DNA of 64,000 nt from a virus, in the IMG/VR virus record IMGVR_UViG_3300013372_001471, positions 1 to 64,000 of that record; one strand, given 5' to 3'. Below, piece after piece: positions 1-64,000 of the stretch. Both the position numbers and the translations under genes were made by a program. How positions within the stretch are numbered: position 1 is the first letter of the stretch; every line of letters begins with the position of its first letter. The notes below the pieces were generated by a model. That model had not been told where the DNA came from, did no database searches, and worked only from the letters and a program-made list of their open reading frames with translations.

Positions 1-59
1 AGAAGAAGTTTTCGGAATATATCTTGTAATTTTCTACCTTCGTTTACCAAATCTTTCAT
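1..59 (-). CDS. 5' part of a gene running out of the window (MKDLVNEGRKLQDIFRKLL...)
   Basis: ATG at 59, open frame to the window edge, ATATTTAT motif upstream at 93-100. Confidence 0.6.
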   Translation of the reverse strand, partial: MKDLVNEGRKLQDIFRKLL

Positions 60-92
60 ACCATTCTCTTAATGAATATAAAAATACCACAT

Positions 93-100
93 ATAAATAT
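93..100 (-). promoter_or_regulatory. ATATTTAT putative phage late-promoter motif (one of 10 intergenic copies)
   Basis: Exact copies at 93, 4735, 5959, 21632, 33222, 38134, 48862, 49505, 54016 and 61245, each shortly upstream of a minus-strand start. Confidence 0.65.
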
Positions 101-109
101 CACCGAAAT

Positions 110-150
110 TGAAATAAACAGAAATCGCCAGACATAATCTGGCGACTTCG
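110..150 (-). terminator. Intrinsic terminator after the secreted-protein operon
   Basis: GAAGTCGCCAGA/TCTGGCGATTTC stem followed by TGTTTATTT. Confidence 0.7.
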
Positions 151-178
151 TAACTCCATTAACACATGGTTATTGAGA

Positions 179-469
179 TTAGTTTCTTGATGGATAAATG
201 CCATTGAGACAAATAGAGTATTCCATATAAGGTTTCCCTTGATAGATGTCTCCAAACTCAATATGCAATGGATTACCATGTTCGTCCTTTGGTCTCAAAT
301 CTGGTAATCCAAAATTATGAATACCATCACCACCATACATTGTTCCAAGTAAAGAAAACAATGCTTCATTGTGTTGAATTTGTAAAAGTTGTCCATGACA
401 AAATGTCCAATCTTTTGGTGCGAAATTGTATGGAAACTGTATTATCATGCCTAAAAAAGGTTCATACAT
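179..469 (-). CDS. Phage tail collar domain (microcystin-dependent protein-like) protein
   Basis: FAPKDW-FCHGQLL-I..NEALFSLLGTMYGGDG..NFGLPDLR signature; C-terminal ICLNGIYPSR. Confidence 0.9.
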   Translation of the reverse strand: MYEPFLGMIIQFPYNFAPKDWTFCHGQLLQIQHNEALFSLLGTMYGGDGIHNFGLPDLRPKDEHGNPLHIEFGDIYQGKPYMEYSICLNGIYPSRN

Positions 470-486
470 TTTATTATCTCCTTGAA

Positions 487-1662
487 TTATTCAACTATAA
501 CCCATTTAGCACCATTGAACCAAAGTGTTCTTGATTGATTTGGCCAAATGGTATAATCAAGTGCAGTATCTGTTCCCCAATCTATATTTCTAATTGTAAC
601 AGTATTTGCAGTTGAGCCATTGAAAATTGTGACGAGCTGACCAACACCTGCACCCGTAGGGGAGACAATGTTGTAGTCCACTGCAACACGACTGACAACC
701 CATCTTGAATTTCCAGGAAGAGTTGCGGGTGCGACTGTGTGAACTGTGACACTACTTGTTTTGTGATGTGGATTAACTTCCCATGAAATACCATTTGTTC
801 CTCTCGTTGCATAGGAGCCGATTGGAGCGGTCTCACCACCTTCGAGAGCAAATACATTGATTGCCCCTCTTTGGACATTGCGTGATGTAACCGTTGAGTC
901 CACCAGAAATTTGGCTGTATCTGCAATGACTGAACGAGCAGAGTTGGTAGCAAACGCAGATGTTGATGCGAAACTAGCATGGTCTGCATCGAAAGCAAAT
1001 ACTGATGTATCTGCAAACTTAGCATGAGTTCCGTTTACGGAATAGAATGCCGTATCGGATTTAGCAGAATGAGCAGCAGTTGAAGCATAAGTTGCTAAAT
1101 CTGCAAGAGTTGCCTTACCGGCTGCACGAGCAGTATCTGCAAACTTCGATGTATTTGAATGATTACTTACTCTGGTTGAGTCTGCATAGTTTGATGTGAG
1201 TGAACTGTTTGCAGTTACAGAGTGAGCGGAAATCTTAGCACTATCTGCAAGTTTTGCCTTATCTGATGTTTCTGAATGTTTTGCCTCAGCAGCATCAAGT
1301 GCATAAGTTGAAAGTAATGCATACGGAACTGTTCTGATTTGTAGTCTTCCGAGTGACACACCGTTCACATAAGCATAAACAAAAAGTTTCTTACCGTAGT
1401 TATCAATCAAGATATTGTCTGCAACATTCTCAATAAGATAATTGATGATACCGTTGTTGATTTCAATATCAACATTCTCACGATACCAAAGAGCGGCAGT
1501 ATTCAATCTTGATACTTCATCGAAAGAACTGTCTGCGATGTAAACTGAAAACTTCGAGTTGATGTCTGTTCCAGCAGGTGCGTGTGCTTGATACTGAATG
1601 TTTGTTCCTGCAAATGCATTGACTGCAATCAAAGTAAAGATTGCCAAAATAACTTGTCTCAT
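487..1662 (-). CDS. Secreted fibre-like protein with Ala/Ser-rich short repeats
   Basis: Signal peptide, YQA and TVPYAL motifs like FCB fibre proteins, repeated A-x-x-A-D-S/T units. Confidence 0.65.
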   Translation of the reverse strand: MRQVILAIFTLIAVNAFAGTNIQYQAHAPAGTDINSKFSVYIADSSFDEVSRLNTAALWYRENVDIEINNGIINYLIENVADNILIDNYGKKLFVYAYVNGVSLGRLQIRTVPYALLSTYALDAAEAKHSETSDKAKLADSAKISAHSVTANSSLTSNYADSTRVSNHSNTSKFADTARAAGKATLADLATYASTAAHSAKSDTAFYSVNGTHAKFADTSVFAFDADHASFASTSAFATNSARSVIADTAKFLVDSTVTSRNVQRGAINVFALEGGETAPIGSYATRGTNGISWEVNPHHKTSSVTVHTVAPATLPGNSRWVVSRVAVDYNIVSPTGAGVGQLVTIFNGSTANTVTIRNIDWGTDTALDYTIWPNQSRTLWFNGAKWVIVE

Positions 1663-1676
1663 TTTTTCCTCATTGT

Positions 1677-2105
1677 TTAATTGAAAATAACTTTTGTTGA
1701 ATATCCTTGTCTATCCCATGTTGTAATTCTGATATAGAACACACCACGATTTGGCAATGTAATAGTATTTGAAGCACCGTTCATTGTTTCGGTTACTACT
1801 CTACCATATACATCTGTTACTTGCACCGATGCGATATTATCAATACCGAATGATACCACACCGTCTCTGGTTGGATTTGGATAAGCAACCATATCAACCA
1901 TGTTTGTTTCTTCTACGGATAACGCTACTCTTTTTGGAATACGAATACCCACATGAAACTTATTCTTATACCCAGCAACTACTTGACCGAGAGTTGCATT
2001 ACCGTTACCACCACTTACTATTGACTTAAGCAAGTGTGGTTTTGTGTCTCCTGCAATTACGGTTGTAACTGCAATAAGCATAGCAATGATATAATTCATT
2101 GACAT
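1677..2105 (-). CDS. Small secreted protein with T9SS type A C-terminal sorting domain
   Basis: Signal peptide; YPNPT...GVFYIRI...KVIF C-terminal motif. Confidence 0.8.
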   Translation of the reverse strand: MSMNYIIAMLIAVTTVIAGDTKPHLLKSIVSGGNGNATLGQVVAGYKNKFHVGIRIPKRVALSVEETNMVDMVAYPNPTRDGVVSFGIDNIASVQVTDVYGRVVTETMNGASNTITLPNRGVFYIRITTWDRQGYSTKVIFN

Positions 2106-2124
2106 AACTCCTTAAATAAAACTA

Positions 2125-2307
2125 TTAAAACTTTTGTATATGTTGTTCTATCAATGCTTTATTGATGTCAAGATATACTGTATCTTTCTTTGGTTTCTCT
2201 TTCTTGCAACAAGAATGGTCTTTCTTCATTTTCTTTGTTTTTACTTCGTCAGCAATAAATGTTTGTGTTACAAACATAAAGCCAACTATTAACATTAAAA
2301 TCTTCAT
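2125..2307 (-). CDS. Small signal-peptide protein
   Basis: Hydrophobic N-terminus, Lys-rich HSCC tail, GGAG RBS. Confidence 0.6.
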   Translation of the reverse strand: MKILMLIVGFMFVTQTFIADEVKTKKMKKDHSCCKKEKPKKDTVYLDINKALIEQHIQKF

Positions 2308-2331
2308 AGCAATCTCCTATAAATTACACTA

Positions 2332-2362
2332 CTAATATATGAAATTTATTGATATGATCAAA
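2332..2362 (-). promoter_or_regulatory. Bacteroidota-type host promoter (TTTG-N19-TATATTAG)
   Basis: Fits the TTTG (-33) / TAnnTTTG (-7) consensus with one mismatch; same architecture at 28151, 35256, 47816, 50762. Confidence 0.65.
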
Positions 2363-2369
2363 ATAAAAT

Positions 2370-2702
2370 TTACCCCATTGGGTTGGCATCACGGATTTTT
2401 TCTTTAATCCACTCATACACTTTTTCATCGTGAGTATTTACTTTCCATTCTTTAACTGTTCTGGTGTCCATTTCGTGAAGGCCAAACGGTCTAACATCGG
2501 ATATTTTAGCAACATGACCTGTTTCAAATTCAATATGCCATGCAACTTTCTCTATACCATCAAAATCATCACCGGCTTCTGTTGAGAAAGTTGGTTGTCC
2601 AAATGCTTTAATTAGGTGTCTAAACTCACATTCCATAACGCCAACTTGTGGTGCCAATCTGACCACAATATCTTTTCCTAATCTGTGTTTAGGGTAATTC
2701 AT
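2370..2702 (-). CDS. Phage hypothetical protein
   Basis: Intact ORF; L..FG.P...W pattern common in phage small proteins. Confidence 0.6.
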   Translation of the reverse strand: MNYPKHRLGKDIVVRLAPQVGVMECEFRHLIKAFGQPTFSTEAGDDFDGIEKVAWHIEFETGHVAKISDVRPFGLHEMDTRTVKEWKVNTHDEKVYEWIKEKIRDANPMG

Positions 2703-2706
2703 AATC

Positions 2707-2901
2707 TCACCTTCTATTTTTGTAATCTGTTTCGTAGAAACCTTGAACTTTAAGAATTGGTTTACTACTTGAAAATGTTTCTAACTTATTCAACTTTGAT
2801 TTTTTTCCACAGGCACATTTTTCTGGAATAGAATTTGTGAGTGGAACAAAATACTCCTCTATCTTTCCACATTTATCACATTCAAAATCATAGGTTGGCA
2901 T
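2707..2901 (-). CDS. FmdB-family zinc ribbon protein
   Basis: MPTYDFECDKCG...CxCG...GFYETDY; start moved to ATG 2901. Confidence 0.85.
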   Translation of the reverse strand: MPTYDFECDKCGKIEEYFVPLTNSIPEKCACGKKSKLNKLETFSSSKPILKVQGFYETDYKNRR

Positions 2902-3070
2902 AAGATATTCCCCCATGAAATAAAAAGTCAATAAACATCTGTATGAAATATATTCCGATTGCGAGTGGCAATCCTAAAAGAAATGTTAATGCAATTACAA
3001 CAACCGCATAAACTAAATAGGCAAATGGGGTAACTATCCCCATTGATAAAAACTCAAAGAATTTTTGCAT
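2888..3070 (-). CDS. Small membrane protein
   Basis: Almost wholly hydrophobic 60-aa ORF. Confidence 0.5.
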   Translation of the reverse strand: MQKFFEFLSMGIVTPFAYLVYAVVVIALTFLLGLPLAIGIYFIQMFIDFLFHGGISYANL

Positions 3071-3088
3071 AATAAAACCTTTTGTATA

Positions 3089-3370
3089 TTAAAACTTTGA
3101 AACTTCATTTACTATGTGTGTATAATCAACGTTATTGATATTTATGGTTCCTTTCAAAACAGATAAATTCATAGAAGTTAATCCTTTCTTAAAAAACTTT
3201 TTGAGGGTATCTTTTATTAAAGGTGCAATCAAAACAGAAAATTCATCAGCATTTAATCTGTGATTCTTTTCAAAAAATATCTGTTCTTGAAACACTATTT
3301 CAAATAGTTCATCTTTTAATTCATCATTTAATTCTATGATGTCCATAACCGTTCTTGTATCAAAATTCAT
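3089..3370 (-). CDS. Hypothetical protein
   Basis: ORF in packed operon; likely start MNFDT at 3370. Confidence 0.5.
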   Translation of the reverse strand: MNFDTRTVMDIIELNDELKDELFEIVFQEQIFFEKNHRLNADEFSVLIAPLIKDTLKKFFKKGLTSMNLSVLKGTININNVDYTHIVNEVSKF

Positions 3371-3557
3371 AGTATGAACTATTCCCATTAGAAAAATCAA
3401 AAAAGTTATCCGATGTTAAATATGAATATGAAATTGATTTTATTTCATCCATAGTCAAACCATTTTCTTCATAGTTCTCTAAATCTTTTTCTGTAATGTA
3501 TAAGTAATTTCCTTTTGAAGAATAGAATCTCCAACCGTCTACGAAAATAAAATTCAT
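3360..3557 (-). CDS. Hypothetical protein
   Basis: Packed ORF with AGGT RBS-like motif. Confidence 0.5.
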   Translation of the reverse strand: MNFIFVDGWRFYSSKGNYLYITEKDLENYEENGLTMDEIKSISYSYLTSDNFFDFSNGNSSYYEF

Positions 3558-3567
3558 TTAGTATACC

Positions 3568-4200
3568 TTATATCATTTCTATTTCATCTTCATCATCTTC
3601 TTCTCCACCTTCTTCATCAAATTCATCGAAGTCATCGAAGTCATCGAAGTCATCATATGATTCATCATCATAATAATCTTCATCATCTTCATCATCAAAT
3701 TCTTCTTCTTCTACATCATCCCATTCTTGATCATCCATTTGATCTTCTGTTTCATCTTCCATTTCATATTCCATGTTATCATCCATGTCTTGACCTCCGA
3801 TAAAGTATTTGATATAACCATGAACAGCATCAATATAATTTTCAGCAATAGATAATTTGTATTGAACCCAATCTTCAAGTTGCATTTCCCGATTCATCAT
3901 TTTATACAACTGATTTGACTTTTCCATAATAGCAAGTAATTGTGCTTTTGCCATTTCTGTTTCATCTTCAAATTGATTGTGTGATTCTTTTAATTTATTT
4001 CTATAATCGAATAACCGTGATTCTGCAATACGGACTAATTTTTTTGCAACCATTTTTTTCTTTGAGTTACTTTTTAACACGCCAGAAGTATTCACAGCTT
4101 CGTGTAAATCTTTTCTTAAATTGTTAATCTTTTTTTTCTGTTTTACTTCTCTCAAAGCGTTTACAGTTTCTTCAATTATCATTTTCTTTATAGGTTTCAT
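3568..4200 (-). CDS. Hypothetical protein with basic N-terminus and very acidic C-terminus
   Basis: GGAG RBS before ATG 4200; LEDWVQ.K...A..YI motif; long D/E tail. Confidence 0.65.
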   Translation of the reverse strand: MKPIKKMIIEETVNALREVKQKKKINNLRKDLHEAVNTSGVLKSNSKKKMVAKKLVRIAESRLFDYRNKLKESHNQFEDETEMAKAQLLAIMEKSNQLYKMMNREMQLEDWVQYKLSIAENYIDAVHGYIKYFIGGQDMDDNMEYEMEDETEDQMDDQEWDDVEEEEFDDEDDEDYYDDESYDDFDDFDDFDEFDEEGGEEDDEDEIEMI

Positions 4201-4265
4201 TATACTCTCCAACACCTTTTAGGCATATACAAATATACAAAAATTATTTCAAATTAAAAAGCAAA

Positions 4266-4730
4266 TTATTCTTCATCCATAATATCTTCCATGCCACCAA
4301 AAAGATAATCCAATTCATCACCCTCTTCATCTTGGGAAACAAAATCGGCTTGGCCAACACGTGTATCTAAATCAACAAAAGAATCAAGAAATGCATCCTT
4401 GTCTGGAGATATGTATGATTTTCTTTTCATAAGAGGTTCAACCATAGCAACAAACATTTCTTTTTCCGCATCGGTTGTTGGCTGTGACAACTTATTTTTC
4501 AACTTAAATGTATCTTTTGGAGAATACTGTGTAACACGATGTCCGAATACATCTTCTTTCATCATGTTCATAATGTATTTTGCTTCTTCAATTTCTTTAT
4601 ACATCTTCCTTCTCTTTTTTCTTCCAGCACAATGAGCTTTCTGACTAAATCCCTTTGGTCTGGAGCAGTTTATTGATTTCTTATACTTGTTAGACCATTT
4701 TTCCAATATGTTTTCTATTTTGTTTTCCAT
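4266..4730 (-). CDS. Phage hypothetical protein
   Basis: KWS.KYKKSINC..PKGFSQKAHC motif; ATATTTAT directly upstream. Confidence 0.65.
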   Translation of the reverse strand: MENKIENILEKWSNKYKKSINCSRPKGFSQKAHCAGRKKRRKMYKEIEEAKYIMNMMKEDVFGHRVTQYSPKDTFKLKNKLSQPTTDAEKEMFVAMVEPLMKRKSYISPDKDAFLDSFVDLDTRVGQADFVSQDEEGDELDYLFGGMEDIMDEE

Positions 4731-4741
4731 ATAAATAAATA

Positions 4742-5173
4742 TCAAATTCTTTGTATTGCATCATAAATTTGATCAGATATTGGTTGTGGTATGGTATCTT
4801 TTGTAAACCAATTGACATCTTCGTGTTCCCAATCTATCTTAACAAAGAATCTCTTTTTTACTGTGTATAAGAAAAGAAAATACATCCTATCATCTGCAAA
4901 GTATCTATCTATACAAGTTAATTTTGCATCCGGTGGTATATGGTGTGTTGTTTCTTCAAAGAACTCTCTACGAGCACAATCTTCCATTGACTCTAATTTG
5001 TTTACATCTACTTCTCCAGATGGAACAGACCAGTGTCCACCTAAATAATGTGCCTTAGATGTTCTTTTTGTTAAAAGAAATTCACCGGAAGTGGTCATGG
5101 CAAGAATGCCAGCCGCTCCCGGTTTCATTATTTTACAAAGTTGTTCGGGTGATATGTGGTTTATATTAGGCAT
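4742..5173 (-). CDS. NUDIX hydrolase
   Basis: W..PSG.V......EDCARREFFEET Nudix box. Confidence 0.85.
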   Translation of the reverse strand: MPNINHISPEQLCKIMKPGAAGILAMTTSGEFLLTKRTSKAHYLGGHWSVPSGEVDVNKLESMEDCARREFFEETTHHIPPDAKLTCIDRYFADDRMYFLFLYTVKKRFFVKIDWEHEDVNWFTKDTIPQPISDQIYDAIQRI

Positions 5174-5360
5174 CTTTGTTCAATGTTTGAGGGTATTTAC
5201 CATTTTTTATTCTATTGTATATCATAATAAGTTCTACCTCTGACATATCATCAAGATGACGTTTACCAACAATTTGTTGGCACCATGACATGAAGCTCTT
5301 ATCTCCATCCCAAGACACCCCCATCTTATCTGCAATTTTATGTATGTCTTTTGGTATCAT
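5166..5360 (-). CDS. Hypothetical protein
   Basis: Coupled ORF; W...GK.HLDDM motif. Confidence 0.55.
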   Translation of the reverse strand: MIPKDIHKIADKMGVSWDGDKSFMSWCQQIVGKRHLDDMSEVELIMIYNRIKNGKYPQTLNKDA

Positions 5361-5545
5361 CTATTATACGGGAACATATCATTTAGTTTCTGTTTTCTTT
5401 TATTGCAACCACAGTCTTCTTTACCAATAGTTTTAGCAACTGCTTCTGCAACTTTGTCCAAACCAACAGCATTAGTAATCTTTGCAATAGTATCACCAAG
5501 ACCTTTTGATTCTTGATTTTCATTCAATCGTGTCTGTTCACTCAT
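5357..5545 (-). CDS. Phage hypothetical protein
   Basis: SKGLGDTI.K.T...DCGC..RK..LN..FPY motif. Confidence 0.65.
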   Translation of the reverse strand: MSEQTRLNENQESKGLGDTIAKITNAVGLDKVAEAVAKTIGKEDCGCNKRKQKLNDMFPYNR

Positions 5546-5566
5546 AGTAACCACCTTTAATTAGTT

Positions 5567-5923
5567 TTACTTTAATGTAATTAAATAACGAAGTTTATTA
5601 AATTCTGCTAACATTTCATCACGAATGTTAAGTAAGTCTGTATCCGTCTGTCCGTTCAGAACATTATCCAAGTTCAGAAGATACCCAACTGTTTCATCTA
5701 TAAATGCCATAATATCCTTTTCATTTCTGTTGTATAGTTTGAATGGCAATGCCGGAACCCTACCGTATTTACCCATAAGAACTTCAACAAAACTGTCAAT
5801 CAATCCATCCATTGCACTATACGTTCCCCCATACGCCTGATGGCGTGCGTATGATTTGGTCTGCCAATGAAAGAAACGAAGCTGTGTTTGAATAGCGACC
5901 AGTGTGCTTGCTATTTCATGCAT
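5567..5923 (-). CDS. Ferritin/Dps-like four-helix protein
   Basis: HWQT.SYA.H.A...Y...D..VE...G pattern. Confidence 0.75.
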   Translation of the reverse strand: MHEIASTLVAIQTQLRFFHWQTKSYARHQAYGGTYSAMDGLIDSFVEVLMGKYGRVPALPFKLYNRNEKDIMAFIDETVGYLLNLDNVLNGQTDTDLLNIRDEMLAEFNKLRYLITLK

Positions 5924-5970
5924 ATTATTCTCCAAAAAATAAAATGTATATTCCGAATATAAATATGTGT

Positions 5971-6987
5971 TTAATTCTGTTTATTATTATTTTTCCAAAA
6001 AGAATATATCCCCTTGTCTAACTCATAGTTTTCCCAAATAAATTGTTCTCTCATTGGTTGAGACTTTGCCCATTCCCACATAAGTTTCAATCCTTCATCA
6101 AGGAGAGTCTTATCTTCATAATCAAGTAATTTAACAGACTTGTCCCATGTTGGATGTGCATATTTTACCTCATGTCTTGGTTCAAGATAGACTGTTTGAC
6201 AATAGCCCGTTACTGAACATAATACATCATTGGCAAAGTTAATGGTCTGTTCATGCGTTCCACCGAGATTTATTATCTCCTTTGAAGCCCTTTTATCAAC
6301 AGCAGCTTTCCAAAGTGGTTCGAGACAATCATCTATGTAACTAAATGCACGAACTTGTTTACCATCACCATATATTGTCATAGGTTTATTATTAAGTATC
6401 TGATACATCCATATACCTAATACATTCCTATACTTATCCCAAATGTTTTGTTTAACACCATAAACATTATGTGGTCTTATTATACACCAATCTAATCCGT
6501 GTTGTTCTCCTGCAATCTGTATGTCTTGTTCGCATGCAAACTTAGCAACACCATACGGATCTATTGGTGTGGGTTGATGTGCTTCATCAAATGGTGGCGT
6601 TCCATGACCATATACTGCCATAGTTGATGTGAATACCAATCTTTTTATATCATGTTTAATACAGTTGTTTACAATGTTGGCGGTTGCCAATAGATTATTC
6701 TCATAATTGAAACAACGGATGAATGGTGATAATCCTTCAGCGGCATAAGCTGCCATGTGATATACATAAGTTGGTTTGTGTTTATCAAATATATCATCTA
6801 TACCTTTTCTATCAACACAATCAACCCCATAGAATATAGCATTAGGGTTTACATTATCAATGTAACCGCCGGATAAGTTATCCACAATAACAACATCGTA
6901 TTCTGGTTTGTTTTCTATTATCCAATCAGCCATTCGTGAGCCAATTAAACCTGCACCACCGGTAATCAATACAGTTTCTTTATTCAT
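5971..6987 (-). CDS. NAD-dependent nucleotide-sugar epimerase/dehydratase
   Basis: TGGAGLIG and YGVAK SDR motifs. Confidence 0.9.
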   Translation of the reverse strand: MNKETVLITGGAGLIGSRMADWIIENKPEYDVVIVDNLSGGYIDNVNPNAIFYGVDCVDRKGIDDIFDKHKPTYVYHMAAYAAEGLSPFIRCFNYENNLLATANIVNNCIKHDIKRLVFTSTMAVYGHGTPPFDEAHQPTPIDPYGVAKFACEQDIQIAGEQHGLDWCIIRPHNVYGVKQNIWDKYRNVLGIWMYQILNNKPMTIYGDGKQVRAFSYIDDCLEPLWKAAVDKRASKEIINLGGTHEQTINFANDVLCSVTGYCQTVYLEPRHEVKYAHPTWDKSVKLLDYEDKTLLDEGLKLMWEWAKSQPMREQFIWENYELDKGIYSFWKNNNKQN

Positions 6988-7768
6988 ATCGTATTCCTTG
7001 AATTACATTTCCTTTTGGTGAATGAGAGTTTTCTTTTGTTCTGAATGGATTGAAGCCCCATTTGTATTTGAATGTTTCGGCGGCATCCCTTTCACTTTCT
7101 TTGAACCTATCTCCTTCAGATCCATTCTTTGTTGCCATGCTTCCGAAGTGATAGAAATTCAATTTTCTACTTCTTAAAAAGTTACATCCAATCAATTCTA
7201 ATTTCAAAAAGAAATCCCAATCACAAATGAAAGGTGAATTGTATATGGTATCGAACCCACCAACGGCCATATAGTATTTCTTCTGCATAATAAATGGAAA
7301 TATCTCACCGTCTTCTGTTAATAAATTTTCTCTATGATTTTGTTCTTCTTCTGTATATCGTTTGAAATCGAAATCATCTACACCGCCAAAGTTAAGTGTA
7401 ACGAAATTAAATATACTTGGCGTTCTTTCAATTTGATTTGGTGTTATTACTAACTTATCTTCAAAGTCTTTTTCGAGAATACTATCCCAATCTTTTGGAA
7501 AAACATTATCATCATTTACTATCAACATCCATTCATTTGTTGCATTGTATGTTCCAACATTAAGTGCATACTGCATACCAGAGTTTTGTTCCAATGGTAT
7601 GAAAGAAACTCGGTTACTATATTCTTCAATGATGTGTTGCGTTTCTTCAACGAAGCCATCTATGACAACTATTATTTCATTGTTATACTTTTGATTTTCC
7701 AATGCAGACTTCAAACAAATATCTAAACACTTTGGATTTCTGTATGAGGGTATTATTACTGAAATCAT
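6980..7768 (-). CDS. GT2-family glycosyltransferase
   Basis: ISVIIPSY, NDD, GGFD...DWDF. Confidence 0.85.
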   Translation of the reverse strand: MISVIIPSYRNPKCLDICLKSALENQKYNNEIIVVIDGFVEETQHIIEEYSNRVSFIPLEQNSGMQYALNVGTYNATNEWMLIVNDDNVFPKDWDSILEKDFEDKLVITPNQIERTPSIFNFVTLNFGGVDDFDFKRYTEEEQNHRENLLTEDGEIFPFIMQKKYYMAVGGFDTIYNSPFICDWDFFLKLELIGCNFLRSRKLNFYHFGSMATKNGSEGDRFKESERDAAETFKYKWGFNPFRTKENSHSPKGNVIQGIRYE

Positions 7769-8463
7769 ATTTTGCTCCAATCTGTTAGGGGTGATAACCA
7801 AGCAGTTTCACCGTGAGTTGAATAACCAGGCATGGGTGTCATCAGAGCAACACCATTATCTCTTAATTCTAAAAACATATCAAAGTCTCTTGGGTAGTGC
7901 CCCATGTTTGTCCATTTCCTTAAAATACTTTCATCGCGTTTCAACGATTTAACTTTACCAGCAAATGTCATGGTAGTGCTGTTTGCCAATTTCCAATGAC
8001 AACTTTTTGAAAGATATACCTTTGTAACTTCACCACCATCTTCATCAACAAATTTATTTCCACCACGAACTGCCGGTATGTATTTATCAGGATGGTCATA
8101 AAGACTTACATAATCTGCACCGAGTTCTATTCCTTCGTTAATTATATCAATTGAATTTGATTTATGAAGATAATCATTTTCCAAGAAATATACAAGCAAA
8201 TTTTCATCTTGTTCTAATGCCCAATCTAGTGCAAGATTGAATGTTCCCGCACCATGACCAACAGAAACTATTTTAACACCATCAACATATTTCAATATCA
8301 TTTCTTTTGTAGTATCTGAAACATTGTCTGCAATAACATGAAAATTATCTTTACCAAATACTTCAACTGCATTTCTTAAACAGTTTTCGTTTGTTATGTA
8401 ATCTGGTTTAACTTTACTATAACCAGCATCTGATATTCTGTAAACTACTTTTGTATTACTCAT
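7765..8463 (-). CDS. GT-A fold glycosyltransferase
   Basis: VYFLENDYLH, YVSLYDHPDKY; cluster context. Confidence 0.7.
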   Translation of the reverse strand: MSNTKVVYRISDAGYSKVKPDYITNENCLRNAVEVFGKDNFHVIADNVSDTTKEMILKYVDGVKIVSVGHGAGTFNLALDWALEQDENLLVYFLENDYLHKSNSIDIINEGIELGADYVSLYDHPDKYIPAVRGGNKFVDEDGGEVTKVYLSKSCHWKLANSTTMTFAGKVKSLKRDESILRKWTNMGHYPRDFDMFLELRDNGVALMTPMPGYSTHGETAWLSPLTDWSKI

Positions 8464-9329
8464 TTTGTTCCTATTAAATCTTTGATACCATTTTCCCAAA
8501 GCATATCACCAAGTGATATGTATTTCTTTGCTTCTTCAAAGTTGTGTCTTATTGCATCGATTCTGCTGTTGTAAAACTCCTCTGTGAACATACCACTTAA
8601 AAATTTCTCAAATAAATCATCACAGTCTTTGAAGAAAATGATACCATCTTTATCGAACATATCAAGATAGGATGTATCTTTATTTGTCCAGTAAATTGGA
8701 ATACAACCACATAACATAGAATCTAATATCTTTTCAGAAAAGAATACGTCATCTTCATTTTCTATCACCAATTCAAATCTATAATCTTTTAATCCCAAAA
8801 ACTTACTATTGAAATCGGGATTAACATATTCAATTATTGGTTCTAAAAGAGAGGACTGTCTATTTCGTATTTCATGCCTAAGATTATGACCAGGCATATA
8901 ATTTTTATGAGACATTATACAAGTTATATTACCTGTCTTTGGATAAATGTTCCATTCTTCTGGACGAATAAGTGTTCTCGCACCACCTGGAAAATACTTA
9001 AACTTTTCAGGATTTGGTGAATCCAATCCAAAGTCTTTATAGGTGCTGAATATCAAATCAAAATGTTCTTGGTTGTCTAATACGAACTGGTAATGCCATT
9101 GTGCAAGAACTCTCGGTTCTACCAAAACTGCAATCTTATATTTTATATCATCGCGTTTTATATCCTGCATACATGGAGAATCCCAACAATCTATCCATAT
9201 AGCAATATCTTGCATTTCATATGGTGTCCAATGTAAATACTTACTTGGAAAACACGGCCATTGTTCTGCAATCTCTTTATCGCCATAGTTTCCAGGATTG
9301 CACATAAATGCCTTTAATCTGTCCATCAT
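8460..9329 (-). CDS. GT10-like (fucosyltransferase-type) glycosyltransferase
   Basis: YRFELVIEN...FSEKILD...GCIPIYW motif. Confidence 0.8.
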   Translation of the reverse strand: MMDRLKAFMCNPGNYGDKEIAEQWPCFPSKYLHWTPYEMQDIAIWIDCWDSPCMQDIKRDDIKYKIAVLVEPRVLAQWHYQFVLDNQEHFDLIFSTYKDFGLDSPNPEKFKYFPGGARTLIRPEEWNIYPKTGNITCIMSHKNYMPGHNLRHEIRNRQSSLLEPIIEYVNPDFNSKFLGLKDYRFELVIENEDDVFFSEKILDSMLCGCIPIYWTNKDTSYLDMFDKDGIIFFKDCDDLFEKFLSGMFTEEFYNSRIDAIRHNFEEAKKYISLGDMLWENGIKDLIGTK

Positions 9330-10306
9330 CTGCCTCCCAAAAAAGACATCCAATGATGTATCATTTCATCCATAGTTCCGTTAAAGGTGTATTCGGGCTT
9401 CCACCCTAATATCTTTCTTATGCGGGATGAATCACCTTTTAGATAAGGCAATTCTTCAGGTCTTAAAAACTTTTCATCTTGAATAACATAATCGCGATAA
9501 TCCAATTCCAATTTACCAAAAACGTATTCACACATCTCTCTAACGGAACGAGTTTCACCTGTTGCAACTACCCAATCATCTGGAGTATCTTGTTGTAATA
9601 TCATATGCATAGCCCTAACATAATCTTTTGAATGACCCCAATCTCTATATGAATCCAGATTACCTAATACCAATTTATCTTCTAATCCTAATTTTATTTT
9701 AACAGCAGTCTTTACAACTTTATTAGTTACAAAATTAGATCCACGTCTTGGTGATTCGTGATTAAAAAGAATACCGTTACTTGCATGTAAATTATATGCA
9801 TTTCTATAATTACGAACAATGTTGAATCCAAAAACCTTTGAACACCCATAAGGAGAAACTGGCTTCATTGGCGTTGTTTCTCTTTGAAATCCATCGTCAT
9901 CAACCGAACTACCAAACATTTCAGATGAAGATGCTTGATAAAATTTTGCATTAGGACATATTCTCCGGTAAGCATCCAGTATATTTAAGACACCAACTGC
10001 ATTAGTTTGAACAGTAAATTGTGGAATGTCATAACTTACTCTGACATGAGATTGGGCAGCAAGGTTGTATATTTCATCCGGCATAATATCCGCCAATAAT
10101 CTTTCCATACTAGATTGATCCAACAAGTCCCCATAGAATACTTTTATATCTTCATTTCCACCAGATAGACGGCTCTGTTGATGTTCCGGAACAGAGTTTC
10201 TTCTAATCATCCCATATACATCATAATCAAGTCCAACAAGATATTCTGCAAGATATGAACCGTCTTGTCCACCTATTCCAGTTATGAACGCCTTTTTCTT
10301 ACTCAT
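9326..10306 (-). CDS. gmd: GDP-mannose 4,6-dehydratase
   Basis: ITGIGGQDGSYLAE, LAAQSHV, FYQASSSE, NHESPRRG. Confidence 0.95.
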   Translation of the reverse strand: MSKKKAFITGIGGQDGSYLAEYLVGLDYDVYGMIRRNSVPEHQQSRLSGGNEDIKVFYGDLLDQSSMERLLADIMPDEIYNLAAQSHVRVSYDIPQFTVQTNAVGVLNILDAYRRICPNAKFYQASSSEMFGSSVDDDGFQRETTPMKPVSPYGCSKVFGFNIVRNYRNAYNLHASNGILFNHESPRRGSNFVTNKVVKTAVKIKLGLEDKLVLGNLDSYRDWGHSKDYVRAMHMILQQDTPDDWVVATGETRSVREMCEYVFGKLELDYRDYVIQDEKFLRPEELPYLKGDSSRIRKILGWKPEYTFNGTMDEMIHHWMSFLGGR

Positions 10307-10320
10307 ATTATTTTCCTATG

Positions 10321-10908
10321 TTATTTTTTGAATACTTCCATTTCAGTTAAATCTGGCCAATCCGATACAACCCATTGTCTCGGTTGTGTTTCTATTGCAG
10401 TTGGTAACTTATCCAATCCAAGTTTTGCAGTTTCGGGTGTCATATAATAATGATAACCAATCGTTGATATATTTTGTTCTCGCCAAGGAATAACGGGTAA
10501 TCTACCATCATAAGACATTTTCTTTATTTCAATAGCAGCATCTTCATCATCAAGTAAAATAATACCACCCCTACCCAATGATAAATGTTTTTGATATTGA
10601 AAACTAATACCCATCATTGTATTTGGTATGTAACTATTTTGTTTCCATAATACAGCAGCATCTACAATTCTATCTGTTACATAATAATAGTCTAACCAAT
10701 CTTCATCACGCCATTCCAATTCTATATTCAATTTACTAGCAAGGAATGGAATTGAAATATATGTGTGTTTCGGAACTGAAATTTTATTTACATCAGTATA
10801 ACGAAGAGCGAGTTCAATACCATGTGTGCAACTATCAACTGCGATTGCAAATGGTGCACCAAAAAACTTTGCAACTTCTTTTTCAAACTCTTGAACTATC
10901 TGAAACAT
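10321..10908 (-). CDS. Short DegT/DnrJ-family PLP sugar aminotransferase
   Basis: AVDSCT, DAA, SFQ..KHL..GRGG; only 195 aa. Confidence 0.8.
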   Translation of the reverse strand: MFQIVQEFEKEVAKFFGAPFAIAVDSCTHGIELALRYTDVNKISVPKHTYISIPFLASKLNIELEWRDEDWLDYYYVTDRIVDAAVLWKQNSYIPNTMMGISFQYQKHLSLGRGGIILLDDEDAAIEIKKMSYDGRLPVIPWREQNISTIGYHYYMTPETAKLGLDKLPTAIETQPRQWVVSDWPDLTEMEVFKK

Positions 10909-10916
10909 ATTACACC

Positions 10917-11825
10917 TTATTTTAATTTTTCTTTTAGATATGTTTTTATATTGTTATTATCATTACACCATTTGGTTGCATACTTTGCCTTTGTTTTCTC
11001 ACTAAACATTGGATGGTAGTATTGTTCACATCCACCAAAGAAATAATGAATGGCTTGTGTTAATCTTGTTTTATTCAAATCGGTAACACCTTCAATGTTT
11101 GAACCACCATGTAACATATTTGCAGCCCATATAAGAGCTTGACCTTTTTTTAGTTTTACAATATATGGATCAACACCACTATTTTCAATCAATGATTGTA
11201 TAAATGTTTCATATTCTCTATATGTAACTGCCTCACCATTTTCTATTGTATCTGGATGTGGTAATTTCAAATTATGATACTCATATGTTGGCCACTTATG
11301 ACTACCCGGAACTATCTTTAATGAACCGTTTGTTTCATCCACATCTTCAAACGCGACCCAAACACCACACATCCACAGACTAGGAACCGTATGAAAATGT
11401 ATAACATCACTATGCATAGGTTGGTTGCTTCCCTTAATAAAGTTTATTGTTGAAAACGGAAACGGCTCTTTACAATATAGAGTTGTCAATGCTTCAATTA
11501 TTTTAGGATGTAATGTAAGTTTAGCAATTTCATCACTTCTTTTCCATTGTTCAAAAATTCTTTTTGTATCGGTATATGTGAAATGATCTGCATGAAAAAC
11601 CGTTGAGTCACTATTCAGAGCATCATACATATCATGTAATATCGGTGTTATATCATCGTCTGTTAAATTTAGGTCAATGATAGCATATCCCTTCTCATAA
11701 AAATGTTTGCACATATCTTTTTGTTCTGGTGTTAAATCACAATTATCCAAAAGACTATAAAAGAATGGCGACTCTATCCAAGGAATGTCAAGTGCATCCT
11801 TATCTTTGAAATACTTTTCACTCAT
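10917..11825 (-). CDS. PhyH-family 2-oxoglutarate/Fe(II) dioxygenase
   Basis: HSD, WVAFED..NGSL..PGSH, LHGG, R. Confidence 0.85.
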   Translation of the reverse strand: MSEKYFKDKDALDIPWIESPFFYSLLDNCDLTPEQKDMCKHFYEKGYAIIDLNLTDDDITPILHDMYDALNSDSTVFHADHFTYTDTKRIFEQWKRSDEIAKLTLHPKIIEALTTLYCKEPFPFSTINFIKGSNQPMHSDVIHFHTVPSLWMCGVWVAFEDVDETNGSLKIVPGSHKWPTYEYHNLKLPHPDTIENGEAVTYREYETFIQSLIENSGVDPYIVKLKKGQALIWAANMLHGGSNIEGVTDLNKTRLTQAIHYFFGGCEQYYHPMFSEKTKAKYATKWCNDNNNIKTYLKEKLK

Positions 11826-12357
11826 AATTTTCTCCTAATAACTCTTTAGCACTTTCTAAAATTCTATTCTTATCTCTAATTTTTATTGGTCTAGCAGGAC
11901 TACCAGCATATATCATCCAAGGTTCTGTATCCTTTGTTACAACAGAATTTGCACCAACAATACTACCTTCACCAAGAGTAACGCCTGGTAGAACACTACA
12001 ATTCACCCCAAGAGTTGAAAACCTTTTGAATGTTACTGGTAAGTTTACAACAGTTCTATGTTCAATCGGAACAACGGGAGAAATAAGACCTTGACTGAAA
12101 TCATCGGTTGCACAAACTATTCTTCCACCGGAACCTATATTTGTAAAATCTTCCATTATTAGTTTAGCAGATGCACCACCAATGATTGAAACACTTGGAG
12201 CAATGTGTATGTAGTTTCCCAAAATTGCCTGTGTTGAAATATATGTCCACATATCTATTGCAATGTGATTTCCAATCTCAACTAATTCCGGTCTAGTTAT
12301 TATACATTGTTCGTGTATACGAACATCTGTTCCATATTTTTTTAATCTATCTAACAT
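11818..12357 (-). CDS. Left-handed beta-helix acyltransferase
   Basis: Hexapeptide repeats, GANSVVTKD, GSPARP. Confidence 0.85.
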   Translation of the reverse strand: MLDRLKKYGTDVRIHEQCIITRPELVEIGNHIAIDMWTYISTQAILGNYIHIAPSVSIIGGASAKLIMEDFTNIGSGGRIVCATDDFSQGLISPVVPIEHRTVVNLPVTFKRFSTLGVNCSVLPGVTLGEGSIVGANSVVTKDTEPWMIYAGSPARPIKIRDKNRILESAKELLGENYE

Positions 12358-12360
12358 AAA

Positions 12361-13305
12361 TCAATCCGCATTGTTTATCAATATAGAACCCCATGCCCAT
12401 CCAGAACCTATTGCAGTTAAAATTATTTTATCACCTTTGTCTATTTCTCCACCCTTAATTGCCTCGTCAAGTGCAATAGGAATTGATGCACCTGCAATGT
12501 TTGCATATTTGTGCATAACAGTTTTAACTTTTTCCATAGGTAGTCCAACTTCTTTAGCAACAATTTTTAATATGTTTATACTTGGTTGATGTGGGACTAA
12601 CATTTTAATTTCAGAAACATCCGTATTTGTTTTTTCCAAAACACTTTTGATTGATGGGGGTAATACTTCTATTGCCTGATCCCAAACTTGTTTACCAATC
12701 ATGTTGAACGTTTCACCTGGATTAAGATTAAATCCTGTCATTCCTGTTCCTGATCCATTTGCTAGTATTTCAGAATACAGCCAACCATTTTCGGATTTAC
12801 CCAACAAAACTGCTCCTGCACCATCACCAAAGAATACAGAGTGTTTGTGATCCCAATCTGTTATTTTAGAATAAGCTTCGGTTGCAATAACGAGAACATT
12901 ATTATACACACCACTACTGATAAATGTAGCACCGATAGTTAATGCATAAACAAATCCAGAACAAACCGCATTTATATCAAATGCTGGCACATTCTTTTTT
13001 ATACCGAGTTTGTTATGTATTATACAGGCAGTTGATGGTGATATTTTTTCAGGACTTGAAGTTGCAACTATTATCAAATCTAAATCTTCTTTATCCACAC
13101 CGGAACTCTCCAATACAGACAATGCAACTTTCAATCCCATATCAGACGGTAATTCATTTTCAACAACACGTCTTTCATCTATCCCAAGTTTTTCTTTTAC
13201 CCATTCGTGAGTAGTATCTACTCTCGATTCAATTTCATAATTGGTAACAATCTTTTCAGGAAGATAAGAACTTGTGCCCTTTATTTTAACATTTTCAAAT
13301 TTCAT
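12361..13305 (-). CDS. fabH: 3-oxoacyl-ACP synthase III (FabH-like)
   Basis: Cys-His-Asn triad AVCSGF, PHQ, YANIAGAS; FGDGAGA. Confidence 0.9.
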   Translation of the reverse strand: MKFENVKIKGTSSYLPEKIVTNYEIESRVDTTHEWVKEKLGIDERRVVENELPSDMGLKVALSVLESSGVDKEDLDLIIVATSSPEKISPSTACIIHNKLGIKKNVPAFDINAVCSGFVYALTIGATFISSGVYNNVLVIATEAYSKITDWDHKHSVFFGDGAGAVLLGKSENGWLYSEILANGSGTGMTGFNLNPGETFNMIGKQVWDQAIEVLPPSIKSVLEKTNTDVSEIKMLVPHQPSINILKIVAKEVGLPMEKVKTVMHKYANIAGASIPIALDEAIKGGEIDKGDKIILTAIGSGWAWGSILINNAD

Positions 13306-13721
13306 TCTTTCTCCAAGAAAACTTTATCAAGTTTCTGCCCCTCATATGGTCCAGTTTTGTATTCATATACAAATGTATCATCTTCAAGAATATAATAGTT
13401 GTGTCCACCTTCAAGTGTAAAACTTGCATCACCAGGATAAAGAATTGGCTCAGCTATAACTACATCATCAATATCATATAAAATACATTTCACACTACCA
13501 CGAACAACTATCCAACTTTCTTGTGCAATAACATTGCGTGTTCTTTCTTTCCAAATATGTTTATGTGGTTTGAAAGTTTTACCTTCTTCCATTTGTAGTA
13601 TAGAACATTGTATGAATTGATTTTCCTCAACAATGTCTTGTCTACCTGGTTTGAAATCTTCTTTACGAACAATAATGTGAAGCAGTTTTTCTGGCTCAAC
13701 CTTTGAGTATATTTTCTCCAT
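13302..13721 (-). CDS. Cupin protein (WbuC-like)
   Basis: PHKH...QE...GGH...EYKTGPY. Confidence 0.7.
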   Translation of the reverse strand: MEKIYSKVEPEKLLHIIVRKEDFKPGRQDIVEENQFIQCSILQMEEGKTFKPHKHIWKERTRNVIAQESWIVVRGSVKCILYDIDDVVIAEPILYPGDASFTLEGGHNYYILEDDTFVYEYKTGPYEGQKLDKVFLEKE

Positions 13722-13722
13722 T

Positions 13723-14352
13723 TCAATTATCCTCTAATCTTTTCAAAATAGTCATTCTATATTCGGTATCATATCCTTTAACAATGGACCAATTGTGGTT
13801 ACTTTGTAAGAAATCAATGATTGTGTCTTCAACATAATTTAAGTTGCCGGAAGTATTCTGTAATAAATCCTCTCTCATATTCGAGACAAACTTATTATCA
13901 TTTATTACAATATATTTTTTAACCATACTCTGGATTGATGATATGGTTTCTGATAAATTATTAACGGTATTATCGGTATGTATGAAAACCATATCTACTA
14001 TTTCACCAATATCTAAAAACGGTGGTCTTACTATTACTTCAAAAGAAATACCACAGTATTTTGAAATATCATTTAGGTAATATATTTTCTTATTCATTTT
14101 ATCCAACCAAATGGATCTAAATGATTTTTCTAAACCGTTTTTATTTGATAACAAACCATTTATCATGCACCATGAGAATGTTATTTTATCATCGGGATGT
14201 ATAGTTATTAACTCAACAATGTTATTACATTCTTCTGACAAAGAACTCAATGTATTACAATAAGGAAATGTATCTATGTCAGACATGCAAACATTAAAAA
14301 ACTTTTCAGTAATTATTTTATTCGATATGATTTCTTTGTTATCCATTATCAC
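13723..14352 (-). CDS. Divergent class I methyltransferase-like protein
   Basis: DMVFIH, KKYIVIND, W..G...MTILKR pattern; SAM motif degenerate. Confidence 0.4.
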   Translation of the reverse strand: MIMDNKEIISNKIITEKFFNVCMSDIDTFPYCNTLSSLSEECNNIVELITIHPDDKITFSWCMINGLLSNKNGLEKSFRSIWLDKMNKKIYYLNDISKYCGISFEVIVRPPFLDIGEIVDMVFIHTDNTVNNLSETISSIQSMVKKYIVINDNKFVSNMREDLLQNTSGNLNYVEDTIIDFLQSNHNWSIVKGYDTEYRMTILKRLEDN

Positions 14353-15209
14353 AGTATAAGTTTTTTTATTTCTTCAATAACTTCATCATCACTAATATAA
14401 GGATTTAGAGTGACATGGCCAAATTCTGGAAAATAAAATTTTGGTCCCAATTTAGGTTCTTCATTTTTTTCTATTACACCGTTCCATCCATACAGTTGAT
14501 GAACAAAATCTCCCGTTATTATAGTTTTAATACCAAGACCTGCAGCGATATTAGACAAACCACCTTCAGCGCCTATAAAGTAATCACAATTTTTAATAAC
14601 GGATGCGGTCAATGTTAATTCACTAACTGCTGTTATTTCCGATGTTTTTTGATCAAAACCATTTGGTTTACCCACTGGTATCAATAATACATTATCATTT
14701 TTATTTAAGGTTTCCAATATATGATTTATGTTTCTTCTCTTTCCACCATAGCCCAAATTAGGGACATCAATTCCGGTGTTATATTCTTCTTCTGTAAATA
14801 AGAAACTTTTTTCTTCCCAATTTGTTTGAACAGCAACTAGTATATTTTTTTCGTTTTTGTATGAAGAAAATGCATCTTTAACTAACTTATCGGTTGATTT
14901 ATTAGTATAAACATTATAGTCAGTATCAACATTTTCAATCCCACATTGAATTTGGAACTGTTCTATTGGAGTTGATTTTCTATTTATAGGTTTGAGTTGA
15001 TGTATTACATTGTAAACGGATTCATCACATTCTGAATAATAAACATCATCTATGTATGGGTTGTTAAACATCAATTCAAATGGTGCAAGAATAGATATTT
15101 GAAAATCTACTTGACAATCATTACCATGTTTTTCCTTTAACTTTTTTGCAATTGATGATGCAAATATATTATCACCAATAAATCCAATAGTCTTTACTAA
15201 AATTTTCAT
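14349..15209 (-). CDS. GT9-like GT-B glycosyltransferase
   Basis: IGD near N-terminus, NNPYID, FIGAEGGLSNIAAGLG. Confidence 0.75.
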   Translation of the reverse strand: MKILVKTIGFIGDNIFASSIAKKLKEKHGNDCQVDFQISILAPFELMFNNPYIDDVYYSECDESVYNVIHQLKPINRKSTPIEQFQIQCGIENVDTDYNVYTNKSTDKLVKDAFSSYKNEKNILVAVQTNWEEKSFLFTEEEYNTGIDVPNLGYGGKRRNINHILETLNKNDNVLLIPVGKPNGFDQKTSEITAVSELTLTASVIKNCDYFIGAEGGLSNIAAGLGIKTIITGDFVHQLYGWNGVIEKNEEPKLGPKFYFPEFGHVTLNPYISDDEVIEEIKKLIL

Positions 15210-15919
15210 AACTCATTCTCACTATAAACAAAATTATTTACTTTCAACCAACGAACATCGCTACCTGCATCAAACTCTATACAATCTGCCGATACATTTT
15301 CATACCCAAAAGATATATTTTCTTTTATCTGATAGAGTAGTTTATGATTGTTTATGAAATCAACATCATCGTCTGCAGGTTTACTGTCTTCGTGATAAAG
15401 TGCATAAAATAGCCCATCATTTCTTTTCCATTCATAACCGTGTAGTCTTAATCTTTCCCGCGTATCATCATCTTCTTTACCCCAACCGCGATAGTATGGA
15501 TTCAAACCATTTACTTTTTGAAATAAGTTTCTATGTAAAACAAAAACACCACCAGAGTGATCACCAACATCCACATGAAAGTTTCTATAACCAGCGGGTA
15601 TATCTTCATATTTTCTCTCTACATCATTTGCATCCAGAAATTTTACTCTACCAACTGGATATAAAGGAGTATCTTCATCTGTATCATAGGAAACTCCAGA
15701 CGCAGGATAGTAATCTACATCGTGAAAAATAAACAACTCGCCATTTGCCCTTTTAGCTGCTATATTATACAAAGAGTTTTTCTGAAACTTATCGTTGTCA
15801 TCCTGTTCAACAATAATTATTTCATAATCACCTTTACGAAAAATATCATGCAGTCTTGGCAAAAGTTTTATTAAATGAGGTTCTCTGTCTCTGTAAGATA
15901 TTATTATAGAGTATTTCAT
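15206..15919 (-). CDS. GT7-like (galactosyltransferase-type) glycosyltransferase
   Basis: YRDR..HL, FHDVD, NG....GWGKEDDD. Confidence 0.85.
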   Translation of the reverse strand: MKYSIIISYRDREPHLIKLLPRLHDIFRKGDYEIIIVEQDDNDKFQKNSLYNIAAKRANGELFIFHDVDYYPASGVSYDTDEDTPLYPVGRVKFLDANDVERKYEDIPAGYRNFHVDVGDHSGGVFVLHRNLFQKVNGLNPYYRGWGKEDDDTRERLRLHGYEWKRNDGLFYALYHEDSKPADDDVDFINNHKLLYQIKENISFGYENVSADCIEFDAGSDVRWLKVNNFVYSENEL

Positions 15920-16677
15920 AATCTATCATATTGGTGAACAATAAAATATCTATCTAACGTATTCATGTCAAAGGTAACAAACCCTTTAGCAATAACATCA
16001 AGATGCACTGCAAAGTTATTACTTAAATCTGTGAACATAACATCATCTTTGTATGTGGTCTGTATTAAATAATTAAATGATGTTTGATCAGCAACAAGTT
16101 TTTTACCAATAGACATAAGATATATGTCTCTACATATGTTACGAACATAATGTCCACATCCACCGAAAACACCAACATTGTAAACTTCTTTATCAATCAA
16201 TGTATCAGTTCCAATTCCACCTAAATTAACAAACAAGTGCCTTTTATTCCAATCTTCGTTTTCATACTTAACAACTTCACTTGAAGCAATTATCAAGTTA
16301 TGAGGAACATACTCGAATGGATCTCTATTAAAATAAACATCCCTAACATCAGTAATCAAAACTTTATCATATTCGGTATCGTTTAGTATTTGCCATATAT
16401 GAAAAAATCTAACATTATGAACCAAATTATATGATGACTCTAAATCATTATTTGCAGTATTTGTTTCAAACTTTGTTGTATATTGCCCATACATATCAAA
16501 CTCCGGGACAATAACATCTATATTCTTTGATAATAGATACTCGGATAACTCACTATTTGTATTGTTATAGAGTAATAGTATTCGTTCACACCCAAATATA
16601 TTTGATGATTCTACCCATCTATCAACATCCTTTATGCCATAGTTTCCACTAATCGCACCTATCAATAAATTTCTCAT
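15916..16677 (-). CDS. GT-A glycosyltransferase-like protein
   Basis: TDVRDV.F..DPF, N.G, DQ..FN, VHQYDR. Confidence 0.7.
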   Translation of the reverse strand: MRNLLIGAISGNYGIKDVDRWVESSNIFGCERILLLYNNTNSELSEYLLSKNIDVIVPEFDMYGQYTTKFETNTANNDLESSYNLVHNVRFFHIWQILNDTEYDKVLITDVRDVYFNRDPFEYVPHNLIIASSEVVKYENEDWNKRHLFVNLGGIGTDTLIDKEVYNVGVFGGCGHYVRNICRDIYLMSIGKKLVADQTSFNYLIQTTYKDDVMFTDLSNNFAVHLDVIAKGFVTFDMNTLDRYFIVHQYDRL

Positions 16678-17309
16678 AAATCATTTCCCATGTTTGCATA
16701 AAAACTATTCTGTGCTTCTTGTTTGTGAATAGACTTCATATGATATAGACAATATGCCTCATCTTCTGGTAAATTTGTATAACTATTGTATCCAGATATT
16801 CTCTCATGCACTTTATTTTTCCATGATATTGTATCTATATTTTTGTATATTCTAGTTTGATAATCTGGCCAATTAACTCTTTCTTCATCATCAAATCTCC
16901 ATCCCCATTTTTCAATATGGTTGGGTGTGATGTCAAAAACAGTATTCCATCTTGGAACTAAAAACATATCTACTTCATCATTACTTTCAAGTATAGACTT
17001 CAAATTAGCAAGAAGAAATTGTGAAGGAACTTCATCGGCATCTATATTGAATATCCATTTTTTTGAACAGTATTTTTTCAAATTGTTTTTGAATCTTGAA
17101 AAATCATTATCCAAAGGAAATTCTATGACAACCATGTTTTTTATGGTTTCAAGATATTGATCAACAACATCTTTTATTTCAGTTGTTAGTTTTTCGCTAT
17201 CAAGTTGTATTACCAATTCATCATCGTCAGTAATATAATTTGAAAGTGTATCTAACAAAATCAATAACTCTTTTTCTTCATTGCATGCGGTTACTGTATA
17301 TGAAATCAT
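16674..17309 (-). CDS. GT2-family glycosyltransferase
   Basis: IDADE, WPDYQTR, VHE. Confidence 0.85.
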   Translation of the reverse strand: MISYTVTACNEEKELLILLDTLSNYITDDDELVIQLDSEKLTTEIKDVVDQYLETIKNMVVIEFPLDNDFSRFKNNLKKYCSKKWIFNIDADEVPSQFLLANLKSILESNDEVDMFLVPRWNTVFDITPNHIEKWGWRFDDEERVNWPDYQTRIYKNIDTISWKNKVHERISGYNSYTNLPEDEAYCLYHMKSIHKQEAQNSFYANMGNDL

Positions 17310-18625
17310 TTTGTTTCCTCTTTTTTAAGTTTTGTTAATTTCGGAAGTTCTTTTAATTGAGGAAGATTTATTTTCATTCTTTCTGCAAATTTAGGAACAC
17401 GGTTCTCTAATAATGTATTGAACTTTTCATGCATTGCATCGTATGACCATTTCGATTTCATTTGTTGTATATTCTTTTTTGAAGACATTACCATTGTAGA
17501 ATAATTCCGATACACCTTATCTAGCATTTTGGCTGCAAATTGGTAATCAACTGTAAACCATTTTGAACCTGCATTTATTACACTTTCCCAAACAGAAGAA
17601 TGATGAACATTCCGTAAATCGCCTTTTAATAAAGTATTAAATTTTTCATCAACAAAATCTAGTTGACCGCTCCATCCAGAAACAAGCACAGGTTTTCCGG
17701 TTGTCATAAACTCTGCAATGGGTCTACCATAACCTTCACCTTTTGTGAATGAAACAAATGCCTTTATCTTTGGATGATTGTATAATGAGTTCATTTCTTT
17801 TTCATTCAAGTCACCGTGTAGAACATAAACATTAGGCAAATGTTTCTTTTTACTCATGTGTCTTATTAAATTAACCTTTTCAATAATTCTACTTCTGTCA
17901 GTAACAGAAAATGTTCCTGATGATGTTTTCAAAACAAGTGCAGGTGGATTAGGCGAATCACCAAATGTTTCAAAGAAAGTATGCACTAATCCAGATACAT
18001 CTTTTCTATCTTCACCGAAATCACCTTTCATCCAATGACCAACAAATAGAAATGCAAAATTTTCTTTAATTGCATCAAGTTCTTCTTTTACCGATGGTTC
18101 TATTTCAATATCTTTATCATATATTTCAGTTCTAACACCTTCGTGTAAAACTTCTATTGGAACATTGACTGTTAGTTTACCAACAACCTGATTTGTTTGT
18201 TTATCTCTTTTTTCATATTGAGTGTTTTCAAATACCCACTTTGCATGATTGGATGGAACAATAACCATGTTCATTCTATTACAACCTTCTATAAATTCAG
18301 GCGAACAAACATCTGTTTCTATTCCGGCAGTTATACCTATATTATATTTACCAACTGGATTAAATTCATTTGGTATAGTGCATTGCATCCAAATATCCGG
18401 TTGAGACTGCAACTGCCCTTTCTCTATCAAATCTAAAATCTGTTTATGTTCTGCATTGTTTTCATCCAATGCATTCATTGGAGTGTTTCCCCAATTTATA
18501 GATATAATTTTTATTCTAAACTTATTCATTTTAATTAGCGATAATACTAAATCTCTAGCATGAGATCCATATCCACTAACAGTAGTAACTGGTCCACAAA
18601 AAACTAATTCTGGTTTGTAACTCAT
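17306..18625 (-). CDS. GT4-family glycosyltransferase
   Basis: SGYG, RKD, KGEGYGRP..E. Confidence 0.85.
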   Translation of the reverse strand: MSYKPELVFCGPVTTVSGYGSHARDLVLSLIKMNKFRIKIISINWGNTPMNALDENNAEHKQILDLIEKGQLQSQPDIWMQCTIPNEFNPVGKYNIGITAGIETDVCSPEFIEGCNRMNMVIVPSNHAKWVFENTQYEKRDKQTNQVVGKLTVNVPIEVLHEGVRTEIYDKDIEIEPSVKEELDAIKENFAFLFVGHWMKGDFGEDRKDVSGLVHTFFETFGDSPNPPALVLKTSSGTFSVTDRSRIIEKVNLIRHMSKKKHLPNVYVLHGDLNEKEMNSLYNHPKIKAFVSFTKGEGYGRPIAEFMTTGKPVLVSGWSGQLDFVDEKFNTLLKGDLRNVHHSSVWESVINAGSKWFTVDYQFAAKMLDKVYRNYSTMVMSSKKNIQQMKSKWSYDAMHEKFNTLLENRVPKFAERMKINLPQLKELPKLTKLKKEETK

Positions 18626-18635
18626 TTTTATATCC

Positions 18636-20060
18636 TCACGCTAAATGTAATCCAAATCTTTTTCTTTTATTGAAGTTAGCAAATGTATTATTTACATCAT
18701 TGATAATTCTATTTCCCATGTGTTCAATACTCATACCAACCTTTTCTTCCATAATAAACTCACGACCTTTTTTACCGGCCTCTTTTCTTTCTTCTTTTGG
18801 TGTTGTATACCATTCATAAATCGCCTGACCAATATCTCTGAAATCTGCACGGTCATCAAAAATGTATGGCGTTGGAACGGAACCTTGTAATGATATATTT
18901 GAAGGCCAAACTGGCTTCACCCAATCACCATGTTTCAAATTACCCCAAACGTCTTTTCTGTGTAATGTATGTATTTTAATATAATCATCTTCTGTAAAAT
19001 AATCATTTGTGTCTGGATTGATAAACCCACATTGGTCTTGCATACCGCCGGTAACATTCACAACAATAGGTGTCCCAGCAGCAAGTGCCTCTGCAGTTCC
19101 TAATCCAAATCCCTCATTTGATGCCATATTGATAACAACATCAGCACAGTTATACATTACATTTAATTTGTCTGACGGGATTACTTTATCATCAAATAAA
19201 ACTTTGTATTCGTTACATAGCTCACCAATCAAAGCAATTAAATCTGTTCCGTTTGGATCGATTGGTTGTGTGTGCATTAACAATAAACAATCGTCACTTG
19301 CATTACCACCATTCTTATCAACCAATTGACAAAAGTGTTTGTAAGCAAGAACAACGTCACCCGGATGTTTACGGTGAATGTTTCTATTGTTCCACATTAC
19401 AATAAACTTATTTTTATTGTCACCACGCAATCTTAAATTTTCAAATTTAAGTGCCTCGTAAAAATTATGCTTTTCATCAATAGGTGTGAATATATTTGTG
19501 TTTATACCGTGTGGAACATATGTTATTCTACGGTTTGAAACATCATCACCTACCCTATTGAATATCCTATTGTTTATACCGTATGTTTGTTTTGAAATTG
19601 CCATCAACAAATCACAACTTGTATATGCATCTTTATTCCACATTGGATCGGTGGCGGTATCACCAACTAAACCAGCTCCATCCCATATGTTCAAATACAT
19701 TAGCGGAATCTTCTGACGTATTTCATGTTCCATATCATATAACCATCCCCAAAATCTTGGATCAGTAAAGTGGAGAATTGCATCCGGCTTTTCATCTTCA
19801 ATCAATCTACGAATTAAAAATGGATCACCGTAACCATCATTACAATATATTCTTACATACGCATCTTCTATTCCATGATTTGTTCTCAAATCTTCTGATA
19901 GGTCTAGGATTTTGCCTTTATCTGGATGATTTATAGCGGCACCAACTTGAATCCAATCAAATTCTTTTGCAGTCCCAATAACTATATCTCGCGATACAGT
20001 TGCGATACCTGATGTTAGTCGCATATCATCTGACAACAATAATATCTTTTTCTTTGCCAT
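18636..20060 (-). CDS. GT4-family glycosyltransferase
   Basis: SGIA, PHG, NRN..RK, NEGFGL...EA. Confidence 0.85.
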   Translation of the reverse strand: MAKKKILLLSDDMRLTSGIATVSRDIVIGTAKEFDWIQVGAAINHPDKGKILDLSEDLRTNHGIEDAYVRIYCNDGYGDPFLIRRLIEDEKPDAILHFTDPRFWGWLYDMEHEIRQKIPLMYLNIWDGAGLVGDTATDPMWNKDAYTSCDLLMAISKQTYGINNRIFNRVGDDVSNRRITYVPHGINTNIFTPIDEKHNFYEALKFENLRLRGDNKNKFIVMWNNRNIHRKHPGDVVLAYKHFCQLVDKNGGNASDDCLLLMHTQPIDPNGTDLIALIGELCNEYKVLFDDKVIPSDKLNVMYNCADVVINMASNEGFGLGTAEALAAGTPIVVNVTGGMQDQCGFINPDTNDYFTEDDYIKIHTLHRKDVWGNLKHGDWVKPVWPSNISLQGSVPTPYIFDDRADFRDIGQAIYEWYTTPKEERKEAGKKGREFIMEEKVGMSIEHMGNRIINDVNNTFANFNKRKRFGLHLA

Positions 20061-20069
20061 GTGAAACCT

Positions 20070-21455
20070 TTATATGTTAAAAAACTTGTGTGTTGTGTTT
20101 GTGGAAACGGTTTGCATATTCAATAACATCTTTCTATACGGTTTGAATTTGTAACCCATTTCTTCGAGAGAAGAATTAAACCAATCTTCCGAATAATCAT
20201 CTTTATTTCTTTTACCATTTGAAATTATTTCATTCATATCACGAACAAAGTTATCAAGTTTATTCATATCTCTGGTTAATCTTATCAATCTTAATCTTCT
20301 TCTATTATATTCTTCTTCGTCTTGTTCTAATTTTTGCATATCTAATATAAGACTTTTCAACGAATTTTCCAAATCATTTATATCATAAGATAAAACTAAT
20401 TCTGCAAATTCAGTTCCTTTGAATAAGTCAATATATGTTTTATCATATATTGGAATAGTCATTAAGTTCTTTTCTATTTGTGCATATTCAAATCTTGGTG
20501 TAATGAACATTCCGAAGAACGGGACTTTTGTATTTGTTGTTGATATACTAAATCTACAACCAGATAAAAAGTCCATCATACTTTCCATCGTATATGTTCC
20601 TGCAAGCACCATGGGTTTATCGTTATCGAACACTTTGAATACAGTTGGATCCAAATCAAAGTCTGGAAGAAATGTATCACTAAAAGTTTTACGAGAAACA
20701 TTTGCGTGTTCTGCCAATATCTTTACATGATTGAAATAATTTTCAGGTGAGTATGTGTTTCCTATATGAACCAATTTCTTACCAGATAAATCTTTCAATC
20801 CTAACTTACCCATTGTTTCTACTATTGGTTTGAAGTTCCCATGACCTTTGAATTTAGCATAGTAAGCACATTCTGAAATGTATGGTAATTCTTTTTTATC
20901 TACCCATGATTTTTCAATCCACTTATCGTAGATACTCATGTCAATATAACCACCGACTTGAAAAGTATATTCAGAAGTTCCTCTCATTCCAATATACTCT
21001 TTGAGTGCATCCACAAAGAACGGTGTGTATGTCAAGTAATAATCACTATACTTTATGAAAGCGGGAACACAAATTGTATTAAAGTGCATACCCTCATACG
21101 GGTATATCTCATGGTCAAAGAATGCAGTTATAGTATTCAACTGACAATACATCTTTGCCAAGTCAATCAATCTTTCTTTATGTTCTGGTTTTCTTTTTTC
21201 GATACCATCAACATCGTAGATAAATTTGTTGAGGTTCAAAACAACAATATCATAACCTTCCAATCTATTTTTCAGTTCATTCATTTCCATTTCGGAAATA
21301 TCTATACAGTTCTGATATTCAGATTTGAAATTATTTGTTTCGCTAGGATTAAAGTAAAATGTATCAACACTATCAAGTGATGATATGTTTTTTGTAAAGG
21401 TATGTATTCCCCTATAAACCGAGAGGTCAATGATTGCTAATTGAGCTATTTTCAC
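20070..21455 (-). CDS. DNA alpha-glucosyltransferase homologue (T4 AGT-like)
   Basis: Colinear resemblance to T4 AGT as recalled: GIHTF~GVTKF, DIVVLN~DILIIN, DHE~HDH, YTFQ~YNFQ, FEYAQIE..TIP~LEYTHLE..TIP, YDINDLE~FDENDME; GTG start. Confidence 0.7.
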   Translation of the reverse strand: MKIAQLAIIDLSVYRGIHTFTKNISSLDSVDTFYFNPSETNNFKSEYQNCIDISEMEMNELKNRLEGYDIVVLNLNKFIYDVDGIEKRKPEHKERLIDLAKMYCQLNTITAFFDHEIYPYEGMHFNTICVPAFIKYSDYYLTYTPFFVDALKEYIGMRGTSEYTFQVGGYIDMSIYDKWIEKSWVDKKELPYISECAYYAKFKGHGNFKPIVETMGKLGLKDLSGKKLVHIGNTYSPENYFNHVKILAEHANVSRKTFSDTFLPDFDLDPTVFKVFDNDKPMVLAGTYTMESMMDFLSGCRFSISTTNTKVPFFGMFITPRFEYAQIEKNLMTIPIYDKTYIDLFKGTEFAELVLSYDINDLENSLKSLILDMQKLEQDEEEYNRRRLRLIRLTRDMNKLDNFVRDMNEIISNGKRNKDDYSEDWFNSSLEEMGYKFKPYRKMLLNMQTVSTNTTHKFFNI

Positions 21456-21604
21456 GAAACACCTAAACTTCCAGTTAAATGATTTAATATAAGTTTTTCT
21501 ATCAATCCACTTAATTTATATCCGTTGTCTTGACAATAGTTTGCCAATTCTTCTTTTATAGAATTGCGAATTTGTATGCTCGAGTATTTTGATTTTGCAT
21601 CCAC
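21452..21604 (-). CDS. Ribbon-helix-helix protein (50 aa, missing from the ORF track)
   Basis: GTG start; MDAKSKYSSIQIRNSIKEELANYCQDNGYKLSGLIEKLILNHLTGSLGVS; stop overlaps the AGT start (GTGA). Confidence 0.75.
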   Translation of the reverse strand: MDAKSKYSSIQIRNSIKEELANYCQDNGYKLSGLIEKLILNHLTGSLGVS

Positions 21605-21624
21605 AACATTCTCTATCAGTTAAA

Positions 21625-21644
21625 CATACATATAAATATGTATG
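21625..21644. promoter_or_regulatory. Palindrome CATACATA-N4-TATGTATG enclosing the ATATTTAT motif; putative operator
   Basis: Perfect 8-bp inverted repeat 20 nt upstream of the RHH gene. Confidence 0.55.
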
Positions 21645-21679
21645 AATTTTAGAAAACAATAGAAAATAGTAGATTTATT

Positions 21680-22591
21680 TTAGAAGGGCGTTATGTTTCT
21701 TTTTTCTTTCGGACAAAGTTCGTAATTGGAATTGAAATCACAATACTTACAATTTGAATAATTGTTACCGCCTTCAGCAGGTTGTATTACCTCCAATTTA
21801 TATTCACCTTCTTCGGTAAAGTTTGTTGTAATAAATTCTGCAATTTCTTTCTTGATATTGTTTTGAGAAACTTTGCCATTGGATGGTTCAAATCTTTGAA
21901 CTCTCTGTTTCATCGCTTCATATTCTGCATCTTCAATAATCTTTCTACGAAGAATTAAATACTCAACATTTATTTCTTCGGGACTAACACCGTATTGTTT
22001 TGCATAATATGTTTTGTAAAGAACAAGTTGCGATGTCTTTACTTTATCAGCTTTGGTATATTTGTTCCAACCATTTGTGCTAGTCTTGAAATCATATATG
22101 TATATCTCGCCGGTCTTTGTATTCTTAATAACTAAATCCAAGAAGCCAACGAGTTTAACTGTGGGATGTGTTTCAAGTGGAACTATGTTTATAGGCAATT
22201 CAATACCAACCAATTCATAATCTTTCTTTTGAAAATAATCGGCTCTATGTGCCTTGAACCAATTAAGAATTTGAACACCGTCTGAATAGTATTCTTTCAA
22301 TTCTTTATCGGTAGAGAAGTGAACATCTTTGTTTTCGGTAAGTAATTTTTTGTATTCATTCCGAATACCTGTTTGTAACATTTCATTGAGGTCCAGTTTA
22401 TTTGCCTCAACAATTGATTTCTCATAGATGGTCTTAACATATTCTTGCAATACTTCGTGCATCGCTGTTCCAAAAAGAGCAGCAGTTGATGGTTGATATG
22501 TTGCAAGTTTATCAATGTATGTTAGTTTCCATCTATGAGGACAATCCTTCCACATTTGATATTGTGAAAAAGATACTTTTCTGTTAGGCAT
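21680..22591 (-). CDS. Cas4/RecB-like PD-(D/E)xK nuclease
   Basis: CP..W, G..MH, GFLD, DFKT, QL..Y, CxxC..C. Confidence 0.85.
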   Translation of the reverse strand: MPNRKVSFSQYQMWKDCPHRWKLTYIDKLATYQPSTAALFGTAMHEVLQEYVKTIYEKSIVEANKLDLNEMLQTGIRNEYKKLLTENKDVHFSTDKELKEYYSDGVQILNWFKAHRADYFQKKDYELVGIELPINIVPLETHPTVKLVGFLDLVIKNTKTGEIYIYDFKTSTNGWNKYTKADKVKTSQLVLYKTYYAKQYGVSPEEINVEYLILRRKIIEDAEYEAMKQRVQRFEPSNGKVSQNNIKKEIAEFITTNFTEEGEYKLEVIQPAEGGNNYSNCKYCDFNSNYELCPKEKRNITPF

Positions 22592-22977
22592 TATTTACCC
22601 CACTTGCCAGACTGAACAAGTTGTGCAATGATACCATACACAGAAATATCTTTGAATGTATCATCAAGACTTTCACCGACTGCATCTTTTGAACCAAACA
22701 TAATCATTTGTTTATATCTGTTTATTTTATCGTTCAATCTGAAAAACAATCCTTGTAAAGATAACTTTCTATCTTCTTCTCTTTCCAATGATGAACCCAT
22801 GGATATATTATCCGGACCATAATTTTTCTGCTTACGGCAAAACAATTCATATTGTTCGGCTTGTATTCTCTTAAATTCTGCCGTCATAACAGGAAACTTT
22901 TCTTCTATTTCCAAAACAGCTTCGTGTTTTTTTATACCCAAATCTCTTTCTGTTATTGCCATTTTAGTGTTCCTCAT
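22591..22977 (-). CDS. Nucleotide modification associated domain 1 (DUF1599-like)
   Basis: K...YG, R..DK..R, ES..DT..D...Y..I; alternative start 22962. Confidence 0.8.
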   Translation of the reverse strand: MRNTKMAITERDLGIKKHEAVLEIEEKFPVMTAEFKRIQAEQYELFCRKQKNYGPDNISMGSSLEREEDRKLSLQGLFFRLNDKINRYKQMIMFGSKDAVGESLDDTFKDISVYGIIAQLVQSGKWGK

Positions 22978-23426
22978 TTTATATTCTTTAATTGTTTTTC
23001 AAATTTAGTAATATCCGCTTCGGGTGTTCCATACAGTTTCAATATATCGGTCAATTCATCTGGATTGTTTTCTTTAATAAAACGAATATACTCATACACT
23101 TCATTTCTTCCCAACTCAAAGTGGTTACAAAATGTAGATAGAATTTGTGGTTCTATTTCCATTTTGTGTTTGGACTTTATGTATTTCAGAAAGATTGATT
23201 TCTTTGGTAGAATATCTAGCAAAAGTTTATAGTAATCTCTTGAAGATAGTATTCCATTTGAATATGTTTGAAATTCATTTATGACTTCAACAAATTCTGG
23301 TTCCATTGAAAAGAAACGAGCAATCATATAATTGCTCCATGACTTTGTATCTTCTTCTGAAAGTTCTTCCCATTTTGTTTTACGGAAAGTAACACCTTTA
23401 ATATGATCAAATAAACTTTTTGCCAT
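22974..23426 (-). CDS. Clamp loader small subunit (gp62-like)
   Basis: SLFD N-terminus, YMI.RFFS..., FLKYIK; near the clamp loader ATPase. Confidence 0.7.
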   Translation of the reverse strand: MAKSLFDHIKGVTFRKTKWEELSEEDTKSWSNYMIARFFSMEPEFVEVINEFQTYSNGILSSRDYYKLLLDILPKKSIFLKYIKSKHKMEIEPQILSTFCNHFELGRNEVYEYIRFIKENNPDELTDILKLYGTPEADITKFEKQLKNIK

Positions 23427-23434
23427 GATAATCC

Positions 23435-23704
23435 TTAATCGTTTAGTTGTTGTCTTTTTGTTGGCATAAATTCGTCATTGATATTACCACATTCTAAACA
23501 AGCATAAGTTGGAATTGGAATGATACCTTCTTGTCCTGTTGGTGAAAGTAGTGCAGAAATCTTTTTGAAGAATGTTACTTCGTGAAAGAATTTATTACCA
23601 CATTTTGAACATTCAATATCTGATGCCTGATTGATGTCCACTGTAACTTGTTGTGGTTCTTGTTGTGGTTGTCCACCACCGTTAATGTCATAAATACCCA
23701 TCAT
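23435..23704 (-). CDS. Zinc ribbon protein
   Basis: CSKCG...CLECG. Confidence 0.7.
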   Translation of the reverse strand: MMGIYDINGGGQPQQEPQQVTVDINQASDIECSKCGNKFFHEVTFFKKISALLSPTGQEGIIPIPTYACLECGNINDEFMPTKRQQLND

Positions 23705-24642
23705 TTTCTCCTTTGGTCAATTTCCATAATAATTTGAATAAACATAGCCATGGCATTTATTTCATGGTCTACAACAAAACTGTCTTTGTATTGTGCTTCA
23801 GCAATAATCAAAATGATAGTTGATACGAAACCATTTGCGTATGTATCAACGGTATCGTAAAGATGTCTGAACATTTGATTGAAGTCACGAACATGATTGT
23901 CAGCAAGTAACTGACGAATACCATCGAACTTTTCTTTTTTGTTTTTACTTGATTTTAGAATATCAACAATCGAAGAAAGATAATTGTGTTCTACCAAAGT
24001 TGTTTCATCCAATTTCAAAACACCACCAATAACACATCGTTGAGTTGTGTTAATTACACGGCGAATATCTGGATAAGATTGATTGATAATTGTTGCAAGA
24101 TTATCTTTCTCATATTTTACATTCTCACCATCAAGAATTTTTACAAGATGTTGTGCAACTTCTTTCTTCGATGGTGGAACTATGTTAAAGATTTGACAAC
24201 GAGATTGAATTGGATCAATAATCTTATCTACATAATTACAAGTTAAAATAAAACGAGTTGTCTTACTAAATGTTTCAATAACATTACGAAGTGCTGCCTG
24301 GGCATTCGGTGTCATGTAATCACATTCATCCAATATAATTAGCTTCAATCCACCAAATCCAATTGAAGAAGCAAACTGTTTGATTTTATCACGAACAGTA
24401 TCTACTGAATTTTCGTCTGAAGCATTGATGTAAATGTAGTTATCTTTTGCGATAGTATTTGCAACAATCTTAGCAAGTGTGGTTTTACCACTACCAGCAT
24501 CACCATAAAGAAGTAAATGTGGAACATCGTTTGTCTCAATATATTGTTGAAAGGTTGATTTTACAGTATCGTTGCCAACATAAGTGTCAAGTGTTTGTGG
24601 GCGATACTTTTCATTCCAAATTGTGTGTGAAGTGTTAAACAT
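23701..24642 (-). CDS. Clamp loader ATPase (RFC/gp44-like)
   Basis: W.EKYRP, G.GKTT, NASD, LDE.D, SRC. Confidence 0.95.
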   Translation of the reverse strand: MFNTSHTIWNEKYRPQTLDTYVGNDTVKSTFQQYIETNDVPHLLLYGDAGSGKTTLAKIVANTIAKDNYIYINASDENSVDTVRDKIKQFASSIGFGGLKLIILDECDYMTPNAQAALRNVIETFSKTTRFILTCNYVDKIIDPIQSRCQIFNIVPPSKKEVAQHLVKILDGENVKYEKDNLATIINQSYPDIRRVINTTQRCVIGGVLKLDETTLVEHNYLSSIVDILKSSKNKKEKFDGIRQLLADNHVRDFNQMFRHLYDTVDTYANGFVSTIILIIAEAQYKDSFVVDHEINAMAMFIQIIMEIDQRRK

Positions 24643-24701
24643 AACATACCTTATAGATTGATAAATTCATATGCTAATATATGTATTTTTCGCCTAATAT
24701 C

Positions 24702-25772
24702 CTAGCGATTTTTTTGAAATACGAAGATTGGCTCTCTTTTATAGCCAGCTCCCATGACTGCGGACAGTATCAGTTGTAGAGTATCGGTGTGATCGAAACC
24801 AACTAGGTTGGCATATTTTATAGTCATTTCTTCCAAATCTTTATACTTTGGTGTGTTGGCTATGTTTATTAACATATAGCCACCCATTTTTAGACCGTGA
24901 TAACAATTACGGAATGTTGATTGAAGAAATCCAGATCCCCATTCTTCTCTTGTTGGGAATTTGTTATACGATTGAGTTTCTTCGTCTGCATATTTTTCAG
25001 TATCGAAATATGGTGGCGAAGTAAAACACAAATCCAAACTATCTTTTTGTGGGATATAATCTTCTGAACCCATCATGTTCAATTGAATATCTTTGCCAAG
25101 ATATGCAAAGTCATCACGAAGTTTACAAAGTCCTTCAAATGTTTTGGTTGATGGTTCTGTTCCGATATAAGTTTTAATATATGGTGAAGCAAGAGCACCA
25201 ACCAATCTGCCACCCCAACCACAAGACATATCCCACATCACACCATCACCGCCATATTTTTTATAGATAACACCGGCAGCAGTTGGTCTGAAATTGGAAA
25301 CACCTTGAACACCAGAATATATTTTAAGTGATTGACGAAGACGGTTCTCTTGGAAAGAAGTGCCCCAATGTTTTGACAACCACTTCAAACATTTGCGTAT
25401 TGTCATTTTGAATGTTTGGTCATTCAAAAAGTTATCCATTGGAGACATCTTTGAGTTCCCGCATTTAACTTCCATTGCATGCGGAAAGTATGACCACGCC
25501 AATCGAAGTCCGTTCATGGTTTGAATTATATCACCGTCTTTGAAAATACTATCATAATCGAATTGTTGTAGTTTTCTCATGTGTTCATGTTTTTCTTGTT
25601 CGGTGATTTTCATATATGGATAACCGTGTTTGCGGTAATACTGAAAGATACAATCTATCGTATCATCCAATTCTCTTTTACCTGCAAAAAATTCACCGGT
25701 CTCTTTCCACAAACGAACTTCTAGCGGATCAACATCAAAAAATTTACTTAAACTATCGCTGTTTGGTTTCAT
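24702..25772 (-). CDS. DNA amino-methyltransferase-like protein A (N4-C/N6-A type)
   Basis: DMSCGWGGR (motif I), FTSPPYF (motif IV). Confidence 0.8.
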   Translation of the reverse strand: MKPNSDSLSKFFDVDPLEVRLWKETGEFFAGKRELDDTIDCIFQYYRKHGYPYMKITEQEKHEHMRKLQQFDYDSIFKDGDIIQTMNGLRLAWSYFPHAMEVKCGNSKMSPMDNFLNDQTFKMTIRKCLKWLSKHWGTSFQENRLRQSLKIYSGVQGVSNFRPTAAGVIYKKYGGDGVMWDMSCGWGGRLVGALASPYIKTYIGTEPSTKTFEGLCKLRDDFAYLGKDIQLNMMGSEDYIPQKDSLDLCFTSPPYFDTEKYADEETQSYNKFPTREEWGSGFLQSTFRNCYHGLKMGGYMLINIANTPKYKDLEEMTIKYANLVGFDHTDTLQLILSAVMGAGYKREPIFVFQKNR

Positions 25773-25773
25773 G

Positions 25774-27399
25774 TTATGGTTTATAGAAAACGAATACTGG
25801 TTCGTATTTGAACCATTCGCCGTTGTATAATACTTTATTTGCTAATCTCTCTGGATCGGAATTACCAATCATCTTTGTCATAAGCATTCCCATCTTACCT
25901 TTGTATTCCATACCCAAAGATTTCAAAATGTTTATTGAGTCTTCTTCAAGATGTATTGTTTTATTTGCAGATACTTTGATATTTGCAATGTTCCAACAAA
26001 GATACCGGTCATTTTTCAAATACTCTACGGCAGTTTCCAATGTTGGTTTCAAAAAGTTATCACGCCAGTCTGCATATTCTCCATGTGCCTTATATGATTG
26101 TGTGTCATCATCGGAATACATTTCGCGATTGAAATACGGTGGTGATGTGAAAACAAAATCTAATTTACCTTTATACTTTTGGAAATCAGGATTGAATTGT
26201 ATTGTTTCAGAACCGTCTTGGAAAACTTCGTATGTGTGATTTTCTTTTACATCAAAGAATTTTGATGATAGTGAACTACCCTTCTCACCAATTGACTTCA
26301 AGTAAAAGTCTGCAAGATATTCATAACGAGTTATTCCTAAATCAGGAATTGAATTGTCCGTATTAGGATCTGTTCCAACATAATGTATCGGTCTACTCAC
26401 CGACATTGCTCCCAAAATTCTTCCACCCCAACCTGCACTTGGATCATAAACTGTAACGGTTTCACTTGCAGGAACGTGTTTTGTAAAATGTTCATACAAA
26501 AACTTTGCAGTCATTGGTGGAAAGTTTACAGCAGGTTGTGAGAAAGAAATACGGAATATCTGAAATGCTTGTGGAAATAATCTTGCACTCTTTTCATACA
26601 CTCTAACCAAGAAAACATTTACTCTTGGTTCTTCACCGTCTTTCTTTATCATAAAGTTATCGGACAGTTCATCTATATCACCCAAATAAAATATCATACT
26701 AGCATCAAGTATACCATCCTTAACAAACTCACGGATTTGATCCGCCTTAATAGTTAGATACTTTGTATATTTTTTATTATAGGTTTCAAGTGTGCAAGAT
26801 ATTTTTGATATGCGTAAACCTTGTCCGTCAAATCTACCATCACCATTTTTGAAAGCAACGAAGAAGTCTCTTAATGTTTCACCTTCTCTGAAATATGGGT
26901 TCTTAATTTGATTTGAGGAAATAGATTTACTATAAAGATACATTGAGTCATTGTAAAGAGTTCTACGCATAACATGATGAAAAGTATCTTTCATTTCATC
27001 GGTGAAGAAATCATAAATAGATCTAGATGTTTCACCGTTTGTTCCACTTGCAATCTTCGTCTTTAACATAGTTGGAAAGAATTGATTAGCAGCAGAACCA
27101 TTTTTAGAGAAGTTAGCAATGACGCCGATTATATCTTCGTCATTGCCTTTCTCTGGACTATGAAAGATTTTTGAGGTATTGAACTGACGTAGTTTTGAAA
27201 ATGATTGAACAATCTCTTCTTCGCTTCTGCCAACAAGAGGCGGTTTACCACTTTCATCCCAATCTTTCAAAAACCTCATTCGTAATTCTTCTATCCATTC
27301 TGAAAACTTATTATCATCATAAGTTACCAATTCGCCGTATGTAATGTTTGACGACCAGGATAGAACATCACTCTTTTCATAAAAATACTTTTTCATCAA
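25774..27399 (-). CDS. DNA amino-methyltransferase-like protein B
   Basis: DPSAGWGGR, FTSPPYF; long N-terminal region. Confidence 0.8.
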   Translation of the reverse strand: MMKKYFYEKSDVLSWSSNITYGELVTYDDNKFSEWIEELRMRFLKDWDESGKPPLVGRSEEEIVQSFSKLRQFNTSKIFHSPEKGNDEDIIGVIANFSKNGSAANQFFPTMLKTKIASGTNGETSRSIYDFFTDEMKDTFHHVMRRTLYNDSMYLYSKSISSNQIKNPYFREGETLRDFFVAFKNGDGRFDGQGLRISKISCTLETYNKKYTKYLTIKADQIREFVKDGILDASMIFYLGDIDELSDNFMIKKDGEEPRVNVFLVRVYEKSARLFPQAFQIFRISFSQPAVNFPPMTAKFLYEHFTKHVPASETVTVYDPSAGWGGRILGAMSVSRPIHYVGTDPNTDNSIPDLGITRYEYLADFYLKSIGEKGSSLSSKFFDVKENHTYEVFQDGSETIQFNPDFQKYKGKLDFVFTSPPYFNREMYSDDDTQSYKAHGEYADWRDNFLKPTLETAVEYLKNDRYLCWNIANIKVSANKTIHLEEDSINILKSLGMEYKGKMGMLMTKMIGNSDPERLANKVLYNGEWFKYEPVFVFYKP

Positions 27400-28115
27400 T
27401 TGTTATCCAATTTTACTAAATAATACTTTGCATCAAAGTCATCAATATCAAATTCAACTTTCGCCAAACCTTCGGATGAAACTTTGAGTGTTCCACCATT
27501 CAAGTCTTTGTTAGCGGCAAGAATACCATTGAAGTATTTTGCAGAGAAACTGATTGGTTCAATATCACCACTTGCATTGCAATCAATATCAATAGAGATA
27601 CGGTTTGAATTTGTATTTGAATAACCAAGAACAATTTGATACTTATTTAATTTTTCATTCTTTAATACTGTAAACTTTTCAATATCCGAAAGAGCAGATT
27701 TTGCCTTGATGAATTTATCAATAAATTCTTTTGTAATTGTAATATCCAATTCAAAATTGGGCAATTCTTTTAGGTCTGGTGCAGGTGGAATAACTGCAAG
27801 GTCAGCCAACATATAATTTACAGTAGTTGATTTGTCATCAATTGTCAATGAGAATGCCTTATCACCGGCACCGTTCACTTGAAAGTTTACTGTGTTACCA
27901 AGAACACCCAATAGACTTACAAGCAAGTCTGTGTTATACACACCGAATTTCCAATCATCACCTTGAAAACTTTTCAACTTAACTTCGCCAACCACACATT
28001 TATCATCGGAAATAAAACGAGTGGAAAGCCCACCATTTACATTCCAAGCAACAGACTGTATCAATTTACCCAAATGATACTTACTGATAAAGTTCAACAA
28101 CTTTGATTTTTCCAT
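27396..28115 (-). CDS. Sliding clamp (gp45/PCNA-like)
   Basis: 239 aa two-domain pattern, LKVSSEGL...F...YYL C-terminus; lies between polymerase and clamp loader. Confidence 0.8.
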   Translation of the reverse strand: MEKSKLLNFISKYHLGKLIQSVAWNVNGGLSTRFISDDKCVVGEVKLKSFQGDDWKFGVYNTDLLVSLLGVLGNTVNFQVNGAGDKAFSLTIDDKSTTVNYMLADLAVIPPAPDLKELPNFELDITITKEFIDKFIKAKSALSDIEKFTVLKNEKLNKYQIVLGYSNTNSNRISIDIDCNASGDIEPISFSAKYFNGILAANKDLNGGTLKVSSEGLAKVEFDIDDFDAKYYLVKLDNN

Positions 28116-28150
28116 AACAACAATCCTTAATGATTAGTAAATAATTTATG

Positions 28151-28181
28151 CTAATATATGAAATTTTTGCGTAATTTCAAA
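28151..28181 (-). promoter_or_regulatory. Host-type promoter TTTG-N19-TATATTAG upstream of the clamp
   Basis: Direct motif match. Confidence 0.6.
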
Positions 28182-30693
28182 ACGAAAAAAACTTTTGTGC
28201 AACTTTTTTATTCTCCGTTGGGAAATCCCACTTCATTGCCTCATAGAAGTTCTTTAACTTGCCATCCAATTCCGAAACAAATAATTCATTGGCATCAAAA
28301 TAATCCTTGACAAATTGTATAATTTCTTCTGGATCCGAATCACCACGAAATGCCAACTCCTCCAACCCATACTTGTTTGATTTCAAATAAGCAATCTTAA
28401 CCTTGTCACCATTTTTAATTGGCGGATATTTCGGAGGACAACCAAATGTTTTCAATAACTTATTATAGTTTATGGCAGCTTTGATATGTGATGGAGTTCC
28501 CTTTGCATACTTACCGAGAACATCATCCTTTACCAAAGTTTCATACTTTTTAATATCTTTGATTGAAGAATTTTTAGCAACCTCTGCATACAATACCGTG
28601 TTCAAATTCTTTTTGAAAGACAATATGTATTCATCAATTTCATTCTTATCTTTACCTTTGAGAATATCAATCATCACATCCTTCATACACTTCTGAAATG
28701 ATTTGGGGAATGATGAACGAACAATATCCAAACCCTTAACTTCCAACTTATCCATTGGAACACCGTTATCCGAAATAATCCAAAGAGCATATCTTTTTTT
28801 CTTTTGCCAGAAACCTGTTCTACCAATCATTTCTTGTTTGATTTCCAAACGATGTTTGTCAGTATTGAATATCTTTTTGGCAAATACATCATAGAATTGA
28901 TTAACATAATCTTGAACTTCCGTTGCAATCTCATAAATCTTTGGTGTCATTGTTTCAATATCATTTGTATCAATGTCCGGAAATCTATTCTTCACCAAAG
29001 GTAAACAAGAAACAAACACAGAGTCCGTATCAACATACTGAACATAATCAAGGTTATCAGTTTTCAATTCTTTATTGTATTTCATATTGATAGCAGCTTC
29101 TGTTTTCTTAATAACCGTTTGACCGGAAAGTGTAACTGCCTCTGCATTATCAATATCATAGAAACGAAATGCAGGTAAACCAAGAATACCATACATACTA
29201 TTCAAAAGAATTTTCTGAACAAGCTGTCTTTTCTTGTAGAACTCATACTTGTCTGTGTCACCGGCTTTACCCCACTTCTTCATTTCATTTTTATACTCAA
29301 CCCTTTTATCAAACCAATCAGAAAGAATTGCTGGAATGAGTCCGGTTTTGTCTGAACTATACATAACACCGTTTGATGCAACTGTGTATTTGTATTTGTC
29401 CAAGAATGCCTTTAACTTTTCTTTCGATACCTTTTCACCACCAACAATGTATTCATCCTTTCTTCCACGGTTAAAATCTTCAGCATTCCAATCTTCAATT
29501 TTGGCAATCTTTGTTTCAGGAGAAATGTTTAGTGTCATAATGATTGACGGATATAGTGATGTCAAATCCAAGTCATACATCCAATCATATCTACCAGGAA
29601 CAGGATCCTTAACGAATGCACCGATAAAACCTTTCTCACCACTCTCACGCAATTCTTGCATCTTCTCTTGTCTATCTGCTGGTTTGTTCGGAGCAACAAC
29701 ACCACCAATATGTTTAAGATAAGTAAGCATAGCTCCTTCCAAATACTTTGATGAATATACAAAGTCTTCATAAGGAACATGACCAACATGAGCGATACCA
29801 CGAACTAAATCAATATACTGTAACTTCTTGTCTAATTCGATAACTAACTCAACGTCAGTAATGTTGTATTCGATAAATGTATCAATATCATTTTCCATCA
29901 AGTCATCAAGGTTGCCCTCATATTCAATCTTACCACGACCAAGTTCTGTCATACAAACTGCATTTAGGGCATAAGATGGCAATTCTTTATATGAGAACTT
30001 TTTATACACAGTCATATAATCCAATACGGATGTTCCACCGATTGTGTAACGATTACGATACGGCGAATAAAACATTTCACCAATCACAGAAAGATTGTTT
30101 GCGTGCTTCTTACCAAGAACTCTTTTTATACGATTGTGTAAATATGGAATATCGAATGCATCACAATTCCAACCAGTCATAACATGGGGTTGAATTTCTT
30201 GAATTGCATCTATGAATTTAAGTAGTAAAGTTTTTTCATCATAACAAGGTATGACCGTTTTGTTATCCGTAGTTTTCCCATCTAATTTTCTTTTCTTATC
30301 CAATACAAGAATTGTATAATGGTTTGATGCAGAGTCATGGTAAGCAATTGATGTTACTTCATTATTACCTTGTGTTGGATCCGGAATACCGGTAATCATT
30401 TCAACCTCAATATCGAATGTCATTGTTACAATTCCCTTCGAGGGCATATCGGAATCGCCATACATATCTACAAGAATACGAGTTGTCTCTGCAATATCGG
30501 ATTCAAATAGGTCAGGATCGTTTTTAATAAAGTTTGTAACCTTTGAAAGTTTATCACCGTATAGAGAAATATATTTACCATTGGGATCTTTCTTGTAAGC
30601 ATACGGCGTATACTCAAAGTGCATCAAACCTTTTGCATCATCCCATACCCACGCTTCTTTTGTATTTGTTTTAACGAAAATGTTTTGATACAT
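28177..30693 (-). CDS. Family B DNA polymerase (gp43-like), 838 aa
   Basis: DIE exonuclease motif, DLTSLYPS, K...NS.YG, YVDTDS; true start MYQNIF at 30693. Confidence 0.95.
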   Translation of the reverse strand: MYQNIFVKTNTKEAWVWDDAKGLMHFEYTPYAYKKDPNGKYISLYGDKLSKVTNFIKNDPDLFESDIAETTRILVDMYGDSDMPSKGIVTMTFDIEVEMITGIPDPTQGNNEVTSIAYHDSASNHYTILVLDKKRKLDGKTTDNKTVIPCYDEKTLLLKFIDAIQEIQPHVMTGWNCDAFDIPYLHNRIKRVLGKKHANNLSVIGEMFYSPYRNRYTIGGTSVLDYMTVYKKFSYKELPSYALNAVCMTELGRGKIEYEGNLDDLMENDIDTFIEYNITDVELVIELDKKLQYIDLVRGIAHVGHVPYEDFVYSSKYLEGAMLTYLKHIGGVVAPNKPADRQEKMQELRESGEKGFIGAFVKDPVPGRYDWMYDLDLTSLYPSIIMTLNISPETKIAKIEDWNAEDFNRGRKDEYIVGGEKVSKEKLKAFLDKYKYTVASNGVMYSSDKTGLIPAILSDWFDKRVEYKNEMKKWGKAGDTDKYEFYKKRQLVQKILLNSMYGILGLPAFRFYDIDNAEAVTLSGQTVIKKTEAAINMKYNKELKTDNLDYVQYVDTDSVFVSCLPLVKNRFPDIDTNDIETMTPKIYEIATEVQDYVNQFYDVFAKKIFNTDKHRLEIKQEMIGRTGFWQKKKRYALWIISDNGVPMDKLEVKGLDIVRSSFPKSFQKCMKDVMIDILKGKDKNEIDEYILSFKKNLNTVLYAEVAKNSSIKDIKKYETLVKDDVLGKYAKGTPSHIKAAINYNKLLKTFGCPPKYPPIKNGDKVKIAYLKSNKYGLEELAFRGDSDPEEIIQFVKDYFDANELFVSELDGKLKNFYEAMKWDFPTENKKVAQKFFSF

Positions 30694-30694
30694 A

Positions 30695-31921
30695 TTATAC
30701 CTTCTTAAACATCCATATTGGTTCACAAAACTTTTTATCTTTATTTTCTTCAGCGAACTGAACACTATCATTGAGAAAGTGTCCGTCTCTTGTAGCAGTT
30801 CCTGCACCAGCAGAATTAGGTCTCTTTGACATTTCCATTCCAATACAACCCAAGTATTCCATTCCACTCTCTACCAGAAAATCATTCATTGGATTTGTTA
30901 TCTCCAACCATTGTCTACCGGTAGACCATGCAGAATTTGTGTAAACATCTGCAATGTTTATCGCCATTACACCACCAACTCTCAATGATGGTATAATGTT
31001 CCCAAGCGTCTTATGTAGAAAATCTTTATTCCACATATCAATTCCTTTATATCGAACCCAACTTTGTGTATCGGATTGAGAATACTTCTCAACATTAAAA
31101 TATGGTGGTGATGTAAATACCAAATCAAAATGTTCTGGATATTGTGAGAAATCAAAATCTTCTGCGGGTGATTTGTAGAAATTTGTTTTCTTCTTACCTT
31201 CAAAGAAACCTAAATTCTTTTCATAGAACTGGACTTGTTCATCATATATCGGATGATTTTCTACTCTTGGATCCAATCCAACATAATGTTCGGTGCAAGA
31301 TGCTGCGTAAAATCCAGCAAGTCTATCACCCCATCCCATAGAAAAGTCTAATACATTTTTTGCACCTAACATTTCATACATACACTTTGCAACATTCGGT
31401 TTGAATTGAGAACAAATGTATTTACGCAATCCTAACATTGTTCTTAATTCTGATTTACCAAGTGTTTCCATTTTAAGAGAATACATAGAACCCATAAGTG
31501 ACTTCATAAACTTATGGTTTTGCCATGTTCTAGCAGGACCTGGTGATACAGATGCATCAACTTCCCAACGGTTCTTTTGTTGGAAATAGTTTGATGCATC
31601 GTTACCAGTATTAAGACGACTGAAATATAACTGTTTTCCACCATAATTCAAAGCATATTTTGGTTCGGATGCTTTTCTTGGAAACCACTCACCTTCTTTT
31701 AGGATTTCATTCCAACGAATACCTTTCAATTTTAGAAACTCACTTTGAGCGCTTTCAATTGTAATATCCGCATAAGGTAGTGAATATGTCATTGCTATTT
31801 CAGCCAGACGGTCTTTGACATATTCTTTATCAAAGTTTTCTTTTATGTATGTTATTTGTTCGGCAGTTATTGATAAATACGGATCCATTCCGTAAAATTG
31901 TTGGAAATAATCTTCTTCCAC
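30695..31921 (-). CDS. DNA amino-methyltransferase-like protein C
   Basis: DFSMGWGDR, FTSPPYF. Confidence 0.8.
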   Translation of the reverse strand: MEEDYFQQFYGMDPYLSITAEQITYIKENFDKEYVKDRLAEIAMTYSLPYADITIESAQSEFLKLKGIRWNEILKEGEWFPRKASEPKYALNYGGKQLYFSRLNTGNDASNYFQQKNRWEVDASVSPGPARTWQNHKFMKSLMGSMYSLKMETLGKSELRTMLGLRKYICSQFKPNVAKCMYEMLGAKNVLDFSMGWGDRLAGFYAASCTEHYVGLDPRVENHPIYDEQVQFYEKNLGFFEGKKKTNFYKSPAEDFDFSQYPEHFDLVFTSPPYFNVEKYSQSDTQSWVRYKGIDMWNKDFLHKTLGNIIPSLRVGGVMAINIADVYTNSAWSTGRQWLEITNPMNDFLVESGMEYLGCIGMEMSKRPNSAGAGTATRDGHFLNDSVQFAEENKDKKFCEPIWMFKKV

Positions 31922-31934
31922 AAAACACCATTTG

Positions 31935-32231
31935 TTAATCTATTGAATAAAAACTTCCTATGCGGTCACGAAGGTCATACACTATTTGGTATTTTCCATT
32001 AAATTCCTCTTGTGTATAAACAACAGGTTTACCGTGTTCAACTACTATGTATGAATTTGGGAAACATTTTTGTCCGTCACCGAATGTTATTACATATTTG
32101 TTTTCAAAGTTTTCATTTCTTCCAATAATACATTGCCATTTTTCAGATGCAACTTTTGCAGATTCTTCACTACCGTTAAAATGATAAGCGGTGAATTTAC
32201 TTTTTCTGGGTTCAACCATAACAAAATCCAT
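31935..32231 (-). CDS. Small phage protein
   Basis: A..F.G...YIV...F...Y pattern. Confidence 0.55.
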   Translation of the reverse strand: MDFVMVEPRKSKFTAYHFNGSEESAKVASEKWQCIIGRNENFENKYVITFGDGQKCFPNSYIVVEHGKPVVYTQEEFNGKYQIVYDLRDRIGSFYSID

Positions 32232-32236
32232 AACAA

Positions 32237-32521
32237 TTACTTCCTCATAATTTTTGTTTTAACTTCTTGCATAAATTCTGTATCATCATCACGTATTATT
32301 GGATCAATGTATCTTTTACCATCTTTTGCCATAGTCCAATCGTCAGAAATTTCTTCTTCCTTTGGCATCATTATTTCTTCCAACAATTCTAAATCACCAT
32401 GAGTAGAAGTAATATGATCACGAATTTGTTTTCTATTCTTACGGTGTGCGTGAACTTTATCATACTTTTCAGAAGTCCCTGCATTGCCTATTATAGGATT
32501 TTTTCTATATGAGCGGCTCAT
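32237..32521 (-). CDS. Basic hypothetical protein (MSRS.RK.P family)
   Basis: MSRSYRKNPI...SEK.DK..A.R..R, W.M.KDGK. Confidence 0.6.
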   Translation of the reverse strand: MSRSYRKNPIIGNAGTSEKYDKVHAHRKNRKQIRDHITSTHGDLELLEEIMMPKEEEISDDWTMAKDGKRYIDPIIRDDDTEFMQEVKTKIMRK

Positions 32522-32542
32522 AATAATACCTTTAATAAAAAA

Positions 32543-33190
32543 TTAAATGTCAATATCTTTCCAATCTCCACTTGCAATAGTCTTTGTTGCCCACTTACCC
32601 ATTATATTTGCATTTTTGTAGTAGTTATCTTCAACAACCGTTTCGAGTAATGTGTTTTCAAACATAAAAGGTCTACCACTAACCTTTGTCATAAATTCTC
32701 CACCTTGTCCCATCTTTCTATCTTTGAATTTCACCTCTTTACCAAAACCTGGAAATCCATTTGGACAATCATTTGTTCCAATCAATACAGAACCATCGCC
32801 ATCTTTTGGTATGTATAATATAGAATCTTGTTGGTATTTTCCACCAAGATTTATTAAATCTTCTCGAAGTTTGCCTTTATCATTCAAATCAACAACAAAG
32901 TAAACATTTTCTTTTACCTCTTTAGCATCAGCCGTTCCAAAGTTTTCAATATATGCACCTTGAACATCAGTCACGCCATAGCCCATCATTTGAAGATTTG
33001 CATACAATTGTCTGTTTCTTTTTTGATTATCAGCTTTTGAATACTCTTTATCTTCTGGACCGGCACAACCTTCTTTGGAACGAAACGCAGTTATTGTTCC
33101 ACAATCATGTTCTTCCATATGTTTTGCCAAACGAGCAAGTCCACTTTCGTTCAATTGTTTATCTGGTAATAAATGTTTTAACTTTGCCAT
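32543..33190 (-). CDS. DUF3293-like protein with KLK.LL...LNE leader
   Basis: ITAFR, N..RN..L, G.Y.E, KY.QDSIL. Confidence 0.6.
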   Translation of the reverse strand: MAKLKHLLPDKQLNESGLARLAKHMEEHDCGTITAFRSKEGCAGPEDKEYSKADNQKRNRQLYANLQMMGYGVTDVQGAYIENFGTADAKEVKENVYFVVDLNDKGKLREDLINLGGKYQQDSILYIPKDGDGSVLIGTNDCPNGFPGFGKEVKFKDRKMGQGGEFMTKVSGRPFMFENTLLETVVEDNYYKNANIMGKWATKTIASGDWKDIDI

Positions 33191-33234
33191 TGTTTCTCTC
33201 TGTTATGTAAAATGTTTTACAATAAATATCAAAA

Positions 33235-33732
33235 TTATTTCTTATCTGTTGAACCAAAACCGCCATCGCCTCTATTACTATCAGACAACTCTTGCACTTC
33301 TTCCAAATGAACTTTTGGATATGGAATGATTATCAATTGAGCAACTTTGTCACCAACAACTGGAATAATACCATCGGGTATTATACCGGGATAAGGCAAT
33401 TCAAATCTCACAAGAATTTCACCACGATAATTTGAATCAATAACACCAACTGAATTTTTTAGTGATACTCCTTGTGGTGCCTTTGTTATTGAACTTCTTG
33501 GAAAAAGTAATCCAACATGACCATTTGGAATTTCTACTGCGATGCCTGTTCCGTATTCCATGAAAGTTTCGGTTACTCTAAACGATGTTGCAACCAAGTC
33601 CATCCCAGCATCACCGGCTTGAGCATATCGTGGTGTTACTGCTTCGGGAACTAATTTACGAAATTTTACGGTTAGATCCAAATCATTTTTATATTCTACC
33701 GTAACATTAGGATGCGATATATGCCAACCCAT
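33235..33732 (-). CDS. dut: Trimeric dUTPase
   Basis: AGMDL, PRSS, GVIDSNYRGE, RGDGGFGST. Confidence 0.95.
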   Translation of the reverse strand: MGWHISHPNVTVEYKNDLDLTVKFRKLVPEAVTPRYAQAGDAGMDLVATSFRVTETFMEYGTGIAVEIPNGHVGLLFPRSSITKAPQGVSLKNSVGVIDSNYRGEILVRFELPYPGIIPDGIIPVVGDKVAQLIIIPYPKVHLEEVQELSDSNRGDGGFGSTDKK

Positions 33733-33733
33733 T

Positions 33734-34483
33734 TTAACCTCCTACATTCCAAAATAATGCATCTTCCGATGCGTGTTCTTTAATAAATGACCAAACTTTT
33801 GAGTCATAGTAATCCGAAGAAGGAAACGGTGGTTTCTCTAACGGTTTACATTTTTGTTCAAATTTATACTTCGATATGAATAATTCTGCCCTACCCCGCT
33901 CTCTGTCTGTTGTATTATGGCCAACCCTAACTCCATACACTTTAGCATCTGGCCATGCCTTCTGTAATCCTCTTGAAAGAACTCCGGAACTTATGCAAGA
34001 CCAAACTTCTTTTGGTTTGATTGGCAATTGGCTAGCAATTCTAGCAGCTTCATCAATGATAACGGGATGGTCAAGACCAAAAGGTAGTAATTGTGCACCG
34101 GGTGTTTCTACTGCATATTTTTTAGCAACATGCTGAATATGGGTTAGGAATCCCATAGGAACTTCTATAATGTTTGCACCAATAGATAGTGCCTCTACGG
34201 TTAGTGGTAAATGTTTTCCCTTTGGAATAACTACGGTTGCCTTCAATCCTAAATCTTTACAAGCATAAGCAAGTGCAACTTGAGCATAGCCAACTCTTGG
34301 AGAAGCATATACCCATTCACTCACATGGGACTGTGATTGAAGATACCGATAAAGGAAACGTCTTTTTGTTCCACCAGGAAGTAAATCATCACGGACTACC
34401 CAAATGTTTTCGTGTTTTTCGATAACAATTTCGGGTAAAGTTACGGTGACATCTTTCGTTGGATATTGAAAGAAGTCTGACAT
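33734..34483 (-). CDS. Fold-type II PLP-dependent enzyme of the kind found in phage DNA-modification loci
   Basis: VRDDL..GGTK.R, SP..GYA, SSG, YD.K.W, LFWNVG. Confidence 0.75.
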   Translation of the reverse strand: MSDFFQYPTKDVTVTLPEIVIEKHENIWVVRDDLLPGGTKRRFLYRYLQSQSHVSEWVYASPRVGYAQVALAYACKDLGLKATVVIPKGKHLPLTVEALSIGANIIEVPMGFLTHIQHVAKKYAVETPGAQLLPFGLDHPVIIDEAARIASQLPIKPKEVWSCISSGVLSRGLQKAWPDAKVYGVRVGHNTTDRERGRAELFISKYKFEQKCKPLEKPPFPSSDYYDSKVWSFIKEHASEDALFWNVGG

Positions 34484-34491
34484 ATTTCACC

Positions 34492-34755
34492 TTATAGATT
34501 GTTAATAAGTTCTTTGAAATATGATTTTGGTTTTAATCCAATAACTCTTTGGACTTCTGTTCCATTCTTTTCAAATATAACAGTTGGTAAACTTCTAATA
34601 CCGAGTTTTGATGCGGCATCTGGATTTTGATCAACATCAATTATTTGATAACCAATACCTTCGGTTTCATTTACTAAATCTCGCATAATAGGGGAAAGTT
34701 GTTTGCATGGATTACACCATGTTGCTGTGAAGTGTTTTATTGTAATCATGTTCAT
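34492..34755 (-). CDS. Thioredoxin
   Basis: WCNPC, IRSLPT. Confidence 0.9.
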   Translation of the reverse strand: MNMITIKHFTATWCNPCKQLSPIMRDLVNETEGIGYQIIDVDQNPDAASKLGIRSLPTVIFEKNGTEVQRVIGLKPKSYFKELINNL

Positions 34756-34756
34756 A

Positions 34757-35224
34757 TTACCACGGTGAATTAAAATTTATTATAGTGTTTTCAACATTAC
34801 CATTACTACCATTTTTTAATTGGTCATCTTCTTTCCAAGAATCAAGCTCTCTATATTGATCAAAAATAGTTTCGTCTGTGAATCTTTTGGCAATAACTTT
34901 ACCCTTATATTTTATCACATCCTCTTCGACTTCAATATCACTCTTTTTTTCAAATTCATCATCACCAACCAATTTTGTTTCAATTCTAATTGGTTCTTTC
35001 ATAGACCTTTCAATATCAGAATATATGCCAGTCAAGTCTGTTGTGAATACATTTGCTTCTTCTTCTGGATTTAGGATTAAATTATGCTGAGTTGCAATAA
35101 CTTGATATACTGTATCATTGACCTGTATAAGATAACCTATGTATGTATTTTCAAAATCGTATTCATCCATATAGTTAAATGTTTCTATGATTCTACCCCT
35201 ATCAAATACTTCCATATTTGTCAT
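34757..35224 (-). CDS. Hypothetical protein
   Basis: GGAG RBS; first gene after the host-type promoter. Confidence 0.6.
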   Translation of the reverse strand: MTNMEVFDRGRIIETFNYMDEYDFENTYIGYLIQVNDTVYQVIATQHNLILNPEEEANVFTTDLTGIYSDIERSMKEPIRIETKLVGDDEFEKKSDIEVEEDVIKYKGKVIAKRFTDETIFDQYRELDSWKEDDQLKNGSNGNVENTIINFNSPW

Positions 35225-35255
35225 AATAAAAACTCCAAAACATTAAACAATTAAC

Positions 35256-35287
35256 CAAATATAAGAAAAATTCGTGTAACTAGCAAA
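35256..35287 (-). promoter_or_regulatory. Host-type promoter TTTG-N20-TATATTTG
   Basis: Full match to the Bacteroidota consensus. Confidence 0.65.
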
Positions 35288-35294
35288 TCTTTTT

Positions 35295-37511
35295 TTACAG
35301 ACCCAATCTTATTTTTATATCGATGGTGTCATCCTTTGTTTTTTTAATTGGCTTACTTAATTTTGCAATAGCAACCAACTCTCTTGAACTATTGTATAAA
35401 CCAACAGTTGTTATGTAAATAACAGGATTATCTATGAAACAGGCGTGTTTTATTCTACCATATTCTTTTAGGTAAGTTGGGTTATTGGAATAGTTACATT
35501 CTACTGGAGCAATTCTAACGGAATAATTACGGATGTTTCTTTGTCTAGAATTTCTGAATTTGGTGGGCATACCCAATGCGGTAGAGCCACTTAACGATGT
35601 GAATAATTTATATGAGTTGTCACCATTTATATTACTACCGGTCACAGTATTAAAATTCAATTCATTATTCAATAACTCACCACTTAAAACAACTACACCC
35701 AGATTAGGATAAACCTTACCATAAGTTTTGAAGTTGTTGTTACTGGTTGATGTTCCTACTCCGTTTGAGTATATTCCGTTGGAAAGTGAACCACTAACAA
35801 TATCAAATGAATACATAGAACTCTTATCACTGCAAGATTCTATTTCTGTTAAGTCACCTGAATTATCTATCAATGATAATACCTTATTCGATGAACTAAC
35901 TGCAACATTACTTCCCGTATAGAAATTGTTAGCATAAGATGTTCCATTTAATTCCGATAGATTTATTTGGAAATTTCCAGCATCTATTCTATCTTTTATA
36001 CTATCTCTGGTGAATGTCATAACATAAACCATAGATGATGTATATTCTGTTGCATTATTGTAGTAAACAAATTCATCGGAAAAACTATCTAATGTCTTCA
36101 ATTTGTATTGACTGTAAATAGATTTTGATGGGGAATCGTTATCTTCAAACTCTTCAAAATTTGATCCAGAACCTTGACTATGACCAAATGAAACTGAAAA
36201 ATAAGATTTGCTAACATCACATATTGCACAATCAGTGACATCATAGTAGTATGGTTTTGATGCCGCTGTTTGTATTGAACTTGTGGAAAGACAACTCATG
36301 GATTCTTGTCCGTCAAACAAACCATCTATTTCATTTTTAACTACCTCACGAATATCTCTACGGGCAAATCTTTGCCACACTCTTGTAGATGCATCACCGA
36401 AGTCACACGGATCAGCAGTTATTATTCTTCTATATGTTGGTAATAATAAATCTTCATCAATTTCACCCGCAATAATATCAACTAACTCTGGCGGAGTTTG
36501 TCTTCCTGCGAGATATTCAGCATATGCCTTTTCTGTAAATTTATCGGGACATATAATATAGATTTCTTCACTAACGGTTACTGTGCAATCACAATCGGGT
36601 GTTAAAAATCTATTGACTGTTGGTGGAGTTATTATATTTAATTCAACGCATTCACAATCTAGCAAATCAGAAAATCTAGTTTGTTCTCTATATTCTTTTA
36701 CCTGTGTTGTAACAGTTTCAAGACTACTTGAAACAAAGAATGTATCGGGTGAAAGATTGAAGTCCACCAAACTAACATTACTGATGTCTCTTATTTTTCC
36801 TTGTTGATATATCAATGTTCCCGGCTTAAAAACATTTACATAGGGATCGGCAACTTCGTTAAAGTCTCCTGGTCCAGAAAATATACCAGGTGAACAAAAC
36901 TTTCTGTAAAAAGTAACAACATAGCTATAAACATTGTATATTGCCTCAAAACCTTGATAACAAGGTCTGTATGGGACTCTAACTTTTTTGTCAGATACGG
37001 AAACAAACTCACCATTTATTATGAAATCATCTGGTTCAATATCCACTCTTGTGCTACTTTCCTGACCAAGATCGCTTTTCCAATTAACAGTTATGGACAG
37101 ATTCAAATATGGTCTTGATCCCTTAATCCAAACTTCACCATTTGATCTAATATAATAGTGATCGTTTTCTCTGAATCCACCCTTTGATTTATCTTCAATT
37201 TTTATAGATTGAACATTTGGAAATGTTATATTTGGAGCAGTTAATTTTTTTAATGTTTTATCATAAGTGACTGGCAACCGATATTTCCATTTACCAGTTT
37301 TTGGTAAATCCAATGGTGTATCATCAAAATATAATTTATTTCCTGCAAACTCTTTCCATTCAACCATAGTGCACGGATCCGGTAATTTGAAAACTCCAGG
37401 TAAATCCGTTGCTTCTGTTGTGTCTAAGCTATCCCAATCTGCAGATCTATTTACTACTTCTTCTAAAATTTTTTCATTAGACCATACATCGTTAATCTTA
37501 AATTTGCTCAT
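35295..37511 (-). CDS. Probable virion structural protein
   Basis: C-terminal YITTVGLYN..ELVAIAKLSKP motif, Ser/Gly-rich beta segments; downstream of ATATTTAT. Confidence 0.55.
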   Translation of the reverse strand: MSKFKINDVWSNEKILEEVVNRSADWDSLDTTEATDLPGVFKLPDPCTMVEWKEFAGNKLYFDDTPLDLPKTGKWKYRLPVTYDKTLKKLTAPNITFPNVQSIKIEDKSKGGFRENDHYYIRSNGEVWIKGSRPYLNLSITVNWKSDLGQESSTRVDIEPDDFIINGEFVSVSDKKVRVPYRPCYQGFEAIYNVYSYVVTFYRKFCSPGIFSGPGDFNEVADPYVNVFKPGTLIYQQGKIRDISNVSLVDFNLSPDTFFVSSSLETVTTQVKEYREQTRFSDLLDCECVELNIITPPTVNRFLTPDCDCTVTVSEEIYIICPDKFTEKAYAEYLAGRQTPPELVDIIAGEIDEDLLLPTYRRIITADPCDFGDASTRVWQRFARRDIREVVKNEIDGLFDGQESMSCLSTSSIQTAASKPYYYDVTDCAICDVSKSYFSVSFGHSQGSGSNFEEFEDNDSPSKSIYSQYKLKTLDSFSDEFVYYNNATEYTSSMVYVMTFTRDSIKDRIDAGNFQINLSELNGTSYANNFYTGSNVAVSSSNKVLSLIDNSGDLTEIESCSDKSSMYSFDIVSGSLSNGIYSNGVGTSTSNNNFKTYGKVYPNLGVVVLSGELLNNELNFNTVTGSNINGDNSYKLFTSLSGSTALGMPTKFRNSRQRNIRNYSVRIAPVECNYSNNPTYLKEYGRIKHACFIDNPVIYITTVGLYNSSRELVAIAKLSKPIKKTKDDTIDIKIRLGL

Positions 37512-37542
37512 GTTAATTTATATCCACATAACAATAATGAAA

Positions 37543-37866
37543 TTACATAGAACTGATTACTGCACCATATTCTTTTGCATCAAATTTTTCTTTTACCATA
37601 TCCATCAAACCCTTTTCCACTTCTTTTTTATATTGTTCAATAAAATATGGTGTTCCTTCTTCTGCCTTTTCTATTTCTTTAATTGCTTCCAATTTAGTAA
37701 CACATTTCTTCTCACCAACCAATTTAGCAAGTTCAATAAGTGCCTGTGTATCATCTCCCTTTTCTTCAACTGCCTTTTCAATTTTCTTGATAGCAGTTTT
37801 TACTTTTTGTCCAAGTCCTTCATCGTCTTCTTTCAATAAGAGACTTTTTAATTTCAAAGATTTCAT
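37543..37866 (-). CDS. Hypothetical protein with KLKSLLLKE leader
   Basis: ORF with GGAG RBS. Confidence 0.6.
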   Translation of the reverse strand: MKSLKLKSLLLKEDDEGLGQKVKTAIKKIEKAVEEKGDDTQALIELAKLVGEKKCVTKLEAIKEIEKAEEGTPYFIEQYKKEVEKGLMDMVKEKFDAKEYGAVISSM

Positions 37867-37881
37867 TACAAACTCCGATGG

Positions 37882-38085
37882 TTATTTACGAGATAATAAA
37901 AAATAAAGTCCAAAAAATAACAGCGCTACTGAATAGAATATAATATCGGTAACGATGTAACTCCCGGTAAGTTTTGTTACTAAAGCAAAGGCCGCATCGA
38001 ATCCAAGAGGATTGAAAAATGTCCCAAGAACTAAACATACTTTTGCCAACACATCTTTTAATTGTTTTGAGTTTCGTTTTGACAT
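37882..38085 (-). CDS. Small two-TM membrane protein
   Basis: Two hydrophobic helices around FFNPLGFD. Confidence 0.6.
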   Translation of the reverse strand: MSKRNSKQLKDVLAKVCLVLGTFFNPLGFDAAFALVTKLTGSYIVTDIIFYSVALLFFGLYFLLSRK

Positions 38086-38146
38086 TATGCCATCCCATGT
38101 AGTTGCCTTTGTGTGAAAAATACTTCTGTAACTATAAATATGGAAT

Positions 38147-38177
38147 AAATAAAAAAGGGTGATGTTTCCATCACCCT
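38147..38177 (-). terminator. Intrinsic terminator after hsp20
   Basis: AGGGTGATG-GAAA-CATCACCCT followed by a T run. Confidence 0.85.
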
Positions 38178-38194
38178 AAACTTAACATCTAATC

Positions 38195-38590
38195 TTATTT
38201 TACTTTGATTGTTATTTCTTCTGGTTCCGTTGGTTTTTCATACGGAACTGAAATATGAAGAATACCATTCTCAACACTAGCAGTAATTCCTTTCAAATCA
38301 TATTTGATTTTACCGTTTGGTAATTCAAATCTCAATTCAATTGTTTTTTCACCGAAGATGTTTGTAACCTTTCTGTGACCTTTTACATTAAGGATATTAT
38401 TTTTTACCGTAATGTTAATATCCTCTTTTGCACAACCAGGAACTTCCGCATAAATGTTACGAACTCCATCTACGTCTTTAACTAATGTTTGAGTATTAAA
38501 ACGAGGCAAATCAAAATGTGTCTTTGACAACTGATTTACAACGTCATCCCATAAATTGTCTCTACGAAGAATAGAATTTAGCGTTACCAT
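38195..38590 (-). CDS. Small heat shock protein (Hsp20)
   Basis: EVPG..KEDI.I, A..ENGIL.I..P; GGAGG RBS before ATG 38590. Confidence 0.9.
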   Translation of the reverse strand: MVTLNSILRRDNLWDDVVNQLSKTHFDLPRFNTQTLVKDVDGVRNIYAEVPGCAKEDINITVKNNILNVKGHRKVTNIFGEKTIELRFELPNGKIKYDLKGITASVENGILHISVPYEKPTEPEEITIKVK

Positions 38591-38620
38591 AATAACCTCC
38601 AAATAATTAAAATAAAAAAG

Positions 38621-38806
38621 TTAATTAGATGATTTAGCTGCTTTTGCTTCAGCAACAGATGCTTGATTATACGGTGTAATCAACTTCTTGATTGCACTTG
38701 CTGCTTTACGAGCAATAGCCGCATCTTTCTTTTTTGTTGAATTATGTGCAACTGTAAACTCATTGAATAAGTTTGTTAGTTGGGCATAGATTTCTTGCTT
38801 TGACAT
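38621..38806 (-). CDS. Histone H1-like Hc1-type protein
   Basis: A..ARK....IKKL...Y...S pattern. Confidence 0.55.
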   Translation of the reverse strand: MSKQEIYAQLTNLFNEFTVAHNSTKKKDAAIARKAASAIKKLITPYNQASVAEAKAAKSSN

Positions 38807-38829
38807 AAAAACCTCCTGTGTGATATAAC

Positions 38830-39705
38830 CTACATTATTTCCGGTATGGGTAATTTTGCATCGGTTATACTTTGTATAAAAAACTTGCGAATTGTATCTC
38901 GCATTCCTGAAACTTTACTTTGTTTATTAAATACAACATCATATAATTTTTCAAATGTTGCTGCATCCGCAGTAGTGTATTTGTCTCCTAAAAAGAATTT
39001 TATCATTTCTTCCGGTGTTTGTGTAACAAAACTCTCACTACCTGCAATAGTTTTACCCGCTTTAACAATACTTCCACCCTTTCCTGCATAACTTTTTGTC
39101 AATCTATAAATACCCCTATCATGTCTCATAACATACTTTTCAACTTCAATAGGAACATCTTTATCTGTTTTCTTTAACACTTTGTAATCAACCGCAGTAA
39201 CAACAGCGGCCATTAAAAAGTTTCTATATGCTTGTTTATATTTTGATTCACCCTTTGAATAATCTGGTGACGAATAAACAAATTGTGTCCAATTAACATT
39301 GTTGGATAACATGAAATCAACTTGCACAGGTTCTTCGGTAACTCTGCCGACTATTGGAAACGGAATAGAAACTTGTGAGAACCCACGAAGTGGCTTTGCA
39401 TCATACCCCATCTTTTCTAATTCCTTTATCAACCAATCCAATACATCACTCAATTTCAAACCATTAGCAGATGCCAATTGATCCAATGAAACACCAATGT
39501 CCAAGTCTCCTGATAATTGGTCAGCAGGTTTCTTTCCTGCACTACCGAGTATGAAACAATCTGTTCCAAAACCAATAAGACCGAGTGGTTTCAAAACGGT
39601 TGTCTCAATTTTTGAGACAGTTGCCGGTATCTCATTTTGTTTAATCCCCACGGCATCGGGAAACATATTCCCGCCCTCTGTCAATAATTTCTTTAATTTA
39701 ATCAT
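38830..39705 (-). CDS. Pol-beta superfamily nucleotidyltransferase
   Basis: LGS...SGDLD...QVDF; MIKLKKLLTE leader. Confidence 0.75.
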   Translation of the reverse strand: MIKLKKLLTEGGNMFPDAVGIKQNEIPATVSKIETTVLKPLGLIGFGTDCFILGSAGKKPADQLSGDLDIGVSLDQLASANGLKLSDVLDWLIKELEKMGYDAKPLRGFSQVSIPFPIVGRVTEEPVQVDFMLSNNVNWTQFVYSSPDYSKGESKYKQAYRNFLMAAVVTAVDYKVLKKTDKDVPIEVEKYVMRHDRGIYRLTKSYAGKGGSIVKAGKTIAGSESFVTQTPEEMIKFFLGDKYTTADAATFEKLYDVVFNKQSKVSGMRDTIRKFFIQSITDAKLPIPEIM

Positions 39706-40364
39706 ATATTATTTTCACTTTTTAATTCAGAATACCATTTTTTACTAATAAGCAATTCAACATCATTTTTATATGATTGACCTATGTGTAAAACTTCACT
39801 TTCGTATCTACTGGAGTAAATAATTTCGATAAATTTTTGATTGAAAAAAAATTCATCCGATTGTTTAGTCATAAGTATACCACCACCCATTCTAGAAGTA
39901 TTGGAAAACTTATAGGCAACTTTGAAGTCATCGCTCCAACTTTGAACTAATTTGTGTGGAGTATATTTTATAGGTTTTTTGAAATTATACCATCCAGTTA
40001 TTACCGATTCTGTCCAGTCTTCTGATTTTGTTTTTAATACGGAATCGCGTAAACTATTTGAGGATGCAAACCCACTAAGGCCTCTATACAAATATGTGCC
40101 GTTACTCGTATATGGTTTGAATATCTCTGGAAATTTTTTTGATGCTTTTTTAATTATGTTTCTATTATCATAGATAGATTCGTCTGATTGTAATTCTGCA
40201 TTTACCCATAACTTAATTTTTTTCAAAATCTCTTTTTCAAATTCCGTATCTTTCTCTCTATCCTTATTTTGTAATGCGGCAATTTTAGCACTACCACCAA
40301 AAGCAACATTACCGAACTTATCCGATATTTCGTCTTCCATCAATATATTCTTTAATTTAATCAT
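39702..40364 (-). CDS. R-S-E class ADP-ribosyltransferase-like protein
   Basis: LYRG, QSWS, ESEVL; MIKLKNILME leader. Confidence 0.6.
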   Translation of the reverse strand: MIKLKNILMEDEISDKFGNVAFGGSAKIAALQNKDREKDTEFEKEILKKIKLWVNAELQSDESIYDNRNIIKKASKKFPEIFKPYTSNGTYLYRGLSGFASSNSLRDSVLKTKSEDWTESVITGWYNFKKPIKYTPHKLVQSWSDDFKVAYKFSNTSRMGGGILMTKQSDEFFFNQKFIEIIYSSRYESEVLHIGQSYKNDVELLISKKWYSELKSENNI

Positions 40365-40380
40365 GTTATATCAAAAATAT

Positions 40381-40823
40381 GTGTTATAGTTCTTTGGATA
40401 ATGTGTTTAATAATAATTATACTTTATTTTTATTTTACTTTATCCAAACCAGTAATTTTAGCACTTACCCCATCAATTCTTTCATGCACGAATTTTATTT
40501 CATCAGCAAGTTCTCTCTTTGATGCATCAATTCTTTCATGTATGAACTGATGTTCTTTTTCAATAACTGAACGAGCACTATCAACTCTTGAATCAATCAT
40601 TCGTCTCCAATAATCATCTGTTGATGTAATTCTTCTATCCAAATTATCGAAAACAGTATTAACTACGCCCTCTAAATTATTTAGTTCTTTGTTTAATCTA
40701 CTAATTTTGAACATACCCACAACTACAACCGTAACTAACGCCACGACTATAACTGCACATATACCCAGTGTGAATGATAAAATTTCCATAACTTTTCTCC
40801 TTATTCCCAAAGAACTATAACAC
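40381..40823. repeat. Perfect 17-bp inverted repeat (40381-40397 / 40807-40823) bracketing one gene
   Basis: GTGTTATAGTTCTTTGG / CCAAAGAACTATAACAC. Confidence 0.9.
40430..40789 (-). CDS. Membrane-anchored coiled-coil protein
   Basis: AAGGAG RBS before ATG 40789; N-terminal TM helix; duplicated F.HERID. Confidence 0.75.
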   Translation of the reverse strand: MEILSFTLGICAVIVVALVTVVVVGMFKISRLNKELNNLEGVVNTVFDNLDRRITSTDDYWRRMIDSRVDSARSVIEKEHQFIHERIDASKRELADEIKFVHERIDGVSAKITGLDKVK

Positions 40824-40829
40824 TCTTAC

Positions 40830-42683
40830 TTACTTAATTTCACAGGCGCCACCGGCACAAGCCAATTCACCTGACAAATCTGTATTGTCTTCCAACTCAA
40901 CAACATTACTCAAATCAACATCGTGTAATGTTTCCATCAATCTTTCATATTCTTCTTTTGTAATATCCTGGAAAGGTGCCTGAATATATGAGCCACCATC
41001 GTAGTTTAGAACAGAAAGACCATTAAAGTGTTCTTTGTTTTCCCACATCCAATTACCAACAGCATCCCATTCATGTTCACGGATGGAAACTGTTGCAGAT
41101 ATGTTGTGAGTATTCATACCTGTTCTGTGACCAGGTTTAATCCAATTCTGATTGAACCACTTTACTCTTTCCAACAACTGCAAAGGACTTTCACTACGAA
41201 GTATTGAACCTTCTGGCGCCTTTTGTGGAACACCAATAACAGCCGTATCGTGTGGACGGAAGTATTCATCTTCTACCAATTCAGGATGATTGATTGCAAG
41301 ATAAGAATAAATTGCCTCATTCTTACCAACACGAACACGGCGTAAATAGAAATCATTGTGCCATGCATGAATGCCGGATGAACAACCCAAAGTCAATGAT
41401 GATGTTCCAGCAGGTTTAATAGTTGTTGTTCTTGCAGATTTATTGATACCAATAAGTTCAGCAACTCTTTCATTTTCTTCTCTTGATGCCTTAGCGGCGG
41501 CTTTCAAATCCAACTTCTGAACTTTACCTGATCCTATACCTGTCATACCAACACCAAGAAGTGCATCCTTTTCAGTTGTTCTTTGCCAGATTGGGCGAAG
41601 ATAATGAAAATCCGTGTAACCAGCTTGTAATGTTCCAATGAAAGTGGCAGCACGAACTCTGTCTTCCAAATCTTCTTGGCTTTCAACATCGGAAACATTT
41701 ACCTCACACAAGTTACAGAATTGGAATGGGCGAAGTGCAATCTCACAACAAGGATTTGTTCCCCAATCTTTATCGTTAGAAAGATAAATACCCGGCTCAC
41801 CTGCATTTGATAATTCTATTTTCTTCCAAAGTGATTTGAAAAATTCTTCCGTTACCTTACTACGAAGAAGAACTGCCGAATTATTAGCTCTGCCTCTTTG
41901 TGGATTGAGTTCCCACCAATTTCCAAACTTACAGGAAATCATATCATCATCGTCAGCAGAGAAAAGAGAAATAAGAGCAGCACGGCGAATACCACCGGCA
42001 AGAACTGCATCTGCAATATGACAAACAATATCGTGAACTTCAATAGATGATAACTGTTCACCATCTGTTTTAAGGTCAAGGATTGCCCTAATCTTTTCAA
42101 TACAAATGCGTAGTGGCTCTGGACCTGGTGCCTTACCACCACTTGTGATGAGTCTTGCACCTTTGTGACGAATATCCGAATAATCAAAACGAATAGATGA
42201 ACCACCTGTGAAATAAGACTTCATAACGGCTTTAATGGCATCTGCCCAACCTTCTATTGAATCACCAATAAGAAATCTTCTTTCTTTTGATTTAGGTCTA
42301 TGTATTGGTGGTAAAGTCTCTACATGATGTTTCTGAACGGAATAACCTACACCGGTTCCACCGAGAAGAAGAAACATCACTTCACCGAAAGCACGCCAGT
42401 CATCTATTGGCAAATAAGCACAGTTGTAAATTCTGTTTGGAGAAATCTCAATTGGTTTACCACCAAACTGCAAAGAACGCATTGACGGTAAAACTTTTTT
42501 ATCATATACCATTTTATAGACATTTTCAATTTCATCTTTCAGTTGTGGGTATTTTCTTTGGTGCATTTCTTTATTTCTCGTCACCAATTCTTCCCAAGTT
42601 TCCCTACGATTTTTTTCGGGAATGAAACGAGCATACTTCATGTAAACTGTGATCTCAGACAAGATGCGATTACTAATGTCCAT
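40830..42683 (-). CDS. nrdJ: Class II (B12-dependent) ribonucleotide reductase
   Basis: YNC, TNPCCEI, KPAGT, C-terminal CAGGACE. Confidence 0.92.
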   Translation of the reverse strand: MDISNRILSEITVYMKYARFIPEKNRRETWEELVTRNKEMHQRKYPQLKDEIENVYKMVYDKKVLPSMRSLQFGGKPIEISPNRIYNCAYLPIDDWRAFGEVMFLLLGGTGVGYSVQKHHVETLPPIHRPKSKERRFLIGDSIEGWADAIKAVMKSYFTGGSSIRFDYSDIRHKGARLITSGGKAPGPEPLRICIEKIRAILDLKTDGEQLSSIEVHDIVCHIADAVLAGGIRRAALISLFSADDDDMISCKFGNWWELNPQRGRANNSAVLLRSKVTEEFFKSLWKKIELSNAGEPGIYLSNDKDWGTNPCCEIALRPFQFCNLCEVNVSDVESQEDLEDRVRAATFIGTLQAGYTDFHYLRPIWQRTTEKDALLGVGMTGIGSGKVQKLDLKAAAKASREENERVAELIGINKSARTTTIKPAGTSSLTLGCSSGIHAWHNDFYLRRVRVGKNEAIYSYLAINHPELVEDEYFRPHDTAVIGVPQKAPEGSILRSESPLQLLERVKWFNQNWIKPGHRTGMNTHNISATVSIREHEWDAVGNWMWENKEHFNGLSVLNYDGGSYIQAPFQDITKEEYERLMETLHDVDLSNVVELEDNTDLSGELACAGGACEIK

Positions 42684-42729
42684 TTATTTCTCCATTGATT
42701 TTTTATTGAAAACTTGATTTTGCTACTAT

Positions 42730-42765
42730 AAAACAAAACCATACACAGATAAGTATATGGTTTTG
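42730..42765 (-). terminator. Hairpin upstream of nrdJ, possible terminator
   Basis: 13-bp stem with one G-U and a short U tract; overlaps the ATACTTAT motif variant. Confidence 0.5.
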
Positions 42766-42790
42766 GATAAAAAAATTGGGTTTTGTTAAA

Positions 42791-43366
42791 TTATTTTTTA
42801 ACCCAGTTTTCCCCATCCCACCATTCAAAATTTGGCAATTCTGATTTGTATTGGAATTGTTCATACCACTCCGAAACATATAGATATGGATAAGAATGTC
42901 CTACCAACTTATCTATAAAGTAATAATGAACTCTTGGGGTAACACCAGATTCATCCAGCCTACCACCAAGCAAAACAGGAACATAAGGTATATTATCATA
43001 CCAATTGAGTATAGAAAATACAACATCATTGAAATAATAAATTTCATGTTTAACCGATAATGCACTTTCCACTTCATCAATAATTACAGACGGATATAGA
43101 TGTTTAACATTTTCTAAAATCTGTTTGTAATCACCTTCTTTTGAAATCTTTACCTTCTTTACTTTTCTTCTTCTGTTACCAGAAATTGGAGCAAGTTTAA
43201 CACGAGCGGATCTACATTGATACCACTCACTGTTTTTTGTTGGCAACCAACCATTCTCAAAAAGATATTGATTGGTTTCGCCGTTTGGAACACAAAACAC
43301 TTCACATAAATCAGCAGCAGTTTCTAAATCATACTTACCGTTTACATGGCTAAACCGTGTTCTCAT
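42791..43366 (-). CDS. ATE/Bpt-like aminoacyl-tRNA-protein transferase-like protein
   Basis: L.NGW, S.R..L, RR, YLY...YK....E.....W pattern. Confidence 0.45.
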   Translation of the reverse strand: MRTRFSHVNGKYDLETAADLCEVFCVPNGETNQYLFENGWLPTKNSEWYQCRSARVKLAPISGNRRRKVKKVKISKEGDYKQILENVKHLYPSVIIDEVESALSVKHEIYYFNDVVFSILNWYDNIPYVPVLLGGRLDESGVTPRVHYYFIDKLVGHSYPYLYVSEWYEQFQYKSELPNFEWWDGENWVKK

Positions 43367-43441
43367 TTCAAACCTCGTTTGTTGATAATCATGTTATCGA
43401 AACAACAAAACAAGATACGAAACGAAGTTCAGCTATAAGTA

Positions 43442-44794
43442 TTAGAATCCTTCCAATTCTTTGAATTTTTGTGAAAGAGCTTTCTTAACATTTACATCAC
43501 CTTTCATTGATGTCTGAACACTTTGTCCCATGTCAGAACTTGGTTCATATATCTCAATGTGACCGGTCATTGTATTTATTTTACTTGGGAATGTCATACC
43601 ATCAGGACCGAAACGATTTTTAATAATATGCCATCTGCCTGTTCCACCAACCTTATCATTTAGTTTTCTTGATAGTGACATGATAAAATCTGCAATCATA
43701 ATTTTATTATATGACTCTGAAACTTTACCGCCCTCAATAACATCATCTTCGAGTGCAGAACGATTTGCCTGTGATGCAGTCCAAATAGGTATTCCATAAG
43801 TTCCACCGATACCACGCAAGTCTTCATAAATATCATTCAGTTCCAATCTCTTATCACCGGCTTTCGATGGTCTTATCAAGTCCGCATAATCAACAATAAC
43901 CAAATCAGGTGTCTTACCTTGACTGATACACTTTTCGATATGCGATGTAATCGTTGTGATACTTGCAGTTTTAGTTGGATAATACTTTACAATCAAGTCA
44001 CCTTTAATTGTTTCCATAGCATCACGTATTTTTTCTTGTGCATGTTCTTCATTCAAATTTTGAAAAGCAATCTTTGTAAAGAATGCATCAAATCTTCTTG
44101 CAACATAAAACTGATTAAGTTCAAGTGTATAATAAACAACTCTCTTACCGGCTTTAACTGCTTGAGCGGCGATACTAACCAATCCCCAAGACTTACCGCC
44201 ACCGGCAGGTGCAATAACAACACCTAATTCACCAGCAGCCAATCCACCATTTGTAATATCGTCAATAACATTCCAACCCGTAGATACACAAGTTCTTGCA
44301 CCTTCTTCATAACGGGCTGCAATATCCAAAAGATATTCGTGTCCAATATCTTTGTCAGTTCCGGCTTTAAGTGCATTATCAACTTTCTTTTTAATAAGAT
44401 CATACTTACCACTTTTTAGCAAATCAACCGACTCAATAATTGCAACTTTCATCTTTTGATTTTTACAAAATTCAAGTGTAGTTAGTTTGACATATTCGGC
44501 ATCCGAACTATCTTTATACTTTGCACTTTCTTTCAGAGCATCTGCAATAGTGCTCTTCAAAACTTTATCTTCAACGGCAATCAATTCAGACTTGAAAACT
44601 TCAGCAGTTGGTGCAGTTTTATACTTCTCATAATAAGACATTATCTTTTCAACAACCCAACTATTTGCTTGAGACTCAAAATAATTTGGTTCAATAATAT
44701 CGGAAACTTGTTGTAAAAATGCTCTATCGTTTAATAATGAAGTGACTACTTTTGTCTGAAAGGTATGACCATACTGGGATAAATTATCCTGCAT
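43442..44794 (-). CDS. Replicative SF4 helicase (gp41/DnaB-like)
   Basis: APAGGGKS, TLE, VDYAD, TASQANR, KNRFG. Confidence 0.92.
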   Translation of the reverse strand: MQDNLSQYGHTFQTKVVTSLLNDRAFLQQVSDIIEPNYFESQANSWVVEKIMSYYEKYKTAPTAEVFKSELIAVEDKVLKSTIADALKESAKYKDSSDAEYVKLTTLEFCKNQKMKVAIIESVDLLKSGKYDLIKKKVDNALKAGTDKDIGHEYLLDIAARYEEGARTCVSTGWNVIDDITNGGLAAGELGVVIAPAGGGKSWGLVSIAAQAVKAGKRVVYYTLELNQFYVARRFDAFFTKIAFQNLNEEHAQEKIRDAMETIKGDLIVKYYPTKTASITTITSHIEKCISQGKTPDLVIVDYADLIRPSKAGDKRLELNDIYEDLRGIGGTYGIPIWTASQANRSALEDDVIEGGKVSESYNKIMIADFIMSLSRKLNDKVGGTGRWHIIKNRFGPDGMTFPSKINTMTGHIEIYEPSSDMGQSVQTSMKGDVNVKKALSQKFKELEGF

Positions 44795-45830
44795 ATTTGT
44801 TCCTAATGCAATTTATTGTTGTAAAATTCTTCTGAACCCAAACATCCCAATTCAACATAACATTTTGCATCTTATCTTCTACAAATAGTTTATCGAGTTC
44901 AACCTTATTTAGTGCATCAATTTCACCATCAACAAGATTTCTTATTGTTGATTTAGTGCTCTGTGAAATATCAACATCACTTAACTGCATAATTCTATGA
45001 TTGGTTTGCAATACATTTAGGTTGTTCTTTAATTCTTGAATTGCTTTGGATTTATTATCATGTAATTTACAAATTTCTACGAACATTTCCAAATCTATTT
45101 TTCTTTTTTCTGATAATTCTGGAAAGAATTTTAATATAGTCTTGTCACCGAGACCACGAATGCCAACTACATTATCACTTTTATCGCCAAGTAACGATTT
45201 GTATATGATATAATTTTCACACCATATACCAGTTTCTTCCAAAAGGTTTTCAGGCGTATACATCTTCTTTTTAGTTGGCAAATAAACATTAACCCTATCC
45301 GAAACTAATTGTAGAAAGTCTCGGTCATTGGAAAGGATTACACATTTATCTTTGAAATAAGAAGAAAGGTAGGCAATCACATCATCTGCCTCGATTTTAT
45401 CAATGGAGATTATTGTAAGTGGCAGATTTTGTAGGTATGAAAAAACACGAAACAGTTGATACTTCATTGAGGATTGTTCATCATCAATATCTTCAAACCC
45501 AACTACACGGTTTAACCGTGACTTGATTGCCCTACCTTCTTTATAGTTTGAATAGATTTCTTTACGGCGTTGTGAACCACCTTTACCATCAAAGACCACA
45601 ACAACCCGCGTGGGATTAACCATACGGATTGTTGCTCCAAGAGACTTCAAGAAACCAGAAAGTCCACCAACATGAACACCATCTTCGTTTAATGTTGGGA
45701 TGGCAGAAAATGTGCGTATAAAAAGGTTCATCCCATCTACAATCAAAACCTTACTATCACGATGTAGGTTTTCTTGTTCTTGTCTTTCTGTTTCTATTTC
45801 TTGTAAAAGTCTTTGATATTTGTTGTTCAT
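44784..45830 (-). CDS. 5'-3' exonuclease (T4 RNase H / PolI N-terminal-like)
   Basis: VDG.N, VFDG, YK..R, EADD, DRD, GD.SDN..G. Confidence 0.92.
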   Translation of the reverse strand: MNNKYQRLLQEIETERQEQENLHRDSKVLIVDGMNLFIRTFSAIPTLNEDGVHVGGLSGFLKSLGATIRMVNPTRVVVVFDGKGGSQRRKEIYSNYKEGRAIKSRLNRVVGFEDIDDEQSSMKYQLFRVFSYLQNLPLTIISIDKIEADDVIAYLSSYFKDKCVILSNDRDFLQLVSDRVNVYLPTKKKMYTPENLLEETGIWCENYIIYKSLLGDKSDNVVGIRGLGDKTILKFFPELSEKRKIDLEMFVEICKLHDNKSKAIQELKNNLNVLQTNHRIMQLSDVDISQSTKSTIRNLVDGEIDALNKVELDKLFVEDKMQNVMLNWDVWVQKNFTTINCIRNKYAG

Positions 45831-46975
45831 ACTTCATCTTGTAATAATGGTTCATTTGAAAGTGTTACATCGTCTATACGAGCTTCATCAAGTTTCTTAT
45901 ATTTCATAATTACTTTCTCTGCGATTTCATCATAAACTATATCATACAATTCAGGATTACTCATAATCTTTTCAACAAATTCTTTGGATTGAAATTTTAT
46001 TATCTCTCCAGTTCTTTTGTCTGTCCATGAATACCATGCACCTGATTGTGAAACAAGATTGTGTTCCTTCATAACAGTTAGCCATGAAGAATAGTCATCT
46101 ATACCACTATCAAAATAAACTTCATATTCACACTCACGAAGCGGTGGACCTACTCTGTTCTTTACCAATTTCGCCTTAACTCTTGAACCAACAATTTCAT
46201 CACGACCTTCTCTCTTTGCTTTGATAGCACCGATTGAAGAAAGACGAAGACGAACAGAAGCATGGAAAGGAATACCTTTACCACCTGGTGTTGTCCAAGG
46301 ATCAGAGAATGCTGGGGCATTTAGTTTCTGACGAAGTTGGTTTGTAATAATCAAACAAATACGCTCTCTACCGATAAGGTTTGTAATTTTCCTCATTGCC
46401 TTTGAAATGATAAGTGCCTTTGCCGTAGCATAGCCATCCTTATCAAAGTCCGCAGCCATTTCTGTTTTAGTGGATGCACCGGCGATTGAATCAACTACTA
46501 TCGTTACCAACCTATCTTTATCGGATGAACGAACTTTGTCAATGATAACATCAACAGTTTCAAAAATATCTTCTACTGTTTCCAATGGAATGTATAACAT
46601 ATCTTTTAAGTTCAAACCGATTGCAGATAGATATTCAGTTGCGATTGCATTTTCGGTATCAATATAAACTGCAAGACCACCTTTCTTTTGTGTGTTGAGA
46701 AGGGCATGGGCTGCCAACAATGATTTACCAGATTGTTCGAGACCTGTTATTTCAGATACACGACCAACAGGAAAACCACCATACTTGCGATTGGAAATGG
46801 CCAAATCTAACATAGTTGAGCCAGTTCCAACCCATTCTTTTACTATTGTAGGTGCATCACTATCACCTTCAAGAAAGTAAGCGGTCTTAACATTTTGAGC
46901 TTTGAATTGTTTGTTTATAGTTTCGGCAATGAGCCCACCGAGTTCATCGGAAAGATCACTCTTTGATTTTGCCAT
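45827..46975 (-). CDS. recA: RecA/UvsX recombinase
   Basis: G.EQSGKS, YIDTE, VDS, NQLR, TPGG, KN...PP. Confidence 0.92.
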   Translation of the reverse strand: MAKSKSDLSDELGGLIAETINKQFKAQNVKTAYFLEGDSDAPTIVKEWVGTGSTMLDLAISNRKYGGFPVGRVSEITGLEQSGKSLLAAHALLNTQKKGGLAVYIDTENAIATEYLSAIGLNLKDMLYIPLETVEDIFETVDVIIDKVRSSDKDRLVTIVVDSIAGASTKTEMAADFDKDGYATAKALIISKAMRKITNLIGRERICLIITNQLRQKLNAPAFSDPWTTPGGKGIPFHASVRLRLSSIGAIKAKREGRDEIVGSRVKAKLVKNRVGPPLRECEYEVYFDSGIDDYSSWLTVMKEHNLVSQSGAWYSWTDKRTGEIIKFQSKEFVEKIMSNPELYDIVYDEIAEKVIMKYKKLDEARIDDVTLSNEPLLQDEV

Positions 46976-46987
46976 AACTCACCCTTA

Positions 46988-47743
46988 TTAAAATAAATCA
47001 TCAAATGTAACACCAACATCTTCAGCAGATGTAGATGGCTTCTCACTCTTTTCTTGTTTGTAGTTTAGGTCTGCTGCAGGTTCTTCTTGTGATGACGCAC
47101 CCATCCAAGTTTGCAATTGAATCTTCAAATCATCATAAGATGGTTCTGGATACAATTCTGTAATTTGGGGTTGAGACTTAATCTTTTCAAGAACATCTGC
47201 ACTTTCTGTAATAGGTGTTTCTTTTGGTTTAACACGAATACTTGTTTCTGCATAAGTCTTACCGGCTTCTTCTGGTGACTTAACGGTAACAACAATGTCA
47301 CGACCAGATTTTGGATCAGACAAATCACCGTAATCGGGATCAACAAAGAAAGCAAGCAGTTCTTCATAGATTTGTTTACCAAATCCCCAAAACTTTACAC
47401 CTTCATTTTCTTGACCACGAACAATAACAGGAACATAGATACGCATTTTGGGTTCCAATTTTCTACCCATTACCCAATCTTCTTTATCACCAGTCTGTTT
47501 AAGTTTTTCTGCAAACTCAACCACAGGATCAGGACGACCAAATGATGCAGGTGAAAGAATAGACCTCTTACCCAAATTGTAATGGAAATACAATTCGATG
47601 AATGGATTTTCTCTGTTGTGGATGTAGGGAACAATTCTGATTTGGGTTTCACCCGGATCGGGTTTCCAAATGTTAGATGTGCGATTGTTTGTGTTTTTTA
47701 GAGAGTTCAAACGACTCTTGATTGCATCGAGGTTGATACCCAT
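46988..47743 (-). CDS. Single-stranded DNA-binding protein (gp32-like)
   Basis: WKP, IRIVP, HY, DP..E, D...G.D; acidic FDDLF tail. Confidence 0.8.
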   Translation of the reverse strand: MGINLDAIKSRLNSLKNTNNRTSNIWKPDPGETQIRIVPYIHNRENPFIELYFHYNLGKRSILSPASFGRPDPVVEFAEKLKQTGDKEDWVMGRKLEPKMRIYVPVIVRGQENEGVKFWGFGKQIYEELLAFFVDPDYGDLSDPKSGRDIVVTVKSPEEAGKTYAETSIRVKPKETPITESADVLEKIKSQPQITELYPEPSYDDLKIQLQTWMGASSQEEPAADLNYKQEKSEKPSTSAEDVGVTFDDLF

Positions 47744-47815
47744 GATGTTTCTCCAAATGTGTAATAAATAATGTTTAATCGTTACTAAAAGAATGTTATG
47801 TCTAATAGAACAATA

Positions 47816-47847
47816 CTAATATATGAATTTAATGTTTAATAAGCAAG
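47816..47847 (-). promoter_or_regulatory. Host-type promoter CTTG-N20-TATATTAG upstream of SSB
   Basis: Motif match. Confidence 0.55.
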
Positions 47848-47856
47848 CAATTTTTT

Positions 47857-48501
47857 TTATTTTTTTGTCATAAGATGCGTTCTAACAATTTCTTTGATCT
47901 TCTTACGAAATTTATTACGCAATCTTTCATTGACTTTTATTTCAGTTTTTGGTTCTTCTTTATCTTTCTTTTCTTTTTTAGTTGGTTCCTTTTCATCTGA
48001 CTTTGATTCGGTTGGCTCTGCTAATGCTGAAATTTCATCATCTATTTTTTTAGATACATCTTCCACAATAGAATTTATATCTTCAACTAATGTTTCAAGA
48101 ACTTTAATATCAGCTTCTGTTAATTTACGTTTGACATAAATACTTATTCTTTTAACAATAAGTTCAATATCATTTTCGTGTGATTCTTTATCTTCTTCAG
48201 CATAAGCGGATGATTTTAATTTTGCAAGAGAATTGAACAATGCCTTCAATGATGGGTTATTTGAAAATCTAGATCCTATTGCCTGTAACTTATCCCTCAC
48301 ATCACCATAAGATTTTGAATTTACAAGTGGTGAAAACCAATTTTTTATTACATCTGGCGTATCAGACGGAAACATCATTTTCAAATAACTACTACGACTA
48401 CCATCAATAGCAGATGAAGCGTCTATGAAAATAATATAACCCAACGGACTAATTGCTGATTCTGTTATAGATTCGTTTATTTTATTTTTAATCTTCTTCA
48501 T
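47857..48501 (-). CDS. Hypothetical protein (INE/ITE leader)
   Basis: Intact ORF. Confidence 0.6.
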   Translation of the reverse strand: MKKIKNKINESITESAISPLGYIIFIDASSAIDGSRSSYLKMMFPSDTPDVIKNWFSPLVNSKSYGDVRDKLQAIGSRFSNNPSLKALFNSLAKLKSSAYAEEDKESHENDIELIVKRISIYVKRKLTEADIKVLETLVEDINSIVEDVSKKIDDEISALAEPTESKSDEKEPTKKEKKDKEEPKTEIKVNERLRNKFRKKIKEIVRTHLMTKK

Positions 48502-48508
48502 TTGTTTC

Positions 48509-48838
48509 TCACGGTAGTAATGTTAGTTTACCCGAACTCTGTATTAAATAAACACTTATGCTAGTTTCTTTATTAAAAAAATGTAGTTTGCCACCCATAG
48601 GTTTTTTATAGGTATACCCAATTTCTTTTAGAGCATCAACTATCTCATGTTCTTTATACATACTAGCATCTATGACATTATCAGGAAGCATAGATACATC
48701 TGATAACTTCTTTTTTAGTTCCTCAAATATACTATCAAATCCGGTTCCTTCTTTGATTGTTTTCTTATATTCGAGTATTTTTTTAACAACTCTATGTGTT
48801 ATTTCATCAATAATTGATTTAGTCATATGGCTTTTCAT
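48509..48838 (-). CDS. Hypothetical protein
   Basis: Intact ORF after ATATTTAT. Confidence 0.6.
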   Translation of the reverse strand: MKSHMTKSIIDEITHRVVKKILEYKKTIKEGTGFDSIFEELKKKLSDVSMLPDNVIDASMYKEHEIVDALKEIGYTYKKPMGGKLHFFNKETSISVYLIQSSGKLTLLP

Positions 48839-48868
48839 TTAGTTATACCTAATACTATTAAATAAATA

Positions 48869-49258
48869 TCAAAAAGTTTGAACTTTAACAAGAAATATCT
48901 TCACTACACGAAATCCGTCTTTATTCTTTAATAGTGCGCAGTTTCGGTATCTCTCCCATTCAATTGGATATTTTTTATCAAGCACACCGTTATTCAAATT
49001 CATTATCAATTCATTCAAAGCATTTATGGTGTATATTGTATTTGTTTCACGTTTTTGATGAACCATTATTGAATTTGGTAAAAACTTCTTGTAGCTATCC
49101 ATGATTATATTGTATGATAATATACAATCGTCTTTTATCTCAAACGATTTGAAAATGAAGATTTTATTATTTAATACTGAAAAATTTAGTTTTATTTCTT
49201 CTATTACTTTGTCTAACTCATACTTTTTAGCAAAAGTGCAAACAAGTTGTGTTTTCAA
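48869..49258 (-). CDS. Conserved-looking phage hypothetical protein
   Basis: L.CTF, H.K.ETNT.YTINALN, W..Y.N. Confidence 0.65.
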   Translation of the reverse strand: MKTQLVCTFAKKYELDKVIEEIKLNFSVLNNKIFIFKSFEIKDDCILSYNIIMDSYKKFLPNSIMVHQKRETNTIYTINALNELIMNLNNGVLDKKYPIEWERYRNCALLKNKDGFRVVKIFLVKVQTF

Positions 49259-49275
49259 TATGTCTCTCTCATTAG

Positions 49276-49461
49276 TTAAGATTTTGTGTCAGTATCATCT
49301 GGAAATTTCAATGAAAGCATTACACGAAATAATAAATCCTCGTCATCTATGTATCTTGATAATATCTCTTTTGCTGCATTCATATGTGCCTCATTGTAGA
49401 CATTGAATCTATCGGTGTTTATTTTTTCAATCAATTCTTTTGCAATCTCATTAAAATCCAT
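49276..49461 (-). CDS. Hypothetical protein
   Basis: ORF downstream of ATATTTAT. Confidence 0.5.
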   Translation of the reverse strand: MDFNEIAKELIEKINTDRFNVYNEAHMNAAKEILSRYIDDEDLLFRVMLSLKFPDDTDTKS

Positions 49462-49516
49462 ACAAAACCATATTTGTTAATTTTACAATACATACATACT
49501 TCATATAAATATGTTC

Positions 49517-50731
49517 TTAAATTTGTTTAATGTGTCCAAAATCTTCTCCCGAGTAAATTTTTATGGTCATATTATCAGTTTCAAATGCAGTCTTTAACAC
49601 ATCAATTAAATGTTTTTCATCTGGATGAATATCGAAAATAAATGCATCATAAAGATACATCATAAAAACTGATTTCTTATCTACTAAATGTGGTAAGATA
49701 CTTTTTATTTTACGGACATTGTATTCCGTTTCCAACGATTGTAGAACATAATTAAATACTTTATTCGGTGTTGCATCTTGAATATCTCTGAAAAGTTTTT
49801 CGTAAAACCAAGACTTCACCACACCATCAATTTGATACCGATAATACAATTCATCTATGAGTGCTTGAACGGAACGAAAGAAGGTATGATTCATAAACTC
49901 TGGAGTTATCATCCCATATATGTTCTGGAATACTTTACCTTTGAATTGGTCATAGTCCATATCTATTCCCAAATCATTTTGTATTTGTTCGTAAGGATGA
50001 TATTCAAATCTATAATCTAATATCTTTGCCAATAATTTTATATGGAAAGCATCGTAGTCAAACTGAACAATCTTTCCTCCATCAAACCGTGAACGAATTT
50101 TATCTCTACTACCGTCTTTCTTATTCATTGCAGAGAAGTTAAATCCACCCCAAGCATTACTTGGTCTGCCTGTTGCCGTATACCACATATAATTTTGTTT
50201 CTTCCATTCGTCACCAACAAGAATATCATTTTTTTCAATCTCATGGAATACATTTATGAAATCATTACAATAGTCTATGCAATTTTGAGTAATTGGATTA
50301 TCTTCATAAATCTTCATAACATATCTTGCAATTCTTCTTGCCCATTCCAATTGTTTTGAAAGTGGTATGACTTGACCTAAATCTTCTATCTTGTAAAATT
50401 TGTTTGCAAGTATTTCCATTCCTTTCGGGTAAAATTCATGTGGGTTTATGCTGTCTGATATGTAGTAATGAAGATATGAATTTATATCAATACCATCGGT
50501 TATATTGTTATACACTAACGTCTTTTTATTGAACACAAGGGTTTTGGGATGCAAACGAATATCATGTAAACTAATATCACTATCAATTTCATCTGGATGT
50601 GTAAAGTTTAGGTATTGTTCTTCGCCATCCGTAAAAAGAAAATACATACCAACGATACTAACAATAGATTGATGTTTGTTTGGATTGCTTGTGATTGGAA
50701 TGCAAACCGAAGGTTTTTCTTGAAATATCAT
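49517..50731 (-). CDS. Reduced, divergent family A DNA polymerase-like protein
   Basis: TATGRPS, FDYDAFH (A), K..F..IYG (B), FNY..QS, YLYDAF (C). Confidence 0.75.
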   Translation of the reverse strand: MIFQEKPSVCIPITSNPNKHQSIVSIVGMYFLFTDGEEQYLNFTHPDEIDSDISLHDIRLHPKTLVFNKKTLVYNNITDGIDINSYLHYYISDSINPHEFYPKGMEILANKFYKIEDLGQVIPLSKQLEWARRIARYVMKIYEDNPITQNCIDYCNDFINVFHEIEKNDILVGDEWKKQNYMWYTATGRPSNAWGGFNFSAMNKKDGSRDKIRSRFDGGKIVQFDYDAFHIKLLAKILDYRFEYHPYEQIQNDLGIDMDYDQFKGKVFQNIYGMITPEFMNHTFFRSVQALIDELYYRYQIDGVVKSWFYEKLFRDIQDATPNKVFNYVLQSLETEYNVRKIKSILPHLVDKKSVFMMYLYDAFIFDIHPDEKHLIDVLKTAFETDNMTIKIYSGEDFGHIKQI

Positions 50732-50761
50732 ATACTAATTTGGATTGATTGTAACATAACC

Positions 50762-50792
50762 CAAATATAATCATTTTTTTTGTAAATTCAAA
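50762..50792 (-). promoter_or_regulatory. Host-type promoter TTTG-N19-TATATTTG
   Basis: Full consensus match upstream of the PolA-like gene. Confidence 0.65.
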
Positions 50793-50800
50793 ATAAAAAT

Positions 50801-51622
50801 TTATAGATTATTCAATCCAAATCCGGGAATTTTATCCTCTGCTGTATCTGAAACGTTTTCTCGACTTACATTCGGTATAGATGTTTCGATAGAGATTGGC
50901 GTATTAGATATAGGTTCTTTTGTTTCAACTCTTGGTTTTACAGCTGGAACATTCTCATACACAGTCAATTCTCTTGGATTGCGAACTAGTTGTTTAATCA
51001 AACGAAACTTTTTTGAATATCTATCTATAATTCTTAAATTAGTATCTATAACACCTGGCATTTTTAATAAGTATCCATCGTGAATATCATATTCAGGACC
51101 GTCAACTTTCCAAGGCATTGAAATCATTTCATATAGATATTGGTTTATACCAATGGTGCTATCACCATACTCCTGTGATTGTTCTGGAGATATTTCAAAA
51201 AATACCCGTTCTCTCTCATTTCTTTTTGTAACAAAATATCTATATGTTGATCCCGCGTCAATCTCTTTTTGTGTCAGTTGTCTTTTTACAGGTCTAGGTG
51301 ATGTGAATTTATAGTATTCATCTGTATTGTTTCTTTTCTTTCTACGAATGCCTGGATTATTTGTTCCTGTTTTGTAAAAATGTTTTAGGTCATAATACTT
51401 CTTTTTTGGCTCTGATAAATTTCTAAACCTTATTAGTCTTTCTGATTTCAATGGGTTCCATTCATGTTCGGTAAAGACTTCACCAGTTGTATATCTGTGA
51501 TAAAAACCAACATAATCTGTAAAGTCTCTAAGCAACATAAATTCGCGGCCATTAGTAAATAGATTTTTTACTATTTGACTTTCAGGATAATAAATTTTTT
51601 GTCTATAATCTTTTATATTCAT
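50801..51622 (-). CDS. Hypothetical protein at the end of the tail operon
   Basis: Coupled to the upstream gene; YVG.YH, RYF, W...GP. Confidence 0.6.
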   Translation of the reverse strand: MNIKDYRQKIYYPESQIVKNLFTNGREFMLLRDFTDYVGFYHRYTTGEVFTEHEWNPLKSERLIRFRNLSEPKKKYYDLKHFYKTGTNNPGIRRKKRNNTDEYYKFTSPRPVKRQLTQKEIDAGSTYRYFVTKRNERERVFFEISPEQSQEYGDSTIGINQYLYEMISMPWKVDGPEYDIHDGYLLKMPGVIDTNLRIIDRYSKKFRLIKQLVRNPRELTVYENVPAVKPRVETKEPISNTPISIETSIPNVSRENVSDTAEDKIPGFGLNNL

Positions 51623-53643
51623 TATCCTAACCTCATAATTCCTTTCAAACTTGTTTCCCAAGTATTAACATCTATTTTATTATTGATACCATTGATTGCA
51701 AATACAGAACCGCCATATCCTGGTGGTTTAAGATTTGTATTTATTGCCTCATTGAAGCCCCATCCGGAACACCCATCTATCGTTACACCAAAATCTATTG
51801 GAAACAATACCCTCTTTTTTGAATGATGTCCACCCATAGCTTTTTTCTTCAACTTCAAACAACCTTTCATCGAATCGCCCCATGTAGTATTTATTCCATT
51901 TTGATCGGCTTGATTTAATAAATCTTGAATTGCTGATCCTGGATTTGAACCATGTGTTGCACCTGGTTTAGCAGGTGTATCAACATTACCGCCACCCATT
52001 ATTGCAGCACCCATTGTTGAACTTGTTTTACATGATATACTAACATTTTTAAGCATGGGTTTACCGAAACTTGCATTGAAACCGAACCCACTTTGGGGAT
52101 CACAATAACTCATATCTTCTACTGAAAGGACTGATAGTGATTTACCAACACCGCCACAACTTGGAAATTTCTCAATAACTTGTGTTGCTAACTGCCACCA
52201 ATCACCAGATGCTTCATTGGCTCTCTTACATAGTTCATTCAAAAAACTTGTTAAATTCTTTTGATTAGCATTACCATCGTTATTATCATTAAAAAATTGT
52301 CTCCAAGTTTCTTTAACATAATCACAATTAAACCATATACTACCTATTGGACTTCGGTTTGTTGGCATAGCAGGACTTCCACCCTTATATGTGCATTGTG
52401 GCCATAAAACTTCCATAGGATATGAACTCATAAACCCATCTGATCCAGGACCACCTGCCTTTGTTTTATTCGCAATATCAACCCCCTTAACTGCTCCCTT
52501 TGTTGCTGAAACAATTAGTGGTTTTAGGTAATCCTCCATACTTCCAAAATTAACATACCAAAACTTTTTAACAATTGGTTTTGTTATTTGGCCGGCACTA
52601 CCTGCACTGCCACCAGAAGGCGGTGGTGTTCCAGACGAACCTTGACTTCCCTGACTACCGGCAGCACCAACAGCAGCTTCATCAAATTTATTAACTTCAT
52701 CTGTTTCTGGTGGATCGGGTTGCCATGGTATACCAACTGCAATATATCTTAAACTGCCAATTGTTGTTGCTCCTTGTACCTCCCATGCTTTAATACCATA
52801 TATTTGTTCTGGAGCACCAGTGCCAGGTGTCAATGCTCCCATTACTGAACCTGCTGCTCCACCGCTTCCGGCAGATGGCAATGGATTTAATTGAGCCATT
52901 GCTTGATCTATAGAAGTTCCCAAATCTGCACCAACAGCTTTAAGTTGCTTAGCATCAAGTGGAGCAAACGGAGGATCATTTGGGGTAGCAGTTGTTGATG
53001 CTCCTGCTGCACCAGATGGACCGGTTGAAGTGCTGGAAGGTGTAGTTTCTGCGTTTGGCTTTGAAAGATTACCAGTTACTCCGGTTGCAATAACACCTTG
53101 AGCAAGAAGTGATGTGGATGCATTGATAGAAACATCGGTATTTACAGACCAACTAAAATCCATAACCATACCACTAAAACCAAATTTCGAAGCACACTGC
53201 GAACTTGCCCACGTTGTCCATCCAAAAGAAACACCTATGTTTGCACCTGGTTTGAAAAATGAACCACCAAATCCTATATCAAGACCACTAGCAGTTAGTG
53301 CAGGATAAATTGTAAAACTGATTGATGCCTTTATTACCGATCCCATTGCACCTTCATTTGATGTATCAACACCGGTTAAAATTGGTAGAGTTGGTGTGTG
53401 TGACTTGGGTTTATACAATGAAATATCACCACCCTTTGTTATATGTTCTTTCCCTTTTGGAAAAGTTAAACCACCAGCATTTGCCCAAGTTTTTCTACCG
53501 TATGCCCAATAAATACCAGCAGCAGATGGATCTGCACCACCACGAATTTTTTTACCGTAAACAATACCACGAGCATTAACTTCACCAGCGCCTGGACCTG
53601 GCGGCCGAAGAAACGGGTTTGTTACACCTATACTCCATGCCAT
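51622..53643 (-). CDS. Probable baseplate hub/tail protein
   Basis: FGW, G...DFSWS, P......DG..G, WETSL.G; follows the LysM/gp53-like gene. Confidence 0.55.
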   Translation of the reverse strand: MAWSIGVTNPFLRPPGPGAGEVNARGIVYGKKIRGGADPSAAGIYWAYGRKTWANAGGLTFPKGKEHITKGGDISLYKPKSHTPTLPILTGVDTSNEGAMGSVIKASISFTIYPALTASGLDIGFGGSFFKPGANIGVSFGWTTWASSQCASKFGFSGMVMDFSWSVNTDVSINASTSLLAQGVIATGVTGNLSKPNAETTPSSTSTGPSGAAGASTTATPNDPPFAPLDAKQLKAVGADLGTSIDQAMAQLNPLPSAGSGGAAGSVMGALTPGTGAPEQIYGIKAWEVQGATTIGSLRYIAVGIPWQPDPPETDEVNKFDEAAVGAAGSQGSQGSSGTPPPSGGSAGSAGQITKPIVKKFWYVNFGSMEDYLKPLIVSATKGAVKGVDIANKTKAGGPGSDGFMSSYPMEVLWPQCTYKGGSPAMPTNRSPIGSIWFNCDYVKETWRQFFNDNNDGNANQKNLTSFLNELCKRANEASGDWWQLATQVIEKFPSCGGVGKSLSVLSVEDMSYCDPQSGFGFNASFGKPMLKNVSISCKTSSTMGAAIMGGGNVDTPAKPGATHGSNPGSAIQDLLNQADQNGINTTWGDSMKGCLKLKKKAMGGHHSKKRVLFPIDFGVTIDGCSGWGFNEAINTNLKPPGYGGSVFAINGINNKIDVNTWETSLKGIMRLG

Positions 53644-53645
53644 AA

Positions 53646-53981
53646 TTACCTCATAAAATTATACTGTTGAAACAGAGCACCTATACCTGTTATTTTATCA
53701 TAGTATGGTATTCGTATTACTAATCCAGGAGGTATTACTAAACTTCCTCTACCTAAATTATTAACGGAAGCAAGAACAAACCAATAAGATGCATCCCCAT
53801 AATAATCAAACGCGAGATTATCTAATCTATCCCCTAAATGTGAAACTATGAAAATATCTTCATTATTAGAAAAACCGGGATAAAAAATGCTAGATAATCT
53901 ACTAACTCTTTTTTGTGTGCCATCTGGGTTAGTTTTATTTATTCCAGTTATAGTATTACATTCTTCATATCTATTGGGCAT
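53646..53981 (-). CDS. LysM/tail-X/gp53-like baseplate protein
   Basis: GDRLD.LA..YYGD...W..LA..N......G..IRIP. Confidence 0.8.
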   Translation of the reverse strand: MPNRYEECNTITGINKTNPDGTQKRVSRLSSIFYPGFSNNEDIFIVSHLGDRLDNLAFDYYGDASYWFVLASVNNLGRGSLVIPPGLVIRIPYYDKITGIGALFQQYNFMR

Positions 53982-54047
53982 AGTATCCTTTTGCTATAAA
54001 ATATACAACATACTAATAAATATACCGTAAAATAAAATTACAATATA

Positions 54048-57000
54048 TTAAGGGGGATTTTTATTTGATGCTTGTTTAGCAGCATCTTGAGCAGCTTTCT
54101 TAGCAGTTTCATCTGCGATTCTCTTTGCTTCAGCTTCTTCATAAGCTTTGGTATCTGCTGCATATTTCTTCTGTTCTTCCGCGTCCGCAGCGTCTAACGC
54201 CTCGTCTCTAGCTCTATTCTTTTCAAATGATTCTTGCTGACTTGCAGGCAGCCAGGTGTACACAGTTTCTTCCTTTTCTTCAAATTCATCGTCTTTACCA
54301 CCTGGTTTTTCTATTCTAACTTTTTGTTTAACAGGAACTTTAACATATCCCATTTTCTTATAGTCTTCATCTGATAATCCATCGCCGTCTTTAATGTCCT
54401 CAAATGGTTTTAAGTCTGCTTCTCTTGTTGGATCTTCATCTGCTGGTGGTTTAGCATCACCATCATTTGTTCGGAAGAAGTTTATTCTTTCATCATTTGA
54501 CGATATTGCTGGCATTAAACCATCACCGTTAATATCATCATACAATGAATACATGACACCACCCCATTCAGGACGATAATTACCTATGACAGTAAATCCA
54601 ACTGCAACCTGTATTGTTTTTGGTAGTTGTAATACGCCTGGTTTTGCTTCTTCATTATTATAGTTCTTATCTTCTTTCAAGTGTCCAGTTTCCCAAGTTC
54701 CACCAACATTATCAAATGTATATGATAACGAATTTATGAATCCAGGCGTCTTTCTGAATAGATGCCCTATGTTCAAACGGCATATTGGGGATCTAAATTT
54801 TCCACTACTATAATCTGGAGCAGTCCATGATGCAAGATAATTCAATTTACGCCACGTTGCCGCCTGTTCATCGCGAGATCCAATGTGAACAGTAAATCCA
54901 AAACTAACATCTCTTTCATAAGAACCGTATAAGTAAATTGGATCCCCTCTACCCATATACATTTGAGGACTCCAACTTGGTTTGTGATTGTCAGTTATGC
55001 TATCAAATGCTGCTCTAAAAACTATTGCTTCAGCCGCTTTGCCGGTTGCTCCTTTACCCGATAATTGTGTGCTTGTAAAATAAAATGTTATTAAATCTTT
55101 TTTACCTGGAATTTCTGTATCATTAAGTTCATATACGTCTGCATCATTCATTAGTTTGACAGGATCTCTCCATTTTTTGAAATCTATTATGTTTATACGG
55201 TCTCCTCTAAACTCATACCCATCACCTTGTTTTTTTACAACTTTACCACCATTGTATTTTATATTACTTCTGAATGGTTTACTTCTATCTGCACCAACTT
55301 TACCAGGATTACCAAAACCAAACTTATCTTCCAAATTATTTGTCTTGTAATCTATTACAGCAGGATCAGTAGAAAATGTTTTCTTTTTGTCACCCCATTC
55401 AATATCATGTCTAAAATCATTATAGTCATGTGAACGGTTTGCATCTCCACGTGGAATCTTTTTAAGTTTTCCGTAAGCAACCGCAGCATACTGTTTAATC
55501 GGTGCATCTGCTTGTGTTTGTCCAGTTGGTATTTGTTTTAATACATCTGGTAATTGTATTGGCATTGTTGATTGAATATCGGTATCACCTGCAATGTTTG
55601 CACGGGTTCTATCAATATAAGCAATAGGTCTTGGTGTAAACGGATCTTTTTGTTGAATTAACTTATATGCACTTGGTTGAATAAAAGCAGAATTATCAGG
55701 ATTAGTTTTACCACCAGGATATTCTTGACTTTCTTTTCCAGACAAAGTTGAACCACTAACCAAATATGATAGAGCAGTCATTAAACCATCAAAGGTATTT
55801 GATGATTCTCTATATTGTTTTTCTAATCGTCCCGAATAGGTATTATTTGTTCCGGCTTCGTCTTCTGCAGAATCACCGGTTTTTGTTTTAGGACCAAACC
55901 AAGTTTCTCTTTTTGCTGTTGATGGATATGATTCTGGTAAAATTCCAGACGTATCATAATGAATCATAAATGGATGACTGGCTCTATTTATTATGGTTTC
56001 ACCATTTGGATCAGTTCCAGAATTAGGTCCACCTAAACCACTCAATCTATAAATTTTAGAGCCCCTTTCTTTTTGTGCACTTGATATTGCAGCCGGAAGT
56101 TTTGAATTTATAGGAACAAATGCAGATGGTATCAATTCGGATAAAAGAGCAATCAATCTATTATATTTGTAAACAGAATATACATTACTTGTCTTTTGTA
56201 TTGCAGATGATAATATAGTTCCACCATTTGATGACTCTCTTGGGAATTTCATAACATCTATTTTATTACCAAATTGATTATCTGCAGAAGGATTCATTTT
56301 CTTAACAACTCTTTCATAATAATCGAAGTCATCAAGATTATTAGAACTTGGTTTATCGCCATGACGAATACGAATAGCACGACCCCTTAATGTATTATCA
56401 CGTATTGCATTAAGTAATGAGTCTGAATTATACATTCTTGTCTTTGCCGTTGGAGAAGACAAAGTGCCAGGATTATCCCAATCATTGAGTGTATCAACGA
56501 ATGGATTATTGTCATATAATTGTGTTTGTAATGTTTCCCATTTTTGACCGCGAGGACTTTTCAACCACAAATCAATTCGTTTTACATCTAACGCATTTAT
56601 ATCACTAAATTGATCCGAATACCCACCTTTTGAAACAAAATCTACAGATCCGCTAGGAAATCTTGAATTACCCCATCTTTCGTTCTTAACAACATCTTTT
56701 ATTTGAATACCACGAAGAACATAAGGATCCTGTCTAAACCCACTTGAATTATATGAATCCGTATCTAATTGAAACTTTCTGTATTGTAAATTTAATTGCC
56801 CACCATTTTCAGAATATCCATACAAATAACTTCCGTTAATTTGTCTATTATCTCGCATGGTTCTTTCATACTTCTTATTGTAAGCACCTGCAGTTTTTGG
56901 TAATACTGTTCTACTTGATACATAATACGGATGTGTTGAATCATTTATTGTTATATTTGGAACTTGATTCTCCAAAGAAGCAAGAGTTCCTGGTTGTGTC

Positions 57001-60000
57001 CAAGGACGTTTACCCAAAGATAACGGTGCAAATTCTTCACCTTTAACAGTTGTTACTCCTCCGGAAGCACGAGCATTAGAAACCGCAAGTCTTCCACCAT
57101 CATCTAAATTATATGTTAATGTTGGATTGATTATTGGATAAAGAGTTCCATCATTTGTTGACATCTTCGGTAAGAAACCGTCTCGTTTTACCGGAGAAAA
57201 ACCAAAGAAGTTTGTAACTGGAGTATCTAACCCACCAAATTTAATTTTGTTAGGTCCGCTTTCGGTTGAGTGTATTGAATATCCAGATTGATAATTTGTT
57301 TTTGTTTTATCCGTGTAGAATGTTTGGAAACCTCTACCGGCTTGTGTTGTATTGTTTTTTTGCTGAACATCAATATATTGTTTACCAGTTGGTGTTCTGT
57401 ATAACCCAAAGTAATTATTACTTGGTGCACCGGTCCTGGATCCTTTCCAAGCAAATTCAGATGATTCAGTTGAGTATTCTGTTAGTGGTCTTCCACTACC
57501 TTTTCGCATTATATCTATTGAGAAACCACTTTGGTTATTATCTGGAAAATAATTTATACCAGTCGGTCTTAAACCTGCAAAACCAAATCTTGAAGATTCA
57601 TTTATGTATTCCGTATCTGGATTACCTGCGCCCTTTGGCATAATATCAATAGTGAAACCACCTTGGTTATCATCTGGAAAGAAACTTTGTTTAGCAGGCC
57701 TACCACCGTCAAAATCAAATATAGAAGATTCTGTCTTGTATTCTGTTCCAGGTCTACTACTACCTTTTGCCATAATATCAAGAGTAAATCCAGTTTGGTT
57801 ACTATCTGGAAAGAAACTTTGTGGTTTTGGTCTACTACCGTCAAAATCAAACCTTGAAGAATCAGCAACATATTCTGTTGGAGGTAAACCTTCGTTTCTC
57901 TTAATATCCATAGTGAAACCGGATTGATTTGTATTGGCAAAGAAATCAATTACCGATTCTAATGGATTACCTGGTCTTCCACCCTTAAATGTATAGAATG
58001 AACTCTCATGGAAATACTCTGTTCCAGTTGGTTTACTTTTCCCCTTTGGTTGTATGTTTAGAGTAAATCCTGTTTGATTTATTTTCTCTTTATCAAAGTA
58101 ATCTGTGCCAGCTTTTGGAAACTTTCCAGTAAATGTAAATTCAGAAGAATCTTTTACATACTTACTATCGTATAATTCGGGAAGTCTATGAAAACCTATG
58201 GTTGTAAACTTACCTTTCAAATCAAAATAATTTACTTGTGGAGCTTCATCACGACTACCGTTCCAATCAAATATAGATATTTCTGGAACATATTTCGTGT
58301 CATATATTTCCGCAAGTCTATGAAAACCGGCAGTAGTAACTCTTTTGCGAATATCAAAAAAGTTTACTTCTGGAGAATCACTACGACTTCCATCCCAATC
58401 AAATTCAGAAGATTCTTTAATATACTTTGAATCATACTTTTGTGCAAGTATATGAAAACCTGTTTTTGTAAATTTATCAGGCAAGTCAAAATAATTAACT
58501 GCGGGTGCGGCAGACCTATTTCCATCCCAATCAAACCGTGATGATTCTTTTATGTATTTGGATTCATATTCTTTGGCAAATGTATAAAATCCTGCATTTG
58601 TATGAGTTGATTGTAAATCAAAATAGTTTATTGCAGGTGCATCATTTCTTAAACCATTCCAATCAAATTCAGAAGAATCCTTAATATATTTTGATTCCTT
58701 GAATGAAGGGAATGTATGAAATCCAACACTTGTAAATCTACCCAACAAATCAAAATAATTAACTGCGGGAGCATTTTGTTTCGTTCCATCAAAATCAAAC
58801 TGTGAAGAATCTTTTACATATCGTGTATCATACAGTCCATGAAATTTATCAAATCCACTATTAGCATATTGGTTCTGTATATCAAAATAATTAACAACAG
58901 GTGCATCTTGTCTATTTGCATTCCATGTATGTATTGAAGATTCATTTATGTATTTTGTTTCTAAAAATGGAATAAATATATCAAATCCAGAAGTTGCATT
59001 TTTTACTGGTATATCCAAGTAGTTTACAAAAGGAGCATCATCTCTTGTTCCAACCCAAGTAAATCTTGATGAATCTGGAACATACAAAGATTCGTATGGT
59101 TGAGCAAATGTTGTGAACCCATCAGTAGTTTTTCCCGCCGTTAAATCAAAATAATTTACTGCTGGTGCATCTTGTCTGTTTCCATCCCAAATAAATTCTG
59201 ATATGTTTTTTAGATATTTGGAATCATACTTTTGAGCAAATACGTGAAAACCAGTTGATGTAAATTGTTTGAATTGATCCAAATAATTAACTGCAGGTGC
59301 ATTTTGTGTGGAATTTCCTACCCACACAAATGTGGAAGAATCTTGAACATATTTTGAATCCATAAACCCCGCAAAGTTATGGAATCCCATATTAGAATTT
59401 ACACCAGCTTGATCGAAATAGTTTACAGTTGGCGATTGTTGTTTGTTTCCATCCCAATCAAATATAGATGAATCTGGAATATAATCAGATTGACCTTGTA
59501 AAGCAAATTTTGTAAATCCATCTGATGTATTCAAGAATATATTATCAAAGTAGTTTACAGTTGGAGCACCTAACCTATTTCCTTGCCATCCTAAAAATGA
59601 TGTTTCAGTTTTATATTCTGTTATTTGCGGTTGTGCAAATATAGTAAATCCACCAAGAGTATTGTTATTATTACCATCAAAGTAATTTACACCAGTTATT
59701 TTTGTAAAATCATATTGAGAAGAATTTGGTTGGTAAAGAGATTCTGCTGGATTAACAAATGTTTGAAATCCTCTACCATTTGTATCAGCAAATGCATTTG
59801 TAAACGGACCATCATCTGATCCACCTGTCCATACAAATTGTGAAAAACCAATATACTTACTATCACCAATTTGTTGTCTTTGATTAAATCCTATTGCAAA
59901 CTGATTTGAGAAAAAGTTTACTTCTTGTAATCCTAAAATAGAATACAATGAATTTATCGATTTCTCATATCTTCCGCCTGGAAATGTTGGTGTTATTCCA

Positions 60001-61217
60001 TCTAAATTTAATTGACTTCTATCGGTATCATGGATTGTTGTTCCTGAATATCTAATTGGACTCTTATCATCGGTCTCTATCATTTTTTCAAGTTCCGATG
60101 TTCCAATAAATTTTATTGGTGTGCCGTCTATATTAAATTCACTACCATCGTTAGTGTGGATAGTTCCTTGATTAAGTCTTAACACAGTAACATCTGGATT
60201 TACAACAAGACCTTCCTTTATAGTATCTGTTATTATATTTGGCGATTGTTCTTGTCTACTAAAACTCAACGGAGGAATTATAGGTTCTATTTCTGGTATT
60301 ATTATATTATCAACCGCATCATTTACATTCTTTGTTATTTCAACTGTATTTTCTGTTCTATCAAAAAACTGTGGTGGTCTTGTTATTTGAATCAATGGGT
60401 TTATTATATTACCAATAGGTGATAATATATCAGTATTGATTACAACTGCCTGGTCCGTTCTATCAAATGATTGTTGCGGAACGTTTATTACTGTTCCTGG
60501 ATTTGTTATATTATTGGATGCATCATTTATATTTCTTGATATATTTGGGGAACTATCTTCTCTCTCAAATGTTTGTGCAGGTCTATTGAGTTCAATATCA
60601 GATCTATTATTGTTTTGACCCGGTGTTGTTCTACTTACTTCAACTTCCGATTCACTTAATCTACTTTGAAATCTTGTTTGTGATATTTTTGAAAATTTAG
60701 ACTCTATTTGATCCAAACCAATTCCGGATGCAAGAGGTAGTCTTGAATCACTAACTGATGGCGATAATGCAGATACACTGTTTATCAATAAATTTTCAAC
60801 AGGAGTTTGAACTATATCGTCTAGTTTTGTAGATGAAAGTCTATCTTGAAGTTCGACTCTTTTATCTGATGGTATAACTATATCATCAAATTTTGATGAT
60901 TCCAATTTACCAACCAAATCAACTTTGTTTGGTTTTTTTGTATTATCTAATTCTGTTGTGCCTAATTTTTTAGTAACATCACTTGGTTTTGGTTTTTTTA
61001 TTTCATCGAGTTTTGTTTTTCCCAATTGACTTGTTAAGTTTACAACTTTTGGTTTTTTTATATTAGGAACTTCTTTGTATAAACTATCTGTAATTGGTTG
61101 GTTAGTTGCAAAATTTTTGTCACTAGTAGCAGATGATGCTTCTGGAGAACTCTTGCCCTCTTTTGAAACCTCTGACCTGTATTTAGCCAAATCCGATTTT
61201 AAGTCTACTAATGCCAT
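54048..61217 (-). CDS. 2389-aa tail protein with repeat array and C-terminal tube-initiator-like domain
   Basis: C-terminal FRA...I.D...W....GR....Y....R..SF.F, P...L.IG; follows the tape measure. Confidence 0.65.
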   Translation of the reverse strand: MALVDLKSDLAKYRSEVSKEGKSSPEASSATSDKNFATNQPITDSLYKEVPNIKKPKVVNLTSQLGKTKLDEIKKPKPSDVTKKLGTTELDNTKKPNKVDLVGKLESSKFDDIVIPSDKRVELQDRLSSTKLDDIVQTPVENLLINSVSALSPSVSDSRLPLASGIGLDQIESKFSKISQTRFQSRLSESEVEVSRTTPGQNNNRSDIELNRPAQTFEREDSSPNISRNINDASNNITNPGTVINVPQQSFDRTDQAVVINTDILSPIGNIINPLIQITRPPQFFDRTENTVEITKNVNDAVDNIIIPEIEPIIPPLSFSRQEQSPNIITDTIKEGLVVNPDVTVLRLNQGTIHTNDGSEFNIDGTPIKFIGTSELEKMIETDDKSPIRYSGTTIHDTDRSQLNLDGITPTFPGGRYEKSINSLYSILGLQEVNFFSNQFAIGFNQRQQIGDSKYIGFSQFVWTGGSDDGPFTNAFADTNGRGFQTFVNPAESLYQPNSSQYDFTKITGVNYFDGNNNNTLGGFTIFAQPQITEYKTETSFLGWQGNRLGAPTVNYFDNIFLNTSDGFTKFALQGQSDYIPDSSIFDWDGNKQQSPTVNYFDQAGVNSNMGFHNFAGFMDSKYVQDSSTFVWVGNSTQNAPAVNYLDQFKQFTSTGFHVFAQKYDSKYLKNISEFIWDGNRQDAPAVNYFDLTAGKTTDGFTTFAQPYESLYVPDSSRFTWVGTRDDAPFVNYLDIPVKNATSGFDIFIPFLETKYINESSIHTWNANRQDAPVVNYFDIQNQYANSGFDKFHGLYDTRYVKDSSQFDFDGTKQNAPAVNYFDLLGRFTSVGFHTFPSFKESKYIKDSSEFDWNGLRNDAPAINYFDLQSTHTNAGFYTFAKEYESKYIKESSRFDWDGNRSAAPAVNYFDLPDKFTKTGFHILAQKYDSKYIKESSEFDWDGSRSDSPEVNFFDIRKRVTTAGFHRLAEIYDTKYVPEISIFDWNGSRDEAPQVNYFDLKGKFTTIGFHRLPELYDSKYVKDSSEFTFTGKFPKAGTDYFDKEKINQTGFTLNIQPKGKSKPTGTEYFHESSFYTFKGGRPGNPLESVIDFFANTNQSGFTMDIKRNEGLPPTEYVADSSRFDFDGSRPKPQSFFPDSNQTGFTLDIMAKGSSRPGTEYKTESSIFDFDGGRPAKQSFFPDDNQGGFTIDIMPKGAGNPDTEYINESSRFGFAGLRPTGINYFPDNNQSGFSIDIMRKGSGRPLTEYSTESSEFAWKGSRTGAPSNNYFGLYRTPTGKQYIDVQQKNNTTQAGRGFQTFYTDKTKTNYQSGYSIHSTESGPNKIKFGGLDTPVTNFFGFSPVKRDGFLPKMSTNDGTLYPIINPTLTYNLDDGGRLAVSNARASGGVTTVKGEEFAPLSLGKRPWTQPGTLASLENQVPNITINDSTHPYYVSSRTVLPKTAGAYNKKYERTMRDNRQINGSYLYGYSENGGQLNLQYRKFQLDTDSYNSSGFRQDPYVLRGIQIKDVVKNERWGNSRFPSGSVDFVSKGGYSDQFSDINALDVKRIDLWLKSPRGQKWETLQTQLYDNNPFVDTLNDWDNPGTLSSPTAKTRMYNSDSLLNAIRDNTLRGRAIRIRHGDKPSSNNLDDFDYYERVVKKMNPSADNQFGNKIDVMKFPRESSNGGTILSSAIQKTSNVYSVYKYNRLIALLSELIPSAFVPINSKLPAAISSAQKERGSKIYRLSGLGGPNSGTDPNGETIINRASHPFMIHYDTSGILPESYPSTAKRETWFGPKTKTGDSAEDEAGTNNTYSGRLEKQYRESSNTFDGLMTALSYLVSGSTLSGKESQEYPGGKTNPDNSAFIQPSAYKLIQQKDPFTPRPIAYIDRTRANIAGDTDIQSTMPIQLPDVLKQIPTGQTQADAPIKQYAAVAYGKLKKIPRGDANRSHDYNDFRHDIEWGDKKKTFSTDPAVIDYKTNNLEDKFGFGNPGKVGADRSKPFRSNIKYNGGKVVKKQGDGYEFRGDRINIIDFKKWRDPVKLMNDADVYELNDTEIPGKKDLITFYFTSTQLSGKGATGKAAEAIVFRAAFDSITDNHKPSWSPQMYMGRGDPIYLYGSYERDVSFGFTVHIGSRDEQAATWRKLNYLASWTAPDYSSGKFRSPICRLNIGHLFRKTPGFINSLSYTFDNVGGTWETGHLKEDKNYNNEEAKPGVLQLPKTIQVAVGFTVIGNYRPEWGGVMYSLYDDINGDGLMPAISSNDERINFFRTNDGDAKPPADEDPTREADLKPFEDIKDGDGLSDEDYKKMGYVKVPVKQKVRIEKPGGKDDEFEEKEETVYTWLPASQQESFEKNRARDEALDAADAEEQKKYAADTKAYEEAEAKRIADETAKKAAQDAAKQASNKNPP
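57405..59935 (-). repeat. About 19-20 tandem ~44-aa repeats
   Basis: AP.VNYFD.......GF..F....S.Y..DSS.F.W.G unit counted by eye. Confidence 0.9.
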
Positions 61218-61266
61218 TATTTACATATCCTGTTTAATTCAGTAATAAATATGAAAGTGTGTTGTT

Positions 61267-64000
61267 TTATTGTGCCTGACGACCAAATGTGTTTTGAACA
61301 TTATATGATTTCTTAATGTCTAATGTTGAACGTATTTCTTCAACAAACCTATCACCAAATTTAATAATTGTTGGTTGACCTGCAATACTACTGAACAACC
61401 CAATAAGTTGATCCAACTTACCTTCAACTCCACTCATGTTTACTCCACCAGCAGCAGGACCGGCTACACCACCACCAGCAGCGGCTCCCATAGCACTTGG
61501 TGATGCAGAAACAGATTGCATTCCAATCGGAGATACTGCAGTTGCTGCGGGGGTTGATATATTTGATTCTGCACCCTTCTTTCCTTCTTCTTCTTTTTCA
61601 CCACCACCAAAAATTGATGATATTCCGCCAACTATTGAATCCATTACTTTCGATGCCTTAGATTCAGTAGAAGTTTGATTTATTTTTTCAAAAACTTGTC
61701 CAAGTTTTTCAACATCCATACCAGCAATAGTATCTGCAAGAGTTTTAAGTGATGTTGAAATTTCCAACAAACTTTTAGCAACAGCAGAAAGTTTTTCAGG
61801 TTCTAATGATGCAATCAATTTTTGCATTGTTGATAGTGGACTTTCGCCTCCAAGAAGACTTCCAATCCCTTCCATGATTGCACCACCACCTAAACTTTGC
61901 ATTAAGTTACCTAGTGATTCTTTGAATTGATCAAGTTTTGTTGTATCTATTGTTTGTAGACTTGTTCCAATCATTGCCAGACCGGCAGATAACATAGTTA
62001 CACCCGCGGCAATTCCTAATAATCCTGATGGATCAACTTCTCTAACAAGTGTCATCAACATATCAAATGGACTATCACCACCAAATAAACTTCCCAAACC
62101 TTCTAATGCGGCACCTATACCACTACCACCACCAAATGCAGCGAGAGCACCAGCAAGTGCGGTTATACCACCTGCGATTCCAAATAATTGTCCTGGATCC
62201 ATTTCACCAAGAGCAAGTAATCTATCTATAAATCCATATATTGCCCCAGCAATCGCATTTATGACATCAACGATTGCACCACCAACTGTGCTAATTACTG
62301 TATTTAGTCCTTCAAAGAATGTTTGTAATAATGGTCCAACAGAACCAGCGGCGGCACCTATTACATAAAGTGCGGCGCCAAATATAAGAAGAGCACCGGA
62401 TAATACAGCCAATACTGCTGCACCAGCAAGGAATAACGGAGCAGCTGCACCTAATAATGCAGCAACTGCAACCAAACCAAGTAGTGCAACACCTGCTTTT
62501 GCCATATCTTCCCATTTTATTCCAACAAAGAATTGTAATGCAAGACCTATTACATAAAGAGCTGCACCTAATATCAACATAGCAGCTGCACCTATAATCA
62601 TTTCTTTACTTGCCTTACCCATCAAATACGCAATACCTGCAAGTCCGAGAAGAGCAACACCAGCTTTTGCCATTGCAGCCCAATCAACTTTCATAAATTC
62701 TTGAACTGCTTTAGCAGTTACATAAAGAGCTGCAGCAAGAATTAGTATAGCAGCTGCACCTTGCATCATTTTTTTAGTGTCCATTTTATTTACAGCATCA
62801 ACTATACCATCCATGAATCCACCACCCTTCTTTCCAGCCTTTGGCATTTTTGCCTTTTTTGAACCACCCATTCCACCTGCTTTATCTGCAACCATATCTT
62901 TCATTTTTGAACCAAACGCACCCGCCTTTTCAGTAACTTTTCCGAATGCTCCACCCAATTTACCAGTAACTCCACCCGCTAAACCTTTAATACCATCCAT
63001 TAGTGGACCCTTCACCATATCGAACAGACCCATTGCTCCTTTACCGGCTAATTTGAAACCAGCCGCTACACCACCTGGTCCAGCAACTTTAAGTGCCATT
63101 GCACCTATACCTGCAACTGATGGGTTTATGAATCCCATTAGTCCACCGACTGCTCCACCTGCATCCGCGAAACCACCAACTAATTTACTAACAAATTCTA
63201 TTATTTGTGGTAATCTTTTCATTAAAGTTTGAACCGCTTCCATCAATTTTGGAAGTGCCTCCTTTACACCAGCAGCAATAGCATCCATATCAATTTCATC
63301 TATCATTTTTTGGAAAACTGAAACACCTTCACCTCCATCTTCCAATCCACCAACTATTTCGAGAACTGCATCAATAACAGGAGCAAACTTTTGTTTCAAT
63401 TTTTCAACAGCATCAGCCATCGCTTCTTGTAAACTGGCGGAACGTTTTTCAGCTGCAAGTTTTTCTATGTATGCCTTTTGTTGATCATTTGCCGCACTCT
63501 TTGATGCCTCCGCAAGTTCTTTTGCATTCATCTTTGAAAGATTTTCAGCCATAGTGGCATCTATTTTTGCTTCTTTGAGTTTTTCAGCGTTAGTAAGCAT
63601 ATCTGTCATTTCTTCAACAGACATACCCATTGCCTTTGCCATTGCCTCCTGTTGAATAGCATTCATTCCTTGAAATTCCTCCAAAGAACCGGCTTGATTT
63701 AATAATTCTTCTTGAAGATTGTATATGTCACCTTCCATTGCATATCTTCTAGCGGCATCTAATTGTAAGTTTTTACCAGTCAATGCTTGTGCTTCCATTT
63801 CTGCAGTAAGAGATGATTCCAAATCAAGCATACCACGACCAATATCTTTAACTTTCTTAAGATCCATACCCAACATTTTTGCCTTCATAGCGGCAGCAGC
63901 AAGTTCTTTGGTTGAACCCTTAAATGCAACTGCAACTTCTTTTGGAACACTTGCAAGTGTTTTCATTGCTTCTTTAGCATTCATTACCCCTTTACCAACA
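61267..64000 (-). CDS. Tape measure protein (3' part; start lies outside the window)
   Basis: Long Ala/Gly-rich helical protein with repeated W..MAKAGVALLGL segments; frame open to the window edge. Confidence 0.8.
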   Translation of the reverse strand, partial: VGKGVMNAKEAMKTLASVPKEVAVAFKGSTKELAAAAMKAKMLGMDLKKVKDIGRGMLDLESSLTAEMEAQALTGKNLQLDAARRYAMEGDIYNLQEELLNQAGSLEEFQGMNAIQQEAMAKAMGMSVEEMTDMLTNAEKLKEAKIDATMAENLSKMNAKELAEASKSAANDQQKAYIEKLAAEKRSASLQEAMADAVEKLKQKFAPVIDAVLEIVGGLEDGGEGVSVFQKMIDEIDMDAIAAGVKEALPKLMEAVQTLMKRLPQIIEFVSKLVGGFADAGGAVGGLMGFINPSVAGIGAMALKVAGPGGVAAGFKLAGKGAMGLFDMVKGPLMDGIKGLAGGVTGKLGGAFGKVTEKAGAFGSKMKDMVADKAGGMGGSKKAKMPKAGKKGGGFMDGIVDAVNKMDTKKMMQGAAAILILAAALYVTAKAVQEFMKVDWAAMAKAGVALLGLAGIAYLMGKASKEMIIGAAAMLILGAALYVIGLALQFFVGIKWEDMAKAGVALLGLVAVAALLGAAAPLFLAGAAVLAVLSGALLIFGAALYVIGAAAGSVGPLLQTFFEGLNTVISTVGGAIVDVINAIAGAIYGFIDRLLALGEMDPGQLFGIAGGITALAGALAAFGGGSGIGAALEGLGSLFGGDSPFDMLMTLVREVDPSGLLGIAAGVTMLSAGLAMIGTSLQTIDTTKLDQFKESLGNLMQSLGGGAIMEGIGSLLGGESPLSTMQKLIASLEPEKLSAVAKSLLEISTSLKTLADTIAGMDVEKLGQVFEKINQTSTESKASKVMDSIVGGISSIFGGGEKEEEGKKGAESNISTPAATAVSPIGMQSVSASPSAMGAAAGGGVAGPAAGGVNMSGVEGKLDQLIGLFSSIAGQPTIIKFGDRFVEEIRSTLDIKKSYNVQNTFGRQAQ

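Follow-up and report, generated by a model that had tools for sequence, protein, structure and literature searches.

The window, a stretch of 64,000 nucleotides, carries between positions 20,070 and 34,483 a T4-type replisome module of an uncultured phage, into which putative DNA-modifying enzymes have been inserted. All of the genes discussed here lie on the minus strand. In the order of that strand they encode a fold-type II PLP enzyme (PALP), a dUTPase, a SAM-lyase-like protein, two small ORFs, methyltransferase (MTase) C, a DNA polymerase (Pol) and the sliding clamp; then MTase B, MTase A, the clamp loader large subunit, a Zn ribbon and the clamp loader small subunit; and finally an Nmad1-like protein, a PD-(D/E)XK nuclease and a protein resembling T4 DNA alpha-glucosyltransferase (AGT). 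Three paralogous SPPY amino-methyltransferases are located inside the replisome module, and the AGT-fold glycosyltransferase adjoins it. When the sequence was re-read, the peptide strings of the original prediction, and the interleaving of the MTases with polymerase, clamp and clamp loader, were all found at the positions given. The nearest cultured relative is Microcystis phage Mel-JY01.

Several of these genes provide context. The dUTPase (33235..33732; PF00692, E 1.8e-16) is followed by a SAM-lyase-family protein of 215 aa (32543..33190; PF23780, E 1e-13), for which a sequence search of the PDB gave no match. The clamp loader (22974..24642) matches phrog_225 and the AAA, DNA_pol3_delta2 and Gp44_lid families; it consists of an AAA+ large subunit (23701-24642) and a small subunit (22974-23426), with the Zn-ribbon ORF (89 aa; 23435-23704) inside the block. 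The PD-(D/E)XK nuclease (21680..22591; PF12705, E 8.5e-27) is a conserved neighbour outside our claim, and its synteny is kept in all lineages. The Nmad1/DUF1599-like protein (128 aa; 22591..22977) belongs with phrog_1485 (E 1.1e-11), a family of unknown function. Its proposed identity as Nmad1 has the backing of a PF07659 match, although at 22.1 bits this lies below the Pfam cut-off of 25. The gene is also present in the marine lineage described below and in Mel-JY01, whose equivalent region lacks MTases, and its proposed place in a line of modification enzymes is accordingly not upheld.

The polymerase is a family B enzyme of 838 aa, counted from a MYQNIF start (28177..30693; PF00136, E 9.3e-41; PF03104), and is 62.4% identical to PolB of Mel-JY01. 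Its C-terminal tail reads KKVAQKFFSF, with QKFFSF at 28180-28197. The KFF core is found in 40/40 orthologous ORFs, including that of Mel-JY01 (LSKFFNFK), and in the window's lineage the tail has the form [QS]KFF[SND][FIV]. The sliding clamp (239 aa; 27396..28115) is gp45/PCNA-like, with a phrog_223 match (E 4e-9) and weak PCNA and DnaN matches, and its position matches by synteny that of the gene lying between PolB and HolB in Mel-JY01. Co-folding predicts a peptide pocket formed by clamp residues 35, 38-42, 113-119, 146, 191, 215-217 and 232-237. Peptides like the Pol tail (AQKFFSF) occur on three other proteins: at the C-terminus of the AGT-like protein (T[QHK]KFFNI), at the N-terminus of MTase A (SLSKFFDV) and in a loop insertion of MTase B (SLSSKFFDV). 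None of these modification enzymes is present in the Mel-JY01 region, and among the 34 annotated CDS of its 26.5-kb stretch, none besides Pol has KFF at an end.

MTase A (356 aa; 24702..25772) matches PF01555 at 28.8 bits against a cut-off of 26.7, over profile positions 2-107 only, and has the motif order X (NFRPTAA), I (SCGWGGR), IV (SPPY). Its AF2 model has an overall pLDDT of 88.4 and retrieves class I amino-MTases in Foldseek; the solved structures closest in fold are Trm11 tRNA m2G MTases and a type I M subunit, with TM ~0.4. The tail SLSKFFDV spans residues 7-14 (25731-25754); residues 5-11 are drawn as a helix in the model, and residues 1-10 average a pLDDT of 47. In an alignment of 56 sequences (A2), L8 is found in 45, F11 in 37 and D15 in 47, position 12 is F, L or I in 49, and positions 2-7 are variable.

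MTase B (541 aa; 25774..27399; PF01555, 27.4 bits) has an extra N-terminal region of ~170 residues. Its motif, residues 376-384 (26248-26274), follows motif I (SAGWGGR) and precedes SPPY, at a position where MTase A has a gap in the alignment. The FF pair is invariant in 31 distinct orthologous sequences, the G/S-rich linker that precedes it is variable and contains an indel, and the F and K codons change synonymously among orthologues. A recent DNA copy of the MTase A motif was considered as the source of the MTase B motif and was ruled out, because the codons of the two differ. The MTase A tail and the MTase B loop occupy non-homologous positions, and their near-identical 8- to 9-mers, judged by alignment and codons, appear to be a case of convergence.

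MTase C (408 aa; 30695..31921) matches phrog_12517, and its PF01555 score of 21.5 bits is below the cut-off. Alignment bears out the original prediction that its loop NLGFFE (31199-31216) and SLSSKFFDV of MTase B lie in the same loop after motif I, and that MTase A lacks this loop. The further proposal that NLGFFE is a docking motif is not supported, as this insertion is short and has no flexible linker. The better docking candidate is the N-terminus, (M)EEDYFQQFYGMDPY (31889-31912), which is homologous to the MTase A tail (alignment A1) and reads DYF[QD][QK]F[YR] in orthologues, including those of the marine lineage; we regard it as a putative, weaker phi-x-x-F-phi element.

The AGT-like protein (461 aa; 20070..21455) is a GT-B glycosyltransferase with the fold of T4 DNA alpha-glucosyltransferase, as identified from its AF2 model (pLDDT 74.3) and Foldseek. 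In the PDB, T4 AGT takes ranks 1-7, 9 and 10 (target-normalised TM 0.71-0.74, best E 5.8e-13), and in the ESM Atlas the top clusters are PF11440, with a score of 0.97. The description of the protein as an AGT homologue therefore stands at the level of fold but not of sequence: Pfam, PHROG and NCBIfam searches gave no match, PF11440 included, and hhalign against T4 AGT gave a probability of 0.9%. The protein has a C-terminal extension of ~55 residues ending in HKFFNI (20073-20090; QKFFNI in most orthologues), and residues 448-461 have pLDDT below 50. KFFNI is invariant in 22/22 orthologous ORFs and the linker before it is variable, but the invariance is weak evidence because all of these orthologues are at least 92% identical.

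The PALP enzyme (249 aa; 33734..34483; PF00291, E 2.3e-10; phrog_7093) matches L-serine dehydratase in the PDB (E 2.3e-7). Its N-terminus, MSDFF (34469-34480), had been proposed as another docking motif. This segment is homologous to M[IL][DN]FDNFPT of PALP proteins in a distant marine lineage and for that reason looks ancestral, which argues against the proposal. The window's PALP ends in FWNVGG, and it is in the marine homologues that a C-terminal FF tail is found. The marine Pol tail is [IL]ERFF in 29/29 ORFs that reach the Pol C-terminus, and two proteins encoded directly after the clamp gene have similar ends: PALP (H[DNG]FF in 32/33) and a CxxCxxCC protein (HxFF in 30/30 orthologues). 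FF ends are otherwise found in 0/30 marine clamps, 0/36 MTase C proteins and 4/175 remaining ORFs. In the marine lineage, then, the type of tail follows that of the lineage's own polymerase.

The marine loci bear on the suggestion of a single assembly line on the clamp, in which the three MTases, the AGT-like protein, the PLP enzyme and Nmad1 together build one compound hypermodified base. PALP and an MTase C orthologue are near the clamp in both lineages, as PALP...MTase C-Pol in the window and as PALP-CxxCxxCC-MTase C in 38 marine loci, and the Pol-like FF ends of the marine PALP and CxxCxxCC proteins are consistent with such a line, as is the SAM-lyase-family gene beside PALP. In one marine record a SKI-like P-loop kinase and a SPASM/radical-SAM protein are encoded between the genes of this locus, a pair resembling the kinds of enzyme that Lee et al. 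2018 reportedly described for thymidine hypermodification. Among relatives, however, individual components have been gained and lost separately. L042, L049, L050 and L055 have no MTase C beside Pol, and L042, L044, L049 and L055 have no AGT-like gene; PALP occurs without MTase C in L049 and L050 and MTase C without PALP in L040, and the marine loci seen have neither MTase B nor the AGT-like gene. In addition, the three paralogous MTases belong to a single enzyme type rather than providing successive chemistries, the window's PALP is without the FF tail, Nmad1 is kept in the MTase-free Mel-JY01 region, and the dCMP/dUMP hydroxymethylase PF00303, a candidate supplier for an AGT-type enzyme, was not found in 4/5 related records, which are incomplete. 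We consider the compound base the least likely of the readings discussed here; the modification enzymes would instead act independently.

A second alternative is that the MTases and the glycosyltransferase are free-diffusing orphan enzymes located among replication genes, that KFF reflects AT-rich codons (AAA/TTT) or parts of the protein folds, and that only the Pol tail binds the clamp. Phages often carry several orphan MTases. The genome is AT-rich, and the caution in the original prediction that KFF also occurs in unrelated ORFs is justified, since there are 8 such places outside Pol, the AGT-like protein, MTase A and MTase B. The MTase A element aligns with an internal TLRDFF of MTase B and with the MTase C N-terminus, and may for that reason be a structural helix inherited from a common ancestor. 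The loops of MTases B and C likewise align at their FF pairs. Conservation of KFF does not extend to the wider MTase A family: the first 22 residues contain KFF in 11/119 homologues and FF in 20/119, and the tail is missing from three orthologues at ~70% identity and from a Vibrio-phage homologue at 41% identity.

Against this alternative are the frequency and the position of the motif. Among 83 ORFs (23,642 aa) compared with 2000 within-protein shuffles, KFF occurs 12 times against 4.7 +/- 2.1 expected (at least 12 in 5/2000 shuffles), and within 15 residues of a terminus it occurs in 4 ORFs against 0.45 expected (reached in 1/2000); plain FF in the same set is not enriched (63 vs 60.8 expected, reached in 803/2000). 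Across five related records (554 kb), the DNA pattern for KFFxx-stop has 27 matches, of which 8 close ORFs of at least 300 aa, and these are nearly exclusive to Pol (4) and the AGT-like protein (3), with 1 other protein. TTT/TTC and AAA/AAG alternate at the motif in Pol, MTase A and MTase B orthologues, which indicates that the peptide, rather than the DNA, is under selection. Such motifs are seldom found elsewhere in the proteome, and the copies fall in segments that are modelled with low confidence or are rich in indels. The near-identical peptides of MTases A and B at non-homologous sites, with different codons, and the marine FF ends, confined almost entirely to three clamp-adjacent proteins, likewise speak against chance or structural origins, as does the co-fold described next. 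We judge this second alternative to be unlikely, though the likeliest of the alternatives to clamp tethering.

Of the candidate docking peptides, a single one was folded with the clamp: residues 1-32 of MTase A with the clamp trimer, using our own alignments and three controls. The peptide scored 0.67 against 0.32 for the best control, and a control in which the clamp was replaced by an unrelated protein scored 0.00. The pass mark is reached by 58/80 solved complexes and 2/110 mismatched pairs, with the caveat that a 32-residue fragment cut from its fold, the trimer and our own alignments differ from the tool's calibration. The runs agree in at least 96% of contacts, with partner pLDDT no lower than 71. 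The interface joins MTase A residues 7-8 and 10-14 to clamp residues 35-42, 113-119, 215-217 and 232-237. In this prediction the MTase A tail docks through L8, F11 and F12, which occupy the canonical pocket of the clamp, although the model may have passed because it had learned PCNA-PIP or gp45-peptide structures. It is also conceivable that the shared peptide is a genuine short linear motif with another replisome partner (the clamp loader, a gp32-like SSB or the polymerase), or is a degradation or localisation signal. The motif is shared with Pol and confined to replisome-linked genes, and the clamp was the only co-fold partner. This reading nevertheless appears very unlikely given the canonical placement and the unrelated-protein control, and given that the T4/RB69 Pol tail and its copies in ligase, gp33 and gp55 bind the clamp (PMC6212786; PMC7892883).

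We suggest that MTase A, MTase B and the AGT-like enzyme are tethered to the sliding clamp by copies of the Pol tail and modify new DNA. Such tethering is plausible and on balance probable because of the identity and conservation of the motif, the co-fold, the marine tails, and the experimental precedents of T4 ligase and T4 alpha-glucosyltransferase; for the enzymes other than MTase A, we infer clamp binding. The original picture of enzymes riding the clamp is thereby retained for these three peptides, which are conserved, flexible and probably dock, but not for the PALP N-terminus, the MTase C loop or Nmad1. In the mechanism that we envisage, modification enzymes would have been inserted into the replisome module and equipped with copies of the peptide by which the polymerase binds the clamp. 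The Leu/Phe/Phe side chains of each copy probably insert into a hydrophobic pocket below the interdomain connector of the clamp. The enzymes would be held by clamps that remain on newly made DNA, so that methylation, presumably of N4-cytosine or N6-adenine, and perhaps glycosylation could closely trail the fork and shield the nascent phage DNA against host nucleases.

Finally, we compare this organization with known systems. The window's MTases resemble the N6/N4 amino-methyltransferases of PF01555 in their SPPY motif IV, G-x-G motif I and class I fold, and in being phage-borne without a nuclease partner, and their homologues carry the automatic name 'cytosine-N4-specific'. They differ in having motif I before motif IV, in matching only half of the profile, and in an uncharacterised helical N-terminal domain of ~150 residues. 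Eukaryotic DNMT1, a cytosine-C5 maintenance methyltransferase, is recruited to replication forks via a PCNA PIP-box, a clamp-binding peptide; the enzymes here are instead phage gamma-order SPPY amino-methyltransferases, with an anti-restriction rationale.

Closer parallels are found in T4. The T4 alpha-glucosyltransferase co-purifies with gp45 and the beta enzyme does not (PMC13216743, a repeat of the pull-down reported by Sommer et al. 2004), so that a GT-B DNA glucosyltransferase, and the best structural match of the 461-aa protein, associates with a phage clamp; the available text of PMC13216743 names no binding site on gp45. T4 AGT is without the ~55-residue C-terminal tail, the 461-aa protein falls outside PF11440 by sequence, and a 5-hmC pathway was not found in the related (incomplete) records. 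The short, linker-attached motifs of T4 gp33 and gp55 bind the hydrophobic patch of each clamp protomer (PMC7892883), so that several unrelated proteins of one phage share a polymerase-type motif, those being transcription factors and the present ones DNA-modifying enzymes. In T4 ligase, the loop EPEGLDFLFD is a copy of the gp43 tail; it binds gp45 with a Kd of 10.7 uM, and the isolated peptide is enough for binding at the clamp pocket (PMC6212786). The present case involves a methyltransferase, a KFF[DSN][VFI] motif rather than LDFLF, and binding that is predicted for the MTase A tail only; what the T4 ligase and MTase B have in common is a copy of the polymerase peptide, in a flexible loop insertion of the catalytic domain of a non-polymerase enzyme.

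The region at 20070-34483 (minus strand) holds a T4-type replisome module; the window spans 64 kb, on a viral contig of 73.1 kb (41% complete), and carries all of its long ORFs on the minus strand. Encoded here, all on that strand, are a family B DNA polymerase (28177..30693; PF00136, E 9.3e-41), a 239-aa sliding clamp (27396..28115; phrog_223, E 4e-9), the AAA+ large subunit and the small subunit of a clamp loader (22974..24642) and a PD-(D/E)XK nuclease (21680-22591). The polymerase shares 62.4% identity with its counterpart in the Microcystis phage Mel-JY01, the nearest cultured relative; other phage records fall below 60%, with those listed at about 31-32%. For the clamp, a sequence search against the PDB gave weak PCNA matches only (E 0.73), and its alignment compared with T4 gp45 by hhalign was not significant (probability 0.7%). 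In several relatives polB matches as two separate ORFs (loci L031, L038-L040, L178-L183, L202 and L207), which suggests that the gene is frameshifted or contains an insertion (an intein, an intron or a homing endonuclease). The freshwater-lineage nucleases share a conserved extreme C-terminus, KRN[ITAM][ML]PF, that is gone in more distant relatives.

To the right of the module are genes for RNR, a DnaB-like helicase, a FEN-type exonuclease, a RecA/UvsX-like protein and a gp32-like SSB (46988-47743, minus strand); the last ends in an acidic-aromatic tail, ..VTFDDLF, which by eye resembles what we take to be partner-binding SSB tails. To the left, a sugar-nucleotide and glycosyltransferase island (5971-20060, minus strand) adjoins the gene for an AGT-like protein. 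The island encodes two enzymes of the NAD-dependent epimerase/dehydratase type, one of them a full-length match to the GDP-mannose 4,6-dehydratase model, together with GT2, GT7-like and GT1 transferases, a DegT aminotransferase fragment, a PhyH dioxygenase, a hexapeptide acyltransferase and a KAS III-like enzyme.

Three methyltransferase paralogues are interleaved with the replication genes: MTase A (24702..25772), MTase B (25774..27399) and MTase C (30695..31921). In Mel-JY01 the PolB, clamp and HolB genes are contiguous with no gene in between, and no MTase A homologue was found in that phage at E <= 1e-3. A single nucleotide separates the MTase C stop from the polymerase start, and likewise the MTase B stop from the MTase A start, while the clamp stop and the MTase B start overlap. 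Because the genes are so tightly packed, the methyltransferases are likely to be co-expressed with those of the replisome.

The other two paralogues share 30% and 24% identity with MTase A, and all three contain SPPY and a motif I of the form GWGGR or GWGDR. Motif I lies upstream of SPPY in each (residues 183/252, 321/419 and 194/271), an arrangement that we take to be the gamma-type order; the beta-class order modelled by PF01555, with motif IV before motif I, was found in none of the three. PF01555 matches from SPPY onward only, over profile positions ~2-107 of 221 in all three proteins, and its scores lie just above the gathering cut-off of 26.7 bits for MTase A (28.8) and MTase B (27.4) and below it for MTase C (21.5). 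The predicted structure of MTase A (pLDDT 88.4, pTM 0.87) resembles class I amino-methyltransferases such as Trm11 and a type I M subunit over the Rossmann half only, at a TM of ~0.4. Its nearest solved folds include tRNA m2G enzymes, and its N-terminal helical domain of ~150 residues has no solved relative. A search of the PDB with the MTase B sequence returned nothing usable. The MTase A family comprises 2453 homologues at E <= 0.001; it is viral, with many members from marine metagenomes, and its name, 'cytosine-N4-specific', is an automatic annotation. Motif IV and a SAM motif I in all three, with the class I fold modelled for MTase A, fit putative N6/N4 DNA amino-methyltransferases. A SAM-lyase-family protein (PF23780, E 1e-13) is encoded two genes from the PLP enzyme, with a dUTPase gene between them (32543-34483, minus strand). 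A SAM-degrading type of enzyme is an odd neighbour for SAM users, as the same phage encodes three SAM-dependent methyltransferases.

The 461-aa protein at 20070..21455, originally described as an AGT homologue, merits that description at the level of fold but not of sequence. It has no family match at all. PF11440 matched neither the protein nor anything in five related records (E <= 1) or six distant homologues, comparison of its alignment with T4 AGT by hhalign was not significant (probability 0.9%, E 0.062), and a sequence search of the PDB gave nothing usable. Only 8 representative clusters were found among 1.84 billion proteins, and the viral and metagenome scans recovered homologues from the window's own lineage only. 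The structural model, built from an alignment of 8 sequences, is of moderate confidence (pLDDT 74.3). With this model Foldseek placed T4 AGT chains at ranks 1-7, 9 and 10 (target-normalised TM 0.71-0.74, best E 5.8e-13), the next family being HepE at 0.62-0.65, and the top clusters in a language-model search of the ESM Atlas were PF11440 (score 0.97). We therefore describe the protein as AGT-fold, with a GT-B model closest to T4 AGT, and do not place it in the AGT family. Three distant AGT-fold homologues (P0123-P0125) have a C-terminal extension of ~50 residues ending in RKLF, GLF (..PGLF) and KVL, the first two of these ends being aromatic; shorter ones (P0126-P0128) are without it.

Two further proteins of the region were named in the original prediction. 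The PLP enzyme (33734..34483) is a short fold-type II protein (PF00291) nearest to L-serine dehydratases. The protein at 22591..22977 had been named Nmad1, an assignment that is sub-threshold: PF07659 scores 22.1 bits against a cut-off of 25 (E 1.9e-4) and covers residues 82-119 only.

A short peptide resembling the polymerase tail recurs among these proteins. The polymerase ends in AQKFFSF and the AGT-like protein in T[QHK]KFFNI, MTase A begins with ..SLSKFFDV, and MTase B has ..SLSSKFFDV in a loop, so that a hydrophobic, aromatic peptide like that of the polymerase is present in all three enzymes. The strings quoted in the original prediction all occur where it placed them, and the relations it drew between the loops hold in an alignment of the three methyltransferases. 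In 2000 within-protein shuffles KFF was expected 4.7 +/- 2.1 times and was observed 12 times, a count reached in 5 of the 2000; terminal KFF was found in 4 ORFs against 0.45 expected, a number attained in 1 shuffle of 2000. FF as such was not enriched over the within-protein shuffles. A regular expression fitted after the fact gave 4 against 0.02 and is not counted as a test.

It is possible to regard KFF as a DNA-level by-product of A/T runs. A DNA pattern encoding KFFxx plus a stop codon had 27 matches in five related records (554 kb), not above its reversed-pattern control; 8 of the 27 matches close ORFs of at least 300 aa, namely 4 polymerases, 3 AGT-like proteins and 1 other. For the polymerase, MTase A and MTase B we reject such an origin on the basis of synonymous variation, as TTT and TTC, and AAA and AAG, alternate in their codons. 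The tail codons of the AGT-like protein are invariant among close orthologues, and there the KFF may be an artefact of this kind.

As a peptide, the KFF core is present in 40 of 40 ORFs orthologous to the polymerase, Mel-JY01 included (LSKFFNFK). KFFNI is found in all 22 AGT-like ORFs, every one at least 92% identical, with a variable linker before it. In MTase B, FF is retained in 31 distinct sequences with identity down to 70%, and the G/S-rich linker that precedes it is variable and contains an indel. The MTase A and MTase B copies occupy non-homologous positions and use different codons, and so had separate origins. In the MTase A family at large, L-x-x-F-[FLI]-[DG]-x-D takes the place of the literal KFF. 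Of 119 homologues, 95 have an extended motif, 11 have KFF and 20 have FF, and in a family alignment of 56 sequences L8, F11 and D15 are conserved in 45, 37 and 47, respectively. Three MTase A orthologues are without the tail. The homologue in Vibrio phage 2.058.O also has none, a single weak observation, and a search without positive control found no clamp of this family in the partial record of that phage.

For MTase C, the original prediction had offered the loop sequence NLGFFE as a docking motif. The loop, NLG[FW]F[ED], is conserved, and it is a short insertion with no linker, which argues against that role. A better, though weaker, candidate for a docking peptide is the N-terminus of MTase C, DYF[QD][QK]F[YR], a homologue of the MTase A tail. 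Two other occurrences of KFF were set aside as clamp motifs, one in a FEN/RNase H protein (GLGDKTILKFF) and one in a Zn-ribbon; both probably belong to the structure of their folds.

A distant marine lineage provides a comparison in which the polymerase tail itself has changed. Its proteins are 59% (MTase A), 46-48% (polymerase) and 42% (clamp) identical to those of the window, and its polymerase ends in [IL]ERFF, different from the window's. In 38 marine loci the order is polymerase, clamp, a PALP-like protein of 324 aa, a CxxCxxCC protein (PF03692) and an orthologue of MTase C. The genes for the PALP-like and CxxCxxCC proteins directly follow the clamp at L172:1402-2895 (G001:C1:66401-67895) and in 37 further loci (L176-L212). 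FF ends 29 of the 29 marine polymerase ORFs whose C-terminus is reached, 32 of 33 PALP-like ORFs ([KE]H[DNG]FF) and 30 of 30 CxxCxxCC ORFs (H[EG]FF); it ends none of 30 clamp ORFs, none of 36 MTase C ORFs and 4 of the 175 other marine ORFs of at least 100 aa. The linkers that precede these FF ends are variable. The accessory enzymes thus copy the polymerase tail of their own lineage, terminal KFFxx in that of the window and xFF in the marine one, and we consider this matching by lineage the strongest comparative argument that the peptides are functional docking elements. The motifs, their placement, their conservation and their specificity are established by these comparisons. The marine PALP-like and CxxCxxCC proteins are themselves candidates for clients of the clamp.

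The PLP enzyme of the window has no C-terminal extension, its end being FWNVGG. Its start, MSDFFQYPT, had been read as a docking motif; by eye it aligns with the marine start M[IL][DN]FDNFPT, which makes an ancestral N-terminal segment the likelier reading. In one marine record (G001), two genes are inserted between those for the CxxCxxCC protein and MTase C (L172:2897-4428): one, in this record only, for a shikimate-kinase-like P-loop kinase (PF01202, E 3.6e-36) ending in ..SEVF, and one, also present at locus L190, for a SPASM/radical-SAM protein ending in ..LKGF. No homologue of the marine CxxCxxCC, shikimate-kinase-like or radical-SAM proteins was found by tblastn (E <= 1e-3) in the window's own contig.

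Predicted structures are consistent with mobile peptides. Mean pLDDT is 47 over residues 1-10 of MTase A, and residues 448-461 of the AGT-like protein lie below 50; the MTase B peptide is presumably flexible, judging from its variable G/S linker with an indel. In one co-fold, made with our own alignments, the clamp trimer was combined with residues 1-32 of MTase A. The score was 0.67 in three runs, against 0.32 for the best of 3 controls, and passes a mark that was reached with 58 of the 80 solved complexes and with 2 of the 110 mismatched pairs, the partner here being a fragment cut from its fold and the set-up unlike that of the tool's calibration. Contacts agreed by at least 96% between runs, with partner pLDDT of at least 71. 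In the model, L8, K10, F11, F12, D13 and V14 touch residues 35-42, 113-119, 215-217 and 232-237 of one protomer. PIP-type peptides in PCNA and gp45 structures occupy a pocket at the interdomain connector and C-terminus, and we take the contacted residues to form its equivalent; many of the contacted positions are invariant or nearly so in the clamp alignment. The pass may stem from the model's memory of solved clamp-peptide complexes. For residues 1-32 of MTase A, the model supports a tail docked beneath the interdomain connector of a single protomer, in the hydrophobic pocket; by analogy, the loop of MTase B and the tail of the AGT-like protein may dock likewise.

Clamp-docked modification, as originally proposed, is upheld in part: polymerase-like peptides are found in the AGT-like protein, MTase A and MTase B, but neither the PLP enzyme's start nor the MTase C loop is supported as a docking motif. 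We lean towards the view that at least one of MTase A, MTase B and the AGT-like enzyme is tethered to the clamp. Enzymes tethered to clamps on newly replicated DNA would each modify it on their own, close behind the fork, and such modification would protect the DNA against host nucleases.

The further suggestion that the enzymes build a single compound base is not borne out, as its components are not inherited together in syntenic relatives. MTase C is absent beside the polymerase in L042, L049, L050 and L055, and the AGT-like gene is absent in L042, L044, L049 and L055; L049 and L050 have the PLP enzyme but lack MTase C, and L040 has MTase C but lacks the PLP enzyme. The marine lineage has a different gene set, with neither MTase B nor the AGT-like gene in its loci. 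PF00303, the thymidylate-synthase-family hydroxymethylase, is absent from four related records and gives one weak match (25.9 bits) in a fifth, all of these records being incomplete (38-70%). The weak match (L083, G007:C1:64317-64706) is on the contig of L042 and sits where the window has the PLP enzyme gene. We think it quite improbable that a DNA hypermodification not yet described is assembled on the clamp, with no hydroxymethyl-pyrimidine precursor. In such a scheme, at least one SPPY 'methyltransferase' paralogue would transfer a SAM-derived group to an exocyclic nitrogen, this group would be processed by a clamp-tailed PLP enzyme (joined, in marine relatives, by the CxxCxxCC metalloprotein), and the neighbouring sugar-nucleotide island would supply a sugar for the AGT-fold glycosyltransferase to attach.

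If tethering is correct, the clamp 'tool-belt' of this phage group would serve protective DNA modification as well as replication, repair and late transcription, with copies of the polymerase tail delivering orphan methyltransferases and a DNA glycosyltransferase to nascent DNA. This would explain how phage DNA becomes fully modified ahead of host restriction enzymes, and would provide a rule for recognizing clamp clients in uncultured phages, namely copies of the phage's own polymerase tail. The mechanism could be widespread, because the MTase A family is large and has many members in marine metagenomes. The marine PLP and CxxCxxCC proteins with polymerase-like FF ends merit study on their own.

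Finally, we note the parallels with known systems. The eukaryotic analogue is DNMT1-PCNA. Among the papers listed in literature searches, judged by title and opening of the abstract, none reports a phage DNA methyltransferase that binds a sliding clamp. In T4 ligase, the loop EPEGLDFLFD is a copy of the gp43 tail EKASLDFLFG and has a Kd of 10.7 uM for gp45 (PMC6212786), a design that the MTase B loop appears to share; T4 alpha-GT co-purifies with gp45 and beta-GT does not (PMC13216743); and gp33 and gp55 carry clamp-binding motifs attached through linkers (PMC7892883). To these precedents our comparisons would add phage amino-methyltransferases as candidate clamp clients, a single motif apparently common to several modifying enzymes, and a PLP enzyme and putative metalloprotein that bear polymerase-like ends in relatives.
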